A stretch of 64,000 bases of DNA from a virus, in the IMG/VR virus record IMGVR_UViG_3300046171_000314, positions 64,001 through 128,000 of that record. One strand, written 5' to 3'. The translations under genes were made by a program, and so were the position numbers. Every line of letters begins with the position of its first letter. Within the stretch, counting starts at the first letter, position 1. Below, one piece after another: positions 1 through 64,000 of this stretch. The notes below the pieces were generated by a model, which saw nothing but the letters and a program-made list of their open reading frames with translations, was not told where the DNA came from and searched no databases.

Positions 1-898
1 AAAACCTCTTATCTTGATCTATATACGTTTGAGCAACCGCCTCTATCAATCGAACCCCAATACCAAAACCTTGATACTTTGGAAGAACCACCAATCGATG
101 TCCTCTCACTGCATTCTTTATAGTGCCTGAGGGAAAGGGGAGAATTGCAAGAAAGCCCACAGGTTTTTCATCTATCAAAGCGAGATAACAAGTGCTTGCT
201 TTATTTATCTGACCTGTCAGGTAGTGATACTTAGCAAACATTCCCCAATAATCAGTACTTGTTCTGAAGATTTGTAACTGCAAAGGTGTCCGAAGTGACC
301 TCCCTACGGACAAAACACCCGTATTAGTGTTGAACACCCAATCAGGGCAAAGCCATTCTAAGATATCTTCGTGACAAGTAGCCACCACCACACCTTTCAG
401 GTTTTCTTTGTCTATGTATCGTCGGACAGACACGGACAGGCTTTTGGCAGTGTCCCTGTCGACAACACTTGTGAATTCATCAAACACCGCCCCATCTTTC
501 AAACCTCTTGCGATCTTAGCCCTGTACTGCTCACCGAAGGAAAGAACGTGGTGTGGTTTCAACCAAGAGGGGATCGTATTCAACCCAACAGACATAAGCC
601 TTTCTATGGCATCATCAGGAGTTTGGAAATGAGAAACTATTGCTTTGTGTCGTTCCCAAGTGAAGTTCTCTTCTTCTCCAAAGTCTTTCAATAAAAGACT
701 TTTCCCTGTGCCACTGTCACCAACGATCATTCCCACTGTAAAGTCTTCGGGTATATCAGGCTTATCCCATAGTTCGAACTCAGTGTATCCTTTGAAGGTG
801 TAGTCTAGAGCCTCGCAAGCACGCTCTACAAATTCATCCATCTCTACTTCCGCTCGAACCTTTCTACGTTCTCCCATTAATAAATCAAGTATGTTCAT
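1..898 (-). CDS. ABC-type ATPase fused to GNAT acetyltransferase (3' end runs off window)
   Basis: Not in ORF track (open at edge). Manual translation: MNILDLLMGERR..., Walker A GDSGTGKS, ABC signature LSFGEQYR, Walker B AVFDEFTSVVD, H-loop VATCH, then GNAT acetyl-CoA motif RLVVLPKYQGFGIG; RBS AAAGGAGAG. Confidence 0.85.
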   Translation of the reverse strand, partial: MNILDLLMGERRKVRAEVEMDEFVERACEALDYTFKGYTEFELWDKPDIPEDFTVGMIVGDSGTGKSLLLKDFGEEENFTWERHKAIVSHFQTPDDAIERLMSVGLNTIPSWLKPHHVLSFGEQYRAKIARGLKDGAVFDEFTSVVDRDTAKSLSVSVRRYIDKENLKGVVVATCHEDILEWLCPDWVFNTNTGVLSVGRSLRTPLQLQIFRTSTDYWGMFAKYHYLTGQINKASTCYLALIDEKPVGFLAILPFPSGTIKNAVRGHRLVVLPKYQGFGIGVRLIEAVAQTYIDQDKRF

Positions 899-916
899 AA
901 TCTCTCCTTTGAGAGA

Positions 917-925
917 CTATACCGA
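917..925 (-). promoter_or_regulatory. class B (TCGGTA[TA]) putative phage promoter
   Basis: TCGGTATAG about 20 nt upstream of the ABC-GNAT start. Confidence 0.45.
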
Positions 926-934
926 TTTCTATTG

Positions 935-1222
935 TTACTTTGGTTTTGATAAGAGTTCTTTTATGTCATCTACCTTTTCGGTCATTGAATCCATCTTGCC
1001 ATCGAGTTTTACAAGTTGGATAGAGTTCTGCATAACGGTCTTTTCAATGGTTTTCATTGCTGTTTCGTTCTCAGCAACCTTTTGTTCAAGTCGGGATAGT
1101 TGTTCATTCTGAACAGCCATTGTTATTTCAAGTTTTATCCCCCAAACAAGCAAGGGAAGCACGAGGAGGGCTAGTCCATCTCGTATGTAAGACCAATAGT
1201 TGGGGGTACTTGGGGCAGACAT
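935..1222 (-). CDS. single-TM coiled-coil membrane protein (holin/antiholin-like possible)
   Basis: N-terminal hydrophobic helix LALLVLPLLVWGI followed by heptad coiled coil; class A motif at 1262-1277. Confidence 0.5.
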   Translation of the reverse strand: MSAPSTPNYWSYIRDGLALLVLPLLVWGIKLEITMAVQNEQLSRLEQKVAENETAMKTIEKTVMQNSIQLVKLDGKMDSMTEKVDDIKELLSKPK

Positions 1223-1300
1223 AATAACTCCAATAAAAGAATATTCTCTAATATCAATTGAATATAGAAAGATGATTGAACTTAAGAACTGCCCTCTGAA

Positions 1301-2077
1301 TCAACTAACTAGGGCATGTCTTAGTTTATCTATTTCACGAAAAATGATTTTTCTCACCGCCTCTCTCGATAAAGAAAATTGTTGTGCAATTTTGTTCAAA
1401 GATTGAGGGGTTTCGCCTGTCAATCCGAAACGCTTTTTTATAATCTCTTGGTGTCTTTGATTGCTTAGTTTATCCAATGCCTCAAGCAGCAACCTTTTTT
1501 CTTCCTCTTCTAAGGTGTGGGATAAAGGATCTTGCACCTGATGATCGACAATAATATCTTTCAGCAGGAAATCTTCTGAGAGGGGTGTCTCTAAAGAGGT
1601 AGGTGGGGGTGGGATGAGGGATATTTGGTCATAATGTTTCTTAGAAATGGCTGTCATTGCCAAACAATCTTCTAAGGAAAACCCTTGTTTAATCATTGCT
1701 TCTATTTGTGAGCAGTGCTTCATTTGCTCTTTTCGATATTCAGGGATAGCAATCAAGTCCGAGTGACACCTCCTCATTGCTTGCTTAATCCACCAAGTTG
1801 CATAGGTTGAGAACCGAAAACCCTTTTCAGGGTCATACTTTTTTGTTGCAATCATCAAGCCGATGTTCCCCTCTTGGATGAGATCCTCAAGAGGGCTTGG
1901 GTTTCTCTTCACTTCTTTTTGAGCAAGAGAAACCACCAAACGGAGGTTTGAAACAATCATTTTCTCAAAGGATCTGACACACCCTTTCTGTATTTTTGTG
2001 CCAAGTTCTAACTCTTCTTTTGCAGACAAGAGTTTGTGGTTCTTCAGTGATTCTAAATACGAGTCAATATCATTCAT
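1301..2077 (-). CDS. phage-encoded RNA polymerase sigma factor, RpoD/SigA-like family lacking region 1.1
   Basis: Region 1.2 YLESLKNHKLLSAKEE; region 2 NLRLVVSLA, DLIQEGNIGL, KYDPEKGFRFSTYATWWIKQA; region 3 SLETP; region 4 HTH IAQQFSLSREAVRKI. Confidence 0.93.
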   Translation of the reverse strand: MNDIDSYLESLKNHKLLSAKEELELGTKIQKGCVRSFEKMIVSNLRLVVSLAQKEVKRNPSPLEDLIQEGNIGLMIATKKYDPEKGFRFSTYATWWIKQAMRRCHSDLIAIPEYRKEQMKHCSQIEAMIKQGFSLEDCLAMTAISKKHYDQISLIPPPPTSLETPLSEDFLLKDIIVDHQVQDPLSHTLEEEEKRLLLEALDKLSNQRHQEIIKKRFGLTGETPQSLNKIAQQFSLSREAVRKIIFREIDKLRHALVS

Positions 2078-2513
2078 TCTTTTTCCAAATGTATTCTAGG
2101 ACAGGAACATCTGCCCACTGAGAATAATACTCAGGCTTTTTCTGATAAAGTTTTGATCTGTGAGATCGGTGGAAAGATTCATCCCCTAGCCAAATCGGAG
2201 GTGTGATAAATTCACGCCAATGCTCTCCTCCAATGGCTTGTGCTTTCTGTTCTATCTTACCCAAACACGTGTCCTTATAGCCTCGACCAAGCCACTCTCT
2301 GCAAATTGCCATCCCATATTCACACAAAGACAACTCCGCATTTTCCCACATTATAACCGCAGGGTGGTTGACCCATCCTTTTTGAATTCCTTCTCTCCTA
2401 TTTTGCAAAGCATTAAGTATTTGAAGCGTTTCCACTCTTTGTTTGCCCAACCTTGCTCTATCAAGGGTTTTGGCAGATTTTTCAAAGTTCTCATAAGGTA
2501 AAAAAGTTTGCAT
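2070..2513 (-). CDS. pyrimidine-dimer DNA glycosylase-like protein (MSMEG_6728 / DenV-related family)
   Basis: MQTFLPY...LDRARLGKQRVETLQIL, NHPAVIMW, PIWLGDESFHRSHRSKL family signature. Confidence 0.85.
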   Translation of the reverse strand: MQTFLPYENFEKSAKTLDRARLGKQRVETLQILNALQNRREGIQKGWVNHPAVIMWENAELSLCEYGMAICREWLGRGYKDTCLGKIEQKAQAIGGEHWREFITPPIWLGDESFHRSHRSKLYQKKPEYYSQWADVPVLEYIWKKNE

Positions 2514-2547
2514 AGTATTCTCCTGTTGTGCAAGGCTTTTACCGAAT

Positions 2548-3093
2548 TCACTCTTTGGAGAGATCGGATTGTTCCTTTGCTATTTGTTTGAAAATATCAT
2601 CGATGTTTGGCATATGTTCCTCCCACTGATCTCGAAGGTAGGTGATTGTCGTTTGTCCTGTTGCAACAGGGTGTATCATAAAAATAACGAAAAGGTTGTC
2701 AGGCAACATCTTGTACAAACCTTTCACATCGTTACGGAGTTCGACCATCTTCCCAACAGAATCACTTAGACAAATTTTATAGAAGTAAAAAAACTGTTCG
2801 TCTTCCTCAATATCATCGAAAGGAGGGTGCGTGTTCATAACTCCCTCAATCAAAAGCATAAACCTCTCAAATGATAAAACGAATGGTCTCGCACCTGCCC
2901 ATTCTCTTGGTATCTGCTTAGTTCCAAAGACCACCTTAGCAGGAGATTTTCTTTCGAGGAGTTGATTCATCACACTCATAAAAAAATGATCGTGAAACCA
3001 ATTAAAAGTCGCCCACGCAAAGCCTTTATTTCCATTATTAATTCCAATAAGTTCTGAGCCATCTGACACAAAAACTGCAAGGTGGTTTTTCAT
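2548..3093 (-). CDS. hypothetical protein
   Basis: 181-aa ORF with GAGGAG RBS. Confidence 0.7.
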   Translation of the reverse strand: MKNHLAVFVSDGSELIGINNGNKGFAWATFNWFHDHFFMSVMNQLLERKSPAKVVFGTKQIPREWAGARPFVLSFERFMLLIEGVMNTHPPFDDIEEDEQFFYFYKICLSDSVGKMVELRNDVKGLYKMLPDNLFVIFMIHPVATGQTTITYLRDQWEEHMPNIDDIFKQIAKEQSDLSKE

Positions 3094-3153
3094 AACGCTC
3101 CTCTAGTTACCTAGACCCAAATATAGAAACTTAATTGAAGTGCCCCTCTTGGG

Positions 3154-3180
3154 AAAAAAAGACCCCCAAAGTTGGGGGTA
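3154..3180 (-). terminator. rho-independent terminator
   Basis: ACCCCCAA-CT-TTGGGGGT stem followed by T7 on minus strand. Confidence 0.7.
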
Positions 3181-3203
3181 GTGATTTTGTCAAATTCCAT
3201 AGA

Positions 3204-3488
3204 CTAGAAGACTAGGTGATTGTAATAAGTCCAAGCAATATCACAGGCTTGGGGGCATTCTTTTCTCAAAGAGCCAAGATGGGAAATAAAATCTTTTTTG
3301 AGTAAAGGAAAGTCTCCATCAAAAAGATCAGGTGCTTCTTCAAGCACCCCCATTACAGCAGACCAAGCAAGGGTTTCACATTGTTTTTGCCAATGCTCTT
3401 CCTGTGCCCTTTCTACATTTTCAAGGGCTTGCTCTTCTCGCTCCTTAGCCTCTTCTATCCATTTTGTGATGTTCATATGAATTGACAT
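3204..3488 (-). CDS. hypothetical protein (start revised to MSIHMNI)
   Basis: GGAGG RBS before ATG at 3488; upstream part of track ORF overlaps the 49-aa gene. Confidence 0.65.
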   Translation of the reverse strand: MSIHMNITKWIEEAKEREEQALENVERAQEEHWQKQCETLAWSAVMGVLEEAPDLFDGDFPLLKKDFISHLGSLRKECPQACDIAWTYYNHLVF

Positions 3489-3498
3489 AATAGCCTCC

Positions 3499-3648
3499 TT
3501 ATTCTTTGTCATAGCCATCGAACCAAACACCTTCTTTTCGGGTCTTTGGGTCACGACAATGGGCTTGGGCTTGTTCAAGAGACAAGCCTCGTTTGATGAT
3601 GCGTTTGCGATTGTGGTTCTTGTAGAACCGAATGATTTTGTAAGTCAT
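3499..3648 (-). CDS. small hypothetical phage protein (49 aa)
   Basis: Not in track: MTYKIIRFYKNHNRKRIIKRGLSLEQAQAHCRDPKTRKEGVWFDGYDKE with TAGGAGGT RBS. Confidence 0.75.
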   Translation of the reverse strand: MTYKIIRFYKNHNRKRIIKRGLSLEQAQAHCRDPKTRKEGVWFDGYDKE

Positions 3649-3657
3649 ACTGACCTC

Positions 3658-3870
3658 CTAGTGGTGTGTTTTTTCTATTTCAGAGATACGAACAAGAGCG
3701 TTAGGAAACTCGGCAAGGGTTAGTTCTTTGAACATATCCCTCGTCATTGGAATCCCACATAAGAACTGTGGGAAATTCCTCTCAACAAACTCTATCTTGT
3801 GGCAAAGCCCTTCCACACCCTCAGGATATGGAATAGGGGTTTTAATCTCAAAAGTAACGATATAAGTCAT
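3658..3870 (-). CDS. hypothetical protein (start MTYIVTF)
   Basis: CAGGAGGTCACT-ATG RBS. Confidence 0.65.
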   Translation of the reverse strand: MTYIVTFEIKTPIPYPEGVEGLCHKIEFVERNFPQFLCGIPMTRDMFKELTLAEFPNALVRISEIEKTHH

Positions 3871-3905
3871 AGTGACCTCCTGTAAAATGTTATGTAATGT
3901 TATAT

Positions 3906-4503
3906 TTAAGCAACTCGCCAACCGCCCTTATACGACTTCTTGACAACGATTTCTTCACCGCCTTCGCAACCTTTTGCATCAGCAAGCCAACAGGCGATAG
4001 CGATTTCAGTGTCTTTCACAATGATATGTCCTTTCGGATACCAAGCCTCAACACCACCGATTGCCGCCTTGATTGCTTTGTCAGACTCGGCAAGGATAGC
4101 CAAGCCCTCAAACTTGCGGTGAGTAGGAACAGCGACCTCTTTGGCTTCCTCAGCCCCCTTGTCAGCCTTCGCACGATTTACCCAACGATGGGCAACCGCA
4201 TTAATATGCTTGCAAGGGTCAAGTTTGAAAGGGGCAGTGCCCTTCAGGGTTCATTCTTTTGAAGGATCTACAAGTACAAGAGATTGAGCCTGTACCGACA
4301 GGGTTCTCTTTTGTAGAGTAAGGGTTGAAGTCAGCAGAGATAGCCACAACATAATCAGCAGTGCCTTTGCAAGTCGCTGTAATGCCTTTTGAGTTGGCTT
4401 TGGCATCAACCACAGTGGTATCAGCGACTCGCTCTGTGTAGCGAAGTCTAGTTGCTTTGAGAACATCGTTTGCGGCTTTGTCTAGGATTTCTGTAATAGT
4501 CAT
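3906..4503 (-). CDS. SWIM zinc-finger protein with an apparent +1 frameshift near 4231-4242
   Basis: Frame 1 gives SCTCRSF; removing one base restores ...LDPCKHINAV and joins the 3906-4103 ORF, completing CxC...CxH. Confidence 0.7.
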
Positions 4504-4597
4504 TATTGACCTCCGATTGAGTAAAAAATTGAGTGGTTATTGGATTCATTGTCTATACGATTGTCGAAAATTTACGTTAGGGTTTCAAGCCTTAATC

Positions 4598-4777
4598 TCA
4601 GTGCCAATGATGATCATTGTCCCCACAAACATATTGATTGTGGTATCGCTCTTCCAACTCAGCGAGAAGAGCCTCGTCACGAGCCTTTTCTTCTTCAAGT
4701 TGTTTTTTGTAGTTTTCAATGTCACGATCAACTGCATCTTGGGCATCGATATCAGGTGTATTGTATTCATTTTCCAT
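4598..4777 (-). CDS. small acidic hypothetical protein
   Basis: GGAGGTCAAT-ATG RBS; MENEYNTPD... Confidence 0.6.
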   Translation of the reverse strand: MENEYNTPDIDAQDAVDRDIENYKKQLEEEKARDEALLAELEERYHNQYVCGDNDHHWH

Positions 4778-4897
4778 ATTGACCTCCGTTGTTGTCCCTT
4801 CCCATACGATTCTCAAAATTTTACGTCATAGTTTTGGAATATTTTTTTTATACTTTTCAATGGTTGGTACTTTATTTGGAACGCATTGGAGGAGAAA

Positions 4898-5908
4898 ATG
4901 TACGACCCGTTGGTAACTCTTTTTGAGAGAATAAAAGAGAGTGGGGGATTTGTTAATGCCCACTGCCACCTTGATAGAGCCTATACTCTAACGAAGGTAG
5001 ATGTAGAGCAGGGAATGATTTATGCCCCCCTTGAAAAAAAGTGGTTATTGGTGGATGCCCTCAAAGCCGAACTCAGCGAAGATGATTATGAAATAAGAAT
5101 GAAATTCGCCATCAAGAAGCAAAAAGAAATGGGTGTGTCTACTTGTTTGAGTTTTATCGACATTGATCCTGTTGTCGGAATGAAAGCCATCAATGCAGCA
5201 GTAAAGGTCAAGGCTTACGCAAAAGAGGAACTAGAACTTGATCTTCTCTTGGCGAGCCAAACCTTGAAAGGCGTTAATAATGCGGACTCTAAGAAACTAT
5301 TAGAAAAAGCCTTACAAGATCAAATGCTTGATGTGATTGGATCTCTCCCAAGAGCGGACAGGGATATGAACAGACATTTTGATACAATCTTCTCTATGGC
5401 TCGTGAAGCCAACCTACCTGTCCATTCGCACGTCGATCAGAACAATACTCCCACTGAAAAGGAAACCGAACTCCTTATTAATAAGGTGAAAGAGTTCTCT
5501 TATTTTGGAAAGACTACCGCAGTGCATAGCATCTCACTAGCCACACAAAAGAAAGGATATCGGAAAATGGTGTATTCAATGGCGAGGGATGTGGGATTGA
5601 ATTTTGTGTCCTGCCCTACTGCTTGGATTGACCACAAACGAAATGAAATGATGATGCCCTTCCATAATGCCCTCACTCCTGTAGATGAACTGTTGGAACA
5701 TAACCTTGTTGTTGCAGTGGGGACAGACAATATAAACGATGTGTATAAACCTTTTTGTAATGGGGATATGAAAGTAGAACTACGTTTGCTGTTGGAAGGG
5801 AACAAGATTTATGATTCAAACAAGTTGTTTGACATAGCCACAAGAAACGGTCTTATCTGTTGTGGTGGGGGAACTTTCCAAAAACCCTCTTTGCGGTTGC
5901 TGTATTAG
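4898..5908 (+). CDS. cytosine-deaminase-like metal-dependent amidohydrolase
   Basis: NAHCHLDRA (HxHLD), HSHVDQ, AVHSISL, CPT, VGTDNINDVYKPF..GD motifs of CodA-type amidohydrolases; GGAGGAG RBS. Confidence 0.85.
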   Translation: MYDPLVTLFERIKESGGFVNAHCHLDRAYTLTKVDVEQGMIYAPLEKKWLLVDALKAELSEDDYEIRMKFAIKKQKEMGVSTCLSFIDIDPVVGMKAINAAVKVKAYAKEELELDLLLASQTLKGVNNADSKKLLEKALQDQMLDVIGSLPRADRDMNRHFDTIFSMAREANLPVHSHVDQNNTPTEKETELLINKVKEFSYFGKTTAVHSISLATQKKGYRKMVYSMARDVGLNFVSCPTAWIDHKRNEMMMPFHNALTPVDELLEHNLVVAVGTDNINDVYKPFCNGDMKVELRLLLEGNKIYDSNKLFDIATRNGLICCGGGTFQKPSLRLLY

Positions 5909-6012
5909 GAAAGTTCAGTTCAAGTACATCGACTCTATCGTACGCTGCGGATGAGTTAGTATGTTTGCTCCAATCTTTATTAGGGTTTGTTATTGAAGAA
6001 TTAGGGAAAAAG

Positions 6013-6028
6013 AATAATTTGCCTATAA
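6013..6028 (+). promoter_or_regulatory. class A (late-like) putative promoter RATAAT-N4-CTATAW
   Basis: AATAAT-TTGC-CTATAA about 30 nt upstream of start. Confidence 0.55.
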
Positions 6029-6059
6029 AATTTTTAGGGTAAAACAGAGGAGTTATTTG

Positions 6060-6929
6060 ATGTATAATTTTGGATATACCAAACTCAACCAAGACATAGC
6101 AGAAACAATAAATTTCTTGGAAAGAAATTATAAACAAGAAATTAAATTGAAACCCCTGAAAGATGCCAATTGGAAAAAGTTGCTCACTTCCTTGAAAACT
6201 CTTGATAAGGCAAACATCAAGCAAGCCATAAGTCTTGCTGAGGCAATAGATGTGCGATACCTCGCCTCTACCTACGAATTTCTTCAACAAGTAGTTGAGG
6301 AATACGACATTGATGATCAAATAGAGCGGATGTCCTACTCAGGAGTCGGAGAATGGTTCAATATGATGAAGTGGGCTTGGCGAACCGAAATGGACAAAGA
6401 TTTTTACTCTTGGGTGTATCAAGGCAAAGCCATCTACTCAGGCAAGTTCGAAAAAGCAGTGTATAAGTATATGGGAATTAAGGATTACGAAGAAGTAATT
6501 GTAGAAGATCTTATTCTTGAGAAGCGAAACATCCTAATCGATTTTGAGGGAGGTCTTCTTCGAGAAAAATCAATAGATGCTGTTTGCACCACCACCTCCA
6601 TAATCTCTATGGGTGCTCGTACTCCTGTGGAAGTTTCAATTGAGAATATCGACAAGATAGACATATCTAATGCTCTATCTTACACAGACACCTCCCCTGA
6701 CGAGGACACTCGAATACAAAGAGGTGTTTTATACTTACAAATCCCATTCATAAACAACGAAACTTTTGAGTTAGACCATCGCAAGCCTCCAATCGTTGAA
6801 TGGACAGGCACATTACATTTCGTACAAGAAAACGGACAACCCCTGCCCCTTGATCAAGATGTGGGAGTAACACTTCGATTAAACTTCGACAGTGATTATC
6901 TGAGGGAACTTGGGGTAAAAAGTTGGTAA
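6060..6929 (+). CDS. hypothetical acidic protein, possibly virion-associated
   Basis: 289-aa ORF, GAGGAG RBS, own class A motif and terminator; shares IKQAI-containing motif with 39917. Confidence 0.7.
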   Translation: MYNFGYTKLNQDIAETINFLERNYKQEIKLKPLKDANWKKLLTSLKTLDKANIKQAISLAEAIDVRYLASTYEFLQQVVEEYDIDDQIERMSYSGVGEWFNMMKWAWRTEMDKDFYSWVYQGKAIYSGKFEKAVYKYMGIKDYEEVIVEDLILEKRNILIDFEGGLLREKSIDAVCTTTSIISMGARTPVEVSIENIDKIDISNALSYTDTSPDEDTRIQRGVLYLQIPFINNETFELDHRKPPIVEWTGTLHFVQENGQPLPLDQDVGVTLRLNFDSDYLRELGVKSW

Positions 6930-6944
6930 GGTTTCCCTAATAAG

Positions 6945-6987
6945 AAAAGCCCCCAAGATATTTCTATCGAGGGGGCTTTAATTTTTT
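6945..6987. terminator. likely bidirectional rho-independent terminator
   Basis: AAAGCCCCC...GGGGGCTTT stem between convergent genes. Confidence 0.65.
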
Positions 6988-7001
6988 GTGAATAAGGAGG
7001 A

Positions 7002-7166
7002 TTACTCAGAAGCGGTATCTTCACCTTCGCCCTCTTCTGACTCTTCATTTTCGGAAGAGGTATCTTCATTTTCCACTACTGATGTGTCAGATTCTTCCAC
7101 AGCAGTATCTTGTTCTTTATCTTCACAACCAAAAATTGTGATCAAAAATATAATAGTACTAATCAT
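7002..7166 (-). CDS. small acidic lipoprotein (54 aa)
   Basis: Not in track: MISTIIFLITIFG-C lipobox then EDKEQDTAVEESDTS...; GGAGGTG RBS. Confidence 0.7.
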   Translation of the reverse strand: MISTIIFLITIFGCEDKEQDTAVEESDTSVVENEDTSSENEESEEGEGEDTASE

Positions 7167-7348
7167 AGGTCACCTCCAATGTGAGATTAGACAAACAAGT
7201 ATATCGTAAATTATATTTTTTCGCCAAAAAATATAATGAGAGTCTATCTCTATTGTTGAACTTAAAGCAACATCACGACTCTTTTGTTTGCCTATATCCT
7301 CTGTAATATGTTGAGGATACTTGTGTCCTCTCTTAACAGAGGTGAGAC

Positions 7349-8675
7349 TTGAAAAGTTTGTATGTTATAGACACATCGGTTTTAATACACGACCCTGATT
7401 GCATATATAAGTTTGTGGGAAATGATGTAGCCATTCCGATATTCGTCATTGTAGAACTTGATGATTTGAAAGAGAAGAAGCATAAGCCCAACGTTGCTTA
7501 TGCCTCTCGTTGTGCATCAAGAACCATTCAAAATATCCATGAACTTGGAAACATTAGGGAAGGAGTTTACTTAGAAGAAGAAAATATAAATGTTAAAGTC
7601 ATCGGAACAACAGGAGGAGAAATCCAAGCCCTTCAAGATAGCACCAATCCTCGAAAAATGGATTTGTGGATTATGCAGTGTGCTCTTTCAATGAGAGAAG
7701 AATATGACAATGTGATTCTTGTGTCGAAGGACTTGAACCTAAGGCTTCTCTCAGAGGGAGAGGGGCTTGTCGCAGAGGACTATGAAAGCAATAAAGTACT
7801 TGTCAGTGAGGTGTATAAAGGATTCAGAGAAATAGGAGAGCAGGAAAGAGCAGCAGAAGTTTATATTCCCAACATCGAGATAGAGGCAGAAGAAATGGTA
7901 GATGAGCCAATTCCAAATGAATTTTACATAGCCACCTGTGAAAAGAGAGACTTCCTTTTCAAGAACTTAGCAGGGTATGTGAGACCTGTTTCAAAAGAAT
8001 TTTCAGACCAACATGTTTCAGTCTCCCCTAGAAACATCGAGCAAAGAATGGCTCTTGATATTCTGTTGAACCCTAATATATCTCTCTTGTGTTTGGTTGG
8101 GAAAGCAGGAACAGGAAAGACCTTCTTAGCCCTCGCAGCAGCATTAGCACAGATCCACAATGGGTATGAAAAGATTATACTTTCAAAGCCGATTATGGAT
8201 ATGGGGAACTCCATTGGATTCTTGCCCGGCGATTTGGATGAGAAACTTGCCCCCTTGGATGGAGTCATACTTCGACAACTTAGACCAACTTATTCCAACG
8301 AAAACCACGATTAGTTGGGGAGGCAAACAAAAGTCTGAACCCAATTGGAAGTACCTATTAGACACAGGGGCGATTGTGATGCAGCCTATCAACTCCATTA
8401 GAGGAAGAAGCATTTCGAACTCTATAATGATCATTGATGAAGCACAGAACCTCACACCACACGAAATAAAAACAATCATTACTCGTGCCGCTGAGGGCAC
8501 AAAGGTTGTTCTTATGGGTGATCCATTCCAAGTAGACAATCAGTTCCTTGATCGAAACTCTAATGGATTGACTTACGTCTGTGACAAGATGAAAGGGAGT
8601 CCTATTTTTGGGGCTGTGTTCTTTTCACAAGGCGTTCGCTCAGAGTTGGCAGAAGAAGCCGCCAATAGGTTGTAA
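7349..8675 (+). CDS. phoH: PIN-domain PhoH-family ATPase (PhoH2/YlaK type), apparent +1 frameshift in C-run 8250-8254
   Basis: PIN: VIDTSVLIHDP, VELDDLK, LVSKDLNLR; PhoH: GKAGTGKT, GFLPGDLDEK(LAPW), IRGRSI, IIDEAQN, GDPFQVD, RSELAE. Confidence 0.9.
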
Positions 8676-8677
8676 CA

Positions 8678-9046
8678 ATGATCTATTGGTATGTTTTCCT
8701 GTTCATTATATTAGAACTCACTATCTTCGTGAGGGGCAACGCTAAGTTTGTTTGGGGCTTAGAGTTGCACCCCTTACAATGGTGGATTTATGTGGGGTGG
8801 CTTAGTTCTCTTGTGGGTCTGACATCTTGGTGGGGTCTTGTACAAGAGATGGGGATTTGGAAGGCAACGGTCTTTGCGATGGCTCTCTCGTTTACCGTGA
8901 GTTTTCTTCTCAAGGCTTGGTTTTTCAACCCCCCTAGTCCAAGAAACTTTATTGCATTGGCATTATGTTGGTCGGCTGTATTTATCTCAGAGGGGCAGCC
9001 GACAGAAACGGAGGAAGAGGACACTAAAGAAGAACCTAATGATTAA
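8678..9046 (+). CDS. small multi-pass membrane protein (SMR/DMT-like topology)
   Basis: Four hydrophobic segments in about 105 aa, Glu in TM1. Confidence 0.55.
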   Translation: MIYWYVFLFIILELTIFVRGNAKFVWGLELHPLQWWIYVGWLSSLVGLTSWWGLVQEMGIWKATVFAMALSFTVSFLLKAWFFNPPSPRNFIALALCWSAVFISEGQPTETEEEDTKEEPND

Positions 9047-9371
9047 TTGCTATCCAATTCTTTTTATGCCTTATCGTTTGCAAGCAGTGATAGGTTAGTT
9101 CTTCTTCATCCCCTTGTTGGGAATAAACATATATCAAAAACCCACAAATCAAAAAGACCCCTTGACCACTTGGATCGAGGGGCTGTTTTTTTTCAGCGAA
9201 GTACCATCGCTGTATGACAGACGATAAGTGTTCTTTAAGCATTTTGGTGTGGTTTTGCGGAGGTAATCTCAGAACCCACCAAAGAGCACGACCAAAAAAA
9301 CCCAAAGCCATTTTAGAAAGGACATTCCACACCCCAAACATCCGACAAAAGAATTTAATATCTTCGAGCAT
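9036..9371 (-). CDS. hypothetical protein
   Basis: Coupled ORF in minus-strand operon. Confidence 0.55.
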   Translation of the reverse strand: MLEDIKFFCRMFGVWNVLSKMALGFFGRALWWVLRLPPQNHTKMLKEHLSSVIQRWYFAEKKQPLDPSGQGVFLICGFLIYVYSQQGDEEELTYHCLQTIRHKKNWIAINH

Positions 9372-9537
9372 CCTTTAAGTACCTCTTCCCCAACTCAGGC
9401 TTGAGACCCAATTCCTTGTGCCTCTTATCTCTTTCTTTTTCATAGGCTTTGCCACTAGAGCAACTACAAATGCCTCTCAACACTTTACCACCAAAGTAAC
9501 CGTTGGCATAACCACGACCACCACACTTAGGGCACAT
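9355..9537 (-). CDS. small zinc-finger protein
   Basis: CPKCGGRG...CSC. Confidence 0.6.
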   Translation of the reverse strand: MCPKCGGRGYANGYFGGKVLRGICSCSSGKAYEKERDKRHKELGLKPELGKRYLKDARRY

Positions 9538-9860
9538 TATTTTTTCACTAAATTTGTGGTATCCGAGCCATCAGGTAAGCGATCACAGATCACCCCTGTC
9601 AAGTCTACGTTGTGTAGGGCAGATTTCAGTTCATTGAAAGATCTCTTCCAATCCTGTTCCATTACAACCTCTGTCCGACCCTCGTGTCCGTGAATAGACC
9701 TGACATCCCCCATGCTATCGTACATTGCAACAGAAGGAGTATCCGACAGCCAAGTAAGGGCGACTTTCCCATTATCAAAAATCACCCCTTGTGCGATTCT
9801 ACCTGTGCCACTAATCCCATTCTCATCTTCAATTCTTTGTAAATAAAATAATTTCGCCAT
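9537..9860 (-). CDS. conserved hypothetical phage protein (start MAKLFYLQR)
   Basis: AAGGAG RBS; R.ED.NGISGTGRIAQGVIFDNGKV..W motif. Confidence 0.7.
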   Translation of the reverse strand: MAKLFYLQRIEDENGISGTGRIAQGVIFDNGKVALTWLSDTPSVAMYDSMGDVRSIHGHEGRTEVVMEQDWKRSFNELKSALHNVDLTGVICDRLPDGSDTTNLVKK

Positions 9861-9861
9861 T

Positions 9862-10215
9862 TCAATCTCCTTTACAGAGCAACCATTGATGTAATTTGTT
9901 TTCCCATTCATCTGAGAGTGTTCCTTTGAAGGGGGGTTGCCCCATATCTTCTTTTCTATAATTAAAGATCAAGTTCCGAAGCCTCCAAATGTTCGGAGGA
10001 ACTCGACAAGAGTGTTCTACTCTTCTATAAGGAGTACCCTTAAAGAAGCACAGAACTAATAAATGATGCCTCGCTTCAAATTTTGCTTCATTCAGTTTCG
10101 TCTGAAACCTTGACTTGAATCTGCTCTTCTTGTGGGTTTTCCTAATGATCCTACAAATGTGCTCAAACTTCTTTATTTCTAAGCGTAGTAACTCAAATTG
10201 AAGCCTATTCATCAT
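9862..10215 (-). CDS. basic hypothetical protein
   Basis: Coupled to HU gene. Confidence 0.6.
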   Translation of the reverse strand: MMNRLQFELLRLEIKKFEHICRIIRKTHKKSRFKSRFQTKLNEAKFEARHHLLVLCFFKGTPYRRVEHSCRVPPNIWRLRNLIFNYRKEDMGQPPFKGTLSDEWENKLHQWLLCKGD

Positions 10216-10492
10216 CTTCTTTGTTCAACTCTTGCTTAAGTTTCTTGCCACATTTGAAGGTAGCAATTGTCCTATCAGGAATCTTCAAAGGTTCGTTGGT
10301 TCTTGGATCTACCCCATCAAAGCCTTTTCTATCAGAAACATTGAATGTTCCAAAATCCGATAAAGTGACTTTATCCCCCTCAACAAGAGATTTCTGTATC
10401 TCTTCTAAAAAGGAATTGATCAGAAGGGTCAGTTCTTTCCTTGTTTTTCCGTGCTTCTTTGCCATCGCAGCAATAATTCTAGTCTTATTCAT
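10205..10492 (-). CDS. hup: HU/IHF-family DNA-binding protein
   Basis: MNKTRII...GDKVTLSDFGTF...GVDPRTNEPLKIP...FKCGKKLK. Confidence 0.92.
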   Translation of the reverse strand: MNKTRIIAAMAKKHGKTRKELTLLINSFLEEIQKSLVEGDKVTLSDFGTFNVSDRKGFDGVDPRTNEPLKIPDRTIATFKCGKKLKQELNKEDDE

Positions 10493-10597
10493 ATTCTCTC
10501 CGACTATCACTTCTACGGAAAAACATTGAAAGAATAACGAGATTTCAATTGAGAAAGAAAAAATCGCTATCTGTCTTCTGTGGTATAGTGTATTTAT

Positions 10598-11070
10598 TGG
10601 GGTTAAGAATCGAGTTCTTGATTAGTTTCCTCTTGAGGAATTTTCTGTCTTTGTGCTGTTCAATTTTATATGTGTAATTGCTGTTATATTTTTCTTAGTT
10701 TCTATGGCAGTTTTACTTTTGGTAGTTTTATTTTTGGATAGTGTAGGTGGGTCTTTCAAGAGGGACTTAAATAAATTCAATTCTTAACCCTATATTTATT
10801 AAGATTGAATTCTTACATCTACATAAAGAAACAAAGGATAGGAATCCAATTCGATAGTCCTTTATGTTCTGTAAGTATTTAAACATCACCTGTGTAGATC
10901 CTTCCCTTTGGTTATTCAAACCAAGTATGAATCTTTGATGGCTCATACTTGGTAGGGGAGGCAGGTGAGTCTTCTTATTCAGAATAAGACGAAGTGTTCT
11001 TTATTCGAGATCAAGCGGTAACTCTCTCAATCAAGAATTAATCTTGTTGCCAAGATCGAACTTCTCGTAC
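10598..11070 (+). ncRNA. candidate structured non-coding RNA (unassigned)
   Basis: ORF-poor interval with successive nested stems, many G-U compatible on + strand; TGGTATAGT promoter-like motif at 10581-10589. Confidence 0.45.
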
Positions 11071-11326
11071 CAACGGTCAGTTGTAAAAATCAAAGAACGA
11101 GGCTTTTGGGGGCTTTCGTTTTAATCCCTAACCCCTCAGGAAATATGAAGATATTGATCGACACATCTTCTGATGCTTCTTTTCTGATGAGAATCTTTTG
11201 GGTATCGAAGCCATAGGGTTTCTCAATAGATCGGAGAACACAAGGAAAAAGCATTTTGATTGTATAGTAAAAATCCAATTCCTGCAATAATTTTTCAATA
11301 AGCATAGAAGGGTAAAAGGAGAACTT

Positions 11327-11662
11327 GTGCCGAAGATAGCAAACCCATTGACAGGTGAAGAAGCCGAAAAAATATTATCCTCTTATGTGATCGATCTCTT
11401 GATGGGGAAGGGTTTAGTGTCTTTCCCCCTATCTTCTATCGGAACTCCTTCTCCTGTTGTGTTGGTTAAGGGAACGCACTCTTCGATTTACGTAGATCGA
11501 GATCAGTGGCAGACTTGTGTCCGACCTATCTTAGAAGATGAATCCTATAAAATATTAAAAACCCCAAAAGGTCGTGAGTTGACAAGAGGGCATGGGTATC
11601 ACCGTTGGCAAGATTTGATAGGAAAAGCCTTGAGAAAGAAGTTCAATTCAAACGGCTACTAG
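11327..11662 (+). CDS. hypothetical protein
   Basis: GTG start with AAGGAG RBS. Confidence 0.6.
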   Translation: MPKIANPLTGEEAEKILSSYVIDLLMGKGLVSFPLSSIGTPSPVVLVKGTHSSIYVDRDQWQTCVRPILEDESYKILKTPKGRELTRGHGYHRWQDLIGKALRKKFNSNGY

Positions 11663-11705
11663 AATTATTTCGGTATTGTGAAAGCATTCAAATAACGGAA
11701 TCACG

Positions 11706-11861
11706 ATGAAAGATATTATTGTTTGGGTGGCTTGCAGAGCCACAACTAAGTGTGAGGGTCAGCGAGCCAAGCAGGTACGACACATTAAAACAGAAGGTGG
11801 TGGTCACATCACCCATTACAGATGCTTAACTTGCAATAAAAAGTTTGTGGTGCGAGTATGA
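11706..11861 (+). CDS. small zinc-ribbon protein (51 aa)
   Basis: Not in track: MKDIIVWVACRATTKC...YRCLTCNKKFVVRV; ATGA overlap with next gene; TTCGGTATT motif at 11669. Confidence 0.65.
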   Translation: MKDIIVWVACRATTKCEGQRAKQVRHIKTEGGGHITHYRCLTCNKKFVVRV

Positions 11862-12457
11862 CCGCACGACTTATTTATGGCAGTGGTGCTTACGATAAAG
11901 CCCTTGAAATCGCACATTCCTTGACCAAAAGAGTATACGACTTTGGTGGGGATAGTCTTTCGACAGAACAAGCCAAAGCAGCCACAGAGAAGATGATCTA
12001 TGCTCCCATAGGCTCAGACCTATGTTGTGTTGTTGTAGGTGCTGTGGATAATGCTAGGGGGTCTGCAACCGATGCTCTCTTGAAAAGCATAGAGGAACAC
12101 CCTGAGTTCATTTTACCCATCTTGTGGGCGAATGGGCTAGACCGTGTGCCCTCTACGATTCGTTCAAGGTGTTCCGCAGAGTGGACAAAAGATACAGACT
12201 TTGCTGATGACTTGTCTGAGTACCACAAATTGGTAGAGGCTTGTTTGGTGTCCGATTATCATATTGCTTTGATGTTGGGCACAGATATAATCTCCGAAAG
12301 TTCTGCGAAAGGATTGTTGATTGGTTTTTCTAAGGTGCTTTCCACGAAGTCTTTTGATAACCCTAAGGTATCTATTTTATGGCAAAGGGTTCGTGAGGCG
12401 TTGATGCAGAATTACCCTCTATCAAAGACAGAGGCATTGGGGGTTATATGTATCTAG
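11858..12457 (+). CDS. holB: DNA polymerase III delta-prime-like clamp-loader subunit (short)
   Basis: ATDALLKSIEEHP and VPSTIRSRC (SRC motif), no Walker A. Confidence 0.75.
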   Translation: MTARLIYGSGAYDKALEIAHSLTKRVYDFGGDSLSTEQAKAATEKMIYAPIGSDLCCVVVGAVDNARGSATDALLKSIEEHPEFILPILWANGLDRVPSTIRSRCSAEWTKDTDFADDLSEYHKLVEACLVSDYHIALMLGTDIISESSAKGLLIGFSKVLSTKSFDNPKVSILWQRVREALMQNYPLSKTEALGVICI

Positions 12458-13407
12458 TTTATGGTGGTCACGAGTTCCTTTGTCGGAGGTCTATTAACGA
12501 CATTCGGAAGGCTATGACAGCAAAGGGTTTCTCGGTACACACTGTTTCCTCTGAAAACCTTGAAGAAGAGGCACAACCAATGTTGTCTCCTGTTTTATCT
12601 TTTATGGGGGGTTCTACTGAAAAGAGTGCCTTTGTAGTGGATGAGGGAGTGGAAGACCTTGACTTGGAGTATGCGTCTTCTCTCGAAAAGGATTTTGGAA
12701 TTCCAATTGTCTTATACTTGAATGGGTCTTTGCCAAGATCAAAAAAACATCCCTTACATTCTTTCATTAAAAAAATACCAAAGAAATGTGTCATTAAACA
12801 TCTTGTGCCAAGCACCTTCAAAGAACATGAGGTCGCTATCACCTTTGTCTTAGGGGAAGCCTCTCGATTAGAGAAAGAACTTAATTCTCAATTGGCAGAA
12901 GGAATTGTTAAAATTTCAGGAACAGATCTCGGTATTCTTTCTTTTGAAATCCTTAAAGCGAGTTATCTTGCTCACGATTCAAAGGAGTTGAAACCTGAAC
13001 ATTTTCGAACCATTTCTTCATTAGCCGAAACCTCTGCTCTTCCTCTTATCCAATCTATTTCAACAAAAAACTTGAAAGAAGTGTTGAAACAGTTTGGGAA
13101 GATGAGAACCACCTATCATCGAGATCCTACTTTGATGGTGTGTGGTTGGCTAGGGTCAGAGGTCTGTAAGTGGCTTACAACCGCTTCTGCTTTGAAGAAA
13201 GGATCAGTAAAACCAAGCGACCTAAATATTCATCCATATGTTTTTCAAAAAAATATCTTGCCTGCGGCAAAAAAATGGGGAGAAAATTCTCTGTTGAAAT
13301 TGCTACATATTATCTCAAATGTTGAAAGGTATGTAAAAACAGGCGGCAAGCACGCTCTTGATAGATTAGAGGTTGAACTTGTATTTCTGATCAAAGAGAA
13401 TCCTTAG
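12448..13407 (+). CDS. holA: DNA polymerase III delta-like clamp-loader subunit
   Basis: MYLVYGGHEFL N-terminus, GTDLGILSFEILKA, LNIHPYV, E..VKTG; adjacent to holB-like gene. Confidence 0.7.
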   Translation: MYLVYGGHEFLCRRSINDIRKAMTAKGFSVHTVSSENLEEEAQPMLSPVLSFMGGSTEKSAFVVDEGVEDLDLEYASSLEKDFGIPIVLYLNGSLPRSKKHPLHSFIKKIPKKCVIKHLVPSTFKEHEVAITFVLGEASRLEKELNSQLAEGIVKISGTDLGILSFEILKASYLAHDSKELKPEHFRTISSLAETSALPLIQSISTKNLKEVLKQFGKMRTTYHRDPTLMVCGWLGSEVCKWLTTASALKKGSVKPSDLNIHPYVFQKNILPAAKKWGENSLLKLLHIISNVERYVKTGGKHALDRLEVELVFLIKENP

Positions 13408-13502
13408 TTAGGTTTTCGTTTCTCTTTTGATAAACATTACTATGATACCGCCATCTTCTAAAGGGCGAATCTCAAACCATCTAAAAAACTTGGAGTACAA
13501 CA

Positions 13503-15440
13503 ATGAACAGCCCCTTAAAAACCATATACTTCCCCAACTTATTGTCTGAGTTTGTGTACACTCGAACCTATTCTCGTTGGAATGGTGAAAGACGAGAGAC
13601 TTGGCAAGAGTCCGTGTCTCGATACATCTCTTTCCTCAGAAAGGAAAGACCACAAGTTCCCCCTGAAGTTTTTCAAAAAGCAGAACAATTGATTTTGAAT
13701 ATGGAAGTGATGGGTTCTATGCGAGCCTTGTGGTCGGCAGGAAACCCTGCAAAGAGAGATAACACTTGTATATACAATTGCTCATTCATTCCTTTGGACA
13801 ATCTCAGAGCCTTTTCAGAGGGTCTTTATATTCTTATGCAAGGGACAGGTGTGGGTTTTTCTGTTGAGCGTCAGTTTGTTAATAATCTTCCTGTGGTTTC
13901 AAAGAAAGATCTTCATAAAATCCTCACACACAAAATTGTCGATAGTGCTGAGGGATGGGCAGAGGCATTGTTCACCGCTTTATATGAAGGATTCACAGGT
14001 GGGTTTGTAAATTTCGACTACTCAGATGTCAGACCTGCGGGAGCAGTTCTCAAAACAAAGGGTGGGAGAGCAAGTGGTCCTGAGCCTTTGAAGAACCTTC
14101 TTGATTATGTTGCTGTTGTGTTGGCGAATGCAGCAGGGAGAAAGTTAACCTCCTTGGAATGTCACGACATTATGTGTATGGTGGGTGAAATAGTTGTTAG
14201 TGGGGGTGTCCGAAGATCGGCTCTTATTTCTTTTTCTGATCCTGACGATGAGGAAATGAGAAACGCAAAGAATTGGAAATTGGGAGAGTTTCCCAAGCAT
14301 AGGTATATGGCGAATAACTCCGCTTACTATGATGAGAAGCCAAGCGAAGATGTGTTTTGGGCAGAATGGGAAGCCCTTGTAGATTCGCAAAGTGGTGAGA
14401 GAGGGTTTTCTATTGGAAATTGGCACACTCGTGCTGATCGACCTTCTTCTGATGTTCGGTCAAACCCTTGTCACGAAATAGGCTTACGGTTTCTTAGGGC
14501 GACTAATCCAATAACAGGTGAAGGTGGTGGCGGTCAGTTTTGTAATCTAAGTGCTGCTATTATGCGTTCGGAAGATACAGAGGATTCTTTTGCTGAGAAG
14601 ATTCAAATAGCCACTTGGATTGGGGCTATTCAAAGTTCTTTCACACACTTTCCGTATCTTAGAAAGGGTTGGGTTCAAACCTGTCAAGAAGATCGCTTAT
14701 TGGGTGTGGATATAACAGGACAATGTGATAACCCTGCATTATCTCAAAATGAGATATTTATGAAGAAGATGAATGATCTCGCCATTAGCACATCCATCAA
14801 AGCAGCGGATTGCTTAGGGATTAACCACCCTGCTGCTGTTACTTGTGGTAAGCCGAGTGGCAATACCTCTCAACTTGTAGATTGTGCAAGTGGTTTTCAT
14901 CCTCGACACAGCAAGTTCTATTACAGACATGTTCGTATTGCAGGACACGACCCTCTTTGTCAGATGATCCGAGATCAAGGCGTTCCGATGTTCAAAGAGA
15001 ATGGAGAAGAAGGGCTAGCCGACAAAGACGTTTCTACTTGGGTTGCTCGTTTCCCTGTCAAAGCCCCTGATGGTGCAATGCTTCGAGACTCTGAAACAGC
15101 CCTTGAGATGTGTGAGAGATACTTACAGATTATGCGGACTTGGTGCTCTGACAAAGGACACAACCAAAGTGTGACTATTTATGTTCGAGAGGGAGAGTGG
15201 AAGACAGTAGGTCAATGGGTTTATGATCACTTCGATGAGATTACAGGACTTTCTTTCTTGCCTTATTTTGGAGGTAACTATCGTCTTGCCCCTTACGAAG
15301 AAATTGATGAAGCAACCTATGAGCAAGCAATGAGCGAAATGCCTATGATAGATTTCTCTCATCTTTCCCACTATGAGAAAGAAGATCGAGGAGAGGGTGC
15401 TCGTGAACTTGCTTGCGTTGGTGGTTCTTGCGAGTTGTAG
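13503..15440 (+). CDS. nrdJ: class II (adenosylcobalamin-dependent) ribonucleotide reductase
   Basis: RTYSRW..RRETW, YNCSF, GTGVGFS, GGVRRSA, SNPCHEI, FCNLS, KPSGNTSQL, C-terminal ACVGGSCEL. Confidence 0.95.
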   Translation: MNSPLKTIYFPNLLSEFVYTRTYSRWNGERRETWQESVSRYISFLRKERPQVPPEVFQKAEQLILNMEVMGSMRALWSAGNPAKRDNTCIYNCSFIPLDNLRAFSEGLYILMQGTGVGFSVERQFVNNLPVVSKKDLHKILTHKIVDSAEGWAEALFTALYEGFTGGFVNFDYSDVRPAGAVLKTKGGRASGPEPLKNLLDYVAVVLANAAGRKLTSLECHDIMCMVGEIVVSGGVRRSALISFSDPDDEEMRNAKNWKLGEFPKHRYMANNSAYYDEKPSEDVFWAEWEALVDSQSGERGFSIGNWHTRADRPSSDVRSNPCHEIGLRFLRATNPITGEGGGGQFCNLSAAIMRSEDTEDSFAEKIQIATWIGAIQSSFTHFPYLRKGWVQTCQEDRLLGVDITGQCDNPALSQNEIFMKKMNDLAISTSIKAADCLGINHPAAVTCGKPSGNTSQLVDCASGFHPRHSKFYYRHVRIAGHDPLCQMIRDQGVPMFKENGEEGLADKDVSTWVARFPVKAPDGAMLRDSETALEMCERYLQIMRTWCSDKGHNQSVTIYVREGEWKTVGQWVYDHFDEITGLSFLPYFGGNYRLAPYEEIDEATYEQAMSEMPMIDFSHLSHYEKEDRGEGARELACVGGSCEL

Positions 15441-15446
15441 TTTTTC

Positions 15447-15462
15447 AATAGTTTATTTATAT
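15447..15462 (+). promoter_or_regulatory. class A putative promoter (degenerate)
   Basis: AATAGT-TTAT-TTATAT. Confidence 0.4.
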
Positions 15463-15510
15463 CCTGTGGGTGTTTGACATCCTTGCAGGATATATTTTTT
15501 GAGGTTTGCT

Positions 15511-16122
15511 ATGAATAGAAGCGTTTACTCCGATTGGGACGACTTTACTGTGGGAGATGATTATGTTTATTGTGAAGAGGACTTTAAGACCTTTCAATAT
15601 CTTGTCGACAAGTTAGAGAAACAAACAAAGAAAGGCATCGATGCTCTTTTACAAAAACACGGTTTCGGAAATCTGACAGTAGACTTTTTTGACATAGAAG
15701 AAACCGAAATGGATGAAGATGGTTACGATATTCATGCCGTAATGTTTTTCAATGGTAAAGGAATCTCTACCTCAAAACTGCAAGAGATTACTTTCACTCT
15801 CACAGGCGATGTGTCCCTCAACACAGAAGAATATGAGTATATGGGCACAGTTCAATCTTGGATGGAATCCCCTCCATATGAGGTTGGCTACATTGAGGTT
15901 ATCTGCCCTGATCGGAAGATAAGTTCCTTTGAGATTATTAAGGGAAAACGTGCAAGTTCTAGTTTTTCGGCTAATGCCTTTATTAAGGCAATTGATGAAT
16001 ACTTAAATAATTTTAGCAAATCGAGAAGAGCCTCAGATTTGGCAAGAGTCCGAAAAAAGAGAGCACATCAAATCTCCAAGAGAAGAAAGCGTTCTAGTGG
16101 GTGCAATTGTCGTAAAAAATAA
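15511..16122 (+). CDS. acidic protein with basic C-terminal tail
   Basis: GAGGT RBS; acidic domain then KRAS/RRAS sites and RRKRSSGCNCRKK tail. Confidence 0.7.
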   Translation: MNRSVYSDWDDFTVGDDYVYCEEDFKTFQYLVDKLEKQTKKGIDALLQKHGFGNLTVDFFDIEETEMDEDGYDIHAVMFFNGKGISTSKLQEITFTLTGDVSLNTEEYEYMGTVQSWMESPPYEVGYIEVICPDRKISSFEIIKGKRASSSFSANAFIKAIDEYLNNFSKSRRASDLARVRKKRAHQISKRRKRSSGCNCRKK

Positions 16123-16150
16123 ACCTTGTGTTATAATTCTCCTTTGTTTT

Positions 16151-16182
16151 CCCCTCCAACATTATGTTGGGGGGGTTTTTTT
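16151..16182 (+). terminator. rho-independent terminator
   Basis: CCCCTCCAAC-ATTAT-GTTGGGGGGG then T7. Confidence 0.8.
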
Positions 16183-16207
16183 ATTTGCAAACAAATGGGG
16201 GTGTTGC

Positions 16208-16217
16208 TTCGGTATAA
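16208..16217 (+). promoter_or_regulatory. class B putative promoter
   Basis: TTCGGTATAA just after terminator, about 25 nt before recD2 start. Confidence 0.55.
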
Positions 16218-16241
16218 ACCATTCAAACAATAGGAGATAGA

Positions 16242-18599
16242 ATGGAAAAGTACTCAGGCAAGATTCAAGCAGTTGTCTTCAAGAACCCTGATGATCATTT
16301 TTATATAATGAAAATACTTCTTGATAAAGTCCCATCAAATAAAGGCTTAACAAAAGAGGTCATTGCTACAGGGAAGGTTTTTGGGGTTCGTGTTCAAAAA
16401 GGTACTTGGCTATCTTTTGAGGCTAACATCACCAATCACGCTAAGTATGGAAACCAACTTAAAATAACAAAAGCCCCTGCATTTGATTCAAAGAATATGA
16501 CCCCAAAAACAATACAGGGGATTCTTCAGGGTCAAGGTGTTTCAGAACTTGTGGCTCGTGCAATAGTCAAAAAGTTCGGAGAGAGTACTTATGGTGTCTT
16601 ATCAGGGGAAGATGCCTCAGAAGCCCTTCAAAGCATATCAGGCATTAACATGATTAGTGCTGACTTCATTCTTCAAAAGTGGAGAGATTTCTTAGCCCTA
16701 CACCAAACGTTTTCCTTCTTCGAGAAGATAGGGTTGTCTAGCAAGAAATATCAGCAGGTTTTCGCTCACTTTGGATCTGATGCAAAAAAAATTATTTCAG
16801 AAGACCCTTACTTATTGACCGACATAGAGGGGATAACCTTTGAACAAGCAGATGCGGTGGCTTCTCATATAGGGATTCCAAAGAACTCTGTGAAGCGAAC
16901 ATCAGGCTTGGTCTTCTCTGCCTTAAAGTCCGATAGGTCTATGGGACATCTTTATCTAACTCCAAGACAAGTCTTTGACTTTGCTAGAAGAAAGGTTGGT
17001 TCTCTTACGGAAAGCGGTTTGTTGACATCTCTCATATACCTGCACAACCATAAGCGACTTGTTTTTAATATCCCTGACTTTGAATCATTGGGCAAGGTCT
17101 TTTCAGTGAAAGATTCTTTTGACTTGGAGGTATCTTCTCTATCCAAAGAAGAGAGGTATATCTTCTTTGAAAAGGGCTGTGTGTATTCTAAGTGGAATTT
17201 CTTAATAGAACAGAGAAGTGCTGAGATGCTTTTGAAAAGACGAGAGACTATATTGCAGGGAGGTAATGTTTGGACAGAGGTTGAAAAAACATTAGAGGAT
17301 GTTCTCTCGGATGACTCCATAGAAATCACTCTTTCTGAGTTACAAAAAGAAGCAATTGTTACCGCATTATCGAACCCTATCTCGGTTATCACAGGGCTTC
17401 CCGGAACAGGAAAAACCACAACCCTGAAAGTTCTTGTGAAGGTTCTTGATAGAGCAGGGATTACTTTTCAGATGGTTGCTCCAACCGCTATTGCTGCAAA
17501 GAGAATATCCCAAGTGACAAGCAAGCCTGCCTATACAATTCACCGAGCCTTTGGTTCAAAGGGCGGCAAAGATCAAGACAACGAAAGGGAGAACACTTAT
17601 TATGGAGTGGTTGGAGAAAAGAAGCCATCTAATTCGACAGAGAGTTCTCAAACCTTTGAGGGGTGGGAGAAAATGCTTTCGGCTAATATCTTGATTTGTG
17701 ATGAGGCAAGTATGGTCGATCAGCATCTTTTGTATCGTATGTTGAAAGGGACGCACGGTAGGTGTCAATTAGTCTTTGTCGGAGACCACGCACAGTTGCC
17801 AAGTGTGGGGGCAGGAGATGTACTGAAGAGTCTTCTACACTACTTTCCTTCTGTTGCTCTCACTGAAATCTTCCGACAAAGCGACACAAGTGATATTGTG
17901 TATGCCGCTCACGACATACACAAAGGTAACACCCCTGATTTGGGGGATACCTCCGACTCTGATTTTGTTTTTATTTCTTGCGAAAGCCACGTTCAGATTC
18001 AAAATCTTATTCTTAAATTATCTCAGAGAGTGTACGAAAAGAGAGTTCCTTTTCAAGTTTTATCTCCAAGACATTCAAGCGAGTTGGGAGTCACAGAACT
18101 CAATCAAAGATTGAGAGAACTACTAAACACCACAGAAGAGCAAAGTGTTATTCGAGTGGGTAGTCAGTTCTTACGAGAGAATGATCGAGTGATGATCACA
18201 AAGAATGATTACAATCGTTCTGTCTTCAATGGTGACACAGGCAAGATTTATCGTATTATGCAGGATAAAAAGGTCATTGTGAAAATACACGGAGAGCAAG
18301 ACTTCTATGTAGATTTCACACCCAACGAGATTTCAAAGTATTTGCGATTGGCATACTGTACAACGGTACATAAGATGCAGGGTCAGGAAACAGGGATAAT
18401 TATTATGCCCTTAGTTCGTATGTTTTCAAGTCAATTGCAAAGGAACTTGTTGTACACAGCAATAACAAGAGCCAAAGAAAAGGTCATTCTTATAGGACAT
18501 CAAGACTCTTTGATAAAAGCCATAGACAATGACAAAGCCTCAGAAAGAAACACAAGACTTTTGGACAGGCTGCAAGAATACGTTTTGGAATCGGTATAA
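16242..18599 (+). CDS. recD2: RecD2-like SF1B DNA helicase
   Basis: N-terminal OB/HhH region; TGLPGTGKTT, APTAIAA, TIHR, DEASMVD, GDHAQLPSVGAG, LAYCTTVHKMQGQE, LLYTAITRA. Confidence 0.95.
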   Translation: MEKYSGKIQAVVFKNPDDHFYIMKILLDKVPSNKGLTKEVIATGKVFGVRVQKGTWLSFEANITNHAKYGNQLKITKAPAFDSKNMTPKTIQGILQGQGVSELVARAIVKKFGESTYGVLSGEDASEALQSISGINMISADFILQKWRDFLALHQTFSFFEKIGLSSKKYQQVFAHFGSDAKKIISEDPYLLTDIEGITFEQADAVASHIGIPKNSVKRTSGLVFSALKSDRSMGHLYLTPRQVFDFARRKVGSLTESGLLTSLIYLHNHKRLVFNIPDFESLGKVFSVKDSFDLEVSSLSKEERYIFFEKGCVYSKWNFLIEQRSAEMLLKRRETILQGGNVWTEVEKTLEDVLSDDSIEITLSELQKEAIVTALSNPISVITGLPGTGKTTTLKVLVKVLDRAGITFQMVAPTAIAAKRISQVTSKPAYTIHRAFGSKGGKDQDNERENTYYGVVGEKKPSNSTESSQTFEGWEKMLSANILICDEASMVDQHLLYRMLKGTHGRCQLVFVGDHAQLPSVGAGDVLKSLLHYFPSVALTEIFRQSDTSDIVYAAHDIHKGNTPDLGDTSDSDFVFISCESHVQIQNLILKLSQRVYEKRVPFQVLSPRHSSELGVTELNQRLRELLNTTEEQSVIRVGSQFLRENDRVMITKNDYNRSVFNGDTGKIYRIMQDKKVIVKIHGEQDFYVDFTPNEISKYLRLAYCTTVHKMQGQETGIIIMPLVRMFSSQLQRNLLYTAITRAKEKVILIGHQDSLIKAIDNDKASERNTRLLDRLQEYVLESV

Positions 18600-18615
18600 G
18601 AACACAGAGGATATT

Positions 18616-18915
18616 ATGAGAACTTTAGAAGAAATACAAAAAGGACTATTGGTGGGACAGGTAACCGCCACTAGAACTCTTAGGAGTAAGTCAGGAGACA
18701 TCATCACTTCAATCATTGGTGAGTGGGGCAGTGATACAAACAAACTCAGTTTGAAAGAGGTACAGGTCGCCTACCTATTGGTTTCTCGTGAAGCCGATAT
18801 AGGGGCTTTACGGTCACAATATGCCAAAGGGCTAGTAGATGCCATTGAATTTGAAACACAATTGCAGAGTATGAAATATCGGTATGAAGAACAGATAAAG
18901 GAGATATCAAAATGA
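18616..18915 (+). CDS. hypothetical protein (start MRTLEE)
   Basis: GAGG RBS; TCGGTATAA at 18591. Confidence 0.65.
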   Translation: MRTLEEIQKGLLVGQVTATRTLRSKSGDIITSIIGEWGSDTNKLSLKEVQVAYLLVSREADIGALRSQYAKGLVDAIEFETQLQSMKYRYEEQIKEISK

Positions 18916-19574
18916 CAACACAAATACCTGAAATAACTCAAGAGTACATCGACAAGATTTTCGAGGAACTTGGGAAAATGCAAATCGTCTTAGACAAAGA
19001 ACCTTTACGATTTGGTCCGAGCCGCCTTAATGAAAAGGTTGCAGTGACAAGAAATATGCTCACAAGATGCGAGCAACTTTTTAATTCGGTTTCGCACCAT
19101 TTGCAGTTGTACTCTTTGGAGAAGAGAAAAGCCGATCTTACTTTTTCCCTCAATGAGAAAAATCTTATCGCTAACGATCCTGAGGTTCGTGCAGGAAGGA
19201 ACTTGAAGGACAGAGAGGCAGTTGCTCATTTGAAACTTAGAAAAGAAATAGAAAGCCTGACTTTTTTGGAAGCCACTGTTCATAATTTGGAGATTGTATT
19301 GTCTATGGTAAAAGCCAAACGTTCAGATCTTCGTGATGTACAAGGCAGGCTCAAAGACCAAATCAAGTTGTGTCAGGAAGATATCGGCATTGGTCGCAGA
19401 TGGGGTCACGAAAAAACACAAGCCTCCCCTAAACCCATTGTCACCCCTGATATGGCAGAGGAACTTTTGTCTCCTATCAATGAATCTTATCAAGCCGAGC
19501 AAGTCACCGAGCAAGATGTGAGTGAGGGTTTGGTGGATATCGACGCTTTACTAGACAGTGTTGATCAATATTAA
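18912..19574 (+). CDS. coiled-coil protein with acidic tail (possible recombination mediator)
   Basis: Helical heptads, C-terminal DIDALLDSVD; lies in recombination operon. Confidence 0.5.
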   Translation: MTTQIPEITQEYIDKIFEELGKMQIVLDKEPLRFGPSRLNEKVAVTRNMLTRCEQLFNSVSHHLQLYSLEKRKADLTFSLNEKNLIANDPEVRAGRNLKDREAVAHLKLRKEIESLTFLEATVHNLEIVLSMVKAKRSDLRDVQGRLKDQIKLCQEDIGIGRRWGHEKTQASPKPIVTPDMAEELLSPINESYQAEQVTEQDVSEGLVDIDALLDSVDQY

Positions 19575-19704
19575 TTTTTTTCACCAACAACGATCAATTA
19601 TAGATCGGAACTTGGTATAACTACTCGGCACTAACATTTTGTGCCTTTCTATAAACCTCGCACTAACAAAATAACAAATGTGCATTTTACATAAGGAGAT
19701 TCCT

Positions 19705-20460
19705 ATGAGTGGATTCATGGAATTTGATCTCGGTAATACCGATAAAGCAATAAAAAAACCTGCATCTCGATTTAAAGTCGAAGATGGCAAATCATATCGT
19801 GTCAGCCTTGCTTGGTGGATGCCCCTCAGTGGCTCTGACTCCAAGTTTGATTTCGAGTCTAACCCTAAGTTTGTGAAAGCGGCTCGCTACTACAAGCAAG
19901 GACTTGGTTATGTCATTCACGATGAAAGTGTTGGAGCGGAGTTGAAACGACTTATGGGGGGCAATCCTCAAGAGCGATTTGCAACCATTCTCATTCAGTG
20001 GAAAACAAGTGATGATGGAACTCTTGATCAAAACGCTTTCGTACAAGGTCGTGACTACAAAGTCTTATCTTGGATTATGTCACAAGAGAAACTTACAACC
20101 ATTCTTCGTGTTCACAAAAACTTCGGCATCAGCGAAGTGGATATTAATATTACCTGTCCTAAAGGCGGCTCACAGTATCAGAAGATGGATATTATGCCCA
20201 TAAACCGCTCTTTCAAAAATGTAAAGCACGGAAACCTCCTCCGCTTTGCTATGGAAAGTGACAAAGAAGGTATGACAGCGATGGCTTCCAAGATTTACAA
20301 AGAGGTACAAGACACTGCTGAGACCATTAGAGATCAGATTGGTCGTCAATATTCTATCTCTGAAATCAAAGAGAAGTTGGGCTTGGAAGACAACACAGCC
20401 ACTGCTGATGTTGGTGTAGACAATGCTGATGATATTTTGGATAACATCTACCCTGTCTAA
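19705..20460 (+). CDS. putative single-stranded DNA-binding protein
   Basis: Size, beta-rich core, acidic tail DVGVDNADDILD; position before ruvC/recA; function is inference. Confidence 0.5.
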   Translation: MSGFMEFDLGNTDKAIKKPASRFKVEDGKSYRVSLAWWMPLSGSDSKFDFESNPKFVKAARYYKQGLGYVIHDESVGAELKRLMGGNPQERFATILIQWKTSDDGTLDQNAFVQGRDYKVLSWIMSQEKLTTILRVHKNFGISEVDINITCPKGGSQYQKMDIMPINRSFKNVKHGNLLRFAMESDKEGMTAMASKIYKEVQDTAETIRDQIGRQYSISEIKEKLGLEDNTATADVGVDNADDILDNIYPV

Positions 20461-20530
20461 TTCAACAACTATCTTGATGATTGAGGGGTGAGGGTATTTT
20501 TCCTTTGCCCCTTTTTTATTGGAGTCTTTT

Positions 20531-21160
20531 ATGAAAATACTTGGTCTTGACCCCTCTCTCACCAATTTTGGTTGGTGTTTTATAGATGACGATGGCTCTA
20601 CTGTGATAGAACGAGGTCGCTTCAAAACAACCTCCAAGCAAATCTTTATTGAACGTTATGTACAACTTAGAGGGGAACTTTCGGATCTCATAGATAGGTT
20701 GAAACCTGATCGAATAGGGATTGAGAGTCCTATTTTCAATGATATGTTCAGTGAAGGAATGTACGGTCTCTTCCTTTTCTGTAACGAGGTCTTTATGACC
20801 AAAAAGAAAGATGTGGCTTTCTTTTCTCCTCCGCAAGTGAAGAGCCACGCTTTTGTTTTCCTAAAGCGACCTAAGGGTTGGAAGATGAAAAAGCAGGATA
20901 TGTGCGAAGCATCTAGAACTAAGTCAGGTGGTGGAAAATGGAATCACAATGAAGCAGATGCCTATTGGGTTGGGGTGACCGCCTACAGGTTTTGGCAATA
21001 CTACGATCAAGTTCTTTCGGTGGATGATCTTACAGAAAAAGAAAAACACCAATTTACAAGAATTCATACATTTAAGAGAGGAAAGAAGATCGGAGAGACA
21101 GTAAAAAGCGGTTTAATACATAGGGAAGATGATCGATTTTTCCTTTGGTCACAAAAATAA
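20531..21160 (+). CDS. ruvC: RuvC-like Holliday junction resolvase
   Basis: ILGLDPSLTNFGW, IGIE, PPQVK, K..M, HNEADA. Confidence 0.88.
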   Translation: MKILGLDPSLTNFGWCFIDDDGSTVIERGRFKTTSKQIFIERYVQLRGELSDLIDRLKPDRIGIESPIFNDMFSEGMYGLFLFCNEVFMTKKKDVAFFSPPQVKSHAFVFLKRPKGWKMKKQDMCEASRTKSGGGKWNHNEADAYWVGVTAYRFWQYYDQVLSVDDLTEKEKHQFTRIHTFKRGKKIGETVKSGLIHREDDRFFLWSQK

Positions 21161-21174
21161 ATTAGGAGGCTATT

Positions 21175-22392
21175 ATGGCTAGAAAAACTAAGAAGTCATC
21201 AGCAAAACCAAAGCAAAATGTGAGTGCTTTGGCTAATGCTATGTCAAAAATGAATACTGTTTTCAAGGGGGAGGATGTTGTTGTTTCGTTAGATATCTCT
21301 TCTATGAAACAATCTGTTCCTCATATCCCCACAGGTGCTCTTGCAGTGGATTACTTGATAGGGGGTCGCCCAAATCGTTACGGTGTAGCCCCCTGTCCGG
21401 GACTCCCCAAAGGTCGTATTCTGAACCTTTATGGACACGAGGGCAGCGGCAAGACAACACTTGCTTTGACTACTGTTGCACAGGTTTGTGCCACAGGAGG
21501 GACTGTCTGTTATATAGATTTTGAAAATGCCATTGTGCCTGATTATGCCGCACAAATAGGTGTGCCCATTGAAGATCCAAACAAGTTCTTATTGGTATCC
21601 CCTGAAACCCTCGAAGATGGCATCAAGATAATGTACATTATGTTGAGTGAAGGTGTTGATCTTATCTGTATTGATTCTGTTGGAGCAGGAGTTCCAAAAA
21701 TCGAGTTTGAAAAATCGATCAAAGATACAGACAAACACGCAAAGGTTGGGGAACTTGCACGACTATGGTCGGGACATCTCCCTAAGTTGAAACAAATCGC
21801 ATCAAAGAAAGGCACAACGATTATCGCCATTTCTCAGATCAGAGATAAGATTGGGGGGATGGGCTATGGAGAGCAATCCACTGTTCAAGGGGGTAAGGCA
21901 TGGAAGTTCTATGCGGCTCTCAGAATGAAACTCAGGCGAGTACAACAAGTTAAGGGCAAGGTTTTCAATGCCATCACAGGTCGTTATGAAGACCAAACAA
22001 TTGGGTCTGTTACACGAGCCAAGTTAGACAAGTGTAAAGTAAGTTCTTCTCAAGGTCAAGAGATAGACTTCCATCTTCGACAAGGCGAGGGGATTGACAA
22101 TGCAAGCACCCTCATTGACATTGCAGCAGCACACGGATTCATCAAGAAAGGTGGTTCTTGGTATACTTGGGAAAGACCTCACGCACAAGACATCAAAGTG
22201 CAGGGTTCTGAGAAACTTCGTGAAATGCTCCTAGATGACGATGCCCTCTTTGATGAACTTTGGGCACACTGCATACCGTTATTGTCAGGGGGCAAAGCGG
22301 AAGAAGGAGTCATTCTTGGAGATGACACTCCTGAGGAAGCCTCTGAGTATTCAGACAAAGACCTGTTGAAGGACTTGAAAGATTTAGAATAG
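21175..22392 (+). CDS. recA: RecA recombinase
   Basis: IPTGALAVD..IG, GLPKGRI, YGHEGSGKTT, YIDFEN, IDSV, SQIRDKIG, GGKAWKFYA, KKGGSWY. Confidence 0.96.
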   Translation: MARKTKKSSAKPKQNVSALANAMSKMNTVFKGEDVVVSLDISSMKQSVPHIPTGALAVDYLIGGRPNRYGVAPCPGLPKGRILNLYGHEGSGKTTLALTTVAQVCATGGTVCYIDFENAIVPDYAAQIGVPIEDPNKFLLVSPETLEDGIKIMYIMLSEGVDLICIDSVGAGVPKIEFEKSIKDTDKHAKVGELARLWSGHLPKLKQIASKKGTTIIAISQIRDKIGGMGYGEQSTVQGGKAWKFYAALRMKLRRVQQVKGKVFNAITGRYEDQTIGSVTRAKLDKCKVSSSQGQEIDFHLRQGEGIDNASTLIDIAAAHGFIKKGGSWYTWERPHAQDIKVQGSEKLREMLLDDDALFDELWAHCIPLLSGGKAEEGVILGDDTPEEASEYSDKDLLKDLKDLE

Positions 22393-22399
22393 TATTGTT

Positions 22400-22409
22400 T
22401 TCGGTATAA
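22400..22409 (+). promoter_or_regulatory. class B putative promoter
   Basis: TTCGGTATAA. Confidence 0.5.
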
Positions 22410-22452
22410 AGAGAGGGGGGTAGTCCCCTCTCATTTTAATTAGGGAGATCTT

Positions 22453-23523
22453 GTGGTAAAAGTACAAGTAAAAAACTTTCAATCTATCAAAAGTGCTACC
22501 GTAGAGATTGAAGGATTTACGGTCATAACAGGGAAGAACAACTCAGGGAAGACCGCTTTGCAAAGGGCGGTTCGTGGTGTTTTTGAGAACGCACGAGGAC
22601 ATTCTTTTGTTCGACATGGGGAGGATAGTTGTGAAGTTTCTGTTTCCTTTGAAGATGGGAATAAGGTTACTTGGCACAAAGGCAAGAAAGAAAACAAGTA
22701 TGTTATCAATGGAAAAACTTACGACAAGGTTGGTTCAGGCACTCCTGAACCCCTGAGAGATTTCGGTGTATACCCTATCACCTGTGGGGGTAAGGTTATC
22801 TCCCCCCAAATCGCACCGCAGTTCACAGGACAAGTATTTCTTTTGAATGAAACAGGTGCAGTTTTGGCAGAGGCTGTTTCAGATGTCGAGCGTGTGTCTG
22901 TGTTGAACAAGGCTCTCAAAGAGTCGGAAAAGGATAAGAGATCCGCAAGTTCTGAGTTGAAAATCAGGAAGAAGGATTTGAAAGGTCTTGAAGAGTCCTT
23001 GCTTTTTTATGAAGGCTTGGAAGACTTGGGTGGTGAAATAGAAGACCTAGATGCTTTACAGCAGGAATTAAAACAAACTCAAGAATCCTTATCGGAACTA
23101 ATTTCTCTTAGAGATAGATATAAGACAGCACAAAGTATCGTCTCACACCTAGAGGATGTCGGAAATTTGAGTATTCCGAATGAATCCTTGTCGGAAATCT
23201 CAAACAACGTGTCCGACTTACGCTCCTTTCAAAGTAGATTGGTTCGGTGTGATAAAAATATTTCTTTATTAGAACGTATTCTTAATGGAGTGCAACCCTA
23301 TGTCAGTGTTTTGGAAGAGAGCACCGTAGGGATGGATAGATGTTCCTCAGGGATTTATCTTCTTCAGGGATATCAGGACAGGGTATTGTCTTCTTATTCA
23401 GAGGTTGCCTCTATACAACAAGAAATCGCTTCGGTTGAGGCTCAGTTAGAGCAGATAGCAGAAGAGTTGCAGGCTTCACTAGAGGAACATTCTGAATGTC
23501 CTTTATGCGGAGGTGCTGTGTGA
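22453..23523 (+). CDS. SbcC/Rad50-like ATPase, N-terminal half
   Basis: VKNFQS, Walker A GKNNSGKT, Q-loop PQF, coiled coil ending in zinc-hook CPLC; no Walker B. Confidence 0.88.
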   Translation: MVKVQVKNFQSIKSATVEIEGFTVITGKNNSGKTALQRAVRGVFENARGHSFVRHGEDSCEVSVSFEDGNKVTWHKGKKENKYVINGKTYDKVGSGTPEPLRDFGVYPITCGGKVISPQIAPQFTGQVFLLNETGAVLAEAVSDVERVSVLNKALKESEKDKRSASSELKIRKKDLKGLEESLLFYEGLEDLGGEIEDLDALQQELKQTQESLSELISLRDRYKTAQSIVSHLEDVGNLSIPNESLSEISNNVSDLRSFQSRLVRCDKNISLLERILNGVQPYVSVLEESTVGMDRCSSGIYLLQGYQDRVLSSYSEVASIQQEIASVEAQLEQIAEELQASLEEHSECPLCGGAV

Positions 23524-23633
23524 CAAATTTTATCTTGTTTTTCTGTGCGGTGTTCTTGTCTTTCCTTCTTTACTCAGGACTTTCTTACCTATACCACCGT
23601 TGGAAATGGGATCGATTTGGAAGAGATGATTAA
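23520..23633 (+). CDS. small single-TM protein (37 aa)
   Basis: Not in track: GTG start with GGAGGT RBS, MTNFILFFCAVFLSFLLYSGLSYLYHRWKWDRFGRDD. Confidence 0.55.
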   Translation: MTNFILFFCAVFLSFLLYSGLSYLYHRWKWDRFGRDD

Positions 23634-23672
23634 TATCTTTTGTTGTTTCGGTAGTTCTATCGGAGGTTATTT

Positions 23673-24641
23673 ATGAAACTTATATGGCGAACAGACATAC
23701 ACCTTTCTGACAAGACACCTGTGAGCAGGAAGGACAATTGGAAAGAAACAATATTTAAGAAGATTCAGCAGGTCGGAAAGATCGCAGAAAAACACGATGC
23801 AGTTGCTGTTCTAGATGGGGGTGACTTCTTCGATATCAAGTCGCCTTCACGGAACTCACACGAACTTGTTAGGGAAGTTCTCGATGTTCATAAGGAATAC
23901 CCTTGCCCTGTCTATGCGAATGTGGGCAACCACGATTGTGTATATGGTGATTATCAATTCTTGCCACAACAACCTCTTGGGGTTCTGTTCTCAAGTGGGT
24001 GTTTTCAAAGGCTCTATGACGAGCACGAGGTCACCTTTGAAAAAGATGGTGTCAAGGTTCGGGTTGTGGGCGTTCCCTATCACGGTGTTGAATATGATAT
24101 GGAAAGATTCAAAAGCATAAAGAAGGGGGACGAGGATTGGCTTGTCTGTATTGCCCACGTTCTTGCTTCTGAGAAAGGCGGTACAATGTTTGAGGGGGAG
24201 GATATCGTCAAGTATAGCGACTTGACCGATCTAGACCCTGATGTATTTTGTTTTGGGCATTGGCACAAGAATCAAGGGATTAAGAGTATCTCTCACACAA
24301 GACAACAATGGGTTGTGAACATAGGTTCTCTTTCAAGGGGTAGTCTCACACAGGACAACTTAGACCGAGTGCCTTGTGTGGCATTAATGGAATTCAATAA
24401 AGAGGGCATACATCTCATAGAGATACCTCTTGAGATAGAAGATGCTGAGGAGGTCTTTGACATTGAAAAACGATTACAAGAGCAGGTTCGTGAGGACACA
24501 ATGAATCAACTTGTTTCGAGCATACAAACGAAGTTAGAGTCTACACAAGGACTAGACCTTCGGTCTGCTGTCAAGGCATTAGATCTCCCTGATACAGTGA
24601 AGGAACGAGCCATCTCATATATAGAAAAAGTAGACCGATAA
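23673..24641 (+). CDS. SbcD/Mre11-like metallophosphoesterase nuclease
   Basis: TDIH, GGDFFD, VGNHD, AH, FGHWH, NIGSLSR. Confidence 0.9.
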   Translation: MKLIWRTDIHLSDKTPVSRKDNWKETIFKKIQQVGKIAEKHDAVAVLDGGDFFDIKSPSRNSHELVREVLDVHKEYPCPVYANVGNHDCVYGDYQFLPQQPLGVLFSSGCFQRLYDEHEVTFEKDGVKVRVVGVPYHGVEYDMERFKSIKKGDEDWLVCIAHVLASEKGGTMFEGEDIVKYSDLTDLDPDVFCFGHWHKNQGIKSISHTRQQWVVNIGSLSRGSLTQDNLDRVPCVALMEFNKEGIHLIEIPLEIEDAEEVFDIEKRLQEQVREDTMNQLVSSIQTKLESTQGLDLRSAVKALDLPDTVKERAISYIEKVDR

Positions 24642-24652
24642 TCTCCCTATAT
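24637..24652 (+). promoter_or_regulatory. class A putative promoter
   Basis: GATAAT-CTCC-CTATAT. Confidence 0.6.
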
Positions 24653-24687
24653 TTTCATCTTCTTATGAACCATAGGAGAAATTTATT

Positions 24688-25032
24688 ATGTCTGATAAGA
24701 ATTTAAGAAAGAAACTAATACGCCTTGCTCATACAAACCCTGAACTCCGAAAGGACTTGCTTCCTTTGTTGAAAGAGGCTGCGGAAACTCCTAATGAATG
24801 GTTTGACGCTTTCAGTGATTGGTGGGGTGGTATTAAGAACAGCATCCTTGCTGACGATGATAATGAAGTTCGTAACTCTCTTGGTTGGGATCTTTATCAA
24901 ATTTGTGTTGGCTATGATCAAAGTTCGAAAAGTCGAAAGGATAATGCACAGAGGGCTATTGATCAGTTTTCTAAGCGTCTTATGAAAGAGATTGATGTTC
25001 TCAATAAAAAAGCAGATGACCTTAAAAAATAA
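24688..25032 (+). CDS. leader-bearing putative virion cargo protein 1
   Basis: N-terminal LRKKLIRLAHTNPELRKDLLPLLKEA leader shared with 25047 and 47445. Confidence 0.75.
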   Translation: MSDKNLRKKLIRLAHTNPELRKDLLPLLKEAAETPNEWFDAFSDWWGGIKNSILADDDNEVRNSLGWDLYQICVGYDQSSKSRKDNAQRAIDQFSKRLMKEIDVLNKKADDLKK

Positions 25033-25046
25033 GACTTGGGGAAAAA

Positions 25047-25397
25047 ATGTCAGACTTACGCAGTAAAATTATCCGTTTGGCTCACGCAAACCCTGAACTC
25101 CGCAAAGACTTGCTTCCCTTGTTGAAAGAGGCTGTTCCGATGGTATCGAACTATGACATAAATGGATACTTCAATAGCCCACAGGAATACCTTGATGCGG
25201 AAGAGGTTCTTTTCAAGAAGAGACTTATTATGGACAACACCAATTGGAATGACAGTGGATCGCAAACGGGTTCTTTTCTGTATGCGGTTTCCCCAAAGAA
25301 TGTTCGTAAGGTCGAACAGATTATTAAGAAAATGGGTGGCACGATTACAAGTAAGGTTGCTCGTGGCGAAGATGGACAAGAGATAGTAGCAAGATAG
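25047..25397 (+). CDS. leader-bearing putative virion cargo protein 2
   Basis: LRSKIIRLAHANPELRKDLLPLLKEA leader, unrelated C-terminal domain. Confidence 0.75.
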   Translation: MSDLRSKIIRLAHANPELRKDLLPLLKEAVPMVSNYDINGYFNSPQEYLDAEEVLFKKRLIMDNTNWNDSGSQTGSFLYAVSPKNVRKVEQIIKKMGGTITSKVARGEDGQEIVAR

Positions 25398-25421
25398 TAG
25401 ATACACTCTTTCATCCTAATC

Positions 25422-25450
25422 AAGAACCCCTCTTGGGGTTCTTTTACTTT
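25422..25450 (+). terminator. rho-independent terminator
   Basis: AAGAACCCC-TCTT-GGGGTTCTT then T-rich. Confidence 0.75.
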
Positions 25451-25487
25451 TCTTGGGTATCATTGTTTCACAGACACAGGTGAAATA

Positions 25488-26420
25488 ATGGCAAGAAAAT
25501 TTAATGTGATGTATTGGTCTACCTTTGACCTATATGAAAATTGTCCTCAGAGGTTTCTTTGGCAAAGAGGTTGGAAAGGAATTGATCTTGGGTATGGAGT
25601 TGGCGAACCTATTCCTTCACCAAAGAAGGACAGTATGCACCACGCAGTTATGGGGATAGTCCTCGCAAAAGCGATGGAGGACTTATACAATGATCAACTT
25701 TATCTTGACCCTCCAACTCTTCGTGAGAAGTTAGAGGACATTGTTGAAAAGGAACTTCGCTATCAGATAACAAGAAAGCACATAGATTGGAATCAGACCT
25801 CTCACGAGGAAATGTTGAAGATTTGTTTGGATGGTATTCGTGGGTACTTGACCACAATGAAGCACAACAAACTTTTGGGGCAGTATGCAAGAAGCGAGGT
25901 CGACTTGGTTGCTGAATTGAAAGAGGGGCATCTCATTGGTGGTCGTGCAGACCTTATTATTAAGAGAGGTTCAGAGGTTGGCGTATATGATGGGAAGAAC
26001 TCTAAGAGTAAAGGAAAATATACAAGCCCTGATCAGTTGCGTTGGTACGGTCTTTTGTACAAGGCTTGTGAAGGTGTTCTTCCTGATAAGTTGGGTTTTG
26101 TTTATTTCAGATATCCTTTTGGAACTCCAAAGGAAGATGGGGGCATTGAGCAGGGGGTTGAATATGTCGATTGCAATGAGGTCGACCTGCAAACTCTTAG
26201 CGAACGTGCTATTCAAGCAAGGGATAACATAATGGCACAGAAATTTGATGCCAACCCACAACCCAAATATTGTATGTGGTGCGAATATAATGAGATGTGT
26301 GAACCAAGACAGGAGCAGAGGAAAGCCAACTCTAAGAAAAGGAAAAAGTCTTTGGGTTTGGAATTGGACACAAAGGGAGAGGTATTTTTTGAATTTTCTT
26401 TGCCTCGCACGATCAAATAA
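25488..26420 (+). CDS. PD-(D/E)XK exonuclease, Cas4/RecB-like with Fe-S cysteines
   Basis: N-terminal CP, E..., GRADL, YDGKN, QLRWY, C-terminal CMWCEYNEMC. Confidence 0.85.
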   Translation: MARKFNVMYWSTFDLYENCPQRFLWQRGWKGIDLGYGVGEPIPSPKKDSMHHAVMGIVLAKAMEDLYNDQLYLDPPTLREKLEDIVEKELRYQITRKHIDWNQTSHEEMLKICLDGIRGYLTTMKHNKLLGQYARSEVDLVAELKEGHLIGGRADLIIKRGSEVGVYDGKNSKSKGKYTSPDQLRWYGLLYKACEGVLPDKLGFVYFRYPFGTPKEDGGIEQGVEYVDCNEVDLQTLSERAIQARDNIMAQKFDANPQPKYCMWCEYNEMCEPRQEQRKANSKKRKKSLGLELDTKGEVFFEFSLPRTIK

Positions 26421-26459
26421 AGATTCTGATTCTGTATAGGACAGAAGGAGGGTTCTAAT

Positions 26460-26723
26460 ATGACAACCGAACGATTAAAACAGGCTCTTGATAAGAGAGA
26501 CAAGTTGAATACAACCTTACAACGATTGAAAGGTCGATTAGAAAAGTCTCAACAGGATAGGGATAGTATTATCTCAGAGATTAGAGATAAAAATCTAGAT
26601 CCCGAAAACCTAGATCAAACTATTTCTGTACTACAAGAAAAATACACAAATCTTCTTCAGAAGTTTGAAGAAGACCTGAACACCTTACAAAACAATCTCA
26701 CTCAATATATGGAGAAAAAATAA
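26460..26723 (+). CDS. small coiled-coil protein
   Basis: Almost entirely heptad repeats; GGAGG RBS. Confidence 0.7.
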   Translation: MTTERLKQALDKRDKLNTTLQRLKGRLEKSQQDRDSIISEIRDKNLDPENLDQTISVLQEKYTNLLQKFEEDLNTLQNNLTQYMEKK

Positions 26724-26725
26724 AA

Positions 26726-27880
26726 ATGAAACTTACGATAGCAAAAAATGACCTAATGTCTTCTTTATCCTTAACCTCTCACGCATTGGGCAAGGACACT
26801 TGGACTACCCATTATTTTGTCAGAAAGCACAACGATAGTAAAGTAGAGGTTCTTTCTACAAACCATCGATATTGCTCATCGGCACTTGCTCCTTGTCACT
26901 TGGATGGGGAACTTGGAGAATTCACACTCGAAGGAAGTCGAGTAAAGACTTGGTTGAAAAATGTGTCAGATGGCGTAGCCCTTGTATTGGATAGTGATGG
27001 AAAAGTTGTTAATGCAAAGTCGGCTCGTGGCTCTGTTCGTTGGAACTGTGCAGGCACAGGGGACTTCCCCTATTGGGATGATGCTTTGAAGAAAGCAACC
27101 ACACAATGCACAATAGATGCCAATGAGTTCTTTGAGATGCTTTCGCACGCAAAGAACTTTGTGGGCAAGCCTGATGCAAAGAGTTTAGCCTTTCGTTATA
27201 TTCGTGTTGAGAAAGGTGCGGTATTTGCAAGTAATGGTCTTTCTCTCAGCATTATATTTTGCGATAAATTGAAGAAAGCCAATTTCTGTTTCAATGCCAA
27301 CGATGCCTCCCCTCTCTTGGGATTTTTGAGCAAACTTGAGGGCGATGTCGAGATCTTGTCCACTGACAGGATCGTCTTTTTCAAGGGATCAAATGAGGCA
27401 GTATTTGGGCTGACGTTGCCTTCTAAGCGTTCGATTGCAGGACTTGGAACACTTGCTCCTGATAAGTACCAAGCCACCTTGAATAGTAGTGTAGGCTCTT
27501 GGGAAGCCACAACTAAAGACCTTCAACAAACCATAGGGTTGTTAGAGTCATCTATGAATAGCGATGATCAAGTCATTAAGGTTTCTTTTGTCAATGATGA
27601 AGATGGGGAGAAAGCCTTGTCTTTGTCTGCTGTTTCGGTCACAGGAGATGTCGACAGTTTGAATGTGGGATTGTCTTCTTATGTTGATGAAGAGGGGATC
27701 GTAGAGAAGGGGCAATACCTCAACAAAGAGATAATGTTGAAGGTATTACAAATCATTGACTCACCGACAACTACGATTTCGGTATTAAAGTTGCTCAGTA
27801 ACTCGGCTTGTTTGGAGCACGAAGTTCTTGGGTACACCTCATACTCAGTGGTCGTTCCTTTGCCCAATAAGACTTTTTAA
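26726..27880 (+). CDS. dnaN: DNA polymerase III beta sliding clamp-like protein
   Basis: 384 aa, MKLTIAKNDL start, DFP motif, ASNG..L repeat unit; context of clamp-loader genes; divergent. Confidence 0.7.
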   Translation: MKLTIAKNDLMSSLSLTSHALGKDTWTTHYFVRKHNDSKVEVLSTNHRYCSSALAPCHLDGELGEFTLEGSRVKTWLKNVSDGVALVLDSDGKVVNAKSARGSVRWNCAGTGDFPYWDDALKKATTQCTIDANEFFEMLSHAKNFVGKPDAKSLAFRYIRVEKGAVFASNGLSLSIIFCDKLKKANFCFNANDASPLLGFLSKLEGDVEILSTDRIVFFKGSNEAVFGLTLPSKRSIAGLGTLAPDKYQATLNSSVGSWEATTKDLQQTIGLLESSMNSDDQVIKVSFVNDEDGEKALSLSAVSVTGDVDSLNVGLSSYVDEEGIVEKGQYLNKEIMLKVLQIIDSPTTTISVLKLLSNSACLEHEVLGYTSYSVVVPLPNKTF

Positions 27881-28521
27881 TGTTTGAACAAGTAAAACAA
27901 GATTATGCAAAATTGCTTGGTCGGAAAGAAGCCCTACAAGAGCGGATTCTTACGACCAAGCAGAACATTACAACACTATCAAATGAAATAGAAACTCTTG
28001 ATAGTGTTGGGGTGGTCTTTCGTCAGTTGCTTGATGATGAGGTAGCCTCCTCTGTGAAAGCAGTGGAGGAACTTTTGTCAGAAGCCCTACAAGCCGTTTT
28101 CACCGATCAAAGTCTTCGTGTTCGTGCTAACATTTCTGTCCTTAGGGGCAAGGTTTCCGTAGAACTTTTGACTATTCAAGATCACGGTGGAGGGGTAATT
28201 ATTGAGGGACAGAGTTCTGAGGGTTTTGGTGGGGCTGTTACTACAGTTCAATCTATCATTCTGCGTATTCTTGTTTGCTTGAAGCGAGGTATGAGACCCT
28301 TTCTCCTTTTAGACGAGTCCTTGCCTGCCTTTGACTCTAATTATGTTCATAATATGGGGAATTTCCTATCTTCCTTATGTGGGAGGTTGGGTATAGATAT
28401 TCTTCTAGTCACACACAATCAGCATCTTGTTGAGGCTAGTGACAAAGCCTTTATCATTGATAAAAAGAAAGGGAAAGCAACCTTTTCAAAAGTTGTGAAG
28501 GGTTCTGTGTCAAAGACATAA
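27880..28521 (+). CDS. SbcC/Rad50-like ATPase, C-terminal half
   Basis: Short coiled coil, signature-like FGGA, Walker B LLLDESLPAFD, H-loop LVTH. Confidence 0.85.
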   Translation: MFEQVKQDYAKLLGRKEALQERILTTKQNITTLSNEIETLDSVGVVFRQLLDDEVASSVKAVEELLSEALQAVFTDQSLRVRANISVLRGKVSVELLTIQDHGGGVIIEGQSSEGFGGAVTTVQSIILRILVCLKRGMRPFLLLDESLPAFDSNYVHNMGNFLSSLCGRLGIDILLVTHNQHLVEASDKAFIIDKKKGKATFSKVVKGSVSKT

Positions 28522-28530
28522 GAGGGAAAA

Positions 28531-28935
28531 ATGGCGTTGTTGGGAAAAGTGGTTCAGAAATTTAAGCAGGTTCGATTTAGATACTTGAAGAAGTTTTTAA
28601 ATGATCATCTTAATAAAGAATCCAAGAACTGTGTGTACAATCGATCAACAACCTTTTCACAAGGAGGCTGCGATAATGTCGGCTTGTGTGCTTTTGGTTT
28701 TGAGGAGAAGGCTTGGCTAGGGGGTGCTTGTGATTCAAGGGTAAACCCTGAACTTGCGAAAGGGTGCGAGGACTTTCTTTCGTTGTATAAGAAAGAGGAC
28801 TTAAAGAAGGTGTTCAATGATTTCTTGGAGACATCGACTTTGGCAGATATCACAAAACACTATCCTGACCTTGCTACTCTTATGTGGGTGATGGAACAGG
28901 CGAACATAGATATAGAAGACTCAGAGGAGGAATAG
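28531..28935 (+). CDS. Cys-rich hypothetical protein
   Basis: Five Cys (CVYN, GCD, LCA, ACD, GCE). Confidence 0.6.
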   Translation: MALLGKVVQKFKQVRFRYLKKFLNDHLNKESKNCVYNRSTTFSQGGCDNVGLCAFGFEEKAWLGGACDSRVNPELAKGCEDFLSLYKKEDLKKVFNDFLETSTLADITKHYPDLATLMWVMEQANIDIEDSEEE

Positions 28936-29472
28936 GTGTCGCATTTATTAAAGTTAGTGAAGTTTGATAAAGTAAAGCCTTCTATTCAGCCCCTTGCGTT
29001 TGAGTTTCAGGCTAACAAGGAGGCTACTCCTTTTTTGGTTTCGACAAGCAAATCTTTGTTGTGGATAACAGAAGCCCCAACAAATGTTGTTCGAGCAGCA
29101 GTTAGACCCAAAACAAAGATACAAGATTTTTATCTTGAGGTTATTCAAGAAGTAGTGGAGGTGGGGGAAGAGTGTTCTTGGGGAAATAATTACTCTTTTA
29201 ATAAAGAGGGGGTGTTGTCTGCTGTTTCCTATGTAAAATCTTATGGCATTGAGGAGGTGGTTTGTCTATTAAGTTCCTCTACAAAAAGCAGAACTAATTT
29301 TTTGCAGGGAACAGGGGTGGAGTTTTCTATTTGTAATTGGTTGCCGCAAGACTTTATTGCTGTCGTCCCCAAAGACAGATCTCTATTAGGGTTCGTTGGT
29401 GTGATGAACTCAGGGTTTGTTTCGGTAATACAAAATCCAAGCAGGTGTTTGGCTTTTGCAGGTGCTATATGA
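28936..29472 (+). CDS. hypothetical protein
   Basis: GAGGAGG RBS, GTG start. Confidence 0.6.
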   Translation: MSHLLKLVKFDKVKPSIQPLAFEFQANKEATPFLVSTSKSLLWITEAPTNVVRAAVRPKTKIQDFYLEVIQEVVEVGEECSWGNNYSFNKEGVLSAVSYVKSYGIEEVVCLLSSSTKSRTNFLQGTGVEFSICNWLPQDFIAVVPKDRSLLGFVGVMNSGFVSVIQNPSRCLAFAGAI

Positions 29473-30191
29473 GAGAATGGCTTGAAAATTCATTGTACGA
29501 CTTAACGGAAGATCAGGAGACGTATCTCTTAGGTCGAGGAGTTCTCAGAGAGGAGATTCGTAATGTGAACTTTCAATCTTGGTGTCCTGAGAAGCCTTGT
29601 CCTGCAAAAACCACAGAAGGGCAAGACTTTGTTAAGAGATTTGGGGAGTACGGTCATCGTCTTAATGATCTTCTATTGACTCCTTTGTACTCTCCTTCTA
29701 GCAAGTTGGTTGGTGTTGAAGGTCGTTCCATAGATGGCAACAAAACAATAATGAGAGTCCTTTCCTTTGAGTCTAAGTGGTGTCCGATATGGATAGGGCT
29801 TGGCAAAGCAGAGATGCTCAGGATTTGGAATGGGTATGATGTGTGGATAGTAGAAGGGATCTTCGATCTTACAACTCTGAGAGCCATAATGCCTCACGTA
29901 GTTGTTCTAGGGTCTTTGAGAGCCAACCTCACCAAGAAACATTTAGAGTTCCTTAGTCGCTTTGTGAAGGGCACAATTTACGTTGCTTACGACAACGATG
30001 AGACAGGACAAAAGGCTATGTACGGTCACTTCGATCCTAATGGTCGAAGACAACAAGGTATCATAGAAAAAATTAACAAATTACGATTAAACGCAGTGCC
30101 TGTTCGGTATAAGGGTGGCAAAGACCCGAATGAGATATGGCAACAAGGTGGCTACGATCAAGTTCGTAAATCTTTCATTAACTACCTATAA
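29469..30191 (+). CDS. DnaG-type primase catalytic (TOPRIM) core lacking zinc-binding domain
   Basis: YLLGRG, VGVEGR, IVEGIFD, AYDNDETG, KDPNE; start revised to MREWLE. Confidence 0.85.
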   Translation: MREWLENSLYDLTEDQETYLLGRGVLREEIRNVNFQSWCPEKPCPAKTTEGQDFVKRFGEYGHRLNDLLLTPLYSPSSKLVGVEGRSIDGNKTIMRVLSFESKWCPIWIGLGKAEMLRIWNGYDVWIVEGIFDLTTLRAIMPHVVVLGSLRANLTKKHLEFLSRFVKGTIYVAYDNDETGQKAMYGHFDPNGRRQQGIIEKINKLRLNAVPVRYKGGKDPNEIWQQGGYDQVRKSFINYL

Positions 30192-30206
30192 TATAAGGAG
30201 CATAAT

Positions 30207-30677
30207 ATGCCTACTGAAATATGGAAAGCAACAGAGGACATACAGGATTCTGTTAAAAAACTTGTTGCGAATCATCACCCTGACCTAATACTTGCCGCTG
30301 ACGAGATTGTGGTTCTCTTTCGTGAGAAAGCCACAAAGAAAGGTGGGAAAGTCATCTTAGGATCAAGCAAGAAAGCCCCCTCGATATTGAATGTTCTATC
30401 TGATGTTGAGTGTAAGTTTATTATCGAACTTGCGGCAGACGAATGGGTGGGTCTTACATCAAACCAACAAACCGCTTTGTTGGATCACCACTTGTGTGCG
30501 TTTCAAGTAGAAGAAGACCCCAAGACAGGAGATGTGAAATACTTTATCGCTCCTCCTGACATCGGATACTATCTTGATGAATATGAGCGGTATGGGGATT
30601 GGAGACCAAAGCAAGAAGAGGACACCACTGTGAAAGTGGATACAGTAACAGCAGACACCATCTTAGATGGACAGTAA
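30207..30677 (+). CDS. putative phage metallopeptidase-like protein
   Basis: FIIEL..DEW..L...QQ.ALLDHHLC, PPD...E.ERYG pattern; HExxH degenerate. Confidence 0.6.
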   Translation: MPTEIWKATEDIQDSVKKLVANHHPDLILAADEIVVLFREKATKKGGKVILGSSKKAPSILNVLSDVECKFIIELAADEWVGLTSNQQTALLDHHLCAFQVEEDPKTGDVKYFIAPPDIGYYLDEYERYGDWRPKQEEDTTVKVDTVTADTILDGQ

Positions 30678-30698
30678 GCAGTTTTAATTGGCTTTATT

Positions 30699-30726
30699 AA
30701 AGGTGGGCTATTGCTCACCTTTTTTT
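30699..30726 (+). terminator. rho-independent terminator
   Basis: AAAGGTGGGC-TATT-GCTCACCTTT then T-run. Confidence 0.75.
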
Positions 30727-30756
30727 GTTTATGGGGTGGTTGGAACGTAAGAGCAC

Positions 30757-30765
30757 TTCGGTATA
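30757..30765 (+). promoter_or_regulatory. class B putative promoter
   Basis: TTCGGTATA about 25 nt before dnaX start. Confidence 0.5.
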
Positions 30766-30789
30766 TTCAAAAACAGATAGGAGAATACA

Positions 30790-32172
30790 ATGGCATTTGA
30801 TACAAAATATCGTCCTAATGGATATGACTCGGTTATTGGGCAAGAAGCCAATGTAAAGGTTCTACAGAGCATCGTGAAGAATGGATCAGGCTTTCACCAA
30901 TCTTATGTATTTTGTGGGCAGCACGGTACAGGAAAAACCACATTGGGTCGGATTCTTGCACGAGCCTTGCTTTGCGAAAATCCTCAGGAGGGTAATCCTT
31001 GCGATCAGTGCTCTTCTTGTTTGTCTATTTTGGAGAATGGTAGTTCGGAGGGGTTCATAGAAATAGATGCGGCTACAAACTCAGGCAAGGGAGACATTAA
31101 AGAGATAGTGGATCAATTAGAATACGCTACTGTGACAGGAAAGAAAAGGATTTATCTATTTGATGAGGCACATGAGTTATCAAGACAAGCCCTTGATGGT
31201 TTATTGAAGCCGATGGAAGATACAGAGGTGGGATCTGACGATAAAAAGTTGGTGTGCATCTTTTGTACAACCGAGCCTGAGAAGATGCGAAAGACCATCT
31301 TCTCAAGGTGTGCCCCTGCTTTTGTTATTCGTGTTCCAACCCCTCAGGATATAGCAGACAGACTTGTATATGTCTGTGAGAAGGAGGAAATAGAATATGA
31401 CTATGAAGCCCTTGTATCTATTTCGGAGTACTGTTCCTGCCACGTTCGAGATTCTCTTAAGTCTTTACAAGGTGTCTCTTCTTTGGGCAAGGTCGATATG
31501 GCAGCCATTAAGCAATACCTGCGATTAGATGTACAGATAAAATGTTTAGAGGTTCTTGATAACTTAAGATCCGATTTTGCAAAGGCAATCGAGAACTTCG
31601 ATGCTTTAAGGATTATTGCTTCTCCTGCCTCTTGTTACGAGCAACTATCCAAGTTGTCCTTGATGGCATATAGAAAATCATTGGGGGTTTCAAAGATCCC
31701 CGTTTATTTGGATTCCAAAAAGATAGACTCAATCTCTAAACAAGGGCAGCAACTTATAGTTCTCACCCAAAGTTTGCTTTCACATCCACATAATCCCTCT
31801 CACGAAATGCTACTATGTGATCTGTCTAATTATCATTTTGGACAAGCCCCTATACAGACTATAACTAAAGTAGTCACCCAAACTTTAGAACCAAAAACAC
31901 AACCAACACAAAAAAATTCTCAACAGATACCACAAAGTTCGGTATCGTACCAACAACAAAAGCCTACAATTATAAATGGGGTATATCGAGAAGCAAGGGC
32001 GGTTAAGAAACCTCCTAGAAAATCAGAGAGTGTTCCGAAAAAAGAAGGAATACCTTTTGAAGTTTTTAAGGATTTCCTAGACGCTCGCTATCAGGAGTTG
32101 GAACACGAACATGGACAAAAGAGACGAACAAACTTGGGTGGTTTTGGAACTTTCTCACGCAGGAGAGTCTAG
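30790..32172 (+). CDS. dnaX: DNA polymerase III gamma/tau clamp-loader ATPase
   Basis: KYRP..Y..VIGQ, GQHGTGKTT, C..PC..C..C, EIDAA, DEAH, LLKPME, TTEPEK, TIFSRC. Confidence 0.95.
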   Translation: MAFDTKYRPNGYDSVIGQEANVKVLQSIVKNGSGFHQSYVFCGQHGTGKTTLGRILARALLCENPQEGNPCDQCSSCLSILENGSSEGFIEIDAATNSGKGDIKEIVDQLEYATVTGKKRIYLFDEAHELSRQALDGLLKPMEDTEVGSDDKKLVCIFCTTEPEKMRKTIFSRCAPAFVIRVPTPQDIADRLVYVCEKEEIEYDYEALVSISEYCSCHVRDSLKSLQGVSSLGKVDMAAIKQYLRLDVQIKCLEVLDNLRSDFAKAIENFDALRIIASPASCYEQLSKLSLMAYRKSLGVSKIPVYLDSKKIDSISKQGQQLIVLTQSLLSHPHNPSHEMLLCDLSNYHFGQAPIQTITKVVTQTLEPKTQPTQKNSQQIPQSSVSYQQQKPTIINGVYREARAVKKPPRKSESVPKKEGIPFEVFKDFLDARYQELEHEHGQKRRTNLGGFGTFSRRRV

Positions 32173-32647
32173 GGCGAAGGAGGGGATTCTCGAAAAGATT
32201 GTTCGACACGAGTTGGGTGTTGAGCCAACTTTTCCTGTTTTTATACCTATACAGGTATATCAGAAAGGAGATAAGACAATACGAATTGATGGTATGCAGG
32301 GGTATGCCTTTGTGAAAGCAGGGCTTCCCGATCACGTCTATTTTCAATTAGAGCAATCAGATTTTGTGAAGAATGTTATCTCTGCCCCTCATAAAAGAGG
32401 AAGAGTCCTTGCTTGTGTTCCTGATAGTGCCATAGAAGGTGTTCGAGATTCAATTCGAAGAGAGGTAAGCCAAGACCTTGTTGCAGGAACAAGGGTTCGT
32501 GTGCGGACAGGGCTATTCTCCTATCTTGAGGGTGAGGTCATCGACAGAGAAGATGACGATATCATACTAGAAATTAAGATGAGATCCATACACGCAATTG
32601 TGAAAGTACACGGCTTGTATGTTGATCTTGCTGAGGGAGATGCTTAA
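32111..32647 (+). CDS. NusG/RfaH-family transcription elongation/antitermination factor
   Basis: NGN domain (WVVL, VFIP, GYAFVK) plus KOW GTRVRVRTGLFSYLEGEV. Confidence 0.85.
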   Translation: MDKRDEQTWVVLELSHAGESRAKEGILEKIVRHELGVEPTFPVFIPIQVYQKGDKTIRIDGMQGYAFVKAGLPDHVYFQLEQSDFVKNVISAPHKRGRVLACVPDSAIEGVRDSIRREVSQDLVAGTRVRVRTGLFSYLEGEVIDREDDDIILEIKMRSIHAIVKVHGLYVDLAEGDA

Positions 32648-33252
32648 TGTGGTGGTCAGGTCATAAACTAATAGATTCACACGAATTAGAGTCAAGGTTC
32701 TCTAATGAAGATGGGTTGTCTGAAATAGGGATTACTGTTTCTGAGGAGATGTCAGAGGAAACCCTAGAGAAGTTGGATAGGATAAGGGATATGCTTGATC
32801 GTATTCCACCAAGAGAAGCCGACTTTATTGAACTGTACTATTTCAATAAGATGCGACAAACGGACATAGCAGAACTCTTTTGTGTAACACAACCTACTGT
32901 TTGCTATAGATTACAACGAGCCTCCGACAGATTGAAATATCTTATGGAACTTCCTGATATCAACTCAAGCCAATTAAGAGAGAACCTAACAGGCAAATTT
33001 AAGGATGAGGTGGATGTTGATATAATGATCCTGATGTTTGAAACTACTTGTCAGAGTGAGGTTGCGAATTCTCTTTCCGTTTCACAGGGGTTGGTTCGTC
33101 ACAGATTTATTCGGTCTATGAAAGCCTTAGCCCACTACCCTGAATTGGATTATATCTTGCAGATGTACGAAAAACTATCAAAGAATTTGAACATTCTGAG
33201 AGAGGTTCAAAGACCAACCTTGCCGAATGAAATTTTCAATGTGGTTCATTAG
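32647..33252 (+). CDS. sigma-70 region-4-like tandem HTH protein
   Basis: LDRIPPREADFIELYY...QTDIAELFCVTQPTV.YRL.RA; second HTH QSEVANSLSVSQGLVRHR. Confidence 0.75.
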   Translation: MWWSGHKLIDSHELESRFSNEDGLSEIGITVSEEMSEETLEKLDRIRDMLDRIPPREADFIELYYFNKMRQTDIAELFCVTQPTVCYRLQRASDRLKYLMELPDINSSQLRENLTGKFKDEVDVDIMILMFETTCQSEVANSLSVSQGLVRHRFIRSMKALAHYPELDYILQMYEKLSKNLNILREVQRPTLPNEIFNVVH

Positions 33253-33263
33253 TTTCTCTATAT
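33248..33263 (+). promoter_or_regulatory. class A putative promoter at start of virion region
   Basis: ATTAGT-TTCT-CTATAT. Confidence 0.55.
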
Positions 33264-33288
33264 TCCTTCATTACAAGAAGGAGGAGTC

Positions 33289-33600
33289 TTGTCTGATAAA
33301 GAGTTAGAAGATCGTATACTAATGACAAAGAGGTTGGCACACAGGTGGGTGAAGAAACACATTAAGCCTGAGAACCGATTGATTGTTTATTATGGACACG
33401 TAGAGATAAGTCGTGTCCCATCTTTGTTGCGTAGTTTTCGAGACTCTAAGATCACTATGGCAGGCATTCCACCTATCCCTGATCTTGGCATCACAGAAAG
33501 ATTTGATTGCTTTGAGATATGGACAGAGAATAAGGAAGGTTTGATAGCCCTTGACAAGTGGCTGTCTGATCGGGGATTTGAAACATCAGGGGTATGGTAA
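33289..33600 (+). CDS. hypothetical protein with KRLAHRW motif
   Basis: GGAGGAG RBS, TTG start. Confidence 0.7.
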   Translation: MSDKELEDRILMTKRLAHRWVKKHIKPENRLIVYYGHVEISRVPSLLRSFRDSKITMAGIPPIPDLGITERFDCFEIWTENKEGLIALDKWLSDRGFETSGVW

Positions 33601-34032
33601 ATGTCTTCACAAAGAATACAATCAGAGTTTGTTTATAAGTCTGTCACATCAGCGGCTGAGACCTATTACTTCACGATACGTTGCGACACCGAGAGCAATC
33701 TCAGTGTTCGGAATATACAAAATCCCGCAGGGCTTATTGTAGATTCTATGTCTTCTTTACCCTCTGAGGTTATTACAGATATCTCGGATGCAATGTCAGT
33801 TGTTCGTGATCTGCTCTCCATTAATTCTAGAGTCAATGGCACAATAACTTTCACCGCTGAAACTTCTGTTACTGTTTCACTGCCTGAGGCGATGTCAACG
33901 GCAGGCTATTCTGTTCTTCTTGATGTTTCAGACTTTGTTCTTTTTCGTGTCACTTCAAAAACAACAACATCTTTTGTTGTTCAAAGTTCTACGACATATA
34001 CGGGAACGATTCTTTATTCTGTTTTTAATTAA
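33601..34032 (+). CDS. putative structural protein
   Basis: Ser/Thr-rich C-terminal beta domain similar to C-terminus of 34602 protein. Confidence 0.6.
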   Translation: MSSQRIQSEFVYKSVTSAAETYYFTIRCDTESNLSVRNIQNPAGLIVDSMSSLPSEVITDISDAMSVVRDLLSINSRVNGTITFTAETSVTVSLPEAMSTAGYSVLLDVSDFVLFRVTSKTTTSFVVQSSTTYTGTILYSVFN

Positions 34033-34040
34033 GGTACAGC

Positions 34041-34602
34041 ATGGACATATACATATTTGACTTTGATGGTACTTTGATGCGAACACCTGAGGAAACCCCT
34101 TCTTGGTGGAAAGACCCTGCTCCTTTTAGTTGGCACAGTAATCCTGTTTCACTATCTCCTCCTGTTGTTCCCTCAAAGCCAAGCGGAAAACATTGGATTT
34201 CTTGGGTAGCCAAAGAAGCAAAGAGGTCTTTGCAAGACCCCAATGCAAAAGTATTTCTTGTCACTGCGAGAGTTTCTTCTATGAGGCAGAGAATACTTGA
34301 GATTCTGAAGAGTAAAGGTATAGTGTTCGATGGAACTTACTTCAATCCGGGGGACCGATGCTTCGTCTTACAAGAAAAAGGTTTTTCAAGATATTCAAGC
34401 GAAGTACCCTAACCCACAAGAGGTTCACATCTTTGAAGATAATCACCTCAATGCTTATGTTCCTGCCTTAGAAAAAATGTTTCCCTTCTCGAAGGTCTTT
34501 GGGCATGGTGTAAAAGACAGTCAGCATCCGATAGAGCCTGAGGGTATCCCTCAGGACTTAGCCTTAAGGGTTGCTGATCGATACTTGAATAGGAGATACT
34601 AA
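34041..34602 (+). CDS. HAD-superfamily phosphatase (RNA-repair-type HAD), apparent +1 frameshift in G-run 34349-34353
   Basis: FDFDGTL (DxD), VTAR, K, IFEDN; joined reading YFNPGTDASSYKK; C-terminal RVADRYL tag. Confidence 0.8.
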
Positions 34603-35780
34603 TGCCGCAAACAACCCCCACAGAAGCAGATGTGATACAGTTCAATTCAAATGGTGGCAACACCATACAAGTTTCATCAGACACTGATGGCAATTTGACC
34701 TTTGTAGATGCTGTCGTTTCTTCTGCAATCAAATTAGTAGATTTGGCAGGTCTTGAAAGCCATAGTTCTGTTTTTGTTGTCGGCAAAAAATATGCCACAA
34801 TACAAGCCGCATTAGATGCGGTTTCAGGCACTTCATCGGTTTCCAATCCTTCTGTTATCTTAATTCCTACAGGTGTTTATGCCGAGAGCATTACTGTTCA
34901 AAAAGATGGTGTTCATTTGGTGGGGCTTGGTTTGGTCGAGATAACAGGAACAGTGGGCAACCCTACTGTTTCTATTGATGATTTGGGGGCGGTTGTTCCT
35001 CTCTCGGTCACTTTTCAAAACATAATCTTCTCAAAATCACAAGATGCAGAGAAGGCGGTCTCTATTGTTGGGGCTGCTGCAACTAATCTTGGATTGGGGG
35101 GTATTACTTTCAAAGGTTGTCAGTTCAAAGCAACAGGCATTGGAACGTTTGCGGTCTTTGTAGATATTGCTAATACAGTTATTATTGAGGGTGGGAGTAC
35201 CACAGGTTCTAGTGCAACTGCGAAATTTTCGGTTTCACAGTGTGCAAGTTTTTCAGCGAATAGGACATCGGAAATTCCCAATGTAGAGTTGTCATATAAT
35301 AATGCCTCTGATCGACCCTCAACTTTGACATCAAGTTATTCCTTCGCACATAATCTTTCGTGTGGAGATTTTTTGGTATCTCTGTTGGGGATAGGGTCTC
35401 TGAGTGTTTCTAATTGTACTGTGGGCAGTTTGTCTGTAGATGGAACACAAAACATCTCTCTTGCAAGATGTACTTTGGGGGTTCTTACGGTTAGTGGGAC
35501 GATTGGTGCAGCGATCACAGACTCGGAGTACACCTCCTTGAGTGGGGATGTCACAGCATCCTTAGAGATAGATCAGGTGATTGATTCGATAGTTTTCTCG
35601 AACGAAGCAAGTAAAACTGTCTCGTTGCCACTGCCTTACCCCAACTCTTCTTATATGGTTCTTATAGATAGTCCTCTTGCTGACATGCCTTTTGTCGAAA
35701 ATAAGACCACCACAACCTTTGATATTACCTACTCAGGGTTGGTCACAGTTACTGCTATTTACCAAGTCATAAAGTTTTGA
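34602..35780 (+). CDS. virion beta-helix / fibre-like protein
   Basis: KYATIQAALDA...IPTGVY.E (pectin-lyase-like N-cap), Gly/Ser/Thr-rich repeats. Confidence 0.65.
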   Translation: MPQTTPTEADVIQFNSNGGNTIQVSSDTDGNLTFVDAVVSSAIKLVDLAGLESHSSVFVVGKKYATIQAALDAVSGTSSVSNPSVILIPTGVYAESITVQKDGVHLVGLGLVEITGTVGNPTVSIDDLGAVVPLSVTFQNIIFSKSQDAEKAVSIVGAAATNLGLGGITFKGCQFKATGIGTFAVFVDIANTVIIEGGSTTGSSATAKFSVSQCASFSANRTSEIPNVELSYNNASDRPSTLTSSYSFAHNLSCGDFLVSLLGIGSLSVSNCTVGSLSVDGTQNISLARCTLGVLTVSGTIGAAITDSEYTSLSGDVTASLEIDQVIDSIVFSNEASKTVSLPLPYPNSSYMVLIDSPLADMPFVENKTTTTFDITYSGLVTVTAIYQVIKF

Positions 35781-35794
35781 TAATCATTCTATAT
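35779..35794 (+). promoter_or_regulatory. class A putative promoter
   Basis: GATAAT-CATT-CTATAT. Confidence 0.6.
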
Positions 35795-35820
35795 TTCCAC
35801 AAGGATAGTGAGGTGTATCT

Positions 35821-36408
35821 ATGTCTAGTGGAAATGATTTTGGTTTTTGGGATGGTCTATTAAAAGAATCCTACCTTAGCGGTGATGTTGATTCTATGAA
35901 TATGTTCCTTGACGATGCCGTTGAGACAAGAATGACCTCAAGAGAAATTGGGGAGAACTTTGAACAACTGAGAGGTTTGACCGATAAAGGCAGAGTTTCC
36001 AAAGCACTGCATTTGCCTGTCCTTGATGGGTCTCGTGTGGCTTTTAATTCTAACTTGGGGGTTGTGTTATCTTTTGAGGATATGCCTGAACACGGATCGA
36101 AGGGGACAGTGGTCTCAGTACGGTCTGCCTCAGGGGAGGTCACCTCATACGAGGGTAATGTCTTTGTTGAGTGGGATGATGGGCATTTTCGATCTGTTAA
36201 TGCTCAATACCTTTTGTTATTAGAAAGCCCTAAGAAAGCAGAAAAAATTCGTGTTAGTTCTTTGGGAGATCTTACAGATTTCTTAAAGGTTTCCAAAGAT
36301 GCCTTAGTACACAAATCCACTAAGGATATTTGGTCTTTCAAAAAAGATGGTGATGAATTTGTTATTGAAAGGCTGCTTGGAGAAGATGGCACACCCTTAA
36401 AAAGTTAG
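35821..36408 (+). CDS. hypothetical virion-region protein
   Basis: SH3-like segment GTVVSV...VEWDDG; C-terminal LVHKSTKDIWSF. Confidence 0.65.
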   Translation: MSSGNDFGFWDGLLKESYLSGDVDSMNMFLDDAVETRMTSREIGENFEQLRGLTDKGRVSKALHLPVLDGSRVAFNSNLGVVLSFEDMPEHGSKGTVVSVRSASGEVTSYEGNVFVEWDDGHFRSVNAQYLLLLESPKKAEKIRVSSLGDLTDFLKVSKDALVHKSTKDIWSFKKDGDEFVIERLLGEDGTPLKS

Positions 36409-36417
36409 GAGTAACCT

Positions 36418-37026
36418 GTGAGTATAAAGAGAATCGCTGATAGATATATGACTAGGCATAGCGTCCGAACCGCAGGTGAAGTTCGTTTCGTAAAAGACAA
36501 TTCTAACGATGCAAGTTCGTGGGCTTGGAAGCAAGGACCTTCTGAGCGTGTGATGACACCTGACCATGTGTTTAATCCTGCGAAGAAAAAAGCATTGGCG
36601 AAAGTTTTGAGAAGCACCACTGCATCAATGGGGCACGCTATGAGTGCTTATTCTACATTTACAAAAATCAAGAGTGCAGATGTTTCCCCTGATGGGAACT
36701 TAGGCGGCAAAGGGTACATTCAAAAGATAATGGATATGCGAAAGCAATATATGAATGTTGTTGAGGCTCTCTCTGCACTCAGTGATACGATTTATGACGA
36801 AGTTTCTGCTCCACATTGGGCTGCAATCTCTCGTCAAGAAACGGATGAAGACAAAGCAGAAGTTGCACAAATTATGCAAGATGCTCAGGATATAAAAGAA
36901 AATCCTGAGGAGTGGGCAGAAGAACAGGAAGAAGAAATGGATAAAAACCCTGTGGGAAAAACCGCAAGCACAAAAGTTCCTTCTGTTGTTAGAGTTGCCC
37001 AACGATATTTAAAGGAGAGAGTCTAA
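36418..37026 (+). CDS. putative head protein with RIADRY/RVAQRY tags
   Basis: Tags at both termini flanked by RTA and KTA. Confidence 0.7.
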   Translation: MSIKRIADRYMTRHSVRTAGEVRFVKDNSNDASSWAWKQGPSERVMTPDHVFNPAKKKALAKVLRSTTASMGHAMSAYSTFTKIKSADVSPDGNLGGKGYIQKIMDMRKQYMNVVEALSALSDTIYDEVSAPHWAAISRQETDEDKAEVAQIMQDAQDIKENPEEWAEEQEEEMDKNPVGKTASTKVPSVVRVAQRYLKERV

Positions 37027-39104
37027 TGAGTTCTAAGTTACCCTCAGAAACACTTGTGCCTAGAGGTCTTAATGGTCTTGTGGATACGTACCCTGACTTG
37101 AATTACGGATTAGGAGTGTTGGAGAAAAGACATTTGATTGATAGTGGTGAACAAACAGCACAGATCCCTGATGGATTACAAAAAGAATCTGACTTGTTGT
37201 TAGGAGATCTCTCAGGGTTTATGGGGGAAGAAAGTAATTCCGATCTGTTATTTATGGATATAGAGCCTGATCCTGAGATTCAATCTTTGCCTGAGTTTCA
37301 AGAGCCTGTTGCCGAACTCGAAGCGGCTTGGGCAGAGAGAGATCATACTCCTCTTTATGCAGAACACCAAAAAGAATTAATCGCTCCTGTGCAATCGGTT
37401 TCCCCTGAGATTTCAGAAGAATTGCTTGAGGAAACTCTGTACAAGGCGGCTCGTGCTTATGCTAACGGATTATCTCAAAAAGAGATAGATCGGTTGGTCA
37501 AAGCATCTCTTGGTGGAATGACCGACATGCTTCAAGAGGAACTTGAATGGTTGAAGGGGCAGCGAGGTCTTAATGGTAATGTTTATGTTCTTGCTAGTGC
37601 CTACCCTAATCTTCATAATGGACAATGGAAAGAGGAGGTTCGAAAACTAGCCCAAAGAGCAAGATATTTAATAGTCGACACAGACACAGTAATGGGTCGG
37701 AAACTTGCTTCTCAAGACCGTTTTATGGGGATGCAGATTGTAGAGGAAGTGGGTTGGAAAGAAGCCTTCAATCACTATGCTCCCAAATTAAAGTCTTTGG
37801 GGTGTCGGTTGGCGAGTGAGGGTTCTTATGAACAACGAATTCAACAAGGGTTCTTAAACATTCCCAAACGCAAAGCGAACTTGGGTACAAGACCGCAAGA
37901 CTTTCGACCAACAGATCACATTACTCTTAAGGAAGCACAGCAAGAGTTTTCACAACTCATTCCGCAAGAGAGAAGGGTTTATGTAAGAGAGGCGAGCGAG
38001 AACAGAATACGCCTTAAGCAAGCAACCAAAAAAGTTATTCAATCATATAGAGCAGGGTTTATCTCTAAGTCAGAGTTGAAAGAAATAGTTGCGACAGGAG
38101 ACCATCGGAAGATGCTCCAAATGTTGTCTTCTAAGAAGAAACTCTCTTCTGAAAGTTCTGAATACACCGCACCGATAATAGGAAGACACCAAGATACAAG
38201 AAGAGAAGCATCTGTAGATGTTCGTGAAAGCCGCATACAGAAAAAACAGGCAGAGAGACATCGCAAAACAGTTGCACAGAAAGTTCAAAAGGTAGCAAAG
38301 GCAATCAAGAGTGGGCTTCGAGGGAGTTCTTTAGCGAAGATGCTTAGAGCCAACTTTAGCAAAGAGGACTTGGTTCTAGCATCCCCTTTGTTGAATCCTC
38401 TCTTGAAAGAAACCAATGCTCTGAATGAGACAGTTAAGGAAGCAAGAGAATATAGTGGAACACCTGAGTTCAGACACCAATCTGTTCGCAAGACAGCCCA
38501 ACCTAAAAAGATATCCAAACAACAACAAGCCCTCAGAAAGATTTCTCTTTGGACAAGGCGACAAATGACAGAGGGTACTTGTGGGGAGGTTCTTACAGGA
38601 CTACTCAAAGCGAAGTTCGCCCCCTCCTTTCTTAAGTCTGCACAAGAAACTATTCTAGATGTTCGTCAGGCACACGAAGGTTTATCAGGGTTTGTTTATG
38701 TTGATGCTGAGGCTTATGCTTCACCGACAGGTACGAATGGTTGTGAAGAGGGTGCTCTGAGACATCGAGCCAACCAACTTAAGTTTGTAAAAAAGATGGC
38801 TCGTTGCGGTGGGTGTTCCTTTGCAAACACTTTGGCAGATGGCACAAGTGTTTGTCAGAAGTACAACAAAAGATTGGCAGCAGAAACACCTGTGGAGTTC
38901 CCACAAGAGTACCAACAAGAAATGATTCGTCTTTCAAATGCTAGCGATGCCGAGCAAACTGCTTCTCTTTTCGGAAGCACCTATACGAATGATTTTGGAT
39001 TACAAAATACTGCCTTAGATGGTTTTGGTTTCAATGAAACTGCAAGTGTTGAGCAACTCAGCGGTCTGTTCTTTGGCGGTATGGATATTGGGGAAGATGA
39101 ATAA
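37026..39104 (+). CDS. large putative head (core) protein
   Basis: 692 aa, many [KR]-x-A-S sites, Cys cluster CGGC...CQKY. Confidence 0.7.
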   Translation: MSSKLPSETLVPRGLNGLVDTYPDLNYGLGVLEKRHLIDSGEQTAQIPDGLQKESDLLLGDLSGFMGEESNSDLLFMDIEPDPEIQSLPEFQEPVAELEAAWAERDHTPLYAEHQKELIAPVQSVSPEISEELLEETLYKAARAYANGLSQKEIDRLVKASLGGMTDMLQEELEWLKGQRGLNGNVYVLASAYPNLHNGQWKEEVRKLAQRARYLIVDTDTVMGRKLASQDRFMGMQIVEEVGWKEAFNHYAPKLKSLGCRLASEGSYEQRIQQGFLNIPKRKANLGTRPQDFRPTDHITLKEAQQEFSQLIPQERRVYVREASENRIRLKQATKKVIQSYRAGFISKSELKEIVATGDHRKMLQMLSSKKKLSSESSEYTAPIIGRHQDTRREASVDVRESRIQKKQAERHRKTVAQKVQKVAKAIKSGLRGSSLAKMLRANFSKEDLVLASPLLNPLLKETNALNETVKEAREYSGTPEFRHQSVRKTAQPKKISKQQQALRKISLWTRRQMTEGTCGEVLTGLLKAKFAPSFLKSAQETILDVRQAHEGLSGFVYVDAEAYASPTGTNGCEEGALRHRANQLKFVKKMARCGGCSFANTLADGTSVCQKYNKRLAAETPVEFPQEYQQEMIRLSNASDAEQTASLFGSTYTNDFGLQNTALDGFGFNETASVEQLSGLFFGGMDIGEDE

Positions 39105-39913
39105 TGTACTTGAATGAAGAAAAAAGTTCTGAATTGGGTCGAGTATTGTTTGACCTTCTTACAACCCTACGAGCGATGTACGTTCATTATCAGAATTTAC
39201 ATTGGGAGAGTCAGGGTCAGGCTTTTTATAGTGATCATCTTTTGTATCAAAGATTATATGGAGGAGTCGCAGAAGAAACTGATGCTCTCGCTGAAAAGAT
39301 TTTGGGACTTACAGGGGATGGTGTTTTTGTTTCAGACATACACACTTTCGAGCACGGATACAACACTCTTCGTATTTGGTATGATGTTGCAAAGGGAAAG
39401 TCTTCAGAAGACAGGGCTTTGTTCTCTGAGTTCTACCTTTTGGAGCAGTTGGAATACACATCAGCCTACTTGGGGGAATTGGGTGCAAAGTCTCTCGGAC
39501 TAGAGGATTTCTTATCGGGATTGGCTAGTAAGCACGAGGAGCATATATACCTTCTCAGACAAAGAAATGGTTTTACAAAGAAGCGGCAAGCCTCTGCTGC
39601 TCACTTATTCTTTGATAATCCTCAGGCAAGGGAAGTTCGTGAGTTTTCCGAGAGCGGTGCTTTATCTAACAACCCTGAATCCGCAGAAACATTTGAAGAG
39701 GAATTGCGAGCCGAAATCGCACCCCCTAATCCAAGTGAGATTATCGAAGACACAGCAGGGGCGGATGAGTTCTCTACTCTTTCAAGGTTCATTGTCGAAA
39801 CAGAACAACCTGTCGAAGACGAGGCAAACATCCCACAAGGATATGACGATGTTGATAAAGCCGATGATGTTCGGTTGAAACAAGGTCGTAGAAAAAGACT
39901 TACTTGGAGATAA
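39104..39913 (+). CDS. Dps/ferritin-like protein with acidic C-terminal extension
   Basis: HW...G..FYSDHLLYQRLY, DALAEKI, HEEHIYLL (Dps ferroxidase pattern). Confidence 0.8.
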   Translation: MYLNEEKSSELGRVLFDLLTTLRAMYVHYQNLHWESQGQAFYSDHLLYQRLYGGVAEETDALAEKILGLTGDGVFVSDIHTFEHGYNTLRIWYDVAKGKSSEDRALFSEFYLLEQLEYTSAYLGELGAKSLGLEDFLSGLASKHEEHIYLLRQRNGFTKKRQASAAHLFFDNPQAREVREFSESGALSNNPESAETFEEELRAEIAPPNPSEIIEDTAGADEFSTLSRFIVETEQPVEDEANIPQGYDDVDKADDVRLKQGRRKRLTWR

Positions 39914-39916
39914 GAA

Positions 39917-40438
39917 ATGAGCAACAAGCAAAAATTAATTGACCTGATGAAAGAAGGCGACATATCTTCAATAAAACAAGCAATAGAGTTGAACAAAGTT
40001 CTGAATTTGCTTCCTACTCAAAAACTTTTTGATGCCTTAGAGTGGAATGGCAAAGTGTTGACTGAAGAGTTGTTTGAGTATGTTTCTGAGATAGATGCAA
40101 TCAATGACATCTTTGATAAGATTCGCAAAAAGTATGGCGGAGAAAACTCTGATAGTATTGCAAGGTTTTTTCCTATTGATACAGGATCACACTTGCTGCA
40201 GCAATCATTTTATATGTTCTTTGAAATGGATAAGTTGTTTTCTTATTCTCCATCTTCTCCTGTATCGGCATCCATTAAAAAATTATCCGACATTGAAAAA
40301 GATATTCGTAGTGGGATCGCATCTGCCAAAGGCATTTCATTGGCAGGGGAAGTTCTTATGTTCACTATTTCAGATAAAGACATCCTATTTCAAGCAAGTT
40401 TGAACGTAGACCTAGACTTTTTCATCTCACGACTTTAG
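39917..40438 (+). CDS. hypothetical protein
   Basis: Shares KL...IKQAI.L motif with 6060. Confidence 0.6.
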   Translation: MSNKQKLIDLMKEGDISSIKQAIELNKVLNLLPTQKLFDALEWNGKVLTEELFEYVSEIDAINDIFDKIRKKYGGENSDSIARFFPIDTGSHLLQQSFYMFFEMDKLFSYSPSSPVSASIKKLSDIEKDIRSGIASAKGISLAGEVLMFTISDKDILFQASLNVDLDFFISRL

Positions 40439-40448
40439 GAGATAAAAC

Positions 40449-41066
40449 ATGAAAATCGCAAAGCCACCTTTCACAATGATTGCACCACAAATCAAAAGTC
40501 CAAGCGACCCAAGCAAGGGTGTTGCTGCTACGGTTTCGGGTAATGCGGTCACTTTTCAAGAAGTCTCTGAGTTCCAAAGTGCTGTTCCTTCAACTCACCC
40601 ACTCCCTTCTCGTGGCGGCTTGCACAGAACAATAAAAGGAAATCTCACAGGAACACCGACAGGAGCAGTAGCCCAAATCGAATTTGATCCTGCCGCTACG
40701 GTACATAGCATTCCCTTTAATCTTTTTATTGGTTCATATGAACTTCGCTCAGGACACTCTGCCTCTTACAGTTCTTCCACAGACCTTGTTGGGGAGTTTC
40801 AGAACTCAAACAATATCAGCCCTGCTGCAAATACTCTTGCAGTGGCTGACTTTTTGGCAACCCTTGAAACTGCTTTGCAGGCTGTAGGTTTTTCGACATC
40901 GGTTGTTGGCAGTACTATTGAGATTACAGCACCCATTGGGTTAGACTATAATGACTTAGAGATTTCTTATTCTATTCGTGGTGTTGCCACAGGTTCTACT
41001 CCTATTGTATCCATTACACAATTTTCAGGAGGTCTTCCATCTGTCGGTGGTATTGTGATCTCATAG
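40449..41066 (+). CDS. putative structural protein
   Basis: Ser/Thr/Gly-rich, FSGG C-terminal motif typical of sheath-like or virion domains. Confidence 0.55.
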   Translation: MKIAKPPFTMIAPQIKSPSDPSKGVAATVSGNAVTFQEVSEFQSAVPSTHPLPSRGGLHRTIKGNLTGTPTGAVAQIEFDPAATVHSIPFNLFIGSYELRSGHSASYSSSTDLVGEFQNSNNISPAANTLAVADFLATLETALQAVGFSTSVVGSTIEITAPIGLDYNDLEISYSIRGVATGSTPIVSITQFSGGLPSVGGIVIS

Positions 41067-41076
41067 GAGGAAAAGT

Positions 41077-41877
41077 ATGTCTGAAGAAAGCAAGCCTGAG
41101 ATAGATAAGCAGGCAGTATTGGCGGCTCTGCCATCAGATGTTTCTCGTATCCAAGTAAAGGATACCGAAGATAAGATTAGGTTTCGTTTGTTGGATGAGG
41201 TTCGTTGGGATGACGAACTACAATTTAATAAACATGGACAGCCTATTGTAATGCGAGGTTCTTTGGGTCGCCCCAAAGATGATTCTCGTTCTCCCATACC
41301 AACGGTTTTGGAGGAGGAGAAAGACCCAAATGTCTTTGTGCCCATAGTTAAGAGCAAAGGGAAAAAATCATTTATTAAGAATAAAGCACCTACCGCTCCA
41401 ACACAGCCTACGATACAAACCCCTGTCGCAGTTGTTCCTGCAACAAGTATCCCCCAACCTACCCCTGCAACGAGTGGGGTTCTTGGAACAATAAAAGAAG
41501 ACCCTGAGAGCGTGGATGTTCTGTACCACGTTATGCAAGGCTTGGCAGAAGAGGCGGAGGCTATGGCACACGCAAGGCTTTTGTTGGAGTCACAGGGTAA
41601 GAACGCCTCCAATGTATCAGCCAAGCGAGTATCGGCACTAAGGGCTGTCGGAGATACTTGGTTGAAAAGAAAAGAGCAAATTGGGTCAAAGGGTGTGGAC
41701 TTGAATTCTCTTGCTTTCAAAAGGGTTTTCACATTTATTATGGATACCTTTCGAGTGTCTTTGATGGTGAGTGGTGTTCGTGCGGAGCAAATCGAAGTAA
41801 TCTTCGCAAAACTTGCGGCAAAGATCGACGACGATTGGATGAAAGAGGCTCAGAAGAAAGTCGAAGGCGAGGAATAA
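41077..41877 (+). CDS. hypothetical protein, possible terminase small subunit
   Basis: Immediately upstream of TerL; helical C-terminal domain; function from position only. Confidence 0.4.
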   Translation: MSEESKPEIDKQAVLAALPSDVSRIQVKDTEDKIRFRLLDEVRWDDELQFNKHGQPIVMRGSLGRPKDDSRSPIPTVLEEEKDPNVFVPIVKSKGKKSFIKNKAPTAPTQPTIQTPVAVVPATSIPQPTPATSGVLGTIKEDPESVDVLYHVMQGLAEEAEAMAHARLLLESQGKNASNVSAKRVSALRAVGDTWLKRKEQIGSKGVDLNSLAFKRVFTFIMDTFRVSLMVSGVRAEQIEVIFAKLAAKIDDDWMKEAQKKVEGEE

Positions 41878-41880
41878 TCT

Positions 41881-43698
41881 ATGGCAGGTCTTGCTGACAT
41901 TGCAATGGGTGCAGGCAGGGTTCGTGGCAGTGAAAGTCGAGATGTTGTAGATATTATCACTTTCATTGAGAGCGAATGGGGCTTGAAGATGAAACTTTTC
42001 CCCATTCAAAGAGTGATCTTGAAAGCCCACTATGGGATACCTCTTGATGACAAAGTTAAGGATGTGCCTGTATCGGATTGGAGGCGTATCAATAACAGAA
42101 TGATGACCGAGTTAGAGTACCTCCAATACCTTTATGATGATGGTCGGTGTAACATTAACTATGTTGAAGAAGGACACGAAAGACGAGAAATGATTCTCTC
42201 TGTTGGTCGAAGATCAGGAAAAACTACAATTAGTGCTTGTGTTGCTGCCTATGAGACGTACAAGTTGATTTCAAAAGGTGATCCACAAGCCTTTTATGGG
42301 TTGCCTGCAAGCAACGTTATACAGTTGATATCTGTTGCGACAGATAAAGACCAAGCAGGTTTGTTGTACAACGAGGTATCAGGACACTTTCGGAACTGTA
42401 CTTTTTTCACACCGTATATGGCTAACAACACAATGTCTTACGCAAGGTTTCAAACACCTATGGACATTGATAGGTATGGGTCTTATGCAGAGGACAATAG
42501 TGCCAATGCGAACATCAAGGTAACATTCAGGTCTTGTGTTGCTAAGGGTCTTCGTGGTGCAGGTAATATTTGCGTCATCCTTGATGAGGTTGCTCACTTT
42601 ACGGATAAAGGACAGAGTGGTGCAGAGGCGGTTTATAATGCGGTCACACCTTCGACATCGGCATACTCACAGAAAGACCCCAATGACAAATCAAAGCCTG
42701 TCGGACCTGTTGAAGGTCGAATTATTTCGATTAGTTCCCCTCTTGGAAAACAAGGTTTGTTCTATAAGTTGTTTCAAACTGCTATGGGCAGCGGAAAGGC
42801 AGCGGAGAATATGTTGGCTGTTCAAGCCCCTACTTGGGAGGTAAATCCTACTGTTCCTGCAAGCGAATTTGAGAAGCATTATGTGAAAGACCCACGAGTA
42901 TTTTTTACGGAATATGGTGCAGAGTTTTCAGATAGAACTAGGGGTTGGATAGAAGATAGGGTTGACTTAATGGCTTGTGTCATTGATGGTCGGAAAGCAA
43001 AGCAACGAGGTATTCCTCGATCTCCGCACTTTATGGGAATTGACTTGGGCTTAGTGGGTGATGGCAGTGCCGTTGCTATTGGGCACATAGAAGATGGAAA
43101 GGTGATTCTTGATTGTGTGGAACAAATAAAGGCAGGCGAAGGGGCATTTGTCGACAAGGAAAGACTAGAGTTTGATGATGTTGCTGATTGGGTTTATGAA
43201 TGGACAAAGAAGTTCTACATAAAAGAAGGAATGTTCGATCAATGGGCAGGAATACCTTTTGAACAGGCTCTTGCGAAAAGAGGGTTGAAAGTTATAAAGT
43301 CGAAGCACTTTACAAAGACCCTAACATCTCAAATGTTTCAGAATTTTAAGAACTTAATGTTTGATGAGAAGTTGGAATTATACAATGACCCTTCTGAGGA
43401 AGAGGAGTTGTCAGACTATCTCCAAGAGTTGCTTGAACTTCAAGCCCAAATACATAGCAAACACCTCATTACAGTAGAAGCCCCCCAAGTAGATGGAAAA
43501 CACGATGATATGTCAGATGCCATAGTTCGTATGGTGTGGTGTGCTTCCCAAAATATGTCAAAGCAGTTAAGGATGACTACATCGAGTGGAAAGGTTTTCG
43601 GTAATGCTCCAATAAATTCTAATAGGCGACACGTAAAGAGTAGGGTTAGGGCTATGAAAGGTGGTTCTCATCCAAGTCGATACAAGAAGAAAAGATGA
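41881..43698 (+). CDS. terL: terminase large subunit
   Basis: Walker A GRRSGKTT, Walker B VILDEVAH, coupling ISSP, EYGAEF, nuclease GIDLG...D and KHDDMSDA. Confidence 0.95.
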   Translation: MAGLADIAMGAGRVRGSESRDVVDIITFIESEWGLKMKLFPIQRVILKAHYGIPLDDKVKDVPVSDWRRINNRMMTELEYLQYLYDDGRCNINYVEEGHERREMILSVGRRSGKTTISACVAAYETYKLISKGDPQAFYGLPASNVIQLISVATDKDQAGLLYNEVSGHFRNCTFFTPYMANNTMSYARFQTPMDIDRYGSYAEDNSANANIKVTFRSCVAKGLRGAGNICVILDEVAHFTDKGQSGAEAVYNAVTPSTSAYSQKDPNDKSKPVGPVEGRIISISSPLGKQGLFYKLFQTAMGSGKAAENMLAVQAPTWEVNPTVPASEFEKHYVKDPRVFFTEYGAEFSDRTRGWIEDRVDLMACVIDGRKAKQRGIPRSPHFMGIDLGLVGDGSAVAIGHIEDGKVILDCVEQIKAGEGAFVDKERLEFDDVADWVYEWTKKFYIKEGMFDQWAGIPFEQALAKRGLKVIKSKHFTKTLTSQMFQNFKNLMFDEKLELYNDPSEEEELSDYLQELLELQAQIHSKHLITVEAPQVDGKHDDMSDAIVRMVWCASQNMSKQLRMTTSSGKVFGNAPINSNRRHVKSRVRAMKGGSHPSRYKKKR

Positions 43699-43708
43699 GG
43701 GTGCTTCA

Positions 43709-43951
43709 ATGTCAAAACCTATTCGCTCTGATTACCGATTGGTTCAGAGATTAATAAAGATACAGGGAAAAAAGAAGGGTCTTTCCCCCACGAGTGGGGA
43801 TTTCGATAAGATCATTCGTGCCTTTGGTCAGGTAGGAGGTTCTTGGGAGAAGTTATTCAAGGGAAGTGTGGATGATATGTCCCTCTTGAAAAAAATAATC
43901 AAAGTCGGCATTGAAAAAGAACTCTTTACAAAGAAAGACACTTGGAGTTGA
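43709..43951 (+). CDS. hypothetical protein
   Basis: Start revised to MSKPIRSD. Confidence 0.6.
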   Translation: MSKPIRSDYRLVQRLIKIQGKKKGLSPTSGDFDKIIRAFGQVGGSWEKLFKGSVDDMSLLKKIIKVGIEKELFTKKDTWS

Positions 43952-43952
43952 T

Positions 43953-44522
43953 ATGAGATTGATACACCATTCAATGGGAAATGCAGAGCACGATGTAGAG
44001 TTAAACTTTCTTGGGGATAGATTTCCTGTCAAAGCACACCCAATACTGAGAGAGAGCGGTTGGCGTGGGGGTCAATGGGTAATGTATGTGACAGCCCCTA
44101 CTAGCGAAGAATTTATGGTTGTCAAAAGTGATGGCACAGCCTGTGCAGGATTTCTGCTTTTTCCAAGTGAGAATTACGACCCTGTTCCTCCCTTTGGAAC
44201 AGGGGTGGGATCTACTGAAAATTACATAGGGATTCAGCCTGCGGCTAATCCAAATAACGCCATCACGATGGTGAATGGAGGAACACGAGCCTACTTTAAG
44301 GTTTTTGAAACAGTTGCTTTAAGTGGTGGAACAAGATCAGGAGGGGCGATTACTTATTCTTTGAATGAGGAGATAAAGATATCGGAGAATGGCTTACTCT
44401 GTAATGATAGTAATGTGCAATTTGGGCTTGCAGGGATTACAACTCCTGTCGTCATTGGTATAGTGTCAGCAATACCTAATCCTGCTAATGGGAATAGGCT
44501 TTGTGTGGATATAAAGTATTGA
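43953..44522 (+). CDS. capsid decoration-like protein (paralog of 55595)
   Basis: FETV...TY......S.NG.L...IGI shared with 55595. Confidence 0.6.
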   Translation: MRLIHHSMGNAEHDVELNFLGDRFPVKAHPILRESGWRGGQWVMYVTAPTSEEFMVVKSDGTACAGFLLFPSENYDPVPPFGTGVGSTENYIGIQPAANPNNAITMVNGGTRAYFKVFETVALSGGTRSGGAITYSLNEEIKISENGLLCNDSNVQFGLAGITTPVVIGIVSAIPNPANGNRLCVDIKY

Positions 44523-44523
44523 T

Positions 44524-44823
44524 ATGGGAAGACTTAGAGCAAGATTAGCAACAAATCCTGTTGAAAAGGATATATTAAAGAACTTGGCAGAGGCGGAACG
44601 GTCTTTATTGAAAGTTCTCGACATTGCTCGTTCGAGTCGTAAGGACAAAAATCTCCGACTCGGTAGATTGTCTGAAATTGAGCAGAAGGTACAATCGGCT
44701 ATTCGCTTGATAGATAATCCCCCAAGCATTACATCTAAGATAGATGCACAAGACCCTGATTTAAATCCGACAGTTCGTGATAGAAAACGAATGGAACGGA
44801 TGGAAAAGAGAGGTAAGAAATGA
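44524..44823 (+). CDS. basic hypothetical protein
   Basis: Coupled ORF before portal. Confidence 0.6.
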   Translation: MGRLRARLATNPVEKDILKNLAEAERSLLKVLDIARSSRKDKNLRLGRLSEIEQKVQSAIRLIDNPPSITSKIDAQDPDLNPTVRDRKRMERMEKRGKK

Positions 44824-46505
44824 CAAAGAAAAACGAGGGTGAAAAAGAAGTAGCCAAGTTAAAATCACGTCCTAATGTTCAGACAGGCAAGCCTCGAAAA
44901 CTAACAGCAAGTTCAATGCGGATTGCAGGGTTACAGACTTACTCAGGGTCAGAGGGTTCAGGAGGGAATTTTTATTCTCCTGAGTTGAGCACGGACTTTC
45001 TTGAACTTCCTCAGAGTATGCACGAGCGATGGAACTACTTTCGGTTCTTCTATCGGTCTGAACCTTTCGTCGGGCAGGCAATTGACTTACACACTGAGTT
45101 GCCCCTATCTAAGATTAGGCTTGGATTTCCTAAGTACATAAAGAACAGAGATATGGCGAAAGAGGCTTTGGTGTTTTGTGAGAGATGGTCAAAGAAGATT
45201 GGGCTGCTCCATAGAATGATAGAAATTGTCCACGAATATAATCTTATTGGTGAGGTCTTTGTTTTTATGGAGGACACGACTCCTGACCCCCCTAAAAGGT
45301 TGAGATATGAAACTGTCCGAAGGTTGGAAGAAGATGGCACTCTCTTTGAGGAAGAGATTGAACACGAAAACGCAGACGAAAAAGAGATTGAGTGGTTAAA
45401 GAAAAACTACTCAGGTTGGACAGCCATTCGAGTGCTTCCTCCTGAGCAAGTACATGTTCAATCCTTTCCGTTCACCGACGAAAAGATAATGGAACTTATT
45501 CCTGACAGTAAGACAAAGGATATCATTGCCCAATCAGACGCAGGGGACATTCACGCCAAAAGGGTGGTTGATTCAATGCCAAAGGGTGTTGTTGATTCGG
45601 TTCGTGAAGGGAACAACATTCCTTTGAACACTGATCCTGAGGCAGGTTCTTTTGTGACCTACCTTGCTCGTAAAAAATCTCAGTACGAAGATAGAGGGCA
45701 TTCTATTCTTGAACGGTGTATTCGGACACTTGTTTTCAGAGATAAATTACGCCAAGCAAATACAAGTATTGCCTCTCGTCATATGACACCTATTCGATTG
45801 GTCTTTGCTGAGGATATGGATGTCCAAGATGTAGAAGATTTGAGAGAACAGGTCGACTTGGCTCTTGCTGATCCCGACTTTTCGATTATCGCCAACTTTC
45901 AAATTAATTGGGAAGAGATGGGTTCAGATCAAAGACTCTTGGAGTTGTCAGGAGAGTATGACTTGACCGATAGACAGTTGTATGCAGGTCTTGGGGTAAC
46001 AGAGGGGCTACTTAGCGGTGAAAGTTCTTACAGTGGGGATAGAATAAACCTTGAGGTCATCAACACTCGCTATATGCTTCTTCGAGAAATCTTACAGGAT
46101 TTGGTTGAGGAAAAGATGCTCAAACCAATGTGTGCTCGTATGGGTTTCATAGAAGAAGATGAGTATGGCAATGAGCAGGTGTTATATCCGACACTATCCT
46201 TTACTCGTTTGGCTCTCAGAGATAACAATGACACCTTTGATGCGTTGTTCAACCTGTATCAAAAGGGTTCGCTTGATGTTGATATTATTCTCGAACTCTT
46301 GAACATTGATCCTGTGGCAACCAAAGAGAAATTAGAGAGAGATTTATTTACTATTAATGATGGCTCATTCAATGAGGTCTTGCGAGGTATCTACGGTGAT
46401 GTGGGTCGAGCATTGGCAGAGAACAGCGATGCGGTAGAGATTATTGCGAAGAACTTGGGCTTAGACTATGCTGTTCCTGAGGAAGAGGGTGGCGGCAGGT
46501 TCTAA
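44820..46505 (+). CDS. portal protein
   Basis: 561 aa downstream of TerL; P.VGQAIDLHTELPLS, EYNLIGEVF, RGHSILERC, GLGV...LL.GE pattern of large-phage portals. Confidence 0.85.
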   Translation: MTKKNEGEKEVAKLKSRPNVQTGKPRKLTASSMRIAGLQTYSGSEGSGGNFYSPELSTDFLELPQSMHERWNYFRFFYRSEPFVGQAIDLHTELPLSKIRLGFPKYIKNRDMAKEALVFCERWSKKIGLLHRMIEIVHEYNLIGEVFVFMEDTTPDPPKRLRYETVRRLEEDGTLFEEEIEHENADEKEIEWLKKNYSGWTAIRVLPPEQVHVQSFPFTDEKIMELIPDSKTKDIIAQSDAGDIHAKRVVDSMPKGVVDSVREGNNIPLNTDPEAGSFVTYLARKKSQYEDRGHSILERCIRTLVFRDKLRQANTSIASRHMTPIRLVFAEDMDVQDVEDLREQVDLALADPDFSIIANFQINWEEMGSDQRLLELSGEYDLTDRQLYAGLGVTEGLLSGESSYSGDRINLEVINTRYMLLREILQDLVEEKMLKPMCARMGFIEEDEYGNEQVLYPTLSFTRLALRDNNDTFDALFNLYQKGSLDVDIILELLNIDPVATKEKLERDLFTINDGSFNEVLRGIYGDVGRALAENSDAVEIIAKNLGLDYAVPEEEGGGRF

Positions 46506-46506
46506 T

Positions 46507-46914
46507 CTACCTAACACTGTGTCGAGGATTACCTGTTAGATTGGCAAGGGAGATGTGGAACGTTCTGTTCTCCCTTATATTAATTCCAAGATCCCTTCTA
46601 ATACTATCCACAAACTTTTCTAATGCTTTTTGAGTGGTTGGGGTTACTTTCAGTGCCCAAGTTTCACGACCTTGTTTTTCGTCTATTCTGTACCAAATTT
46701 TATTCTCAAATTGAATCTTTGGTATTGTAGGGAACACAAACTCTTTCGAATTAAGAATATCCTTGTAAGGAGATAAGATATCATAATGTATAAGAGTGAT
46801 GTGGGTAACACTTGGGTCAAGAACTACTGCTCTTTCGGGAAAAGAAAACCTCTTGTGTATTTCTCCAAAAGAGCGATCTTTTAACATCAGTATTCCATCG
46901 AATTTGATTTTCAT
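46507..46914 (-). CDS. 2H phosphoesterase
   Basis: Two HxT/S motifs: THITLI and FHISLA; start revised to MKIKFDG. Confidence 0.75.
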   Translation of the reverse strand: MKIKFDGILMLKDRSFGEIHKRFSFPERAVVLDPSVTHITLIHYDILSPYKDILNSKEFVFPTIPKIQFENKIWYRIDEKQGRETWALKVTPTTQKALEKFVDSIRRDLGINIRENRTFHISLANLTGNPRHSVR

Positions 46915-46952
46915 TGTTGCTCCGAGTTTATCTTTCCTGAATAATAGAAAGA

Positions 46953-47348
46953 TTATTTGGCGGCTTGTGCTTTCTCTAACAGTTGTTTGATGTGCCACGA
47001 GCCAATTAAGGAACTGTTGAGAGTCTGCTCGATAGCCATTTGATCCATCTCTAATCGTTGATCGAGCCAAATAGCAAGTCGAATAACGTGCTTACAGATG
47101 TTCTTTCTTTTACTGCCTTCACATTCACACCTAACGGTTCTGTCTTTTATACTAATGCTTGTGTTGTATACCTGAGCATTTTCAAGAGGGGTGTGTGTCA
47201 TACCAACAACAACTCCGCTTTCAATATTGACAGAAGGGATTTCAAGGGCGACCTTGCTTGCTCTTTTCTTTCCCTCTGCTCCTTGTGCTTCAATGAGTTT
47301 GCTTAGGGTTTTTCGGTATTCTATGGTCTTTGATAGTACATTCATCAT
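46953..47348 (-). CDS. SWIM zinc-finger protein
   Basis: Y.TSI.....RCECEGSKRKNICKHV; TTTCGGTAAT motif upstream. Confidence 0.8.
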   Translation of the reverse strand: MMNVLSKTIEYRKTLSKLIEAQGAEGKKRASKVALEIPSVNIESGVVVGMTHTPLENAQVYNTSISIKDRTVRCECEGSKRKNICKHVIRLAIWLDQRLEMDQMAIEQTLNSSLIGSWHIKQLLEKAQAAK

Positions 47349-47398
47349 ATCTCCTATTGCTTGTAATAGGATTACCGAAATGGGGTTGAGATCTGATC

Positions 47399-47414
47399 GT
47401 TAATTCCTCTATAT
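47399..47414 (+). promoter_or_regulatory. class A putative promoter
   Basis: GTTAAT-TCCT-CTATAT. Confidence 0.55.
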
Positions 47415-47444
47415 TTCTTTCAAAGTGAACATAAGGAGAAGAAC

Positions 47445-47783
47445 ATGTCTAATTTAAGAAGCAAAATCATTCGACTTGCTCACGCAAAACCTGAGTTGCG
47501 AAAGCACTTACTACCTCTTGTCACTAATAAAAAGGCTTACAAAGACCCTTGTAATGGAGGTTCTTACTTCGGTGATAGTTATGACGAGACTATGGTAGGT
47601 CTTGAAGAATGTCACGATGAAAAAATTAATGAAAAAAAAGTCGACGATGCTTTTGAATTACTCACAATATTAAGTAACGAAGATGATTTTGAATTTCCAA
47701 ATGGAATGGAAACAGTAAGTTTGAAATTTCGTCTTAATCGGGCAGAGTCTGAATTCGTGAAGTGGCATTACGACAACGTATAA
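47445..47783 (+). CDS. leader-bearing putative virion cargo protein 3
   Basis: MSNLRSKIIRLAHAKPELRKHLLPLVTNKKA leader then acidic domain. Confidence 0.75.
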   Translation: MSNLRSKIIRLAHAKPELRKHLLPLVTNKKAYKDPCNGGSYFGDSYDETMVGLEECHDEKINEKKVDDAFELLTILSNEDDFEFPNGMETVSLKFRLNRAESEFVKWHYDNV

Positions 47784-48164
47784 TCAATGTCTATCTAAGT
47801 GCTCTAACAAAAGAGCGTGGGCATCCATAAGATTGTTGTCTTTAAGGATGCTCAAGGCTACTTGATCACAGTGGCTCTCATCTAGGGTTTTCAAATAGAT
47901 GTGAGCCATTTCGTGTGCAAGGATTACGAACAGGTGGTCGGCACTGAACCAATCTGTGTGTAATATTTCTTTATCCAATAGAATCAGAGGTTGTGGGACA
48001 TCTTCCCAAACAGCAAAAGCGTGTGAGTCTTTGAACATTGACATTTCGAAGTGCCACTTGCTATCTTCAGGCAGTTCGAACTTATCATTATACTTATCGA
48101 GTACGAGTACGAGAATGCTTTCATCCAAAGGACAATCGAATCTTGTGTATTGCTCTAAGTTCAT
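47784..48164 (-). CDS. zincin-like metallopeptidase (HExxH)
   Basis: ILAHEMAHIYL...E..CD; GAGGTG RBS. Confidence 0.75.
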   Translation of the reverse strand: MNLEQYTRFDCPLDESILVLVLDKYNDKFELPEDSKWHFEMSMFKDSHAFAVWEDVPQPLILLDKEILHTDWFSADHLFVILAHEMAHIYLKTLDESHCDQVALSILKDNNLMDAHALLLEHLDRH

Positions 48165-48207
48165 ACTCACCTCATTAATGGGTATTGTTATAGGGGTTTT
48201 ATTGATT

Positions 48208-48223
48208 GATAATTGTTCTATAA
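48208..48223 (+). promoter_or_regulatory. class A putative promoter
   Basis: GATAAT-TGTT-CTATAA. Confidence 0.6.
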
Positions 48224-48255
48224 ACCTTTCTCAGTATTGAACGAGCAGGTAAGAT

Positions 48256-49413
48256 ATGTCTAAGAAGGTGTGGTCTGAACTAGAAAGTATTTGGTTTCGA
48301 GAAGCCAAATACAAAGACAAAAAAACCATCAAAAATAAAGATGGTGAAGAGACAACTGTTTATGAATACAGTGATCGTCAGGTCAATACAAGAAACAAGG
48401 AGAAGTCTAAGAAGGTCGAGAAGATACGACAGAACATAGATGCCCTTGAAAAAACGGTTTATTCTGATCTTAAGAGTAAAGAAAACAAATTGGTTGCTCT
48501 TGCGGTTGCTCTCATAAACCACACTTATGAGCGAGTAGGGAACGATGAGAGTGCTTCCAATGGTCACTATGGGGTAACAGGTTGGAAGAAGAAGCATCTG
48601 TCTTTCAAAGGCGGCAAAGCCATTCTTAAATACACAGGCAAGAGTGGTGTAAAGCACGAGAAAGAAATCACCGACAAGAAACTCGTCAGTGCTTTGAAAG
48701 AGATTTCAAAAGGATTATCAGGAGATGATTGTTTGTTGGAAGAGATCAGTGCCTCAGATGTGAATGACTATCTTGATCAATTTGGAATCACTGCGAAGGA
48801 TATCAGAGGATATCACGCCAACAGAGAAATGCAGGAACGCCTTAAAGCCCTCCGAGAAGAAAACGGTGCTCTGCCTAAGGATAAGAAAGAAAAAGAACAA
48901 CAACTCAAAGACGAGTTCAAAGAGGCATTAGAGGGAACAGCAAACTCGGTAGGGCACGAAGAGGCAACTCTCAGAAAGCAATACCTTGTGCCACACCTAG
49001 AAGACACCTATATGAAAGATGGTACGGTTATCACTACTCTGAAGGAAGCCTCTCGACTAGGGGACTGTTATGAGGCGGCAGGTAGGTATATGCTTGACAA
49101 CTGCCACAGGAAAAACCTAATTCTTGTCCATGCGGAGGTAACAGGTCAGGGTAGGATTGATGGTGTGAAGTACGGACACGCATTTATTCTTGATGGCAAT
49201 ACTGTAATAGATGTCTCAAATGGCAATAACATTAAGATGGAAAAAATGGTCTATTTCTTATTGGGTAAAATTGGGCAGTACGACCTGAAAACAGGGGATG
49301 TAGACACTAGCAAAGCCAATATGCACACATACACTTGCGACCAATTTCGAGAAAAGATTAGTAGACACGAACATTGGGGTCCGTGGGATCTTCAAACAAG
49401 TACAGGGTACTGA
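48256..49413 (+). CDS. DNA topoisomerase IB fused to a C-terminal Cys-His-Asp domain
   Basis: Catalytic pentad: ERVGN (R), GKSGV (K), KDIRGYHAN (R), VGH (H), RKQYL (Y); then GDCYEAA...GHAF...ID. Confidence 0.88.
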   Translation: MSKKVWSELESIWFREAKYKDKKTIKNKDGEETTVYEYSDRQVNTRNKEKSKKVEKIRQNIDALEKTVYSDLKSKENKLVALAVALINHTYERVGNDESASNGHYGVTGWKKKHLSFKGGKAILKYTGKSGVKHEKEITDKKLVSALKEISKGLSGDDCLLEEISASDVNDYLDQFGITAKDIRGYHANREMQERLKALREENGALPKDKKEKEQQLKDEFKEALEGTANSVGHEEATLRKQYLVPHLEDTYMKDGTVITTLKEASRLGDCYEAAGRYMLDNCHRKNLILVHAEVTGQGRIDGVKYGHAFILDGNTVIDVSNGNNIKMEKMVYFLLGKIGQYDLKTGDVDTSKANMHTYTCDQFREKISRHEHWGPWDLQTSTGY

Positions 49414-49414
49414 T

Positions 49415-51502
49415 ATGGAAAAAAAGATTTTCACCAAGTTACAGAAGAAGCACGTTCGAGTTGATCCCCAAATTCTTTCAGAGATTAGAGGAACACGAAT
49501 ACGTTCCGCAACTCTTGTGAGGATAGCAAAACAAGTGTTCGCAACCAAATCTCAATCTGAGAAAGAAGACGAAGAGGTTGAGAGATTACAGAAACCATCT
49601 CCAAAGAAGAAGCCTCCTCGTAAGGATAAATCTCGTAGAAGGGTAAAGATTAAAGACAAGGACACAGACAAAGACCCTGACTTGAACACCAAAGATATGT
49701 CAATGAACTACAAGATAGTGGGAAGTCAACTTGAAACCCTTTGGTTCAAAGATGCGAAGGAGGACTTGAACACTGTCCGTAGAAAAGAAGATGGAGAGGT
49801 CATACAGGTGTCTGACAATACACTCAAAGAAAGAGGCTCTGAGTTTGATATCGTGGAAGATGATGATGAAGACGAAGACACAGAGGTAGAGGAAGATACA
49901 GAGACAGAGCAAAACGAAACCTCAACAGAGAATGCCCCTGAGGATAAAGAAGACAAAGAAGAGGTTAAGAAGGAAGAAGAAAAAGAAGAAGCCAATACGC
50001 AAGGTGATGCCGTAAAGAAAGAGTTCAGTAAGACCTTAGAGGGGAAAGAGGGGGCGTTGGATTTCCTGTTGGAATTGGGGGATGATGTAAAAGCCTTGTT
50101 GTCTGAAAATGCGGATACCTTAAAAGGTGTTGAAAATATGAAGGTCATCCTGAAAGAAAAAGGTTCTTTGCTTGAGTCTATCCAAGATGCTTTGGAGGGT
50201 GATTATGGTTCTGAGTTTATGGATGCTGTTAAAGATGTTTTGGGTGAGGGGCTTGACACAGATGTTTCTGTTGAAATAATAGAGACATTAAAAAAAGTTA
50301 TTGATGAGGGAATAACAGATACCCCTGTCAAAGAGTTGGCAGAGTTGTCTGTTGATGAGTTGGAGCAGCGGATATTAGATGAAGCAGAGTTAAAAGATAT
50401 CCACACAGAGAAAACCAAAGAGTTGAAAGATAAATACAAGAAAGAGGTTCGTGAAAAATTCGAGTCTTTGTCGGATAGCGATGCAGGGATAGAAAAAGTT
50501 CATAGTATTCTTGCGGAGGTTTCTAACGCAGAGTTGTCCTACTTTTCGAGTGTTGTGAAAGAGCCTATGGATAAACTCGAAGAGATAGACAAGTCTTTGG
50601 AAGATAAGAAAGAGGAATTGGAAAAAGCAGAGGGAAAAGAGAAGCGAACTCTTGAAAAGGAGATCAAAGCCTTAGAGCAGGAGAAAGGTCAGTTAGAAGA
50701 GTCTTTGCCCAAGTTGAATACTGTAAAGAACATGGTTAATGTCAATGCTATTCTTAGAGGGGAAGATAGTTCAATAGTTGGGGAGGTGTCCGACAAACAA
50801 AAAAGTTTGATTTCTTTTTTGGGAGACCATCTTCCTGTTGAGGGTGTTCTTGACTCTATGTCTCAGATTGTTTCTGTTTCAGAAGATAGCGATAAAGAGG
50901 TGGAGTCTAAGACTCAAATGCAACTAGCGATTGGAAACTCAATGAAAGACCTGTCTATGGATCAGAAGATGAGTGTTCTTATGGATCAGAAAGTTTTTGA
51001 TGACAACAAAATATTTATTGAGGCTTTCAATAGATACGCAGAGCAAGCCAAGAGTCCTCTAATTACCGCAGCCAAACGAAAGGAACTAGAGGATATGGCT
51101 GATATGATGTTCTCAAGAGCAATGGCAGAAACTTTGGCAGGGTCAGAAGGCACGAGTAAGGATAAGAAGGATAAGAAGCCTTCTTCCTCTTTTTCCTCTA
51201 AAGAAAAAGCAAAAGAAAGATCTAACTTACTTAATTCTATTGGAAAAATTCTTGAAGAGAATCTTGGATCATTCCTTTCCGATCCTGATCAAGTTAATGA
51301 CGCAGACATTTCAGGTATGTCAGAAGGGCTTGATTCTGCTATCCAAGCCGAGTCTATTCGTGAGATGTATCGGAAAAGAATGGAAAATGCCTCTGAAGGC
51401 GAGAAGCAACTTTTGCAGAAAAAACAGGAAGAGGCTGTTGAACGAATGATGAAAAAGGCAAAAATAAGATCAAATCTCACTCTTCTTTGGGGTAAGATTT
51501 GA
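49415..51502 (+). CDS. large acidic coiled-coil protein, putative internal head protein
   Basis: 695 aa; VRIAK tag, LETLWFKDAK motif shared with topoisomerase leader. Confidence 0.65.
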   Translation: MEKKIFTKLQKKHVRVDPQILSEIRGTRIRSATLVRIAKQVFATKSQSEKEDEEVERLQKPSPKKKPPRKDKSRRRVKIKDKDTDKDPDLNTKDMSMNYKIVGSQLETLWFKDAKEDLNTVRRKEDGEVIQVSDNTLKERGSEFDIVEDDDEDEDTEVEEDTETEQNETSTENAPEDKEDKEEVKKEEEKEEANTQGDAVKKEFSKTLEGKEGALDFLLELGDDVKALLSENADTLKGVENMKVILKEKGSLLESIQDALEGDYGSEFMDAVKDVLGEGLDTDVSVEIIETLKKVIDEGITDTPVKELAELSVDELEQRILDEAELKDIHTEKTKELKDKYKKEVREKFESLSDSDAGIEKVHSILAEVSNAELSYFSSVVKEPMDKLEEIDKSLEDKKEELEKAEGKEKRTLEKEIKALEQEKGQLEESLPKLNTVKNMVNVNAILRGEDSSIVGEVSDKQKSLISFLGDHLPVEGVLDSMSQIVSVSEDSDKEVESKTQMQLAIGNSMKDLSMDQKMSVLMDQKVFDDNKIFIEAFNRYAEQAKSPLITAAKRKELEDMADMMFSRAMAETLAGSEGTSKDKKDKKPSSSFSSKEKAKERSNLLNSIGKILEENLGSFLSDPDQVNDADISGMSEGLDSAIQAESIREMYRKRMENASEGEKQLLQKKQEEAVERMMKKAKIRSNLTLLWGKI

Positions 51503-51604
51503 TAAAAATCGAAAATATTTGCATATTCTGTCTATAAACAGAACATATTGTCGATGGATTTATACCAACGACATTTTATTTATACCCATATTGGAGGCTT
51601 AAAA

Positions 51605-52301
51605 ATGAAGAAGATTTCAAAAAAGCAGGTAACAGCAAGCCTTGATCGCATTGCTGACTTGTTTCAAAACCATGCCGAGCAACTAGGAGTTCCCTCTCGT
51701 GTTGCTTTTGACTTTGCCTATCGTTGTGACTTACTTTCAGATGCCTTAGATAAAATGGCTTCCGAAGATAAGAAAGAAGAGAAGGAAGAAGAAAAAAGAA
51801 GAGGAAGAAAAGTCTGAGGAAGAATCTGAAGAAAAAGAAGAGAAGTCTGAGGAAAAAGAATCCTCAAAGAAGGCTCGTCTTTCTCGAAGAGCAGCCCTCA
51901 AAAAACTAGATCTTTTGTATGCAAAAATTGCTGCGGAAGAGGAAGCAGAAGAAGAGGAATCAGAAGAGGAAGAGGAAGAGGCAGAAGAGAAGGAATCTTC
52001 TAAGAAAGCCAAACTTACTCGTCGTGCCGCTATTCGTGAATTGGATCGTTTGCATAGACAAGTTGTTGCTAAGGACAGAAGATCAACTCGCAGAAGTCGT
52101 AAATTGGCTGATTTCGATCCAAATGATATTGGTGAAGACAAAGGTCAGGAAGTTGAAAGCGATGAAGCGTATATGAATGACTTTGGTGATGATCCTGCTG
52201 AATTGCGTTCAAAGCAAGAAGGTAAGGGTCTTGGTAAAGCAGCGGCTCGCAGACAACGTGCTCGTCGTAGAATGGCTAATCGTGTAAGAAGAAACCGCTA
52301 A
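51605..52301 (+). CDS. scaffold-like charged protein, apparent +1 frameshift in A-run 51792-51797
   Basis: MKKISKKQVTASLDRIAD...; removing one A joins to EEKSEEES...KKARLSRRAALKKLD and the 51915-52301 ORF. Confidence 0.65.
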
Positions 52302-52323
52302 TATTTGTTGGTAGGAGTTCCTT

Positions 52324-52890
52324 GTGGAAAAAGCATCAGCAGGTAGCGTGGTTAACCTCCCATTAAGGTCTGAAGACTTTCAAGTTGGCGACAGTATTGT
52401 CGCCCTTGATGGTCCGAGGGACAATGTTGGGAAGATAACCCGTTTATACCCTGCCATTGGTATGGCAGATGTTGAGTTCTCGACAGGAAATCATCGGATG
52501 CCTGTCGAAGAGATCAAGAAAGTCGATGAAGACGATAAGGGCTATGCTCCGAATACGGACTCTACGGTGGGTGGTGGTATAGATCTTGAGCCTTTTGGCG
52601 TTCGTGACATTAGTACAAAAGACCCCTCAAATTCTTTTGGGGTATTGGCTACTCGTGTTGCGAGGGCTTGGGTCAAGAAAGGTCTTTATTGGGCTTCTGT
52701 TGATCGTAAGTATCGTGCCACCAAGTCTGAGTGTGGTTCTCACTACACCTGTCCCAAATGTCCTGAGGTTGCTTTGAAAAAAGCCATCTATAAAAGAGAC
52801 AGTGGGGCAAGTGAAAAGTTGTGGGGATGTCCTAGTTGTATGTTCTTAATAAAGGACAGCGACATTACAAGATACAATGGAGGTATGTGA
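52324..52890 (+). CDS. hypothetical head-region protein with SH3-like and zinc-ribbon parts
   Basis: FQVGD...G.I...Y......DVEF; RVARAW tag; CPKC...CPSC. Confidence 0.65.
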   Translation: MEKASAGSVVNLPLRSEDFQVGDSIVALDGPRDNVGKITRLYPAIGMADVEFSTGNHRMPVEEIKKVDEDDKGYAPNTDSTVGGGIDLEPFGVRDISTKDPSNSFGVLATRVARAWVKKGLYWASVDRKYRATKSECGSHYTCPKCPEVALKKAIYKRDSGASEKLWGCPSCMFLIKDSDITRYNGGM

Positions 52891-54293
52891 TGGCTTTTAT
52901 GAAATATGCCTCTGCTCTCTTAATGTCCCCTAGTATTTCTCAAAGGGGTTGGAAAAAGGTTCGAACTGCTTCCATGAAAGCAGGCGGAAATCTTGTTCAT
53001 CAAGCCGAGAACATTTTTGGTCAAAAGTTTGATCCGAGTAAGTACTTATTGTCTCATTGTACGATAGTGGCTTCTGTTGATGTTGATGAAGTCTCCAATG
53101 TTAAAATGGGGTCTGTTCAAGAAGGTGGTAAGACAATTAATCGCAAGTATAGCGATTACTATATTACTCCCCAAACCTCTAAGTATGTAAATAACAATGG
53201 GGATTCTTGGTCAAGAGAAGTTCTTATGAAGTCTTACAAAACCTTTATAGGTTCTCATAACTTTCAAGAACATGTACAAATAGAAGACCTGTCAAAGGGT
53301 CGCATTATTGATGCAGTTGCTCGTGATGTTGGTGAGAGTATTTATATTGATATTCTTGTGGCTACGGATCGACAACACACACAATTAGTAGAGGACATAG
53401 AGAGTGGCAAAATGGCTACTCTTTCTATGGGATGTACTGTCGAAGCAACCATTTGCTCTCAATGTGGAAATGTTGCAGTAGATGAAACCGATATGTGTGA
53501 TCATATTAAATATGCCAAACTAAACAAGTTCTTTGACAAGAGCGGTAATCAAAGGGTTATTGCAGAACTTTGTGGTCACCCTGAGATGGGTGATACAGGC
53601 GGTGTTCATTTTATAGAAGCCTCTTGGGTTGCTGTTCCTGCTTTTACAGGTGCGGTAATGAGAAATATTTTGACACCTGAGCAAGTTAGTGCAGAAGTCA
53701 AAAAGAAGGCTACTGAGATTCTTTCTGTTCCTCCGAGTGAGTGGGTCAATCCTGAGGGCAATCAAAAGGTTGCTCGTGATGTATATGCTCGTGGAATGTT
53801 TGATGACGATGACGATGATGATGGCGGTGGCGGAGATGCCTCTCCAATTAAAGAGTTGGAAGATGAAATGGTTCAAGTGGTTAAGAAGAGAGTTCTTGAT
53901 CGATTGAAAACCGAAATGAATCCTCCAAAGGAAGAAGCAGAAAAAGATGCCCCAAAGACAGAAGATGCTACCACGTATCAAAATGATACGATAGTCAAAG
54001 AGGCTATGCGTAAAGGTGCATTGGAAGGTCTTGTAAAGATTTCCTCCTCTTCGGTGGAATTGGTTGATGGTATTGCTAGGCTCGATAGAGCGAACGGTGA
54101 GCCATTTGCAATAGATTTGTATCGTGCCTCTCTTAGAGTAGGTTCGACCACAAATTACCCTTCTTTGAGATCCTTTTTGGCACAATGTCATAAAGTGTTG
54201 AGAAGAAGATTTACTTCACAAGAAGCAAAAAAATTGGTTCGCCTTGCTAAACTCATAGAAATATGGGAGAAGCGGAGCAACTTTCAATCTTAA
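52890..54293 (+). CDS. prohead (maturation) protease
   Basis: NNNGDSW...SYKTFIG..NF.EH, GRIIDAV, LSMGC (catalytic Ser), FIEASWV..PAF; lies upstream of scaffold and MCP. Confidence 0.8.
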   Translation: MAFMKYASALLMSPSISQRGWKKVRTASMKAGGNLVHQAENIFGQKFDPSKYLLSHCTIVASVDVDEVSNVKMGSVQEGGKTINRKYSDYYITPQTSKYVNNNGDSWSREVLMKSYKTFIGSHNFQEHVQIEDLSKGRIIDAVARDVGESIYIDILVATDRQHTQLVEDIESGKMATLSMGCTVEATICSQCGNVAVDETDMCDHIKYAKLNKFFDKSGNQRVIAELCGHPEMGDTGGVHFIEASWVAVPAFTGAVMRNILTPEQVSAEVKKKATEILSVPPSEWVNPEGNQKVARDVYARGMFDDDDDDDGGGGDASPIKELEDEMVQVVKKRVLDRLKTEMNPPKEEAEKDAPKTEDATTYQNDTIVKEAMRKGALEGLVKISSSSVELVDGIARLDRANGEPFAIDLYRASLRVGSTTNYPSLRSFLAQCHKVLRRRFTSQEAKKLVRLAKLIEIWEKRSNFQS

Positions 54294-54325
54294 TAAACCC
54301 CCCTATTTTATAAAGGAGATATGTT

Positions 54326-55390
54326 ATGCGTAGACGCAGACTTACTTGGAAAAAAGCAGACTCTGATTTGCCTAATGAAGGATATGACCATCCTGCCTTC
54401 ATCGGACAACAACCTGCTGAAAAATATTTTATCGACAATGATGGTAACGGTGTTGGTTCTGAGCCTTCTGACTTTGCAGAAGATGTTCATCAAGGACCTT
54501 ACGACAATGGTGCTGAACCTGCTCTTCCTCACGAAGAATGGGATCATCCTGCATCAATGAAGCAAGCCGCTCGTGACATTCGTGCTAGTGTAGAACGCAA
54601 AGCCGCTAAGTGTATTCGTATTGCACAGGCGACTCTTGGAAAGAAGGCAACTGTTGCTGACATTGAAAATCAAGCCCTTGCTTTTATGGATATGCCTGAT
54701 TCTCAAATCGATGCTACTCTTTCTCGTCTTTCAATGCCAATGCCAATGGCACAAGAAGAAAAGGCTACTCTTTATGCAGAGGAAGACCACGCTCTTGAAG
54801 AAATGATGGCTGAGTTCTTGGCAGAAGATCACGAAGGCGAAGATGCAGAAGCAGAAGAAATGCTTGCTCAAATGCTTGCAGAAGAGCCTGTTGCTATGAA
54901 GCCCCCAATGATGTCCAATCAGAATGATCCTGAGCACTTTGAAGCACAGGAAGAAAAGGCTACTCTTTATGCGGAAGAAGAAGAGGCTATGATTGATCCT
55001 ATGATGAGTGATAATCATATGAGTGAGCACCATGAAGAACACGCTACTATGTATTCTGAAATGGATCATATGGGTCTTAATCCTATGATGGGTGAAGAAC
55101 TTGATGCAGAAGATGAAGACTTGCTTGCAAGTATCTTTGGTGGAAAGTTCGCTGCTGATGAAGAAAAAGAAGCAGAGGAAGAAAAAGCGGAAGATGAGAA
55201 GGAAGCAAAAGAAGAGGAAGCAGAAGAAAAAGAATCTTCTAAGAAAGCCTCTTACAAGTTGAAGCCTCGTGCTCGTAAAACTTCAAAAGGTGTCAAGTCT
55301 GTTGGAAACGTTTCTAAGACCGCAAAGTCAGAAATGGATGACCTTTCAAAACTTTGGCAATCTGCTCCTGACATTTCGGATATGTTTTAA
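54326..55390 (+). CDS. scaffolding-like acidic protein
   Basis: Very acidic, low complexity, multiple K-x-A sites; between protease and MCP. Confidence 0.65.
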   Translation: MRRRRLTWKKADSDLPNEGYDHPAFIGQQPAEKYFIDNDGNGVGSEPSDFAEDVHQGPYDNGAEPALPHEEWDHPASMKQAARDIRASVERKAAKCIRIAQATLGKKATVADIENQALAFMDMPDSQIDATLSRLSMPMPMAQEEKATLYAEEDHALEEMMAEFLAEDHEGEDAEAEEMLAQMLAEEPVAMKPPMMSNQNDPEHFEAQEEKATLYAEEEEAMIDPMMSDNHMSEHHEEHATMYSEMDHMGLNPMMGEELDAEDEDLLASIFGGKFAADEEKEAEEEKAEDEKEAKEEEAEEKESSKKASYKLKPRARKTSKGVKSVGNVSKTAKSEMDDLSKLWQSAPDISDMF

Positions 55391-55428
55391 TTCTCTATAA
55401 GAATTGAAAAATTGAGTTGAGTGAATGT

Positions 55429-55460
55429 AAATCCCACCGAGCAATCGGTGGGATTTTTTT
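55429..55460 (+). terminator. rho-independent terminator
   Basis: AAATCCCACCGA-GCAA-TCGGTGGGATTT then T-run. Confidence 0.85.
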
Positions 55461-55594
55461 ATTTATTTTCAATATTCATTCGATAATCCAACCTATATAT
55501 GATCACTCACACGTGGGTTGGTCTTTTAACCAAACTTTCTATTTAACTCTCTCCCTTGTAAACAGGGAGTATTGCCTATAAAAGGAGAAATCTT

Positions 55595-56278
55595 ATGGCT
55601 ATGCTTGGACAAGCGAGTGGTGGTTTTACTGAAAGTTCATCTTCTCTTCGTCTGTTGCATGTTGGTATTCGCAACTCAACAGGTGTTTTGGCTGATGATG
55701 CTTTCACACAAACTAACCCCGTAGGCTCAATTTTGGCAGGCGAAAGCACTGCTACATATGCAACAAATTCCCCACAAGTAGCAACATCTGTATTGGGTGT
55801 TCTCAGTGGTTCTGTTGCTTTCACAAGACCCACAACCGCAGATGGTGGGAACAACGAAATCGGTGGACTTGGCTTTGCCTCTCTTAGTGGTGTTGCTACT
55901 GTCGTTGCTGACCTTAAAGCAGGACAAACAAACTGTATAGGTGTTCGCCCTATTGGTTGTTTCATCAATCACGCAGCAGGTTATTCTTTCGAGAACACCC
56001 CTGCTCTTGCATCTTCTAAGTCACCTTATGTATCTGCACAAGGAACTTACGCAAACTCATTGTTTGAAACGGTAAGACCTGCCTCTGTAGGTGTTAATGT
56101 TACTTATCTTGTTGGGAACACTCTTGTACCATCTATCAATGGATTCCTTATTTCATTGGAAGGTTGTGTTTCGGCAGACGATTGTTACAATGGTGGTGAT
56201 ACACCTGAAACAATCGGTATCTTAAAAATGGTTTCTGATTCTGCACAAGATGAAATCATGTATGACCAACGAATTTAG
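55595..56278 (+). CDS. capsid decoration / minor capsid protein
   Basis: Directly upstream of MCP, Gly/Ala/Thr-rich, biased codon use; class A-like motif 55482-55498. Confidence 0.65.
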   Translation: MAMLGQASGGFTESSSSLRLLHVGIRNSTGVLADDAFTQTNPVGSILAGESTATYATNSPQVATSVLGVLSGSVAFTRPTTADGGNNEIGGLGFASLSGVATVVADLKAGQTNCIGVRPIGCFINHAAGYSFENTPALASSKSPYVSAQGTYANSLFETVRPASVGVNVTYLVGNTLVPSINGFLISLEGCVSADDCYNGGDTPETIGILKMVSDSAQDEIMYDQRI

Positions 56279-56292
56279 GAGGAGGTTAAAAA

Positions 56293-57165
56293 ATGTCTAA
56301 TGTTAATAATGCTGTAAAGCAAAAAATTATTTCTGATTATATCAAAACTCCTCAAGGGCGTGCAAAACTTGCTGCTTCTATGACTCAACCGCTTCGTTTG
56401 CGTAGAGATTATAGTTCGGTTGGTCGTAAGACTTTCCTTGTGGAACAACTACCTGATGGTGCTCTTCCTATCTATGATAAAGACCCTGACGTAACTGCTT
56501 ATGTTGTTGGTGAAGAAGGTGAAAACATTCTTGCTATCACTAAGCCTCGTCGTGTTATTTTTCCATTGTTTGAAATTGCATCCAACCCTGAAATTCCTTT
56601 GACACAAATCAAAGAGCGTCGTTTCGACTTGATCGAACGTGCTCAAGACTTGGCTCGTGCTCAAATCCAAGCCGCAGAAGATGAGCGAGTATTCGCTACT
56701 CTTGATGGTGTTGCTACTAACGGATTTGATTCTTTGGGAACTGAAAATGCTGACATTCCTGTTGTTGCTCCTGTTACAGGTGCAGTACTTGCTGATGCAT
56801 ATGCTCTCATCGAACGCCACGATCTTCGTGTTGCTCGTGTCTTTATGAATGCTCGTGACTATGCTGACCTTCGTAAGTTTGGTCGTGACATTCTTGACAT
56901 CGAATCTCAAAGAGATTTGTTGAAGACAGGTCTTATGGGAACTCTTTGGGGTGCTCAAATCATTACTTCACGTATCGTTCCTGTTGGAACTGTATATGTT
57001 GCTTGTGAGCCTGAGTACTTTGGTCGTATTCCTGTTCGTACCGAACTTACTGTTCTTTCTGCTGATGATCCTAAGGCTCGTACCATTGGTTTCTCAGTAT
57101 TTGAAAATCTCGGTATCGGTTGTTTCAATCCAAAAGGACTTGTTCGTTTGTCAATTACTCGATAA
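56293..57165 (+). CDS. major capsid protein (HK97 fold)
   Basis: KLAASM.QPL...DY, P.FEIASNP.I, QAAEDERVF, GTLWGAQI, IGFSVFE.LGI; resembles mycobacteriophage Bxz1-type MCPs from memory; strong RBS and terminator. Confidence 0.9.
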   Translation: MSNVNNAVKQKIISDYIKTPQGRAKLAASMTQPLRLRRDYSSVGRKTFLVEQLPDGALPIYDKDPDVTAYVVGEEGENILAITKPRRVIFPLFEIASNPEIPLTQIKERRFDLIERAQDLARAQIQAAEDERVFATLDGVATNGFDSLGTENADIPVVAPVTGAVLADAYALIERHDLRVARVFMNARDYADLRKFGRDILDIESQRDLLKTGLMGTLWGAQIITSRIVPVGTVYVACEPEYFGRIPVRTELTVLSADDPKARTIGFSVFENLGIGCFNPKGLVRLSITR

Positions 57166-57190
57166 TCGACTTAGAACTGTCACTTGACCT

Positions 57191-57221
57191 AAAACCCTCC
57201 GTATTGCACGGAGGGTTTTTT
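57191..57221 (+). terminator. rho-independent terminator after MCP
   Basis: AAAACCCTCCGT-ATTGC-ACGGAGGGTTTT. Confidence 0.85.
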
Positions 57222-57267
57222 AATAATTGTCCTATACTTCCCCGTTATGTAAGTAGGGGAGTCTTCT

Positions 57268-57501
57268 ATGAAAGATGTTGTAAGTTTGACCGATTTTCGT
57301 TTGGCAGGGTTTTTAGTTTCAAAGGGGGCAACCCTTTTGAGAACTTCCAAGAACAACAAAGGTGAAGTTGTTTTTACTTTTGATGACAGTGATGGCACAG
57401 CCACGAAAACACTTATGTCTTTCCCAAATTCCCCTGAACAAAGATACGACTCTGCTTGCAAAACAATGTATGACCTAGTAAAAGTTGAACTGCGGAAGTA
57501 A
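57268..57501 (+). CDS. small protein, DUF5659-like
   Basis: TDFRLAGFL..KG..L.......VVFTF; class A motif 57222-57237. Confidence 0.55.
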   Translation: MKDVVSLTDFRLAGFLVSKGATLLRTSKNNKGEVVFTFDDSDGTATKTLMSFPNSPEQRYDSACKTMYDLVKVELRK

Positions 57502-57565
57502 ATTATTAGGGTATAATGCCACACCCTTTACAATATCATTACACTATATTTATGGAGTTTTTCCT

Positions 57566-57934
57566 ATGAGCACACGACAAGAAGATATTTCTGAATTGAA
57601 TGAACGACTCGAAAACCTTGCGAGCAAACGCTTGGTGGTTTTTGAAGAATACAAAACTGAATCTCAAGGTCTAAATGACAAAGCCAAGTCTATCTTAGAA
57701 GAGGCAGGCATTTTGGAACAATGGACAGAGTTGGAAAAAGAGAAAGCCGAGTTGAACGCTCGCTTTCAAAAATTGCTTGACCCCTACAACAATGCAATTC
57801 AACAAGTTCAAGGTGTCCGAAATTGGTTGAGTTCAAAAGAGAATCCTGTTGCCCCTGAGGTCGCCCCTGCGATTTCTGAGGAGACCGTTGCATTAGAGTC
57901 TTCTCTTGAAGAAGGTGGCGAGGACACCGAATAA
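57566..57934 (+). CDS. coiled-coil hypothetical protein
   Basis: Start revised to MSTRQE (GGAG RBS). Confidence 0.65.
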   Translation: MSTRQEDISELNERLENLASKRLVVFEEYKTESQGLNDKAKSILEEAGILEQWTELEKEKAELNARFQKLLDPYNNAIQQVQGVRNWLSSKENPVAPEVAPAISEETVALESSLEEGGEDTE

Positions 57935-58116
57935 CTTTTTTACTTTCAAATAAATTAGGGTGAAACTAATCTATCAAATGAGAAGGTCATTTTTTTAATG
58001 GTCTTCTCATTTTTCTATTTATATCTCCTTGTAATAGGGTGACTATTCTAAATCATTCTATGGTGTGCAATTGCATCATTCTTTTCTCTTTCTAAAAAAC
58101 ATAATAGGAGTTTATT

Positions 58117-61100
58117 ATGGCTGATTTTTCAACAGGTAGTGGTATTAGCGGTAGCGGTATCAGTGCTAGTGGGGACAATGACAATTTGTCTCTTGCTTTT
58201 ATTAACTTAAAAGGACAAACTGTCGCAGTGGGCGAGGCTCACGATGTCGAACTTGGTTTCTCTGCCTTAACTATTGGTACAGATTCAGGTTCTCTTGAAC
58301 TGTTATCCACAGGCAACATGCTATTTGATGCCTCGCAATACACTTTTCAGACAGGTGCTGTCAATTTCGATGCTGCTGTCACTATGGATACCACTCTTGG
58401 TGTCGATGGTGTTCTGACAGTTAATGATACTTCTGAGGCAACAAGTGCTACAACAGGTTCTGTCATAATAGATGGTGGTGTTGGTATTGCTAAGGATCTT
58501 TATGTAGGTATTGACCTCCATGTAGCAGGCGACCTTATTGCTGTCGGTGATGTAGCAGGTGCGACAGGTACTTTCGGATCACTCACTGTTGGTGGTGGTT
58601 ACGGTAGTTCAGGTGTTTCTGTATCAGCCACAGGTGACATTCAAGCGAATGGTGATCTTGATGTTGATGGTGCTATCACAGGAACAGGTGGAGCAAATAT
58701 CTCAGGTGGCGAGACAGTATTATCTTCTGCTACTGTATCTGACTTGACCGATAATCGTGTTGTTCTTGCAGGAACAGCAGGTGTTCTTGAAGATAGTGCA
58801 AACCTTACATATAATGGTACTGTGCTTACAATCGGTGGTCAATCACAAGGTACTACCGCATTATCTGTTTCAGGGGATGCCGTAGTTACAGGTGATCTTA
58901 CTGTTAATGGTGTTACCGTTACAGCAAATGCCGAAACAGTATTGTTTGAAGATACCATTCTTCAACTTGCAAACAATACCACTTTCAACTCCAATTCTCT
59001 TGATGTTGGTTGGATGTATGAATATGCTAGTGGAGACTTCAAAGGTACTATTTATGACAATAATGCGAGTGAGTTTGCTTTCTTTGAAAATGGTGCGGAA
59101 GGTAGTACAGGTGTTATTACTATCAGCACTTATGCTGATATTCGTATCAAAGACCTTACAGCCGTAGGCGGAACATTTTCAGGAAATATTAGTGCTGTCG
59201 ATGCTATTTTCACAGGTAACCTTCAGGTTGATGGTAACACAACTCTCGGTGACGCTGATACTGACACTCTTTCAATTAATGCTAAGGTTGATACAGCCAT
59301 TATCCCAAGTGGTAGTGTAAGTCTTGGTTCTGCAACAGCAAGTGAGCAATGGACATCTATCTTTGCTGTCAGTGGTGTCTTGGGTAATGGAACAAGTGCT
59401 TCTCTTACTTTTAATGGTGCATCAGGTAATAATACTTTCCAAGTTCCCAATAATGCTCAGGATGCTTTGTCTATCATAGATTCAGGTTCTACTGACATTA
59501 TGGTGTTTGATAGTGTTGACGAAGAGATCCAAATTGCTAACTACGATGTATTTATCACCAATGGTCTTGATGTTGATGGAACAACCAATCTTGATGTTGT
59601 AGATATTGATGGTGGTCTTACTGCCGACACCGCTACCATTGAAGACCTTAATGTTGTTAATGCTGTTGTCTTTACAGATGCAAATGGTACTCTTGATAAC
59701 GATGCTACTCTGACCTTCGACACATCAAGTGCAACGAACGAACTTGCTTTGACAGGAAGTATGACCATTTCTGTTGATCTTGATGTTGATGGTATTGCAA
59801 ATCTTGATGTTGTGGATATTGATGGTGGTGCTAATATCGCAAGCGGTGCTGTTATTGATACCCTACAAGTCTCAGACTTGTCCGATGGTCGGGTTGTCTT
59901 GGCAGGTACATCAGGCGAACTTGAAGATAGTGCGAACTTGACCTTCAGTGGCTCTGCATTAGTTGTTACAGGTACTGCTGCTATCACCTCTACTCTTGAT
60001 GTTGGAAGTACCTCTACCTTTGCCGATACCATTACATTAGATGGTGGGTCTACCGCTACTCAGACAATTAATTTTGCCACAGGTGGTAACGGAAGGCTTC
60101 TCGCAGCAGATGAATTGCATCTCGATGGTGACATTGTTGAAGTCGCAGCAAGTGCAGGAAAGATTACTCTTGACTCTTCAACAGGTGTTGTTGAAATCAA
60201 CGGTATTACTATCACAGAAAGTGCCGCTCAAACACACAATGATATCTTCGCTCAAATTTCTTTGGGAAGTAGCAATGTTGCTTTCTTGTATGAAGATTAT
60301 CAAAGAGAAGAAAGTGAGACTTCAGATCATCTCGGTGCTGATCATGATGTATTTGGTGTCAATGAGTTGCTTGGTTTCAAGCCAATCTCTAAGCCTACTA
60401 TTGACTTGGCAGAAGATAGAGGACAGGGACACCTTTACTCTGTAAATACCTCTGTTGTCGAAAACCAACTTGTCTTTACGAATCTTGCTAATGGTGATGG
60501 TTTCAAGATAGCATTTGACGATGGCGGTTCTTCTTCCACTATCCAAGTTGACATCAACAACCCTGCCTCACCCTCCGCCCCGTACTATGTTTGGGCAGCA
60601 GGTGGTGTTGCTATTAATGTCGGTGCTGATGATAATGAAACTGTTCAAAGACTTGCGAATGCTTTGCAAGCAGCGGATGCGAACAATCCATTCAATGGGC
60701 TACAGGTTGTTGCAGAACAAAATGCTCTTAAAATTGTTCAAGAAGATGCTGCCAAGCCTTTTGAGTCGCCTGTTCTCACTAGCATTACTGATGCCGCAGG
60801 ATCTGACTTAGTTATCAATGACTTCCCTGCTAATGGGGCAGGAACAGCAGCGTTTGTCAACGGAGCAATCAATCAGCCTGAACTTTATTGGGAAGATATC
60901 AAAATCACTAAGTGGACAGGTACTACTTACACCTTTGGTACTGACCTTCAAGCGGCTTATGACTCTGCCTCTGCTGACCAAGATGTTCCTTCAATCATAA
61001 TGGATGGTCAATACGACCTTTCTATTGAACTTGGAGATAGTTCCAAGTTTCAATTGGAGCGTTCATCGAAAGCAGTAATCAACCGACATACGCTTACTTA

Positions 61101-62082
61101 TGAAGGTGAGGCTGATCCAAGTTTGAGCAATGCTAATGTTTCTGAAATTCAGGACAGTGGTTTAGCCTTTGGACATGCCTCTATGTTCTGTGGTGAGTAT
61201 GACTCTACAAATGCTGATGCGACTACTTTGCCCGCAGGTCTTGCTGTTGTTTCAAAAGAACAAAGTGTTATACAGGTTGTTTTTGATGCAAGCACAACAG
61301 GGGCTAACTTGCAGACTAAGATCGTTGCTCTTGAACGTGTTACTACTGCTCCTTTTACTCAAGGAACAGGTACTTCCATTGATTACCAAGAAGGTGGGGC
61401 TTCTCCAAGAGGATGGACTATCAGTAATCCATTCGACTTGAAGTCTAGTATTGAGGCTCTTGCAAATGCAATCAACACCTCTAACGGACCACAAGCAGGG
61501 AGTGCTTCGGACAGATTTTTCAAAGCATCTGTCATTGATATGGGAACTGATGGCGTAATGCTTCAAGTTATCGGTATCAATAATCCTGAGAGAGCCTACA
61601 TTGATATGAGTGGGACTACCATCCTTGCATCAAATCTATCTCTTGTACAACAAAGACAAGTATCTGCTTTGTATAAAGCAGATTCCTCAGAGTCTTCTGA
61701 CTCGATTGTTGGGATTGTTGCTAAGGGTGCTTCTCACGGTGATATGGTGCAATTGCATCAACCAAACACTGTCTTTGAGATTTCCCTTGCCTCAAACGTT
61801 ACAGGGGCAGTAGGTCGAGAGTATCCTACTATCGGGGAAGAAATGTTTGTTGCTAATGAGGTTGGAACAGGTGAAAAGGGAGTCTTTATTCCTGCACAAC
61901 ATCTTGGTGATGCTACTCTTGGATTGGATGCAGGATCTCAGATATTCTCTGTGGGTTATGTTGCAGCCGCTCCTGAGGCAATTTGGGACCCCTCCGCTAA
62001 TAGTGGTGCAGGTGGCTTTGTCTCTGCCCAAGTTGGTTGGCAGATCAAGTATCTTCCACGATTTGTTGCAATCAAGCCATAA
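58117..62082 (+). CDS. long fibre / virion appendage protein
   Basis: 1321 aa, Gly/Thr/Asp-rich; SATTGSVIIDGGVGIAKDL fibre motif; internal repeats. Confidence 0.8.
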   Translation: MADFSTGSGISGSGISASGDNDNLSLAFINLKGQTVAVGEAHDVELGFSALTIGTDSGSLELLSTGNMLFDASQYTFQTGAVNFDAAVTMDTTLGVDGVLTVNDTSEATSATTGSVIIDGGVGIAKDLYVGIDLHVAGDLIAVGDVAGATGTFGSLTVGGGYGSSGVSVSATGDIQANGDLDVDGAITGTGGANISGGETVLSSATVSDLTDNRVVLAGTAGVLEDSANLTYNGTVLTIGGQSQGTTALSVSGDAVVTGDLTVNGVTVTANAETVLFEDTILQLANNTTFNSNSLDVGWMYEYASGDFKGTIYDNNASEFAFFENGAEGSTGVITISTYADIRIKDLTAVGGTFSGNISAVDAIFTGNLQVDGNTTLGDADTDTLSINAKVDTAIIPSGSVSLGSATASEQWTSIFAVSGVLGNGTSASLTFNGASGNNTFQVPNNAQDALSIIDSGSTDIMVFDSVDEEIQIANYDVFITNGLDVDGTTNLDVVDIDGGLTADTATIEDLNVVNAVVFTDANGTLDNDATLTFDTSSATNELALTGSMTISVDLDVDGIANLDVVDIDGGANIASGAVIDTLQVSDLSDGRVVLAGTSGELEDSANLTFSGSALVVTGTAAITSTLDVGSTSTFADTITLDGGSTATQTINFATGGNGRLLAADELHLDGDIVEVAASAGKITLDSSTGVVEINGITITESAAQTHNDIFAQISLGSSNVAFLYEDYQREESETSDHLGADHDVFGVNELLGFKPISKPTIDLAEDRGQGHLYSVNTSVVENQLVFTNLANGDGFKIAFDDGGSSSTIQVDINNPASPSAPYYVWAAGGVAINVGADDNETVQRLANALQAADANNPFNGLQVVAEQNALKIVQEDAAKPFESPVLTSITDAAGSDLVINDFPANGAGTAAFVNGAINQPELYWEDIKITKWTGTTYTFGTDLQAAYDSASADQDVPSIIMDGQYDLSIELGDSSKFQLERSSKAVINRHTLTYEGEADPSLSNANVSEIQDSGLAFGHASMFCGEYDSTNADATTLPAGLAVVSKEQSVIQVVFDASTTGANLQTKIVALERVTTAPFTQGTGTSIDYQEGGASPRGWTISNPFDLKSSIEALANAINTSNGPQAGSASDRFFKASVIDMGTDGVMLQVIGINNPERAYIDMSGTTILASNLSLVQQRQVSALYKADSSESSDSIVGIVAKGASHGDMVQLHQPNTVFEISLASNVTGAVGREYPTIGEEMFVANEVGTGEKGVFIPAQHLGDATLGLDAGSQIFSVGYVAAAPEAIWDPSANSGAGGFVSAQVGWQIKYLPRFVAIKP

Positions 62083-62111
62083 TACTTGAATAGTCAATAA
62101 CTTTAAGTTAT

Positions 62112-62146
62112 CCCCCACTTCTTTTGAGGTGGGGGTTTTCTTTTTT
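62112..62146 (+). terminator. rho-independent terminator
   Basis: CCCCCACTTC-TTTT-GAGGTGGGGG then T-rich. Confidence 0.8.
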
Positions 62147-62208
62147 GGGTATAGTATGCACAAGTGATAATCTTTGTATATTTATCTCTCTTTGCACAGG
62201 AGATGTTT

Positions 62209-62565
62209 ATGTCTGACAATGAAGAAAAATTAGTAAATTTGGGTCTTGGTGATGCCATTCTCAGGTTGGTGCGTGTTCAATTTCAGCATCATATGAATTT
62301 TGGAGATACCAATAAAGCAAACAAAGAAGAAACACAAATGATTGTTGAGGCTCTTAATCAATATGAGTTAGACTTAGGGTTTGATTGTAATATGGATGGT
62401 GTTCCTGATACCATTGGGGATATAGCAGCCTTGAACAGCCTTAATATATTTAATGTGTCTGCGAAGACTTCTTGTTGTCGGATTTCTTTCACAGGAGAGA
62501 AGGAAGAGACCCCCAAGAAGAAGAGCACGATTCGTAGAAAGAAAACAAGTTCACGAAGAAAATAG
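62209..62565 (+). CDS. hypothetical protein
   Basis: Class A motif 62166-62181; DCNMDGVPD Ca-binding-like motif; basic tail. Confidence 0.65.
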   Translation: MSDNEEKLVNLGLGDAILRLVRVQFQHHMNFGDTNKANKEETQMIVEALNQYELDLGFDCNMDGVPDTIGDIAALNSLNIFNVSAKTSCCRISFTGEKEETPKKKSTIRRKKTSSRRK

Positions 62566-62574
62566 GAGAATAAA

Positions 62575-62889
62575 ATGTATCCAACTTTTGTTTTATTGCT
62601 TATGGCATACGCCATTTGTTTTGGTATCCAACACAAAGTGCCCTTCTTTCATAGAAAGTTTGGTTGGGTAGACAGTATGCTCGAATGTACATACTGCACA
62701 GGTTTCCACGCAGGGTGGATTACTTGGGCATTAACACACGCACTTCTTTGGAAAGCCCCTGCGGAATCCATAGGTGGAAATATCTTGTCAGTTATCTCTT
62801 GGGCTTTTGCTTCTGCTATCTTTTGCTATATTGCGGATGCTCTTGTGAAATGGTTCGAGGTTAATTCTGTTGAGATTGAGGAAGAGTAG
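62575..62889 (+). CDS. DUF1360-like membrane protein
   Basis: LECTYCTGFHAGW motif and three hydrophobic helices. Confidence 0.65.
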   Translation: MYPTFVLLLMAYAICFGIQHKVPFFHRKFGWVDSMLECTYCTGFHAGWITWALTHALLWKAPAESIGGNILSVISWAFASAIFCYIADALVKWFEVNSVEIEEE

Positions 62890-63297
62890 ATGCCAATTGC
62901 TAGACAAGGGACTAGCAGTGGTGGGTCTTCCTTTGCTCACCCCTTTCCTGCAAATGAACTTATCCCACAAGGCTCTTTGGTGGCTGTCACACACTCAGGT
63001 GGAAACACAGAAATAGAGTTAGCACAACCAAGCACCAATGGGGAACGAGCCTTAGGTTTTGCGGTGGATGAGATTGCCGAAAATGCCACAGGCAAGTTCA
63101 TAGTTAGTCGAGGGGCTTTGGTGACACCTGTGATAGCAGGAGGGGGAACGTTCACCCCTAATGACCCTGTGTATATGGTGGCGAATGGGGAGGTTTCACA
63201 AACACCTCCTTCTCAGGGTACAGTTACAATGATTGGTTATGCCACATCAACAACCGAACTTATACTTACAACAGATTTCAGGTTTATAAGACCATAA
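62890..63297 (+). CDS. capsid cement/fibre-base-like (DUF2190-like) protein
   Basis: ALGFA......G, F.PNDPVY....G.....PP......IGYA. Confidence 0.55.
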   Translation: MPIARQGTSSGGSSFAHPFPANELIPQGSLVAVTHSGGNTEIELAQPSTNGERALGFAVDEIAENATGKFIVSRGALVTPVIAGGGTFTPNDPVYMVANGEVSQTPPSQGTVTMIGYATSTTELILTTDFRFIRP

Positions 63298-63332
63298 ACT
63301 TGGTACAATAACAAACAAATTAGGAGAGCAAT

Positions 63333-64000
63333 ATGCAATTCACAAAGGGCACATTCCAAGAGTTCCGAGCGACAACCAAAGTACATTTGGGACAGGCAGG
63401 GATAGATATTCATCAGGATGACATCATTGAGTTTGATGGTCAGACATTAAATTATGGAGGCAATACTCACCAAGTTCCAACACTACGCTCGGCTATAAAG
63501 GCAGGGTGGTTTGTTTCTTCTACGGACACAACCTCTAAGTATGTTCCAAAGAGTGCTTCTATTTCTATTCGTTCAGCGAACACAGATGAGAAGAAGCAAA
63601 TGTCTGTTAAGACAGTTCAGAATGAGGAGAGGGTTGTTGGGCGAGTTCCTGAAAAAGAAGATCCTTCAAAGGTGCAAGTTCAAGATGAGGGTACTCCTGT
63701 AAAGACGACATTAAAAACCTCCACTAAACAGAAGACCGTATTGACAGACAAGACAAATGTTGATCAAGAGGTCTCTAAACTTGAAAACACACAGGTGAAG
63801 TCAAGCAAGTATCAGGTCGTTCGACAAGAAGATCAACGAGTGGAAACCTCACGAACCCCAAGTCCAAAAGCCTCTGTACAAACAAGCAGAGATGATGGGG
63901 CGATTGTTGCAGGCAAGATAAAAAGTCCTGCCAAACAAAAGATTTCCCTTGATGGGACAAACAAGTCTTTTGATCAAGTGTATGCCCCAAAGAAAGCAGA
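63333..64000 (+). CDS. hypothetical protein (3' end runs off window)
   Basis: Not in track: MQFTKGTFQEFRATTKVHLG..., TAGGAG RBS. Confidence 0.75.
   Translation, partial: MQFTKGTFQEFRATTKVHLGQAGIDIHQDDIIEFDGQTLNYGGNTHQVPTLRSAIKAGWFVSSTDTTSKYVPKSASISIRSANTDEKKQMSVKTVQNEERVVGRVPEKEDPSKVQVQDEGTPVKTTLKTSTKQKTVLTDKTNVDQEVSKLENTQVKSSKYQVVRQEDQRVETSRTPSPKASVQTSRDDGAIVAGKIKSPAKQKISLDGTNKSFDQVYAPKKA

What the first reader, a model, noticed from the sequence alone, without database searches (positions are those of the whole stretch)
1..64000. Extreme 4-mer avoidance (CCAG/CTGG, AGCT, GGCC, GCGC, CCGG) that appears to reshape the proteome
Seen by eye, not counted exhaustively: I found no CCAG, CTGG, AGCT, GGCC or GCGC. 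Codon choice is context-dependent. The fibre gene uses GCT/ACT/TCT freely but switches to GCA/ACA/TCA before Gly (acaggt, tcaggt, gcaggt). Pro before a G-starting codon is CCT, and Lys/Gln-Ala is written AAG GCT, AAA GCC or CAA GCC. Every encoding of Pro-Gly contains CCAG, CTGG or CCGG. I found only four Pro-Gly dipeptides (PhoH ~8225, RecD Walker A ~17400, RecA ~21397, HAD ~34347), all written with CCGG, which I saw nowhere else. Trp-Pro forces GGCC and I found none. The usual NusG FPGY motif is MQGY here. Inference: strong selection by several host restriction systems, including an unusual asymmetric CCAG/CTGG (or CCRG) specificity.
Basis: partly seen in the sequence, partly recalled or inferred. 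Interest (0 to 1): 0.8.

Follow-up and report, generated by a model that had tools for sequence, protein, structure and literature searches.

The report
Marine phage purged of restriction sites
A large uncultured ocean phage has removed six four-letter DNA words and about twenty longer ones from its genome, most likely to escape many host restriction enzymes, and the purge goes deep enough to have removed several amino-acid pairs from its proteins; this is an extreme case of a known strategy, not a new mechanism.

Summary
The window has 0 AGCT, CCAG, CTGG, GGCC and GCGC, and 4 CCGG at the stated places. The pattern holds over the whole 147,878-bp IMG/VR record: 0, 0, 1, 3, 0, 9 and 0. Shuffling synonymous codons predicts 457 AGCT, 602 CCAG/CTGG, 222 GGCC, 134 GCGC, 134 CCGG and 119 CGCG.

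About 20 longer words are also purged, including CCNGG, GGNCC, GGNNCC, CCNNGG, GRCGYC, CYCGRG, GRGCYC, GACGG and CGCCG.

Peptides that cannot be written without a purged word are depleted: PG 7/106, WP 3/24, GP 21/106, PW 6/24 and [MW][VADEG]P 3/22. PG conserved in high-GC relatives is kept at 0 of 11 positions, against 56% for other dipeptides.

Close relatives share a core purge but differ in CCAG, GGCC/GCGC/CGCG, CTAG and GACGG. CCAG is therefore a separate 4-bp specificity, not CCRG.

Best reading: restriction-site avoidance under many R-M systems of an unknown marine host. The NusG example does not hold.

Phage K and Anabaena phage A-4L also lack Gly-Pro and Trp-Pro. This scan found forbidden dipeptides before on other DNA (e1-5351561, e1-3415497). 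The case is extreme but of a known kind.

The parts
1..64000 (.). Whole window (G000:C1:64001-128000): zero AGCT, CCAG, CTGG, CGCG, GCGC and GGCC, and 4 CCGG. Part of a purge that covers the whole record.
8226..8229 (+). Residual CCGG in the forced Pro-Gly codons CCC GGC of the PhoH motif GFLPGDL.
17401..17404 (+). Residual CCGG in the forced Pro-Gly codons CCC GGA of the RecD2 Walker A motif GLPGTGKT.
21397..21400 (+). Residual CCGG in the forced Pro-Gly codons CCG GGA of the RecA-like recombinase.
34347..34350 (+). Residual CCGG in the forced Pro-Gly codons CCG GGG of the HAD-family gene. This record has one extra G here compared with two 99%-related assemblies.
7349..8675 (+). PIN-PhoH gene, split in this record by one extra C at 8250. 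Read without it, the site is Pro-Trp written CCT TGG, a forced CCNNGG.
30790..32172 (+). Clamp-loader ATPase whose P-loop reads GQHGTGK where high-GC orthologues have GPWGSGK. This is a Gly-Pro (forced GGNCC) replaced at a conserved position.
32111..32647 (+). NusG-like gene with MQGY. Orthologues in all relatives read [IM]EGY, so it is not evidence that PG was lost.
41881..43698 (+). Large terminase gene, used as the marker to find and rank relatives.
49378..49386 (+). Codons GGT CCG TGG (Gly-Pro-Trp). They carry one of the residual GGWCC sites and one residual CCNNGG site, and both are forced.
42703..42707 (+). Residual GGACC in the forced Gly-Pro codons GGA CCT of the terminase. It is one of 21 forced sites among the 23 GGWCC in the record.

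Best explanation
This is restriction-site avoidance carried to an extreme.

The phage is an uncultured marine tailed phage of a huge-phage lineage. The record is 148 kb and CheckV estimates it at 56% complete. It apparently carries ordinary, unmethylated DNA. Its host population holds many restriction-modification systems, mostly with 4- to 6-bp G+C-rich targets. Any genome that carries a target is cut on entry, so variants lacking targets have been fixed.

Where a synonymous codon removes the word, codon choice has become dependent on the neighbouring codon. Where no synonymous encoding exists, the amino acids themselves have been replaced. This applies to:
- Pro-Gly (always CCNGG);
- Trp-Pro (always GGCC);
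- Gly-Pro (always GGNCC);
- Pro-Trp (always CCNNGG);
- Met/Trp-[VADEG]-Pro (always GGNNCC).

The exceptions are functionally constrained positions. There the least-penalised spelling is used: Pro-Gly is always CCC/CCG-GGN and never CCA/CCT-GGN.

CCAG/CTGG is a further, separate 4-bp asymmetric target, acquired after the split from relatives at 78-79% TerL identity.

Shown here: the purge, its independence from protein sequence and codon usage, its strand symmetry, the forced nature of the residual sites, the amino-acid replacements, and the mosaic among relatives. Inferred: that restriction enzymes of the host are the selective agent.
For: - Depth of the purge: six 4-mer classes are at 0-0.07 of the codon-shuffled expectation. 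About 20 longer words are at 0.15 or less and include known Type II prototype patterns.
- Both orientations of the asymmetric words are purged although 151 of 209 ORFs lie on one strand: CCAG 0 / CTGG 1, GACGG 2 / CCGTC 0, CGCCG 0 / CGGCG 1.
- Residual sites are forced: 7 of 9 CCGG are Pro-Gly, 3 of 3 GGCC are Trp-Pro, and 21 of 23 GGWCC are Gly-Pro. Most residual GGNNCC and CCNNGG sites are also forced.
- PG, WP, GP and PW are the four most depleted of 400 dipeptides. [MW][VADEG]P is 3 observed against 22 expected, while control tripeptides are near expectation.
- Orthologue test: PG conserved in at least 75% of three or more high-GC orthologues is retained at 0 of 11 positions, against 912 of 1617 for other conserved dipeptides (Fisher p = 1e-4). 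The forced dipeptides together are retained at 2 of 19 (p = 6e-5).
- Mosaic among relatives. The subclade at 78% TerL identity or more shares the purge of AGCT, CCGG, CCNGG, GGNCC, GGNNCC and CCNNGG, and has 0 PG. Its members differ in CCAG, in CGCG/GCGC/GGCC, in CTAG, ACGT and CATG, and in GACGG and GACTG. High-GC relatives show no purge and have PG at about expectation.
- The same zero counts appear in three independent assemblies of strains with 99% identical TerL.
- No C5, N4/N6 or D12 methyltransferase, thymidylate-synthase-like or integrase family was found in the 148 kb.
- The over-represented words are synonymous escape spellings (CAGG, AGCC, CAAG, CCAA), not deamination products.
Against: The host is unknown, so no cognate restriction enzyme or methylome could be matched.

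The record is only about 56% complete by CheckV's estimate. Methyltransferase or base-modification genes could lie in the missing part.

The published survey found avoidance of asymmetric, Type III or Type IIG targets to be rare (PMC6286503). The complete purge of CCAG, GACGG and CGCCG is therefore atypical for the known kind.

The gene calls behind the dipeptide counts are crude (longest ORFs). At least two genes in this record carry homopolymer frameshifts.
Confidence: 0.88

Rival explanations
1. Mutational decay, not selection. The words are targets of host or phage C5/N4 cytosine methyltransferases, and deamination of methylated cytosines has eroded them.
For: Five of the six purged 4-mers (AGCT, GGCC, GCGC, CCGG, CGCG) are classic cytosine-methyltransferase targets (own knowledge). 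CpG is generally low in the record, at 0.61.
Against: Mutation bias gives partial depletion, not 0 of 457 or 1 of 602. Deamination products are not enriched: GCGT/ACGC is at 0.58 and CGTG and TGCG are at about 1.0. CTGG/CCAG, the deamination product of CCGG, is itself absent. Words without a CpG or a typical m5C context (TTTAAA, ATGCAT, CATG) are purged too. Amino-acid replacement at conserved positions needs selection. No methyltransferase family was found in the record.
Confidence: 0.03
2. Self-avoidance. The phage, or a co-infecting element, encodes sequence-specific nucleases that destroy host DNA, and the phage genome lacks their targets so that it is spared.
For: The record encodes nucleases: a PD-(D/E)XK protein at window 25488-26420 and a weak RuvC-like match at 20519-21160. 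About 44% of the genome is unseen by CheckV's estimate.
Against: More than 20 independent specificities would need many nuclease genes. The nucleases seen look like recombination and repair enzymes next to RecA, RecD2 and SbcCD-like genes. The purge sets differ between relatives that are colinear across the 10-20 kb head and replication stretch compared.
Confidence: 0.04
3. Artefact of assembly, filtering or sequencing chemistry, or selection at the RNA or translation level.
For: The record has at least two homopolymer indel errors or variants.
Against: The same zero counts appear in three independent assemblies from ENA and Logan, and seawater runs from several studies hold the sequence. ORFs are intact and homologous to those of relatives. 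Depletion is equal for a word and its reverse complement despite a strong bias in gene orientation, which RNA-level selection would not produce.
Confidence: 0.01

Closest known systems
Restriction-site (palindrome) avoidance in non-temperate dsDNA phages, as surveyed by Rusinov et al. 2018 (PMC6286503)
   Same: Short, mostly palindromic Type II-like words are eliminated or nearly so. No integrase was found. The depletion acts at the DNA level and is strand-symmetric.
   Different: The scale is larger: six 4-mer classes and about 20 longer words at once in 148 kb. Complete purge of asymmetric words (CCAG, GACGG, CGCCG) on both strands is a class the survey found rarely avoided. That paper never mentions codons or amino acids. 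Here the purge measurably changes protein sequences.
Staphylococcus phage K (GATC and GGNCC avoidance)
   Same: In its first 50 kb, GATC is 0 against 125 expected and GGCC is 0 against 29. Gly-Pro is 0 against 17 and Trp-Pro is 0 against 2.9. Forbidden dipeptides therefore already exist in a textbook phage.
   Different: Only 3 4-mer classes fall below 0.1 there, against 6 here. Pro-Gly (18/17) and Pro-Trp (3/2.9) are normal in K but depleted here.
Anabaena phage A-4L (cyanophage of a restriction-rich host)
   Same: GATC is 0 against 90 and GGCC is 0 against 58. Gly-Pro is 0 against 36 and Trp-Pro is 0 against 7.7.
   Different: Pro-Gly is normal (33/36). AGCT, CCAG, GCGC, CGCG and CCGG are not purged. 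It is a different lineage with a cultured host.
Coliphage T7 and Type III EcoP15I (evasion by keeping all sites in one orientation; own knowledge, and discussed in PMC6286503)
   Same: An asymmetric target is under selection in a phage genome.
   Different: Here both orientations are removed. The single-orientation solution is not used, which argues for an enzyme that cuts at single sites.
CCAG-specific DNA methyltransferase of Helicobacter pylori A45, and the CCAG methylated motif in Thermacetogenium phaeum (PMC10689673)
   Same: It shows that a 4-bp asymmetric CCAG specificity exists in R-M-type enzymes.
   Different: Only methylation was shown, and in unrelated bacteria. No link to this phage's host is known.
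Earlier cases in this scan (e1-5351561 freshwater phage; e1-3415497 34-kb phage)
   Same: Uncultured aquatic phages whose restriction-word purge removes dipeptides such as Gly-Pro, Pro-Gly and Trp-Pro.
   Different: They are other genomes, and I did not check them here. This case adds the CCAG purge and a set of relatives with differing purge sets.

Membership tests
Restriction-site avoidance (anti-restriction by site elimination) | Target words lie far below the expectation from composition and from codon-preserving shuffles. | tested here: met
   O/E is 0-0.07 for six 4-mer classes, with Poisson p from 1e-45 to 1e-258.
Restriction-site avoidance (anti-restriction by site elimination) | The depleted words are of the kind restriction enzymes recognise (short, mostly palindromic). 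| tested here: met
   Five of the six 4-mers are palindromes. The longer words collapse to CCNGG, GGNCC, GGNNCC, CCNNGG, GRCGYC, CYCGRG, GRGCYC, CTGCAG, ATGCAT, CGATCG and TTTAAA. Matching these to named prototype enzymes rests on my own knowledge.
Restriction-site avoidance (anti-restriction by site elimination) | Depletion acts on double-stranded DNA: it is equal for a word and its reverse complement, whatever the direction of transcription. | tested here: met
Restriction-site avoidance (anti-restriction by site elimination) | The host encodes R-M systems with the avoided specificities. | not testable with these tools
   The host is unknown. The only genome hit is a 64% TerL relative binned in an Actinomycetota MAG. 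The habitat is seawater.
Restriction-site avoidance (anti-restriction by site elimination) | The phage does not protect the same sites with its own methylation or base modification. | tested here: inconclusive
   No PF00145, PF01555, PF02086 or PF00303 match in the 148 kb, but the record is about 56% complete by CheckV's estimate.
Restriction-site avoidance (anti-restriction by site elimination) | Non-temperate lifestyle (avoidance is strongest in virulent phages). | tested here: inconclusive
   No tyrosine or serine recombinase family was found, but the record is incomplete.
Type III evasion by orientation bias (T7/EcoP15I type) | Asymmetric sites are kept in one orientation only. | tested here: not met
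   CCAG 0 / CTGG 1, GACGG 2 / CCGTC 0, CGCCG 0 / CGGCG 1. Relatives also show no orientation bias.

The most novel reading that the evidence does not exclude
The complete two-strand purge of the asymmetric words CCAG/CTGG, GACGG/CCGTC and CGCCG/CGGCG, and the strong purge of GACTG/CAGTC, reports restriction activities in an uncultured marine host that cut at single sites and have not been characterised. The differing purge sets of closely related phages would then be a readable record of the R-M repertoires of host strains. That record could assign hosts by methylome matching. It could also measure how fast phage genomes, and their proteins, track changes in host defence.
Probability: 0.45. 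Interest if true: 0.6.

Novelty: new member of a known kind. Interest (0 to 1): 0.5.

Why it matters
The case shows how far restriction pressure can push a virus. It changes which amino-acid neighbours are allowed, as well as silent codon choice, even in conserved motifs such as a clamp-loader P-loop. That is a measurable protein-level cost of evading a DNA-level defence.

The set of related marine phages with overlapping but different purge lists is a natural experiment on the turnover of host R-M repertoires. It also offers a possible way to link uncultured phages to hosts through methylomes.

Two practical warnings follow. Codon- or k-mer-based host predictors will be misled by such genomes. 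Dipeptide-based protein models will be misled too.

Tried and rejected
- Near-identical phages: a megablast of 24 kb against 50,697 phage records found nothing.
- RecA by tblastn: only distant hits, at most 47% identity to an uncultured 485-kb phage.
- Host identification failed.
  - The record has one tRNA, Arg-TCT.
  - Cluster names gave no organism.
  - The genome-contig scan gave only a 64% TerL hit in an Actinomycetota MAG and a 30% hit in a Paludibacteraceae MAG, which may be binning artefacts.
  - The Atlas neighbours of the sigma factor are generic.
  - Marine methylome papers list CGCG in Acidimicrobiia, AGCT in Thaumarchaeota and CCNGG/GGWCC/RGCY in viral MAGs, but no taxon with the full set and no CCAG.
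- CCRG as one specificity: rejected, because relatives purge CCGG but not CCAG.
- CCAG as a union of longer known sites: rejected, because all eight one-base flanking contexts are purged, each against 87-211 expected.
- NusG FPGY to MQGY as an example of PG loss: rejected.
- Literature on amino-acid effects of site avoidance: searches found none. This covers open-access text only.


Full report
**What the window is.** The window is bases 64001-128000 of a single 147,878-bp contig. It is an IMG/VR virus record, linear, and CheckV estimates it at 56% complete. It encodes a large terminase, a portal and a prohead protease-like protein. It also encodes RecD2, RecA, a class II ribonucleotide reductase and clamp-loader subunits. 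Further genes are PIN-PhoH, sigma factors, a primase-like Toprim protein and a PD-(D/E)XK nuclease. Seawater and marine metagenomes from several studies hold the sequence. Its terminase has hundreds of metagenomic relatives, many on contigs of 200-470 kb, so it belongs to a huge-phage lineage. No similar record exists among 50,697 deposited phages.

**Checking the observation.** CCAG, CTGG, AGCT, GGCC and GCGC are 0 in 64 kb, and CCGG occurs four times, at 8226, 17401, 21397 and 34347. CGCG is also 0. In the whole record the counts are AGCT 0, CCAG 0, CTGG 1, CGCG 0, GCGC 0, GGCC 3 and CCGG 9. G+C is 41.9%, and first-order Markov expectations run from about 100 to about 1000 per word.

I then shuffled synonymous codons within each of 209 crudely called ORFs, which keeps every protein and each gene's codon usage. 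The expected counts are 457 AGCT, 602 CCAG/CTGG, 119 CGCG, 134 GCGC, 222 GGCC and 134 CCGG. This test is conservative, because codon usage is itself shaped by the purge.

The purge is not limited to these words. Against the codon shuffle, observed and expected counts are:

| Word | Observed | Expected |
|---|---|---|
| CCNGG | 7 | 123 |
| GGNCC | 26 | 165 |
| GGNNCC | 11 | 208 |
| CCNNGG | 14 | 211 |
| GRCGYC | 2 | 50 |
| CYCGRG | 1 | 56 |
| GRGCYC | 0 | 56 |
| CGATCG | 0 | 15 |
| CTGCAG | 2 | 26 |
| ATGCAT | 2 | 25 |
| ACTAGT | 1 | 16 |
| GTGCAC | 1 | 13 |
| TTTAAA | 8 | 52 |
| GACGG | 2 | 120 |
| CGCCG | 1 | 79 |
| GACTG | 18 | 154 |
| CATG | 80 | 327 |

GATC, TCGA, GTAC, TGCA, GCNGC, CCTC and CCGC are near expectation.

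**Codon context.**
- Before a codon that starts with GG, Ala, Thr and four-fold Ser use NCA 396 times, NCG 25 times, NCT once and NCC never. Elsewhere NCT is the commonest choice.
- Pro before other G-starting codons is CCT 394 times, CCC 24, CCG 2 and CCA 0.
- Ala is never GCT after a codon ending in AA, and never GCC after a codon ending in AG.

**Residual sites.** The sites that remain are almost all ones that cannot be removed silently.
- Seven of the nine CCGG are Pro-Gly.
- All three GGCC are Trp-Pro.
- Twenty-one of the 23 GGWCC are Gly-Pro.
- Every Pro-Gly is written CCC or CCG before GGN, never CCA or CCT. The leakiest word (CCGG) is chosen over CCAG/CTGG.

Residual GGNNCC and CCNNGG sites are likewise mostly Gly-Pro, Trp-Pro, Trp-x-Pro, Pro-Trp or Pro-Gly.

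**Effect on proteins.** Among all 400 dipeptides the four lowest observed/expected ratios are PG 7/106, WP 3/24, GP 21/106 and PW 6/24. These are exactly the pairs whose every encoding contains CCNGG, GGCC, GGNCC or CCNNGG.

A fifth class follows from GGNNCC. Met or Trp followed by V/A/D/E/G and then Pro occurs 3 times against 22 expected, while three control tripeptide classes are near expectation.

The loss can also be seen in orthologues. I took 20 proteins with at least three orthologues in high-GC relatives. A dipeptide conserved in at least 75% of those orthologues is retained here in 912 of 1617 cases (56%). Conserved PG is retained in 0 of 11 cases (Fisher p = 1e-4). The four forced dipeptides together are retained in 2 of 19 (p = 6e-5). 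One example is the clamp-loader P-loop, GPWGSGK in relatives and GQHGTGK here.

The retained PGs sit in motifs such as the RecD2 Walker A motif and the PhoH motif GFLPGD.

The whole phage family, including relatives that use PG freely, has [IM]EGY at that place.

**Relatives.** This comparison is the most informative result. Three independent assemblies of strains with 99% identical TerL show the same zero counts. The table gives observed/expected counts for closer relatives.

| Relative (TerL identity) | AGCT | CCAG | CGCG | GCGC | GGCC | CCGG | CTAG | ACGT |
|---|---|---|---|---|---|---|---|---|
| L021 (87%) | 0/29 | 3/61 | 9/7 | 3/7 | 17/17 | 0/16 | 0/24 | 0/22 |
| L020 (79%) | 0/49 | 102/98 | 0/18 | 0/17 | 0/33 | 0/34 | 0/44 | 4/39 |
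| L025 (78%) | 0/53 | 138/119 | 0/21 | 0/21 | 3/34 | 0/34 | 26/42 | 11/46 |
| L027 (78%) | 0/38 | 67/79 | 0/15 | 2/14 | 1/21 | 0/24 | 25/32 | 6/35 |

- L020 also has no CCNGG, GGNNCC or CCNNGG. All of its CCAG sites are CCAGH, that is, never CCAGG.
- L025 and L027 resemble L020 for CCAG and also keep GACGG and GACTG, but they do not purge CTAG.
- All of these relatives have zero Pro-Gly.
- Relatives at 67-68% identity (38-42% G+C) show other combinations and a PG ratio of 0.3-0.6.
- High-GC relatives (52-64% G+C) show no purge except CTAG, and PG is near 1.

Three conclusions follow. A core purge is old in the marine low-GC subclade. Individual words come and go on short evolutionary distances. 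CCAG/CTGG is an independent target, separate from both CCGG and CCNGG. All eight one-base contexts of CCAG are individually purged here, each against 87-211 expected, so no union of longer known sites explains it.

**Mechanism.** The best explanation is selection by restriction endonucleases acting on incoming unmethylated double-stranded DNA.
- The words are of the kind such enzymes recognise.
- The depletion is equal on both strands despite a 151:58 bias in gene orientation.
- The over-represented words are the synonymous escape spellings CAGG/CCTG, AGCC/GGCT, CAAG/CTTG and CCAA/TTGG. They are not deamination products.
- No methyltransferase, thymidylate-synthase-like or integrase family is found in the 148 kb, though about 44% of the genome may be missing.

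For the asymmetric words, removal of both orientations argues against a classical Type III enzyme, which a phage can evade by keeping one orientation. It argues for enzymes that cut at single sites. That step is inference.

A CCAG-specific methyltransferase has been confirmed in Helicobacter pylori A45, and CCAG methylation was seen in Thermacetogenium phaeum (PMC10689673). The specificity therefore exists in nature.

**Rivals.**
- Methylation-driven mutational decay cannot give zero counts, does not predict the amino-acid replacements, and its expected products are not enriched.
- Self-avoidance of phage-encoded nucleases would need many nuclease genes. The relatives compared are colinear over the 10-20 kb stretch examined yet differ in purge sets.
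- An artefact is excluded by the independent assemblies.

**Comparison with what is known.** Site avoidance is a classic anti-restriction strategy. The main survey (PMC6286503) reports complete or near-complete elimination for about a tenth of viral genomes. It finds avoidance mostly for orthodox Type II sites and rarely for asymmetric or Type III sites. It does not mention codons or amino acids.

Forbidden dipeptides are, however, implicit in known phages. In the first 50 kb of Staphylococcus phage K, GP is 0/17 and WP is 0/2.9. In Anabaena phage A-4L, GP is 0/36 and WP is 0/7.7. In both, PG is normal. Microcystis phage Ma-LMM01 shows nothing comparable. Those comparators have at most three 4-mer classes below 0.1; this window has six.

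This scan has also reported purge-driven loss of dipeptides in two other uncultured aquatic phages (I did not recheck them).

The present case is therefore an unusually deep member of a known kind. It has three less usual features: five classes of excluded peptides, fully purged asymmetric words, and a set of relatives that documents turnover of the purge.

**Limits.** The host is not identified. The gene calls are crude. The record carries at least two homopolymer indels. One is an extra C at 8250 that splits PhoH and is absent from contigs of two other runs. The other is an extra G at the HAD CCGG site, absent from two related assemblies. Neither affects the word counts.

Noticed in passing
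window 8250 (PhoH gene 7349-8675): This record has a run of five C that splits PIN-PhoH into two overlapping ORFs. Pfam PhoH positions 2-94 fall in one ORF and 75-199 in the other. Contigs of two other seawater runs have one C fewer, which restores a single frame reading ...LAPWMESYF... This is probably an assembly error or a strain variant.
   Followed up: yes
window 34347-34352 (HAD gene 34041-34412): One extra G (G5 against G4 in the 99%-related loci L022 and L023) truncates the HAD_SAK_1 gene to 123 aa, against 186 aa in the relatives. Like the PhoH case, it lies in one of the rare G/C homopolymers that forced Pro-Gly or Pro-Trp codons create.
   Followed up: partly
L035 (Anabaena phage A-4L, NC_024358, whole 41,750 bp): Besides GATC (0/90) and GGCC (0/58), the asymmetric word AATC/GATT is completely absent (0 against about 249 expected). 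This suggests avoidance of RATC/GATY in that cultured cyanophage.
   Followed up: no
L029 and L030 (relatives at 67-68% TerL identity): The relatives show their own purge sets. L029 has CATG 1/115, CCCG 1/20 and AGCT 0/104, GATC about 2-fold over-represented (188/90), and CCAGA rare while CCAGT is common. L030 has CTAG 0/92 and CATG 3/65.
   Followed up: partly
window 48256-49413, and loci L022, L027, L030: A eukaryote-type topoisomerase IB domain (PF01028) is recorded on the protein just downstream of the portal module. In some relatives it lies on giant proteins of 852-1934 aa in the head module.
   Followed up: no
window 1301-2077 (-) and 32647-33252 (+): The phage encodes a full sigma-70-type factor (regions 1.2, 2 and 4) and a second protein with only region 4. 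The latter lies next to a NusG-like gene and the clamp loader, an arrangement conserved in relatives.
   Followed up: no
relatives' terminase genes (proteins P0021-P0112): Many relatives carry one or two inteins or homing endonucleases (PF14890, PF14528) inside the large terminase. The terminase of this phage has none.
   Followed up: no

Follow-up and report, generated by a model that had tools for sequence, protein, structure and literature searches.

Genomic context of the element

The window, by which is meant the whole stretch of 64,000 nucleotides analysed here, corresponds to bases 64001–128000 of a 147,878-base IMG/VR virus record that CheckV estimates to be 56% complete. The source is a very large uncultured phage, whose relatives come from marine metagenomes. 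The element considered here sits in an 834-bp spacer bordered on the left by a leftward gene of the HU family and on the right by a rightward replication block, in which ORF111 and ORF51 are followed by two clamp-loader subunits, a ribonucleotide reductase (RNR) and a RecD2-type helicase (Table 1). For the ORF111 product, a structure model (pLDDT 82.5) gave no fold match, the best Foldseek hit having an E value of 0.5 and the best VIA hit a Z of 4.2. The phage also encodes a σ70-family protein at window positions 1301–2077, which bears out the supposition of the original prediction that this is a phage with its own σ factor.

Five relatives are syntenic with the window and fall into two groups: group A, formed by L010 from sample Ga0181590 and L011 from sample Ga0213866, with 64–66% identity to the window in the clamp loader, and group B, formed by L008, L009 and L012, with 45–46%. 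The order ORF117-HU / element / ORF111-ORF51-clamp loader is common to all five, and two other loci, L015 and L007, are not syntenic with the window. A metagenome scan found six loci, L010–L013 among them, and the closest clamp-loader relatives in a protein search (P0001–P0004 and P0007) show 63–92% identity. Scans of IMG/VR with the HU and clamp-loader proteins yielded no further homologs, and neither did DNA-pattern scans of the same resource, in one of which 23 matches were due to chance except for two known relatives. No homolog was gained from the GTDB genomes scanned, and the phage genome databases held no DNA match to the element. The evidence base is therefore thin, comprising three clear homologs only, namely those of the window, L010 and L011. 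As for the small genes of the cluster, ORF51 is 75–83% identical in L010 and L011, about 55% identical in group B and still 39% identical in the distant L015, which makes it the most widely kept among them.

Table 1. Positions of the element, its parts and its neighbours in the window.
Feature	Position	Strand	Remarks
HU-family gene	10205–10492	−	Pfam Bac_DNA_binding, E 4e-26; ATG at 10492
Conserved box CATTGAAAGAATAACGA	10521–10537	−	Between the HU start and the RNA promoter; 16/17 bases (94%) identical in L010, L011, L008, L009 and L012
Predicted extended -10 promoter TGGTATAGT (TG-n-TATAGT), without -35 element	10581–10589	+	From motif recurrence and conserved position
5′ arm of basal (closing) helix	10598–10616	+	Pairs with 10774–10792
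U-rich interior	10617–10773	+	About 47% U and 10% C; only the window copy is rod-like
Small 5′ hairpin UUCCU-CUUG-AGGAA	10627–10640	+	Aligned by covariance model; both sides changed in 2 of the 3 pairs modelled
3′ arm of basal helix	10774–10792	+	Pairs with 10598–10616
U-rich tail UAUAUUUAUU	10793–10802	+	Directly past the basal helix; possible weak termination point
Following structured region	10801–11010		Two hairpin domains plus hairpin and UGUUCUU at 10970–11005; z -3.8 (+), -4.4 (−)
ORF111	11327–11662	+	First gene of the rightward block
51-aa ORF (ORF51), zinc-ribbon-like	11706–11861	+	CxxxC...CxxC; directly before the clamp loader

Folding of the window copy

When folded as + strand RNA, positions 10591–10800 reach -55.5 kcal/mol, compared with -35.8 ± 3.3 kcal/mol for 200 dinucleotide shuffles, none of which was as good (z = -5.98). 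The + strand fold thus lies far beyond chance. The − strand RNA reaches only -31.9 kcal/mol (z = -4.9), and when DNA parameters are used, significance is lost (z = -1.75). The hairpin is thus confirmed, and all of the pairings originally proposed for it (10598–10616 with 10774–10792, 10627–10638 with 10754–10765, 10652–10663 with 10734–10745, and a further inner stem) recur in the minimum free energy (MFE) structure of the + strand. In that structure the basal helix is made up of pairs 10598–10610/10780–10792 and 10612–10616/10774–10778, and it is continued inwards by pairs of about 10624–10638 with about 10754–10768, by 10655–10663/10734–10742 and by an apical 9-bp stem. Inverted repeats of this kind are rare in the window, where only 15 with arms of at least 15 nt lying within 300 nt of each other were counted, the element being one of them. 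The sequence TATTTAT does flank the hairpin on both sides, at 10591–10597 and 10793–10799.

A predominance of G·U pairs on the + strand had been taken as a sign of selection on a + strand transcript. In the window fold, 17 of the 66 pairs are G·U when read on the + strand and 2 when read on the −, and the homologs each have 13–17 on the + strand and 0–2 on the −. Since the + strand of the window element contains 47% T and 20% G, a composition that itself favours G·U, this excess is only consistent with a + strand RNA and is not proof of it. Nevertheless, selection on the + strand is supported when the orientation of promoter and terminator, the dependence on G·U pairs and the one-sided changes in the homologs are considered together, because these changes give G·U on the + strand but C·A on the −.

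Conservation of the basal helix and of the small hairpin

L010 and L011 each have a homolog of the element at the corresponding position; in both it has a contiguous basal helix of 17–20 bp and folds well as a whole (z = -4.0 in L010 and -5.5 in L011). By BLAST, the hairpins of these two relatives are not alignable to that of the window. A covariance model built from L010 and L011 alone nevertheless recovers the window copy end to end, at 10593–10803, with 26.7 bits and an E value of about 0.002, and this is the best non-self match of the model in 112 kb. As a MAFFT-based RNAalifold analysis misplaced the window sequence, the covariance-model alignment was used instead, and the pair counts that follow come from three sequences in an alignment fitted to that model. 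In this alignment the 20-pair basal helix is 98% paired, and pairing has been kept through four double-sided and four one-sided changes; when the partners are slid by 1–3 columns as a control, pairing falls to 36–55%. All four one-sided changes turn a G-C or A-U pair into G·U on the + strand, and would be C·A in DNA or in a − strand RNA. The search for homologs and covariation called for by the original prediction has thus yielded two relatives with the element and a non-coding structure kept by compensatory change.

Besides the basal helix, a small hairpin in the 5′ part of the interior is conserved and covaries as well, its counterparts being GUUCU-CGUG-AGAAC in L010, UCCC-CUCA-GGGA in L011 and UUCCUU-CCCA-AAGGAA in L008 and L012; in the window MFE structure, the same segment pairs with 10754–10765 instead. 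Between L010 and L011 only, a segment in the 3′ part of the interior is conserved as well. Group B still has the conserved box, a TATAAT, a high content of U and an 11-bp closing stem that is weak and bulged. Its fold is not significant (z = 0.0), the model from L010 and L011 misses it (E = 0.8), and L012 has an uncompensated change in the closing stem, so that, as judged from sequence, group B is a probable diverged homolog. The family is defined by the helix that joins the two ends, by the small 5′ hairpin and by its richness in U.

The interior varies far more. All copies contain 44–50% T and 10–14% C, and the window interior ties for the lowest-GC stretch of 200 nt in the record. Folded without the basal stem, it is modestly structured in the window (z = -2.85), and in L010 and L011 it does not exceed chance (z about -1.2); the continuous rod is therefore a trait of the window copy. 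Over the element, from the hairpin through the terminator, L010 and L011 are 68% identical, compared with 79% in the HU gene, and their indels (6, 1 and 1 nt) and differences are concentrated in the interior.

Predicted promoter, transcription start and 3′ end

The promoter-like motif noticed just upstream of the hairpin is indeed present, 8 nt before the stem, and has the form of an extended -10 element. The same -10 box is found in the window, L010 and L011 (GGTATAAT/TGGTATAGT), with GGGTATAAT occupying in both relatives the position of the window TGGTATAGT. The record contains 12 copies of the motif GGTATA[AG]T, and about six of those other than the copy at the element are intergenic, 17–62 nt ahead of a ribosome-binding site (RBS) and ATG; TGGTATAGTGT occurs five times, compared with about 0.07 expected. 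By its recurrence and placement, the GGTATA motif qualifies as a real promoter class in this phage, and the element would accordingly have a promoter of its own in the right orientation. The motif predicts that transcription starts at about A10596, which is 7 nt past the -10 hexamer and lies on the A of a conserved ATTGG; the corresponding positions are A2089 in L010 and A2082 in L011, and in all three copies the predicted start is two bases 5′ of the stem. A second phage promoter class is seen in the bipartite motif RATAAT-N4-YTATA, of which the whole record has about 24 mostly intergenic copies, where roughly 2–4 would be expected by estimate; examples lie at window positions 6013, 24637, 35779, 48208 and 57222.

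At the 3′ end the copies differ. A terminator scanner detected no canonical terminator after the hairpin of the window, where the basal helix is followed by the U-rich tail only, and the transcript could therefore continue. In L010 and L011, U-rich sequence past the helix is succeeded by strong intrinsic terminators on the + strand (L010 2288–2316, L011 2288–2314), which begin 13–15 nt past the helix and have stems of 11 and 10 bp and T-rich tails of up to T8. As for ORF111, it is preceded in the window by a promoter-like TGTATAGT at 11261–11268, 59 nt before the gene, and in L013 a TATAGAAT, read by eye, lies just ahead of its homolog.

Taken together, we consider this a real, conserved phage RNA element of a new family, which is probably transcribed; its transcription, start, end and role are what we infer from the sequences. 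Most likely, it is a small non-coding RNA gene not described before, carried by a giant marine phage that has not been cultured and consisting of a promoter and a U-rich RNA of about 200 bases whose ends are paired in a 20-bp stem. To the more specific statement that the gene stands alone and belongs to a family absent from Rfam we would give an even chance. It is favoured by the strong terminators that follow in two of the three copies (L010 and L011) and by the promoter-like TGTATAGT that ORF111 has for itself in the window.

Competing interpretations

The main rival, which we regard as somewhat unlikely, takes the element as the 5′ leader of the replication operon, with one promoter driving ORF111, ORF51, the clamp loader and the RNR. 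The hairpin would then be a 5′ stabiliser or a cis-acting RNA, such as an attenuator or a put-like element for processive antitermination, and the terminator of the relatives would be read through conditionally. The missing canonical terminator behind the window hairpin fits this proposal, as does the layout of L010 and L011 (promoter, structured RNA, terminator, long operon), in which the hairpin promoter is the sole GGTATAA-type site upstream of the replication genes. It is also favoured by conserved non-coding sequence of about 330 nt that runs on to ORF111, and by a purine-rich segment lying about 100 nt downstream in these two relatives (L010 2365–2393, L011 2372–2408), which over 29–37 nt is 76–83% complementary to the 3′ arm and linker, would allow alternative pairing and has no clear counterpart in the window. 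Against it stand the strength of the two terminators, the promoter-like sequences before ORF111 in the window and before its homolog in L013, and an interior that evolves too fast for a precise fold binding RNA polymerase (RNAP). Moreover, a terminator-like site on the − strand between the hairpin and ORF111 in L010 and L011 suggests separate transcription units. A role at the level of DNA is a smaller concern and an unlikely one: the spacer would contain an AT-rich unwinding region or origin, or inverted protein-binding sites, between HU and the replication genes, and the RNA fold would be incidental. The divergent junction beside these genes and the very low GC content of the interior agree with this, and so does the architecture of the T4 and T7 origins, which combine a promoter with an AT-rich region. 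What makes it unlikely is that the DNA fold is not significant, that the one-sided changes in the homologs would all be C·A mismatches in DNA, and that GC skew has no minimum here, the search for an origin of replication by GC skew having given no signal. In addition, a cruciform does not easily extrude from arms that are separated by about 160 nt, and a U-rich RNA would presumably make weak R-loops.

The original prediction had itself offered two explanations, neither of which has held. According to one of them, the RNA would be a 6S-like decoy that mimics open promoter DNA and sequesters the host σ70 RNA polymerase while the phage σ factors take over. At about 190–195 nt the element is indeed of the size of 6S RNA (~180–200 nt; RF00013 and related families), its 5′ and 3′ ends meet in a closing stem, and the phage, which encodes at least one σ70-family protein, would be reprogramming transcription with its own σ factor(s). 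However, a search with the Rfam covariance models gave no match at the gathering score in the 64-kb window, none at E values up to 10 in window positions 10400–11400 and none at E values up to 1 in L010, L011 and L008, so that neither 6S nor any other Rfam model matches a copy at these thresholds. Furthermore, the window fold is a near-continuous rod with small loops and without a large central bubble, and the interiors of the relatives are branched and not beyond chance, which means that the architecture of a bubble between two helices is not conserved. Trapping the holoenzyme would presumably also trap the core enzyme that the phage σ factors need, and a literature search found phage small RNAs but no phage-encoded 6S. 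The 6S reading is thus unsupported, and we hold it to be improbable. The other explanation, a miniature inverted-repeat transposable element (MITE) or similar mobile insertion, bounded by terminal inverted repeats and flanked by a 7-bp target-site duplication, is refuted and keeps a next to negligible probability. It drew on the inverted terminal arms and on the TATTTAT found on both sides in the window. Yet the flank is not duplicated in the relatives, where it reads TATCTAT/TATTCTT in L010 and TATCTAT/TATTTCT in L011, and the 5′ TATTTAT/TATCTAT is a conserved spacer between the -10 box and the stem. The 148-kb record, itself about 56% complete, has one full-length copy, and phage collections have none. 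No empty sites exist among the syntenic relatives, and the diverged copies that occupy the identical site in all five point to vertical inheritance. Similarities of the 5′ arm to window positions 53879–53900 and record positions 47476–47499 (22–24 nt, E about 0.01) were judged to be due to chance.

Finally, the transcript might be the mRNA of a small hydrophobic peptide of the type I toxin or holin-like kind, with pairing between its 5′ and 3′ parts controlling translation, a possibility that is largely refuted and very improbable. The ORF in question, at 10653–10787, would encode 44 aa that read as one transmembrane helix with a charged tail; a 3-nt indel between L008 and L012 preserves the frames, and hok-type toxin mRNAs typically have end-to-end pairing. 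The ORF is not conserved in L010 and L011, however, as stop codons interrupt every + frame in both and none of their start codons would yield a peptide longer than about 14 aa, and the indels between them (given above) include two of a single nucleotide. In the window the ORF would begin with GTG, 13 nt from the nearest GAGGA. Besides, T-rich sequence encodes hydrophobic residues in any frame, so that a peptide-like appearance is expected from composition. Further kinds of RNA were considered and rejected. Among the Rfam families, pRNA, GOLLD, ROOL, HEARO and ribozymes gave no matches any more than 6S did. A retron (msr-msd) or DGR RNA was discarded likewise, the record having no RVT_1 match, the neighbours being HU and ORF111, and no second copy being present as a variable repeat.

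Possible function and known analogues

For the small RNA gene, the following course of events may be envisaged. Transcription from the phage-type extended -10 promoter would begin two bases before the basal helix of 19–20 bp, which would pair the ends of the RNA and thereby close off an interior of ~150 nt that is U-rich, C-poor and loosely structured, with one small conserved hairpin. The 3′ end would lie at the U-rich tract past the helix in the window, or at the canonical terminator 13–15 nt further on in the relatives, giving a product of about 205–240 nt. The end-to-end helix of ~20 bp could shield the termini from exonucleases and from 5′-end-dependent decay and so stabilise the RNA; alternatively, it could be a stalk for processing by RNase III, of the kind found at the flanks of rRNAs. 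The interior, which evolves fast, might bind protein, acting as a sponge or decoy for a host or phage protein that recognises U-rich or structured RNA. Constraint on the interior bears on its composition more than on its sequence, which suits such a sponge or decoy better than a sequence-specific antisense RNA. A helix for stability or processing combined with a protein-binding interior is the mechanism that we consider most likely. In its boldest form, to which we attach a rather low probability, the RNA would be a phage decoy comparable to 6S or adenovirus VA RNA, i.e., a stable, stem-closed RNA of a new family that neutralises a host protein and is made alongside phage σ-dependent genes. 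Candidate targets would include the RNAP holoenzyme, RNases, chaperones and RNA-sensing proteins of anti-phage defence. No Hfq, double-stranded RNA-binding domain (dsRBD) or RNase III is encoded in the 148-kb record, so that any processing by RNase III would need the host enzyme.

Several known systems resemble the element in part. RNase III stalks, such as those of the 16S and 23S rRNA flanks and the T7 early-mRNA sites, likewise have a contiguous helix of ~20 bp, the length needed by RNase III, formed by distant segments that enclose a long interior. Unlike in those cases, the RNA enclosed here is only about 150 nt long and poorly conserved. Adenovirus VA RNA I, the EBERs of EBV and the Y RNAs are abundant, protein-binding RNAs of 100–170 nt with a terminal stem and a U-rich tail; as they belong to eukaryotic systems, the likeness is architectural only. 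The put RNAs of HK022 are structured, lie close to the promoter and precede a terminator and a long operon, which is also the layout of L010 and L011, but they measure about 70 nt and have two precisely conserved stem-loops, whereas the interior of the element is variable and three times longer. Phage-encoded small RNAs are also known, for instance PreS/LPR1 of lambda (bioRxiv 10.1101/2024.10.31.621285) and the intergenic ncRNAs of PhiKZ (PMC8545117). Like these, the element would produce a short intergenic ncRNA from its own promoter (with a terminator in the relatives) in a lytic-phage genome, but the predicted RNA is longer, has a 20-bp end-to-end helix, shares no sequence or Rfam relationship with them and has no evident base-pairing target.

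Giant uncultured phages are known almost wholly from their protein genes, and few of their ncRNAs have been described. Against this background, the element provides a concrete candidate with defined limits, for which promoter, start and structure are predicted, as is a terminator in the relatives, and which can be tested in metatranscriptomes. It adjoins the HU and replication genes of a phage with a multi-σ transcription programme. Should it prove to be a decoy that binds protein, bacterial viruses would have an equivalent of the viral decoy RNAs; as no more than a leader or stable by-product, it would be ordinary. The analysis has removed the two more exciting readings: the element is not mobile, and no 6S features were detected in it.

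Sequences flanking the element

The DNA around the hairpin holds further features on either side. Downstream, the region 10801–11010 is structured on both strands, so that a strand cannot be assigned to it, and it would be part of the transcript only upon read-through. In L010 and L011 its last hairpin (10970–11005) is matched by one whose stem differs in sequence, read by eye as ATCTCTC-TTTC-GAGAGAT. Within the same region, a conserved terminator-like hairpin on the − strand followed by TTTGTTTGTTC is found at about 10826–10850 in the window, at 2449–2464 in L010 and at 2453–2466 in L011, and may mark where an unannotated transcript running leftward ends, between ORF111 and the hairpin. Further on, a stretch of approximately 330 nt ahead of ORF111, from 11000 to 11326, shows 78% conservation with L010 and L011, more than the hairpin itself. 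It is non-coding, as indel lengths do not keep to multiples of three and every frame is interrupted by stops in the window and in L011, and it shows no RNA structure on either strand (z = +0.8 and +0.3); conservation without structure was likewise noted for the block 11005–11300 inside it. This segment may hold regulatory or DNA-binding sites, or an origin.

On the other side, the box CATTGAAAGAATAACGA stands out in the five syntenic relatives from flanking DNA that has diverged, and is probably the promoter or 5′ untranslated region (UTR) of HU and not a part of the RNA. An inverted repeat of 20 nt, 90% complementary between its arms at 10433–10452 and 10515–10534, brackets the start codon of HU and overlaps this box; on the HU mRNA, it would enclose the RBS and ATG in a 62-nt loop and could serve in the translational control of HU.

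What the first reader, a model, noticed from the sequence alone, without database searches (positions are those of the whole stretch)
24688..47537. Portable ~30-aa leader on three unrelated small proteins: candidate virion cargo-loading signal
Seen: ORFs 24688, 25047 and 47445 begin with near-identical leaders (LRKKLIRLAHTNPELRKDLLPLLKEA / LRSKIIRLAHANPELRKDLLPLLKEA / LRSKIIRLAHAKPELRKHLLPLVTNKKA). The first two are also highly similar at DNA level. Similarity stops abruptly at a K-x-A motif, after which the domains are unrelated. The 24688/25047 pair is a self-contained cassette (class A motif, own terminator) inside the sbcD-nuclease replication operon. 47445 has its own class A motif inside an oppositely oriented island. 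Established: T4 internal proteins use an N-terminal capsid-targeting sequence removed by the prohead protease. Inference: this is an analogous but different module that loads diverse, possibly anti-defence, payloads into the head for co-injection.
Basis: partly seen in the sequence, partly recalled or inferred. Interest (0 to 1): 0.85.

Follow-up and report, generated by a model that had tools for sequence, protein, structure and literature searches.

The report
Portable two-helix tag on huge-phage proteins
Three small genes in this window (five in the whole phage contig) begin with the same 27-residue two-helix peptide. One clade of uncultured ~0.5-Mb phages attaches this peptide to thousands of unrelated accessory proteins, so it is most likely an undescribed address or docking tag, perhaps for loading proteins into the phage head, though that is unproven.

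Summary
ORFs 24688, 25047 and 47445 share an N-terminal module, L-R-x-x-[LIV]-I-R-L-A-[HY]-x-x-P-E-L-R-x-x-L-L-P-L-L-K-x-A, followed by unrelated sequence. Two more copies lie outside the window on the same 148-kb contig. The copies differ mostly by synonymous changes, so selection acts on the peptide, not on the DNA.

A profile search found 3,369 protein clusters, all from metagenomes. Pfam and PHROGs hold no family for it. Thirteen of 15 records tested carry the same major capsid protein (69-94% identical), so this is one clade of roughly 0.45-0.5-Mb phages, with 5-15 copies per record. Fifty-nine tagged proteins fall into 53 unrelated cargo groups.

The module is a basic helical hairpin. 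It is mostly N-terminal but also occurs internally, at C-termini and in repeats. One cargo family, with a ParB/Srx fold, carries either this tag or a short 'RVAxRY' tag.

Capsid loading with clipping at K-x-A is the leading reading (about 0.4) but is unproven. Conserved K-x-A-[ASG] sites occur only in the capsid protein, the scaffold-like protein and the protease. Against this, tagged genes are not enriched in the head module.

This scan has already noted similar hairpin tags in other huge-phage genomes.

The parts
24638..24651 (+). It overlaps the stop codon of the SbcD-like gene.
   Evidence: 22 matches in the contig against about 12 in shuffles, and about 17 of them lie 25-45 nt upstream of an ORF start. 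Sequence read. Its function as a promoter is inferred.
24688..25032 (+). Tagged gene 1 (114 aa). The tag is residues 6-31 (nt 24703-24780), ending in KEA. The cargo is an 82-aa acidic helical domain with no homologue in the five related records searched and no family match beyond weak sub-threshold hits.
25047..25397 (+). Tagged gene 2 (116 aa). The tag is residues 4-29 (nt 25056-25133), ending in KEA. The cargo is unrelated to that of gene 1.
25422..25443 (+). Intrinsic-terminator-like hairpin plus T-run that closes the two-gene cassette.
   Evidence: 9-bp stem with 5 G-C pairs, followed by TTACTTTT.
47400..47413 (+). Promoter-like motif TTAATTCCTCTATA, 31 nt before the ATG of ORF 47445.
47445..47783 (+). 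Tagged gene 3 (112 aa). The tag is residues 4-31 (nt 47454-47537), ending in KKA. The cargo is strongly acidic (charge -12). The gene lies in the variable island between the portal gene and the topoisomerase-IB-like gene of the head module.
52836..54293 (+). Prohead (head-maturation) protease and candidate processing enzyme (inferred). It carries one conserved [KR]-x-A-[ASG] site near its N-terminus.
   Evidence: phrog_18299, E 9e-13.
54326..55390 (+). Scaffold-like, very acidic protein (net charge -47) and candidate docking partner for the basic tag (inferred). It has two conserved K-x-A-[ASG] sites at domain borders.
   Evidence: The tag profile gives no significant hit on this protein.
56293..57165 (+). 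HK97-type major capsid protein, 84-94% identical in related records. Conserved K-L-A-A-S at residues 26-30. It marks the phage clade that carries the tag.

Best explanation
The 27-residue module is a self-folding, basic helix-turn-helix hairpin that acts as a portable address tag. It docks fast-turning-over accessory proteins of one huge-phage clade onto a single conserved partner.

The most likely version is this. During prohead assembly the tag binds the acidic scaffold or core, or the inner capsid surface, so that tagged proteins are enclosed. The prohead protease then cuts after K-x-A and frees N-terminally tagged cargo inside the head, to be delivered with the DNA. Tag-only repeat proteins would be processed core or filler proteins.

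Shown: the tag exists, is under peptide-level selection, is portable, is confined to this clade, and is predicted to form a hairpin. One cargo family carries either this tag or a second tag. K-x-A-[ASG] sites are conserved in the usual protease substrates.

Inferred: the identity of the partner, encapsidation, cleavage and injection.
For: 1. Real and under peptide-level selection: five copies in the contig, differing mostly by synonymous changes.
2. Portable: 3,369 clusters at E<=1e-3. Fifty-nine tagged proteins from six records give 53 BLAST-distinct cargo groups. They hit 12 different PHROG families of unknown function, some very strongly, such as phrog_7964 at E 8e-67. This suggests the tag is added to families that PHROGs catalogues as phage protein families; whether those PHROG members themselves lack the tag was not checked.
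3. Viral and clade-bound:
   - Only one INPHARED record matches, with 11 places in it.
   - Only three short MAG (metagenome-assembled genome) contigs match among 185,579 species genomes.
   - There are 58 IMG/VR loci.
   - Related records carry 6-15 copies each.
   - The same capsid protein, 69-94% identical, is in 13 of 15 records.
4. Hairpin structure: AlphaFold2 (AF2) predicts H3-15 and H17-29 in the contig's own 160-aa protein (pLDDT 84.7). A natural 63-aa two-tag protein folds as four helices (pLDDT 85, pTM 0.63).
5. Interchangeable tags: the ParB/Srx-fold cargo carries this tag in six of the eleven aligned sequences (the contig's own protein and five homologues) and an RVAxRY-type tag in others. 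The swap point is at K-x-A/S. In related record G002 the same cargo has an RV(L)A-type N-terminus.
6. Possible cut site: conserved [KR]-x-A-[ASG] sites occur in the capsid protein (1), the scaffold-like protein (2) and the protease (1). None occur in terminase, portal, topoIB-like, g52324 or g55595.
7. Charge complementarity: the tag carries +2 to +7 and the scaffold-like protein -47.
8. Position: tagged genes recur in the portal-to-topoIB island in 3 of 6 records, and lie between two head genes in a fourth.
9. Cargo types: ParB/Srx, RelA/SpoT-like and a JGI-annotated RelE are typical of phage-delivered effectors (PMC5512222).
10. Precedent: the T4 internal proteins with their capsid-targeting sequence (PMC3012670).
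Against: - There is no proteomic, expression or structural evidence for packaging or cleavage.
- The module also occurs internally (99 of 261 strict matches), at C-termini (34) and 2-5 times per protein. A simple cleavable leader does not predict this.
- K-x-A is present in only 43-70% of copies. C-terminal copies end directly after LLPLL.
- Tagged genes are not enriched in the head module (5 of 60, about 3.7 expected). Two of the five in this contig sit in the recombination/replication operon.
- The tag profile does not hit the scaffold-like protein or the protease tail, so no partner has been identified.
- The K-x-A test on head proteins was post hoc (roughly p 0.02). The scaffold-like protein is rich in A and K, and the capsid protein is so conserved that any motif in it is conserved.
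Confidence: 0.4

Rival explanations
1. The module is a generic pairing ('sticker') unit. Hairpins pair with each other into four-helix bundles, so single-tag proteins form dimers or mixed complexes. Multi-tag proteins with charged linkers act as multivalent hubs of a cytoplasmic assembly or condensate, with no link to the virion.
For: - A natural 63-aa protein made of two tags is predicted as a compact four-helix fold.
- Many proteins are only tags plus highly charged low-complexity linkers and other mini-motifs.
- Tags occur at either terminus and between domains.
- Tagged genes are scattered over the genome, including the replication operon.
Against: - AF2 returned no contact map and no multimer model, so pairing between separate chains is untested.
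- This contig encodes no multi-tag hub.
- Promiscuous pairing of 5-15 unrelated proteins has no obvious use.
- This reading does not explain why a short RVA-type helix can replace the hairpin on the same cargo.
Confidence: 0.27
2. The tag addresses proteins to a non-capsid phage structure or to a host target, for example a replication compartment, the phage's actin-like filament, or a host complex such as RNA polymerase or the ribosome.
For: - Clade-wide conservation of the tag implies one conserved partner, but the partner is unidentified.
- The 24688/25047 pair sits between recombination nucleases.
Against: - No candidate receptor emerged.
- The tag is absent from the cultured phages held (INPHARED) and nearly absent from the cellular genomes scanned (three short MAG contigs), so the partner is probably phage-encoded.
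- The K-x-A match to head-protein sites is not explained.
Confidence: 0.2
3. The module is a basic nucleic-acid-binding hairpin that tethers proteins to phage DNA or RNA.
For: - The net charge is +2 to +7, with invariant Arg residues.
- The ESM Atlas structural neighbours of the first 32 residues include helix-turn-helix and sigma-region-4 proteins (generic matches).
Against: - The most conserved positions are hydrophobic (L, I, L, A, L, L, L, P, L), which fits a protein-protein interface better.
- No Pfam helix-turn-helix family matches, even at E<=1.
- Foldseek and VIA-align gave only generic helical matches.
Confidence: 0.08
4. The conserved stretch is mainly a DNA-level recombination handle for shuffling cassettes, and the peptide is incidental.
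For: - The cassettes are autonomous units (promoter motif, genes, terminator) inserted between unrelated operon genes.
- Within-genome tags are slightly more alike than between-genome tags (75.3% against 71.4%, permutation p<0.001).
- An earlier first-reader note proposed this reading.
Against: - DNA identity between copies is only 58-81%, with differences concentrated at synonymous sites while the peptide stays nearly invariant.
- The peptide is conserved across records whose G+C content ranges from 42% to 63%.
- Exchange at the tag may still happen, but it cannot explain the conservation.
Confidence: 0.03

Closest known systems
Capsid-targeting sequence (CTS) of phage T4 internal proteins IPI, IPII, IPIII and Alt (PMC3012670, PMC9026906)
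   Same: A conserved N-terminal peptide sits on otherwise unrelated, fast-evolving small proteins. The genes lie partly in variable islands. The junction residue pattern recurs in capsid and scaffold proteins, as expected of a prohead-protease site.
   Different: - This module is a 27-residue two-helix hairpin, not a ~10-residue peptide, and has no sequence similarity to the CTS.
- Its junction is K-x-A rather than (L/I)-x-E.
- It also occurs internally, at C-termini and in tandem.
- It is found on thousands of clusters, with 5-15 or more copies per genome.
- Packaging and cleavage have not been shown.
Propeptide-bearing ejection and inner-body proteins of giant phages such as SPN3US and phiKZ (PMC5694885, PMC7411985, PMC10052503)
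   Same: These are large phages that load many proteins into the head and trim them with the prohead protease.
   Different: Those proteins are paralogue families with long propeptides cut at A/S/G-X-E. None carries a short shared portable hairpin. Only one record in the INPHARED cultured-phage collection carries this tag.
Encapsulin cargo-loading peptides (PMC8346489) and, from my own knowledge, the encapsulation peptides of bacterial microcompartments
   Same: A short portable peptide at either terminus, joined by a flexible linker, addresses unrelated cargo to the inside of a protein shell. In encapsulins the shell has the HK97 fold.
   Different: Those peptides are about 10-18 residues, either a single helix or extended, and work in cellular compartments without portal, terminase or protease. 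No sequence similarity was seen.
Phage polyvalent and MuF-fusion effectors (PMC5512222)
   Same: Both deliver varied effector domains (ParB/Srx, RelA/SpoT, RelE-like) encoded near virion genes. A large topoIB-like multidomain protein follows the portal gene in this clade.
   Different: There, the effectors are fused into one giant protein or onto a structural domain. Here, each small protein carries its own short tag.

Membership tests
T4-type capsid-targeting sequence (CTS) system | Short (~10 aa) N-terminal peptide related to the T4 CTS | tested here: not met
   The module is a 27-residue hairpin. Neither Pfam nor PHROGs links it to internal-protein families.
T4-type capsid-targeting sequence (CTS) system | The tag ends at the prohead-protease consensus (L/I)-x-E | tested here: not met
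   An L-x-E reading is possible in three of the five leaders (L-K-E in ORFs 24688 and 25047; L-L-E in 137941). E occupies that position in only 33% of 353 instances. The conserved residues are K (71%) and A (69%).
T4-type capsid-targeting sequence (CTS) system | Tag junction matches cleavage sites of the phage's own capsid, scaffold and protease proteins | tested here: inconclusive
   Conserved [KR]-x-A-[ASG] sites occur only in the capsid protein, the scaffold-like protein and the protease, and not in five other head-module proteins. The test was post hoc and on few sites, and actual cleavage is unknown.
T4-type capsid-targeting sequence (CTS) system | Tagged proteins are found in virions with the tag removed | not testable with these tools
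   There is no cultured member of the clade and no proteome.
Any curated protein family (Pfam-A, PHROGs v4, NCBIfam) | Significant profile match over the tag | tested here: not met
   Pfam gave nothing over the tag at E<=1. PHROGs gave only E 0.0025-0.08 matches to small unannotated families. NCBIfam gave nothing.
Encapsulin cargo-loading peptide or microcompartment encapsulation peptide | A dedicated shell without portal or terminase, and a short single-helix or extended peptide | tested here: not met
   The shell gene is a phage capsid protein within a terminase-portal-protease module. The tag is a two-helix hairpin. Microcompartment shell genes were not searched for.
ParB/sulfiredoxin superfamily (cargo of contig ORF 138464-138946 only) | ParB/Srx alpha+beta fold | tested here: met
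   An AF2 model (pLDDT 84.7) gives about 30 listed Foldseek rows, all ParB, Noc, KorB, sulfiredoxin, SbnI or serine kinase apart from two uncharacterised proteins, at probability 0.85-1.0 and E from 1e-3. A profile search hits Noc at E 0.07 over the same region.
ParB/sulfiredoxin superfamily (cargo of contig ORF 138464-138946 only) | Conserved arginine-rich nucleotide-binding motif (GxxR) | tested here: inconclusive
   The family has an invariant D-G-N-S-T where Noc has G-E-R-R. An invariant R-A-R-E-K-G lies upstream. Activity cannot be judged.

The most novel reading that the evidence does not exclude
One clade of ~0.5-Mb phages uses a small vocabulary of interchangeable peptide tags to load a very large, rapidly changing set of effector proteins into the capsid. 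The vocabulary includes this hairpin, the RVAxRY helix and others. The prohead protease releases the cargo at K-x-A, so the tags would work as a programmable cargo-addressing code for a virus particle, far larger than the T4 internal-protein system.
Probability: 0.3. Interest if true: 0.85.

Novelty: new variant of a known kind. Interest (0 to 1): 0.64.

Why it matters
If the tag is an address label, a single profile search would list the whole set of proteins that these uncultured giant phages send to one destination: more than 3,000 clusters, almost all of unknown function. If that destination is the capsid, the list is a catalogue of proteins injected with the DNA. Such proteins are a rich source of host-takeover and counter-defence functions. 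The 27-residue peptide would also be a ready-made handle for packing foreign proteins into phage heads.

Even if the destination is different, a tag this conserved on cargo this varied points to a central, undescribed hub in huge-phage biology. It also matters for annotation. At least one gene call in the public collection (the 136-aa product at contig 137941) starts after the tag, so pipelines can miss it.

Tried and rejected
- **DNA or RNA element rather than a peptide.** Rejected by the codon analysis.
- **Cellular domain.** Rejected: only three short MAG contigs in the species genome set, and one uncultured record among the INPHARED phages.
- **Known family.** Pfam, PHROGs and NCBIfam gave nothing usable. 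The ESM Atlas gave only generic helix-hairpin neighbours. Foldseek against the PDB found nothing at E<=0.001. VIA-align wide gave Z<=6.2, all generic helical bundles.
- **The scaffold-like protein's 'KCIRIAQA' helix, or the protease C-tail 'L[IV]RLA', as a relative of tag helix 1.** The tag profiles give no score on either. I treat these as chance resemblance.
- **A shared hub protein with an internal tag.** The four internally tagged proteins in relatives are unrelated to each other.
- **Enrichment of tagged genes in the head module.** None: 5 of 60 against about 3.7 expected.
- **Homologues of the four other cargo domains in five related records.** None found. A second cargo family (contig ORF 137941) gave only close tagged relatives, so the tag-swap result rests on one family.
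- **Promoter timing.** The ATAAT-N4-YTATA motif is real, and relatives have a CTAT element 15-20 nt before the ATG. I could not assign it to early or late expression, and the head genes do not clearly share it.
- **Literature.** Six full-text searches found no description of this motif.
Full report
**Observation.** Their first ~30 residues align with 16 invariant positions, and the remainder is unrelated.

A profile of the three leaders, run on the six-frame translation of the whole 147,878-bp contig (the window is 64001-128000), finds five copies at E 4e-20 to 3e-11. Nothing else scores below E 0.39. The two extra genes are adjacent, at contig 137941-138432 and 138464-138946.

The cassette description also holds:
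- ATAAT-N4-CTATA lies at 24638-24651 and TTAAT-N4-CTATA at 47400-47413. The same motif precedes the third transcription unit.
- Both two-gene cassettes end in a terminator-like hairpin.
- The first cassette sits between a calcineurin-like (SbcD-like) phosphoesterase and a PD-(D/E)XK nuclease.

**Peptide, not DNA.** Over the 69-nt core the five copies are only 58-81% identical. The differences are concentrated at third codon positions and at synonymous Leu/Arg first positions. For example, 25047 and 47445 differ at 14 synonymous and 3 non-synonymous codons. The peptide is also kept in related records whose G+C content ranges from 42% to 63%. Selection is therefore on the protein. A recombination handle or an RNA structure cannot explain the conservation.

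**Extent.** A profile search of 1.84 billion cluster representatives gave 3,369 proteins at E<=1e-3 and 483 at E<=1e-10. Every one I could trace comes from metagenomes and has no name. Pfam, PHROGs and NCBIfam hold no family for the tag.

The tag is viral:
- Only one record in the INPHARED phage collection has it, a 485-kb uncultured phage with 11 places.
- A pattern scan of one genome for each of 185,579 prokaryote species found three short MAG (metagenome-assembled genome) contigs.
- IMG/VR gave 58 loci, mostly on 50-485-kb contigs.

Five such records hold 6, 13, 15, 11 and 10 copies.

All five share this contig's 290-aa HK97-type capsid protein at 85-94% identity. So do eight of ten further records that carry the tag or its companion mini-motifs, at 69-89%. 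The two exceptions are fragments estimated at 24-33% complete. The near-complete records are 485 and 497 kb. The tag therefore belongs to one clade of roughly 0.45-0.5-Mb phages, and this 148-kb contig is probably about a third of a genome (inference).

**Anatomy.** A logo of 353 instances reads L93 R89 x x [LVI] I87 R85 L94 A99 [H66/Y22] x x P97 E63 L76 R99 x x L79 L95 P96 L85 [LIV] K71 x A69. After that, information falls below 0.7 bit. The net charge is +2 to +7.

AlphaFold2 (AF2) predicts two helices, 3-15 and 17-29. Confidence dips over residues 21-30, just before the cargo domain, in the contig's own 160-aa protein (pLDDT 84.7, pTM 0.69). A natural 63-aa protein that consists of two tags is predicted as four helices (pLDDT 85, pTM 0.63). 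Searches of solved structures gave only generic helical matches.

In the six related records, 47 of 54 tagged ORFs carry the tag immediately after the start codon, four carry it between unrelated domains, and one has it at both ends. In the best 150 database hits, which are biased towards repeats, the tag is N-terminal 122 times, internal 137 times and C-terminal 47 times, with up to five copies per protein. Many of these proteins are only tags, highly charged linkers and a few other recurring mini-motifs. C-terminal copies stop right after LLPLL.

**Cargo.** Fifty-nine tagged proteins from the six records form 53 BLAST-distinct groups once the tag is masked. Four of this contig's five cargo domains have no homologue in the five relatives, including the 92%-complete record. 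Pfam recognises almost none of the cargo. PHROGs places 13 of the 58 scanned proteins in 12 different families, all of unknown function and some matched very strongly. The tag therefore appears to be added to families that PHROGs catalogues as phage protein families; whether those PHROG members themselves lack the tag was not checked.

The one cargo I could identify is that of contig ORF 138464. It has a ParB/sulfiredoxin fold. About 30 Foldseek rows are listed, and all but two uncharacterised proteins are ParB, Noc, KorB, sulfiredoxin, SbnI or serine kinase. A profile search hits Noc at E 0.07. Other cargo includes a RelA/SpoT-like domain and a protein that JGI annotates as RelE. These domain types are typical of effectors that phages deliver with their DNA (PMC5512222).

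**Interchangeable tags.** The eleven aligned sequences of the ParB/Srx cargo family (this contig's protein plus ten homologues) carry different N-terminal pieces. Six (the contig's own protein and five homologues) have this hairpin. Others have a short 'RVAxRY/W' helix, either directly at the N-terminus or after an extra domain. The two kinds of N-terminus meet the shared linker at a K-x-A/S position.

In related record G002 the same cargo lies directly downstream of a homologue of the tail-like gene that lies about 1 kb downstream of the tagged pair in this contig, and there it starts with an RV(L)A-type helix. The RVA motif is strongly over-represented in this contig: 16 matches against 0.8 expected. 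It also occurs in g52324, a conserved gene that overlaps the start of the protease gene. This swap is the best evidence that the hairpin is a functional address or docking unit rather than part of any one protein's fold. It rests on one cargo family, because a second family gave only close tagged relatives.

**Evidence on the head-loading idea.** The window holds a head module that is syntenic in all six records: terminase, portal, a variable island, a topoIB-like protein, g52324, protease, a very acidic scaffold-like protein (charge -47), g55595 and the capsid protein.

In favour:
- ORF 47445 lies in the portal-to-topoIB island. Tagged genes lie in that same island in two other records, and between two head genes in a fourth.
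- The junction tetrapeptide [KR]-x-A-[ASG] is conserved in at least five of six genomes at one site in the capsid protein (residues 26-29), at two domain borders of the scaffold-like protein, and at one site in the protease. It is conserved nowhere in terminase, portal, topoIB-like, g52324 or g55595. That is the pattern expected of a maturation-protease site. The test was post hoc, rests on four sites (roughly p 0.02), and is helped by the scaffold-like protein's composition.
- The basic tag and the acidic scaffold-like protein have complementary charge.

Against:
- Tagged genes are not enriched in head modules overall: 5 of 60, about 3.7 expected.
- Two of this contig's five tagged genes lie in the recombination operon.
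- K-x-A is only 43-70% conserved.
- The internal, C-terminal and repeated copies do not fit a simple cleavable leader.
- No partner was identified. Resemblances of tag helix 1 to a scaffold helix and to the protease C-tail are not statistically supported.

**Verdict.** The capsid-loading mechanism remains an analogy with some circumstantial support, which I put at about 0.4.

The main rival, at about 0.27, is a self-pairing module that builds complexes unrelated to the virion. The two are not exclusive, because a tag-based protein matrix inside the head would satisfy both.

Within-genome tags are slightly more alike than between-genome tags (75.3% against 71.4%, permutation p<0.001). That fits either tuning to a genome-specific partner or spread within a genome.

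I found no paper describing the motif.

Noticed in passing
window 55551-55569 (upstream of ORF 55595-56278): A hairpin, CTCCC-ttgtaaaca-GGGAG, lies about 25 nt before the start of g55595, the gene just upstream of the capsid gene. Its stem and its AAAC-containing loop are kept in all six related records despite G+C of 42-63%. It may be a regulatory or processing RNA element of the capsid operon.
   Followed up: partly
window 48256-49413 and 49415-51502: The topoisomerase-IB-like gene after the portal island is split into 385-aa and 695-aa ORFs here. In four of the five relatives read (G001, G002, G003, G005) it is part of a single 976-1247-aa multidomain protein; in G004 the ORF seen at this position is 502 aa. 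This looks like a polyvalent, possibly head-associated protein.
   Followed up: partly
contig-wide; in the window e.g. 52324-52890 (g52324, 'TRVARAWV') and 56293-57165 (capsid protein, 'LRVARVFM'): The short motif R[VI]Axx[YWF][LIVM] occurs 16 times in frames of 60 aa or more, against 0.8 expected from shuffles. It sits at N-termini, at C-termini and inside proteins. It is conserved in g52324, a zinc-ribbon protein whose gene overlaps the protease gene, in most of the six records. It replaces the hairpin tag on homologues of one cargo.
   Followed up: partly
window 56293-57165: The capsid protein is 84-94% identical among records whose portal (67-84%), terminase (57-77%), protease (40-63%) and g55595 (46-51%) proteins are much more diverged. 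That is unusually strong constraint on the shell protein.
   Followed up: partly
window 54326-55390: The scaffold-like protein has a net charge of -47. Its N-terminal part, a helical domain and a ~45-residue C-terminal tail ending in 'LSKLW[EQ]SAP[DN][IV]S' are conserved, and its acidic middle is hypervariable.
   Followed up: partly
L113:190-1467 (-), record G002: A 425-aa tagged protein has a C-terminal part that reads like a RelA/SpoT-type nucleotidyltransferase ('GYRDLMFNITYPNGHIGELQVNLKPM'). It lies next to an untagged ParB/Srx gene and a tail-like gene.
   Followed up: no
loci L063-L101 (records G002-G005): In the higher-G+C relatives the tagged genes have no Shine-Dalgarno sequence. They have a CTAT[ACG] element 15-20 nt before the ATG, often as TAG-N6-CTAT. 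This suggests a clade-specific promoter with very short leaders.
   Followed up: partly
contig 137941-138432 (L001:1941-2432): The public gene call for this ORF (P0195, 136 aa) starts inside the tag at an internal codon, so automated annotation can hide the tag.
   Followed up: no
proteins P0001-P0012, P0021 and L095:969-1652: Other mini-motifs recur alongside the tag, in varying order, in the same huge-phage clade. Examples are 'GCEKLPEGxMRDNCEKK', 'FEEGKxxDPTKNMSPEDKKKW', 'DEPYMKGxFTQQE' and 'GEVPEAFKKQW'. This suggests a larger vocabulary of short modules.
   Followed up: partly
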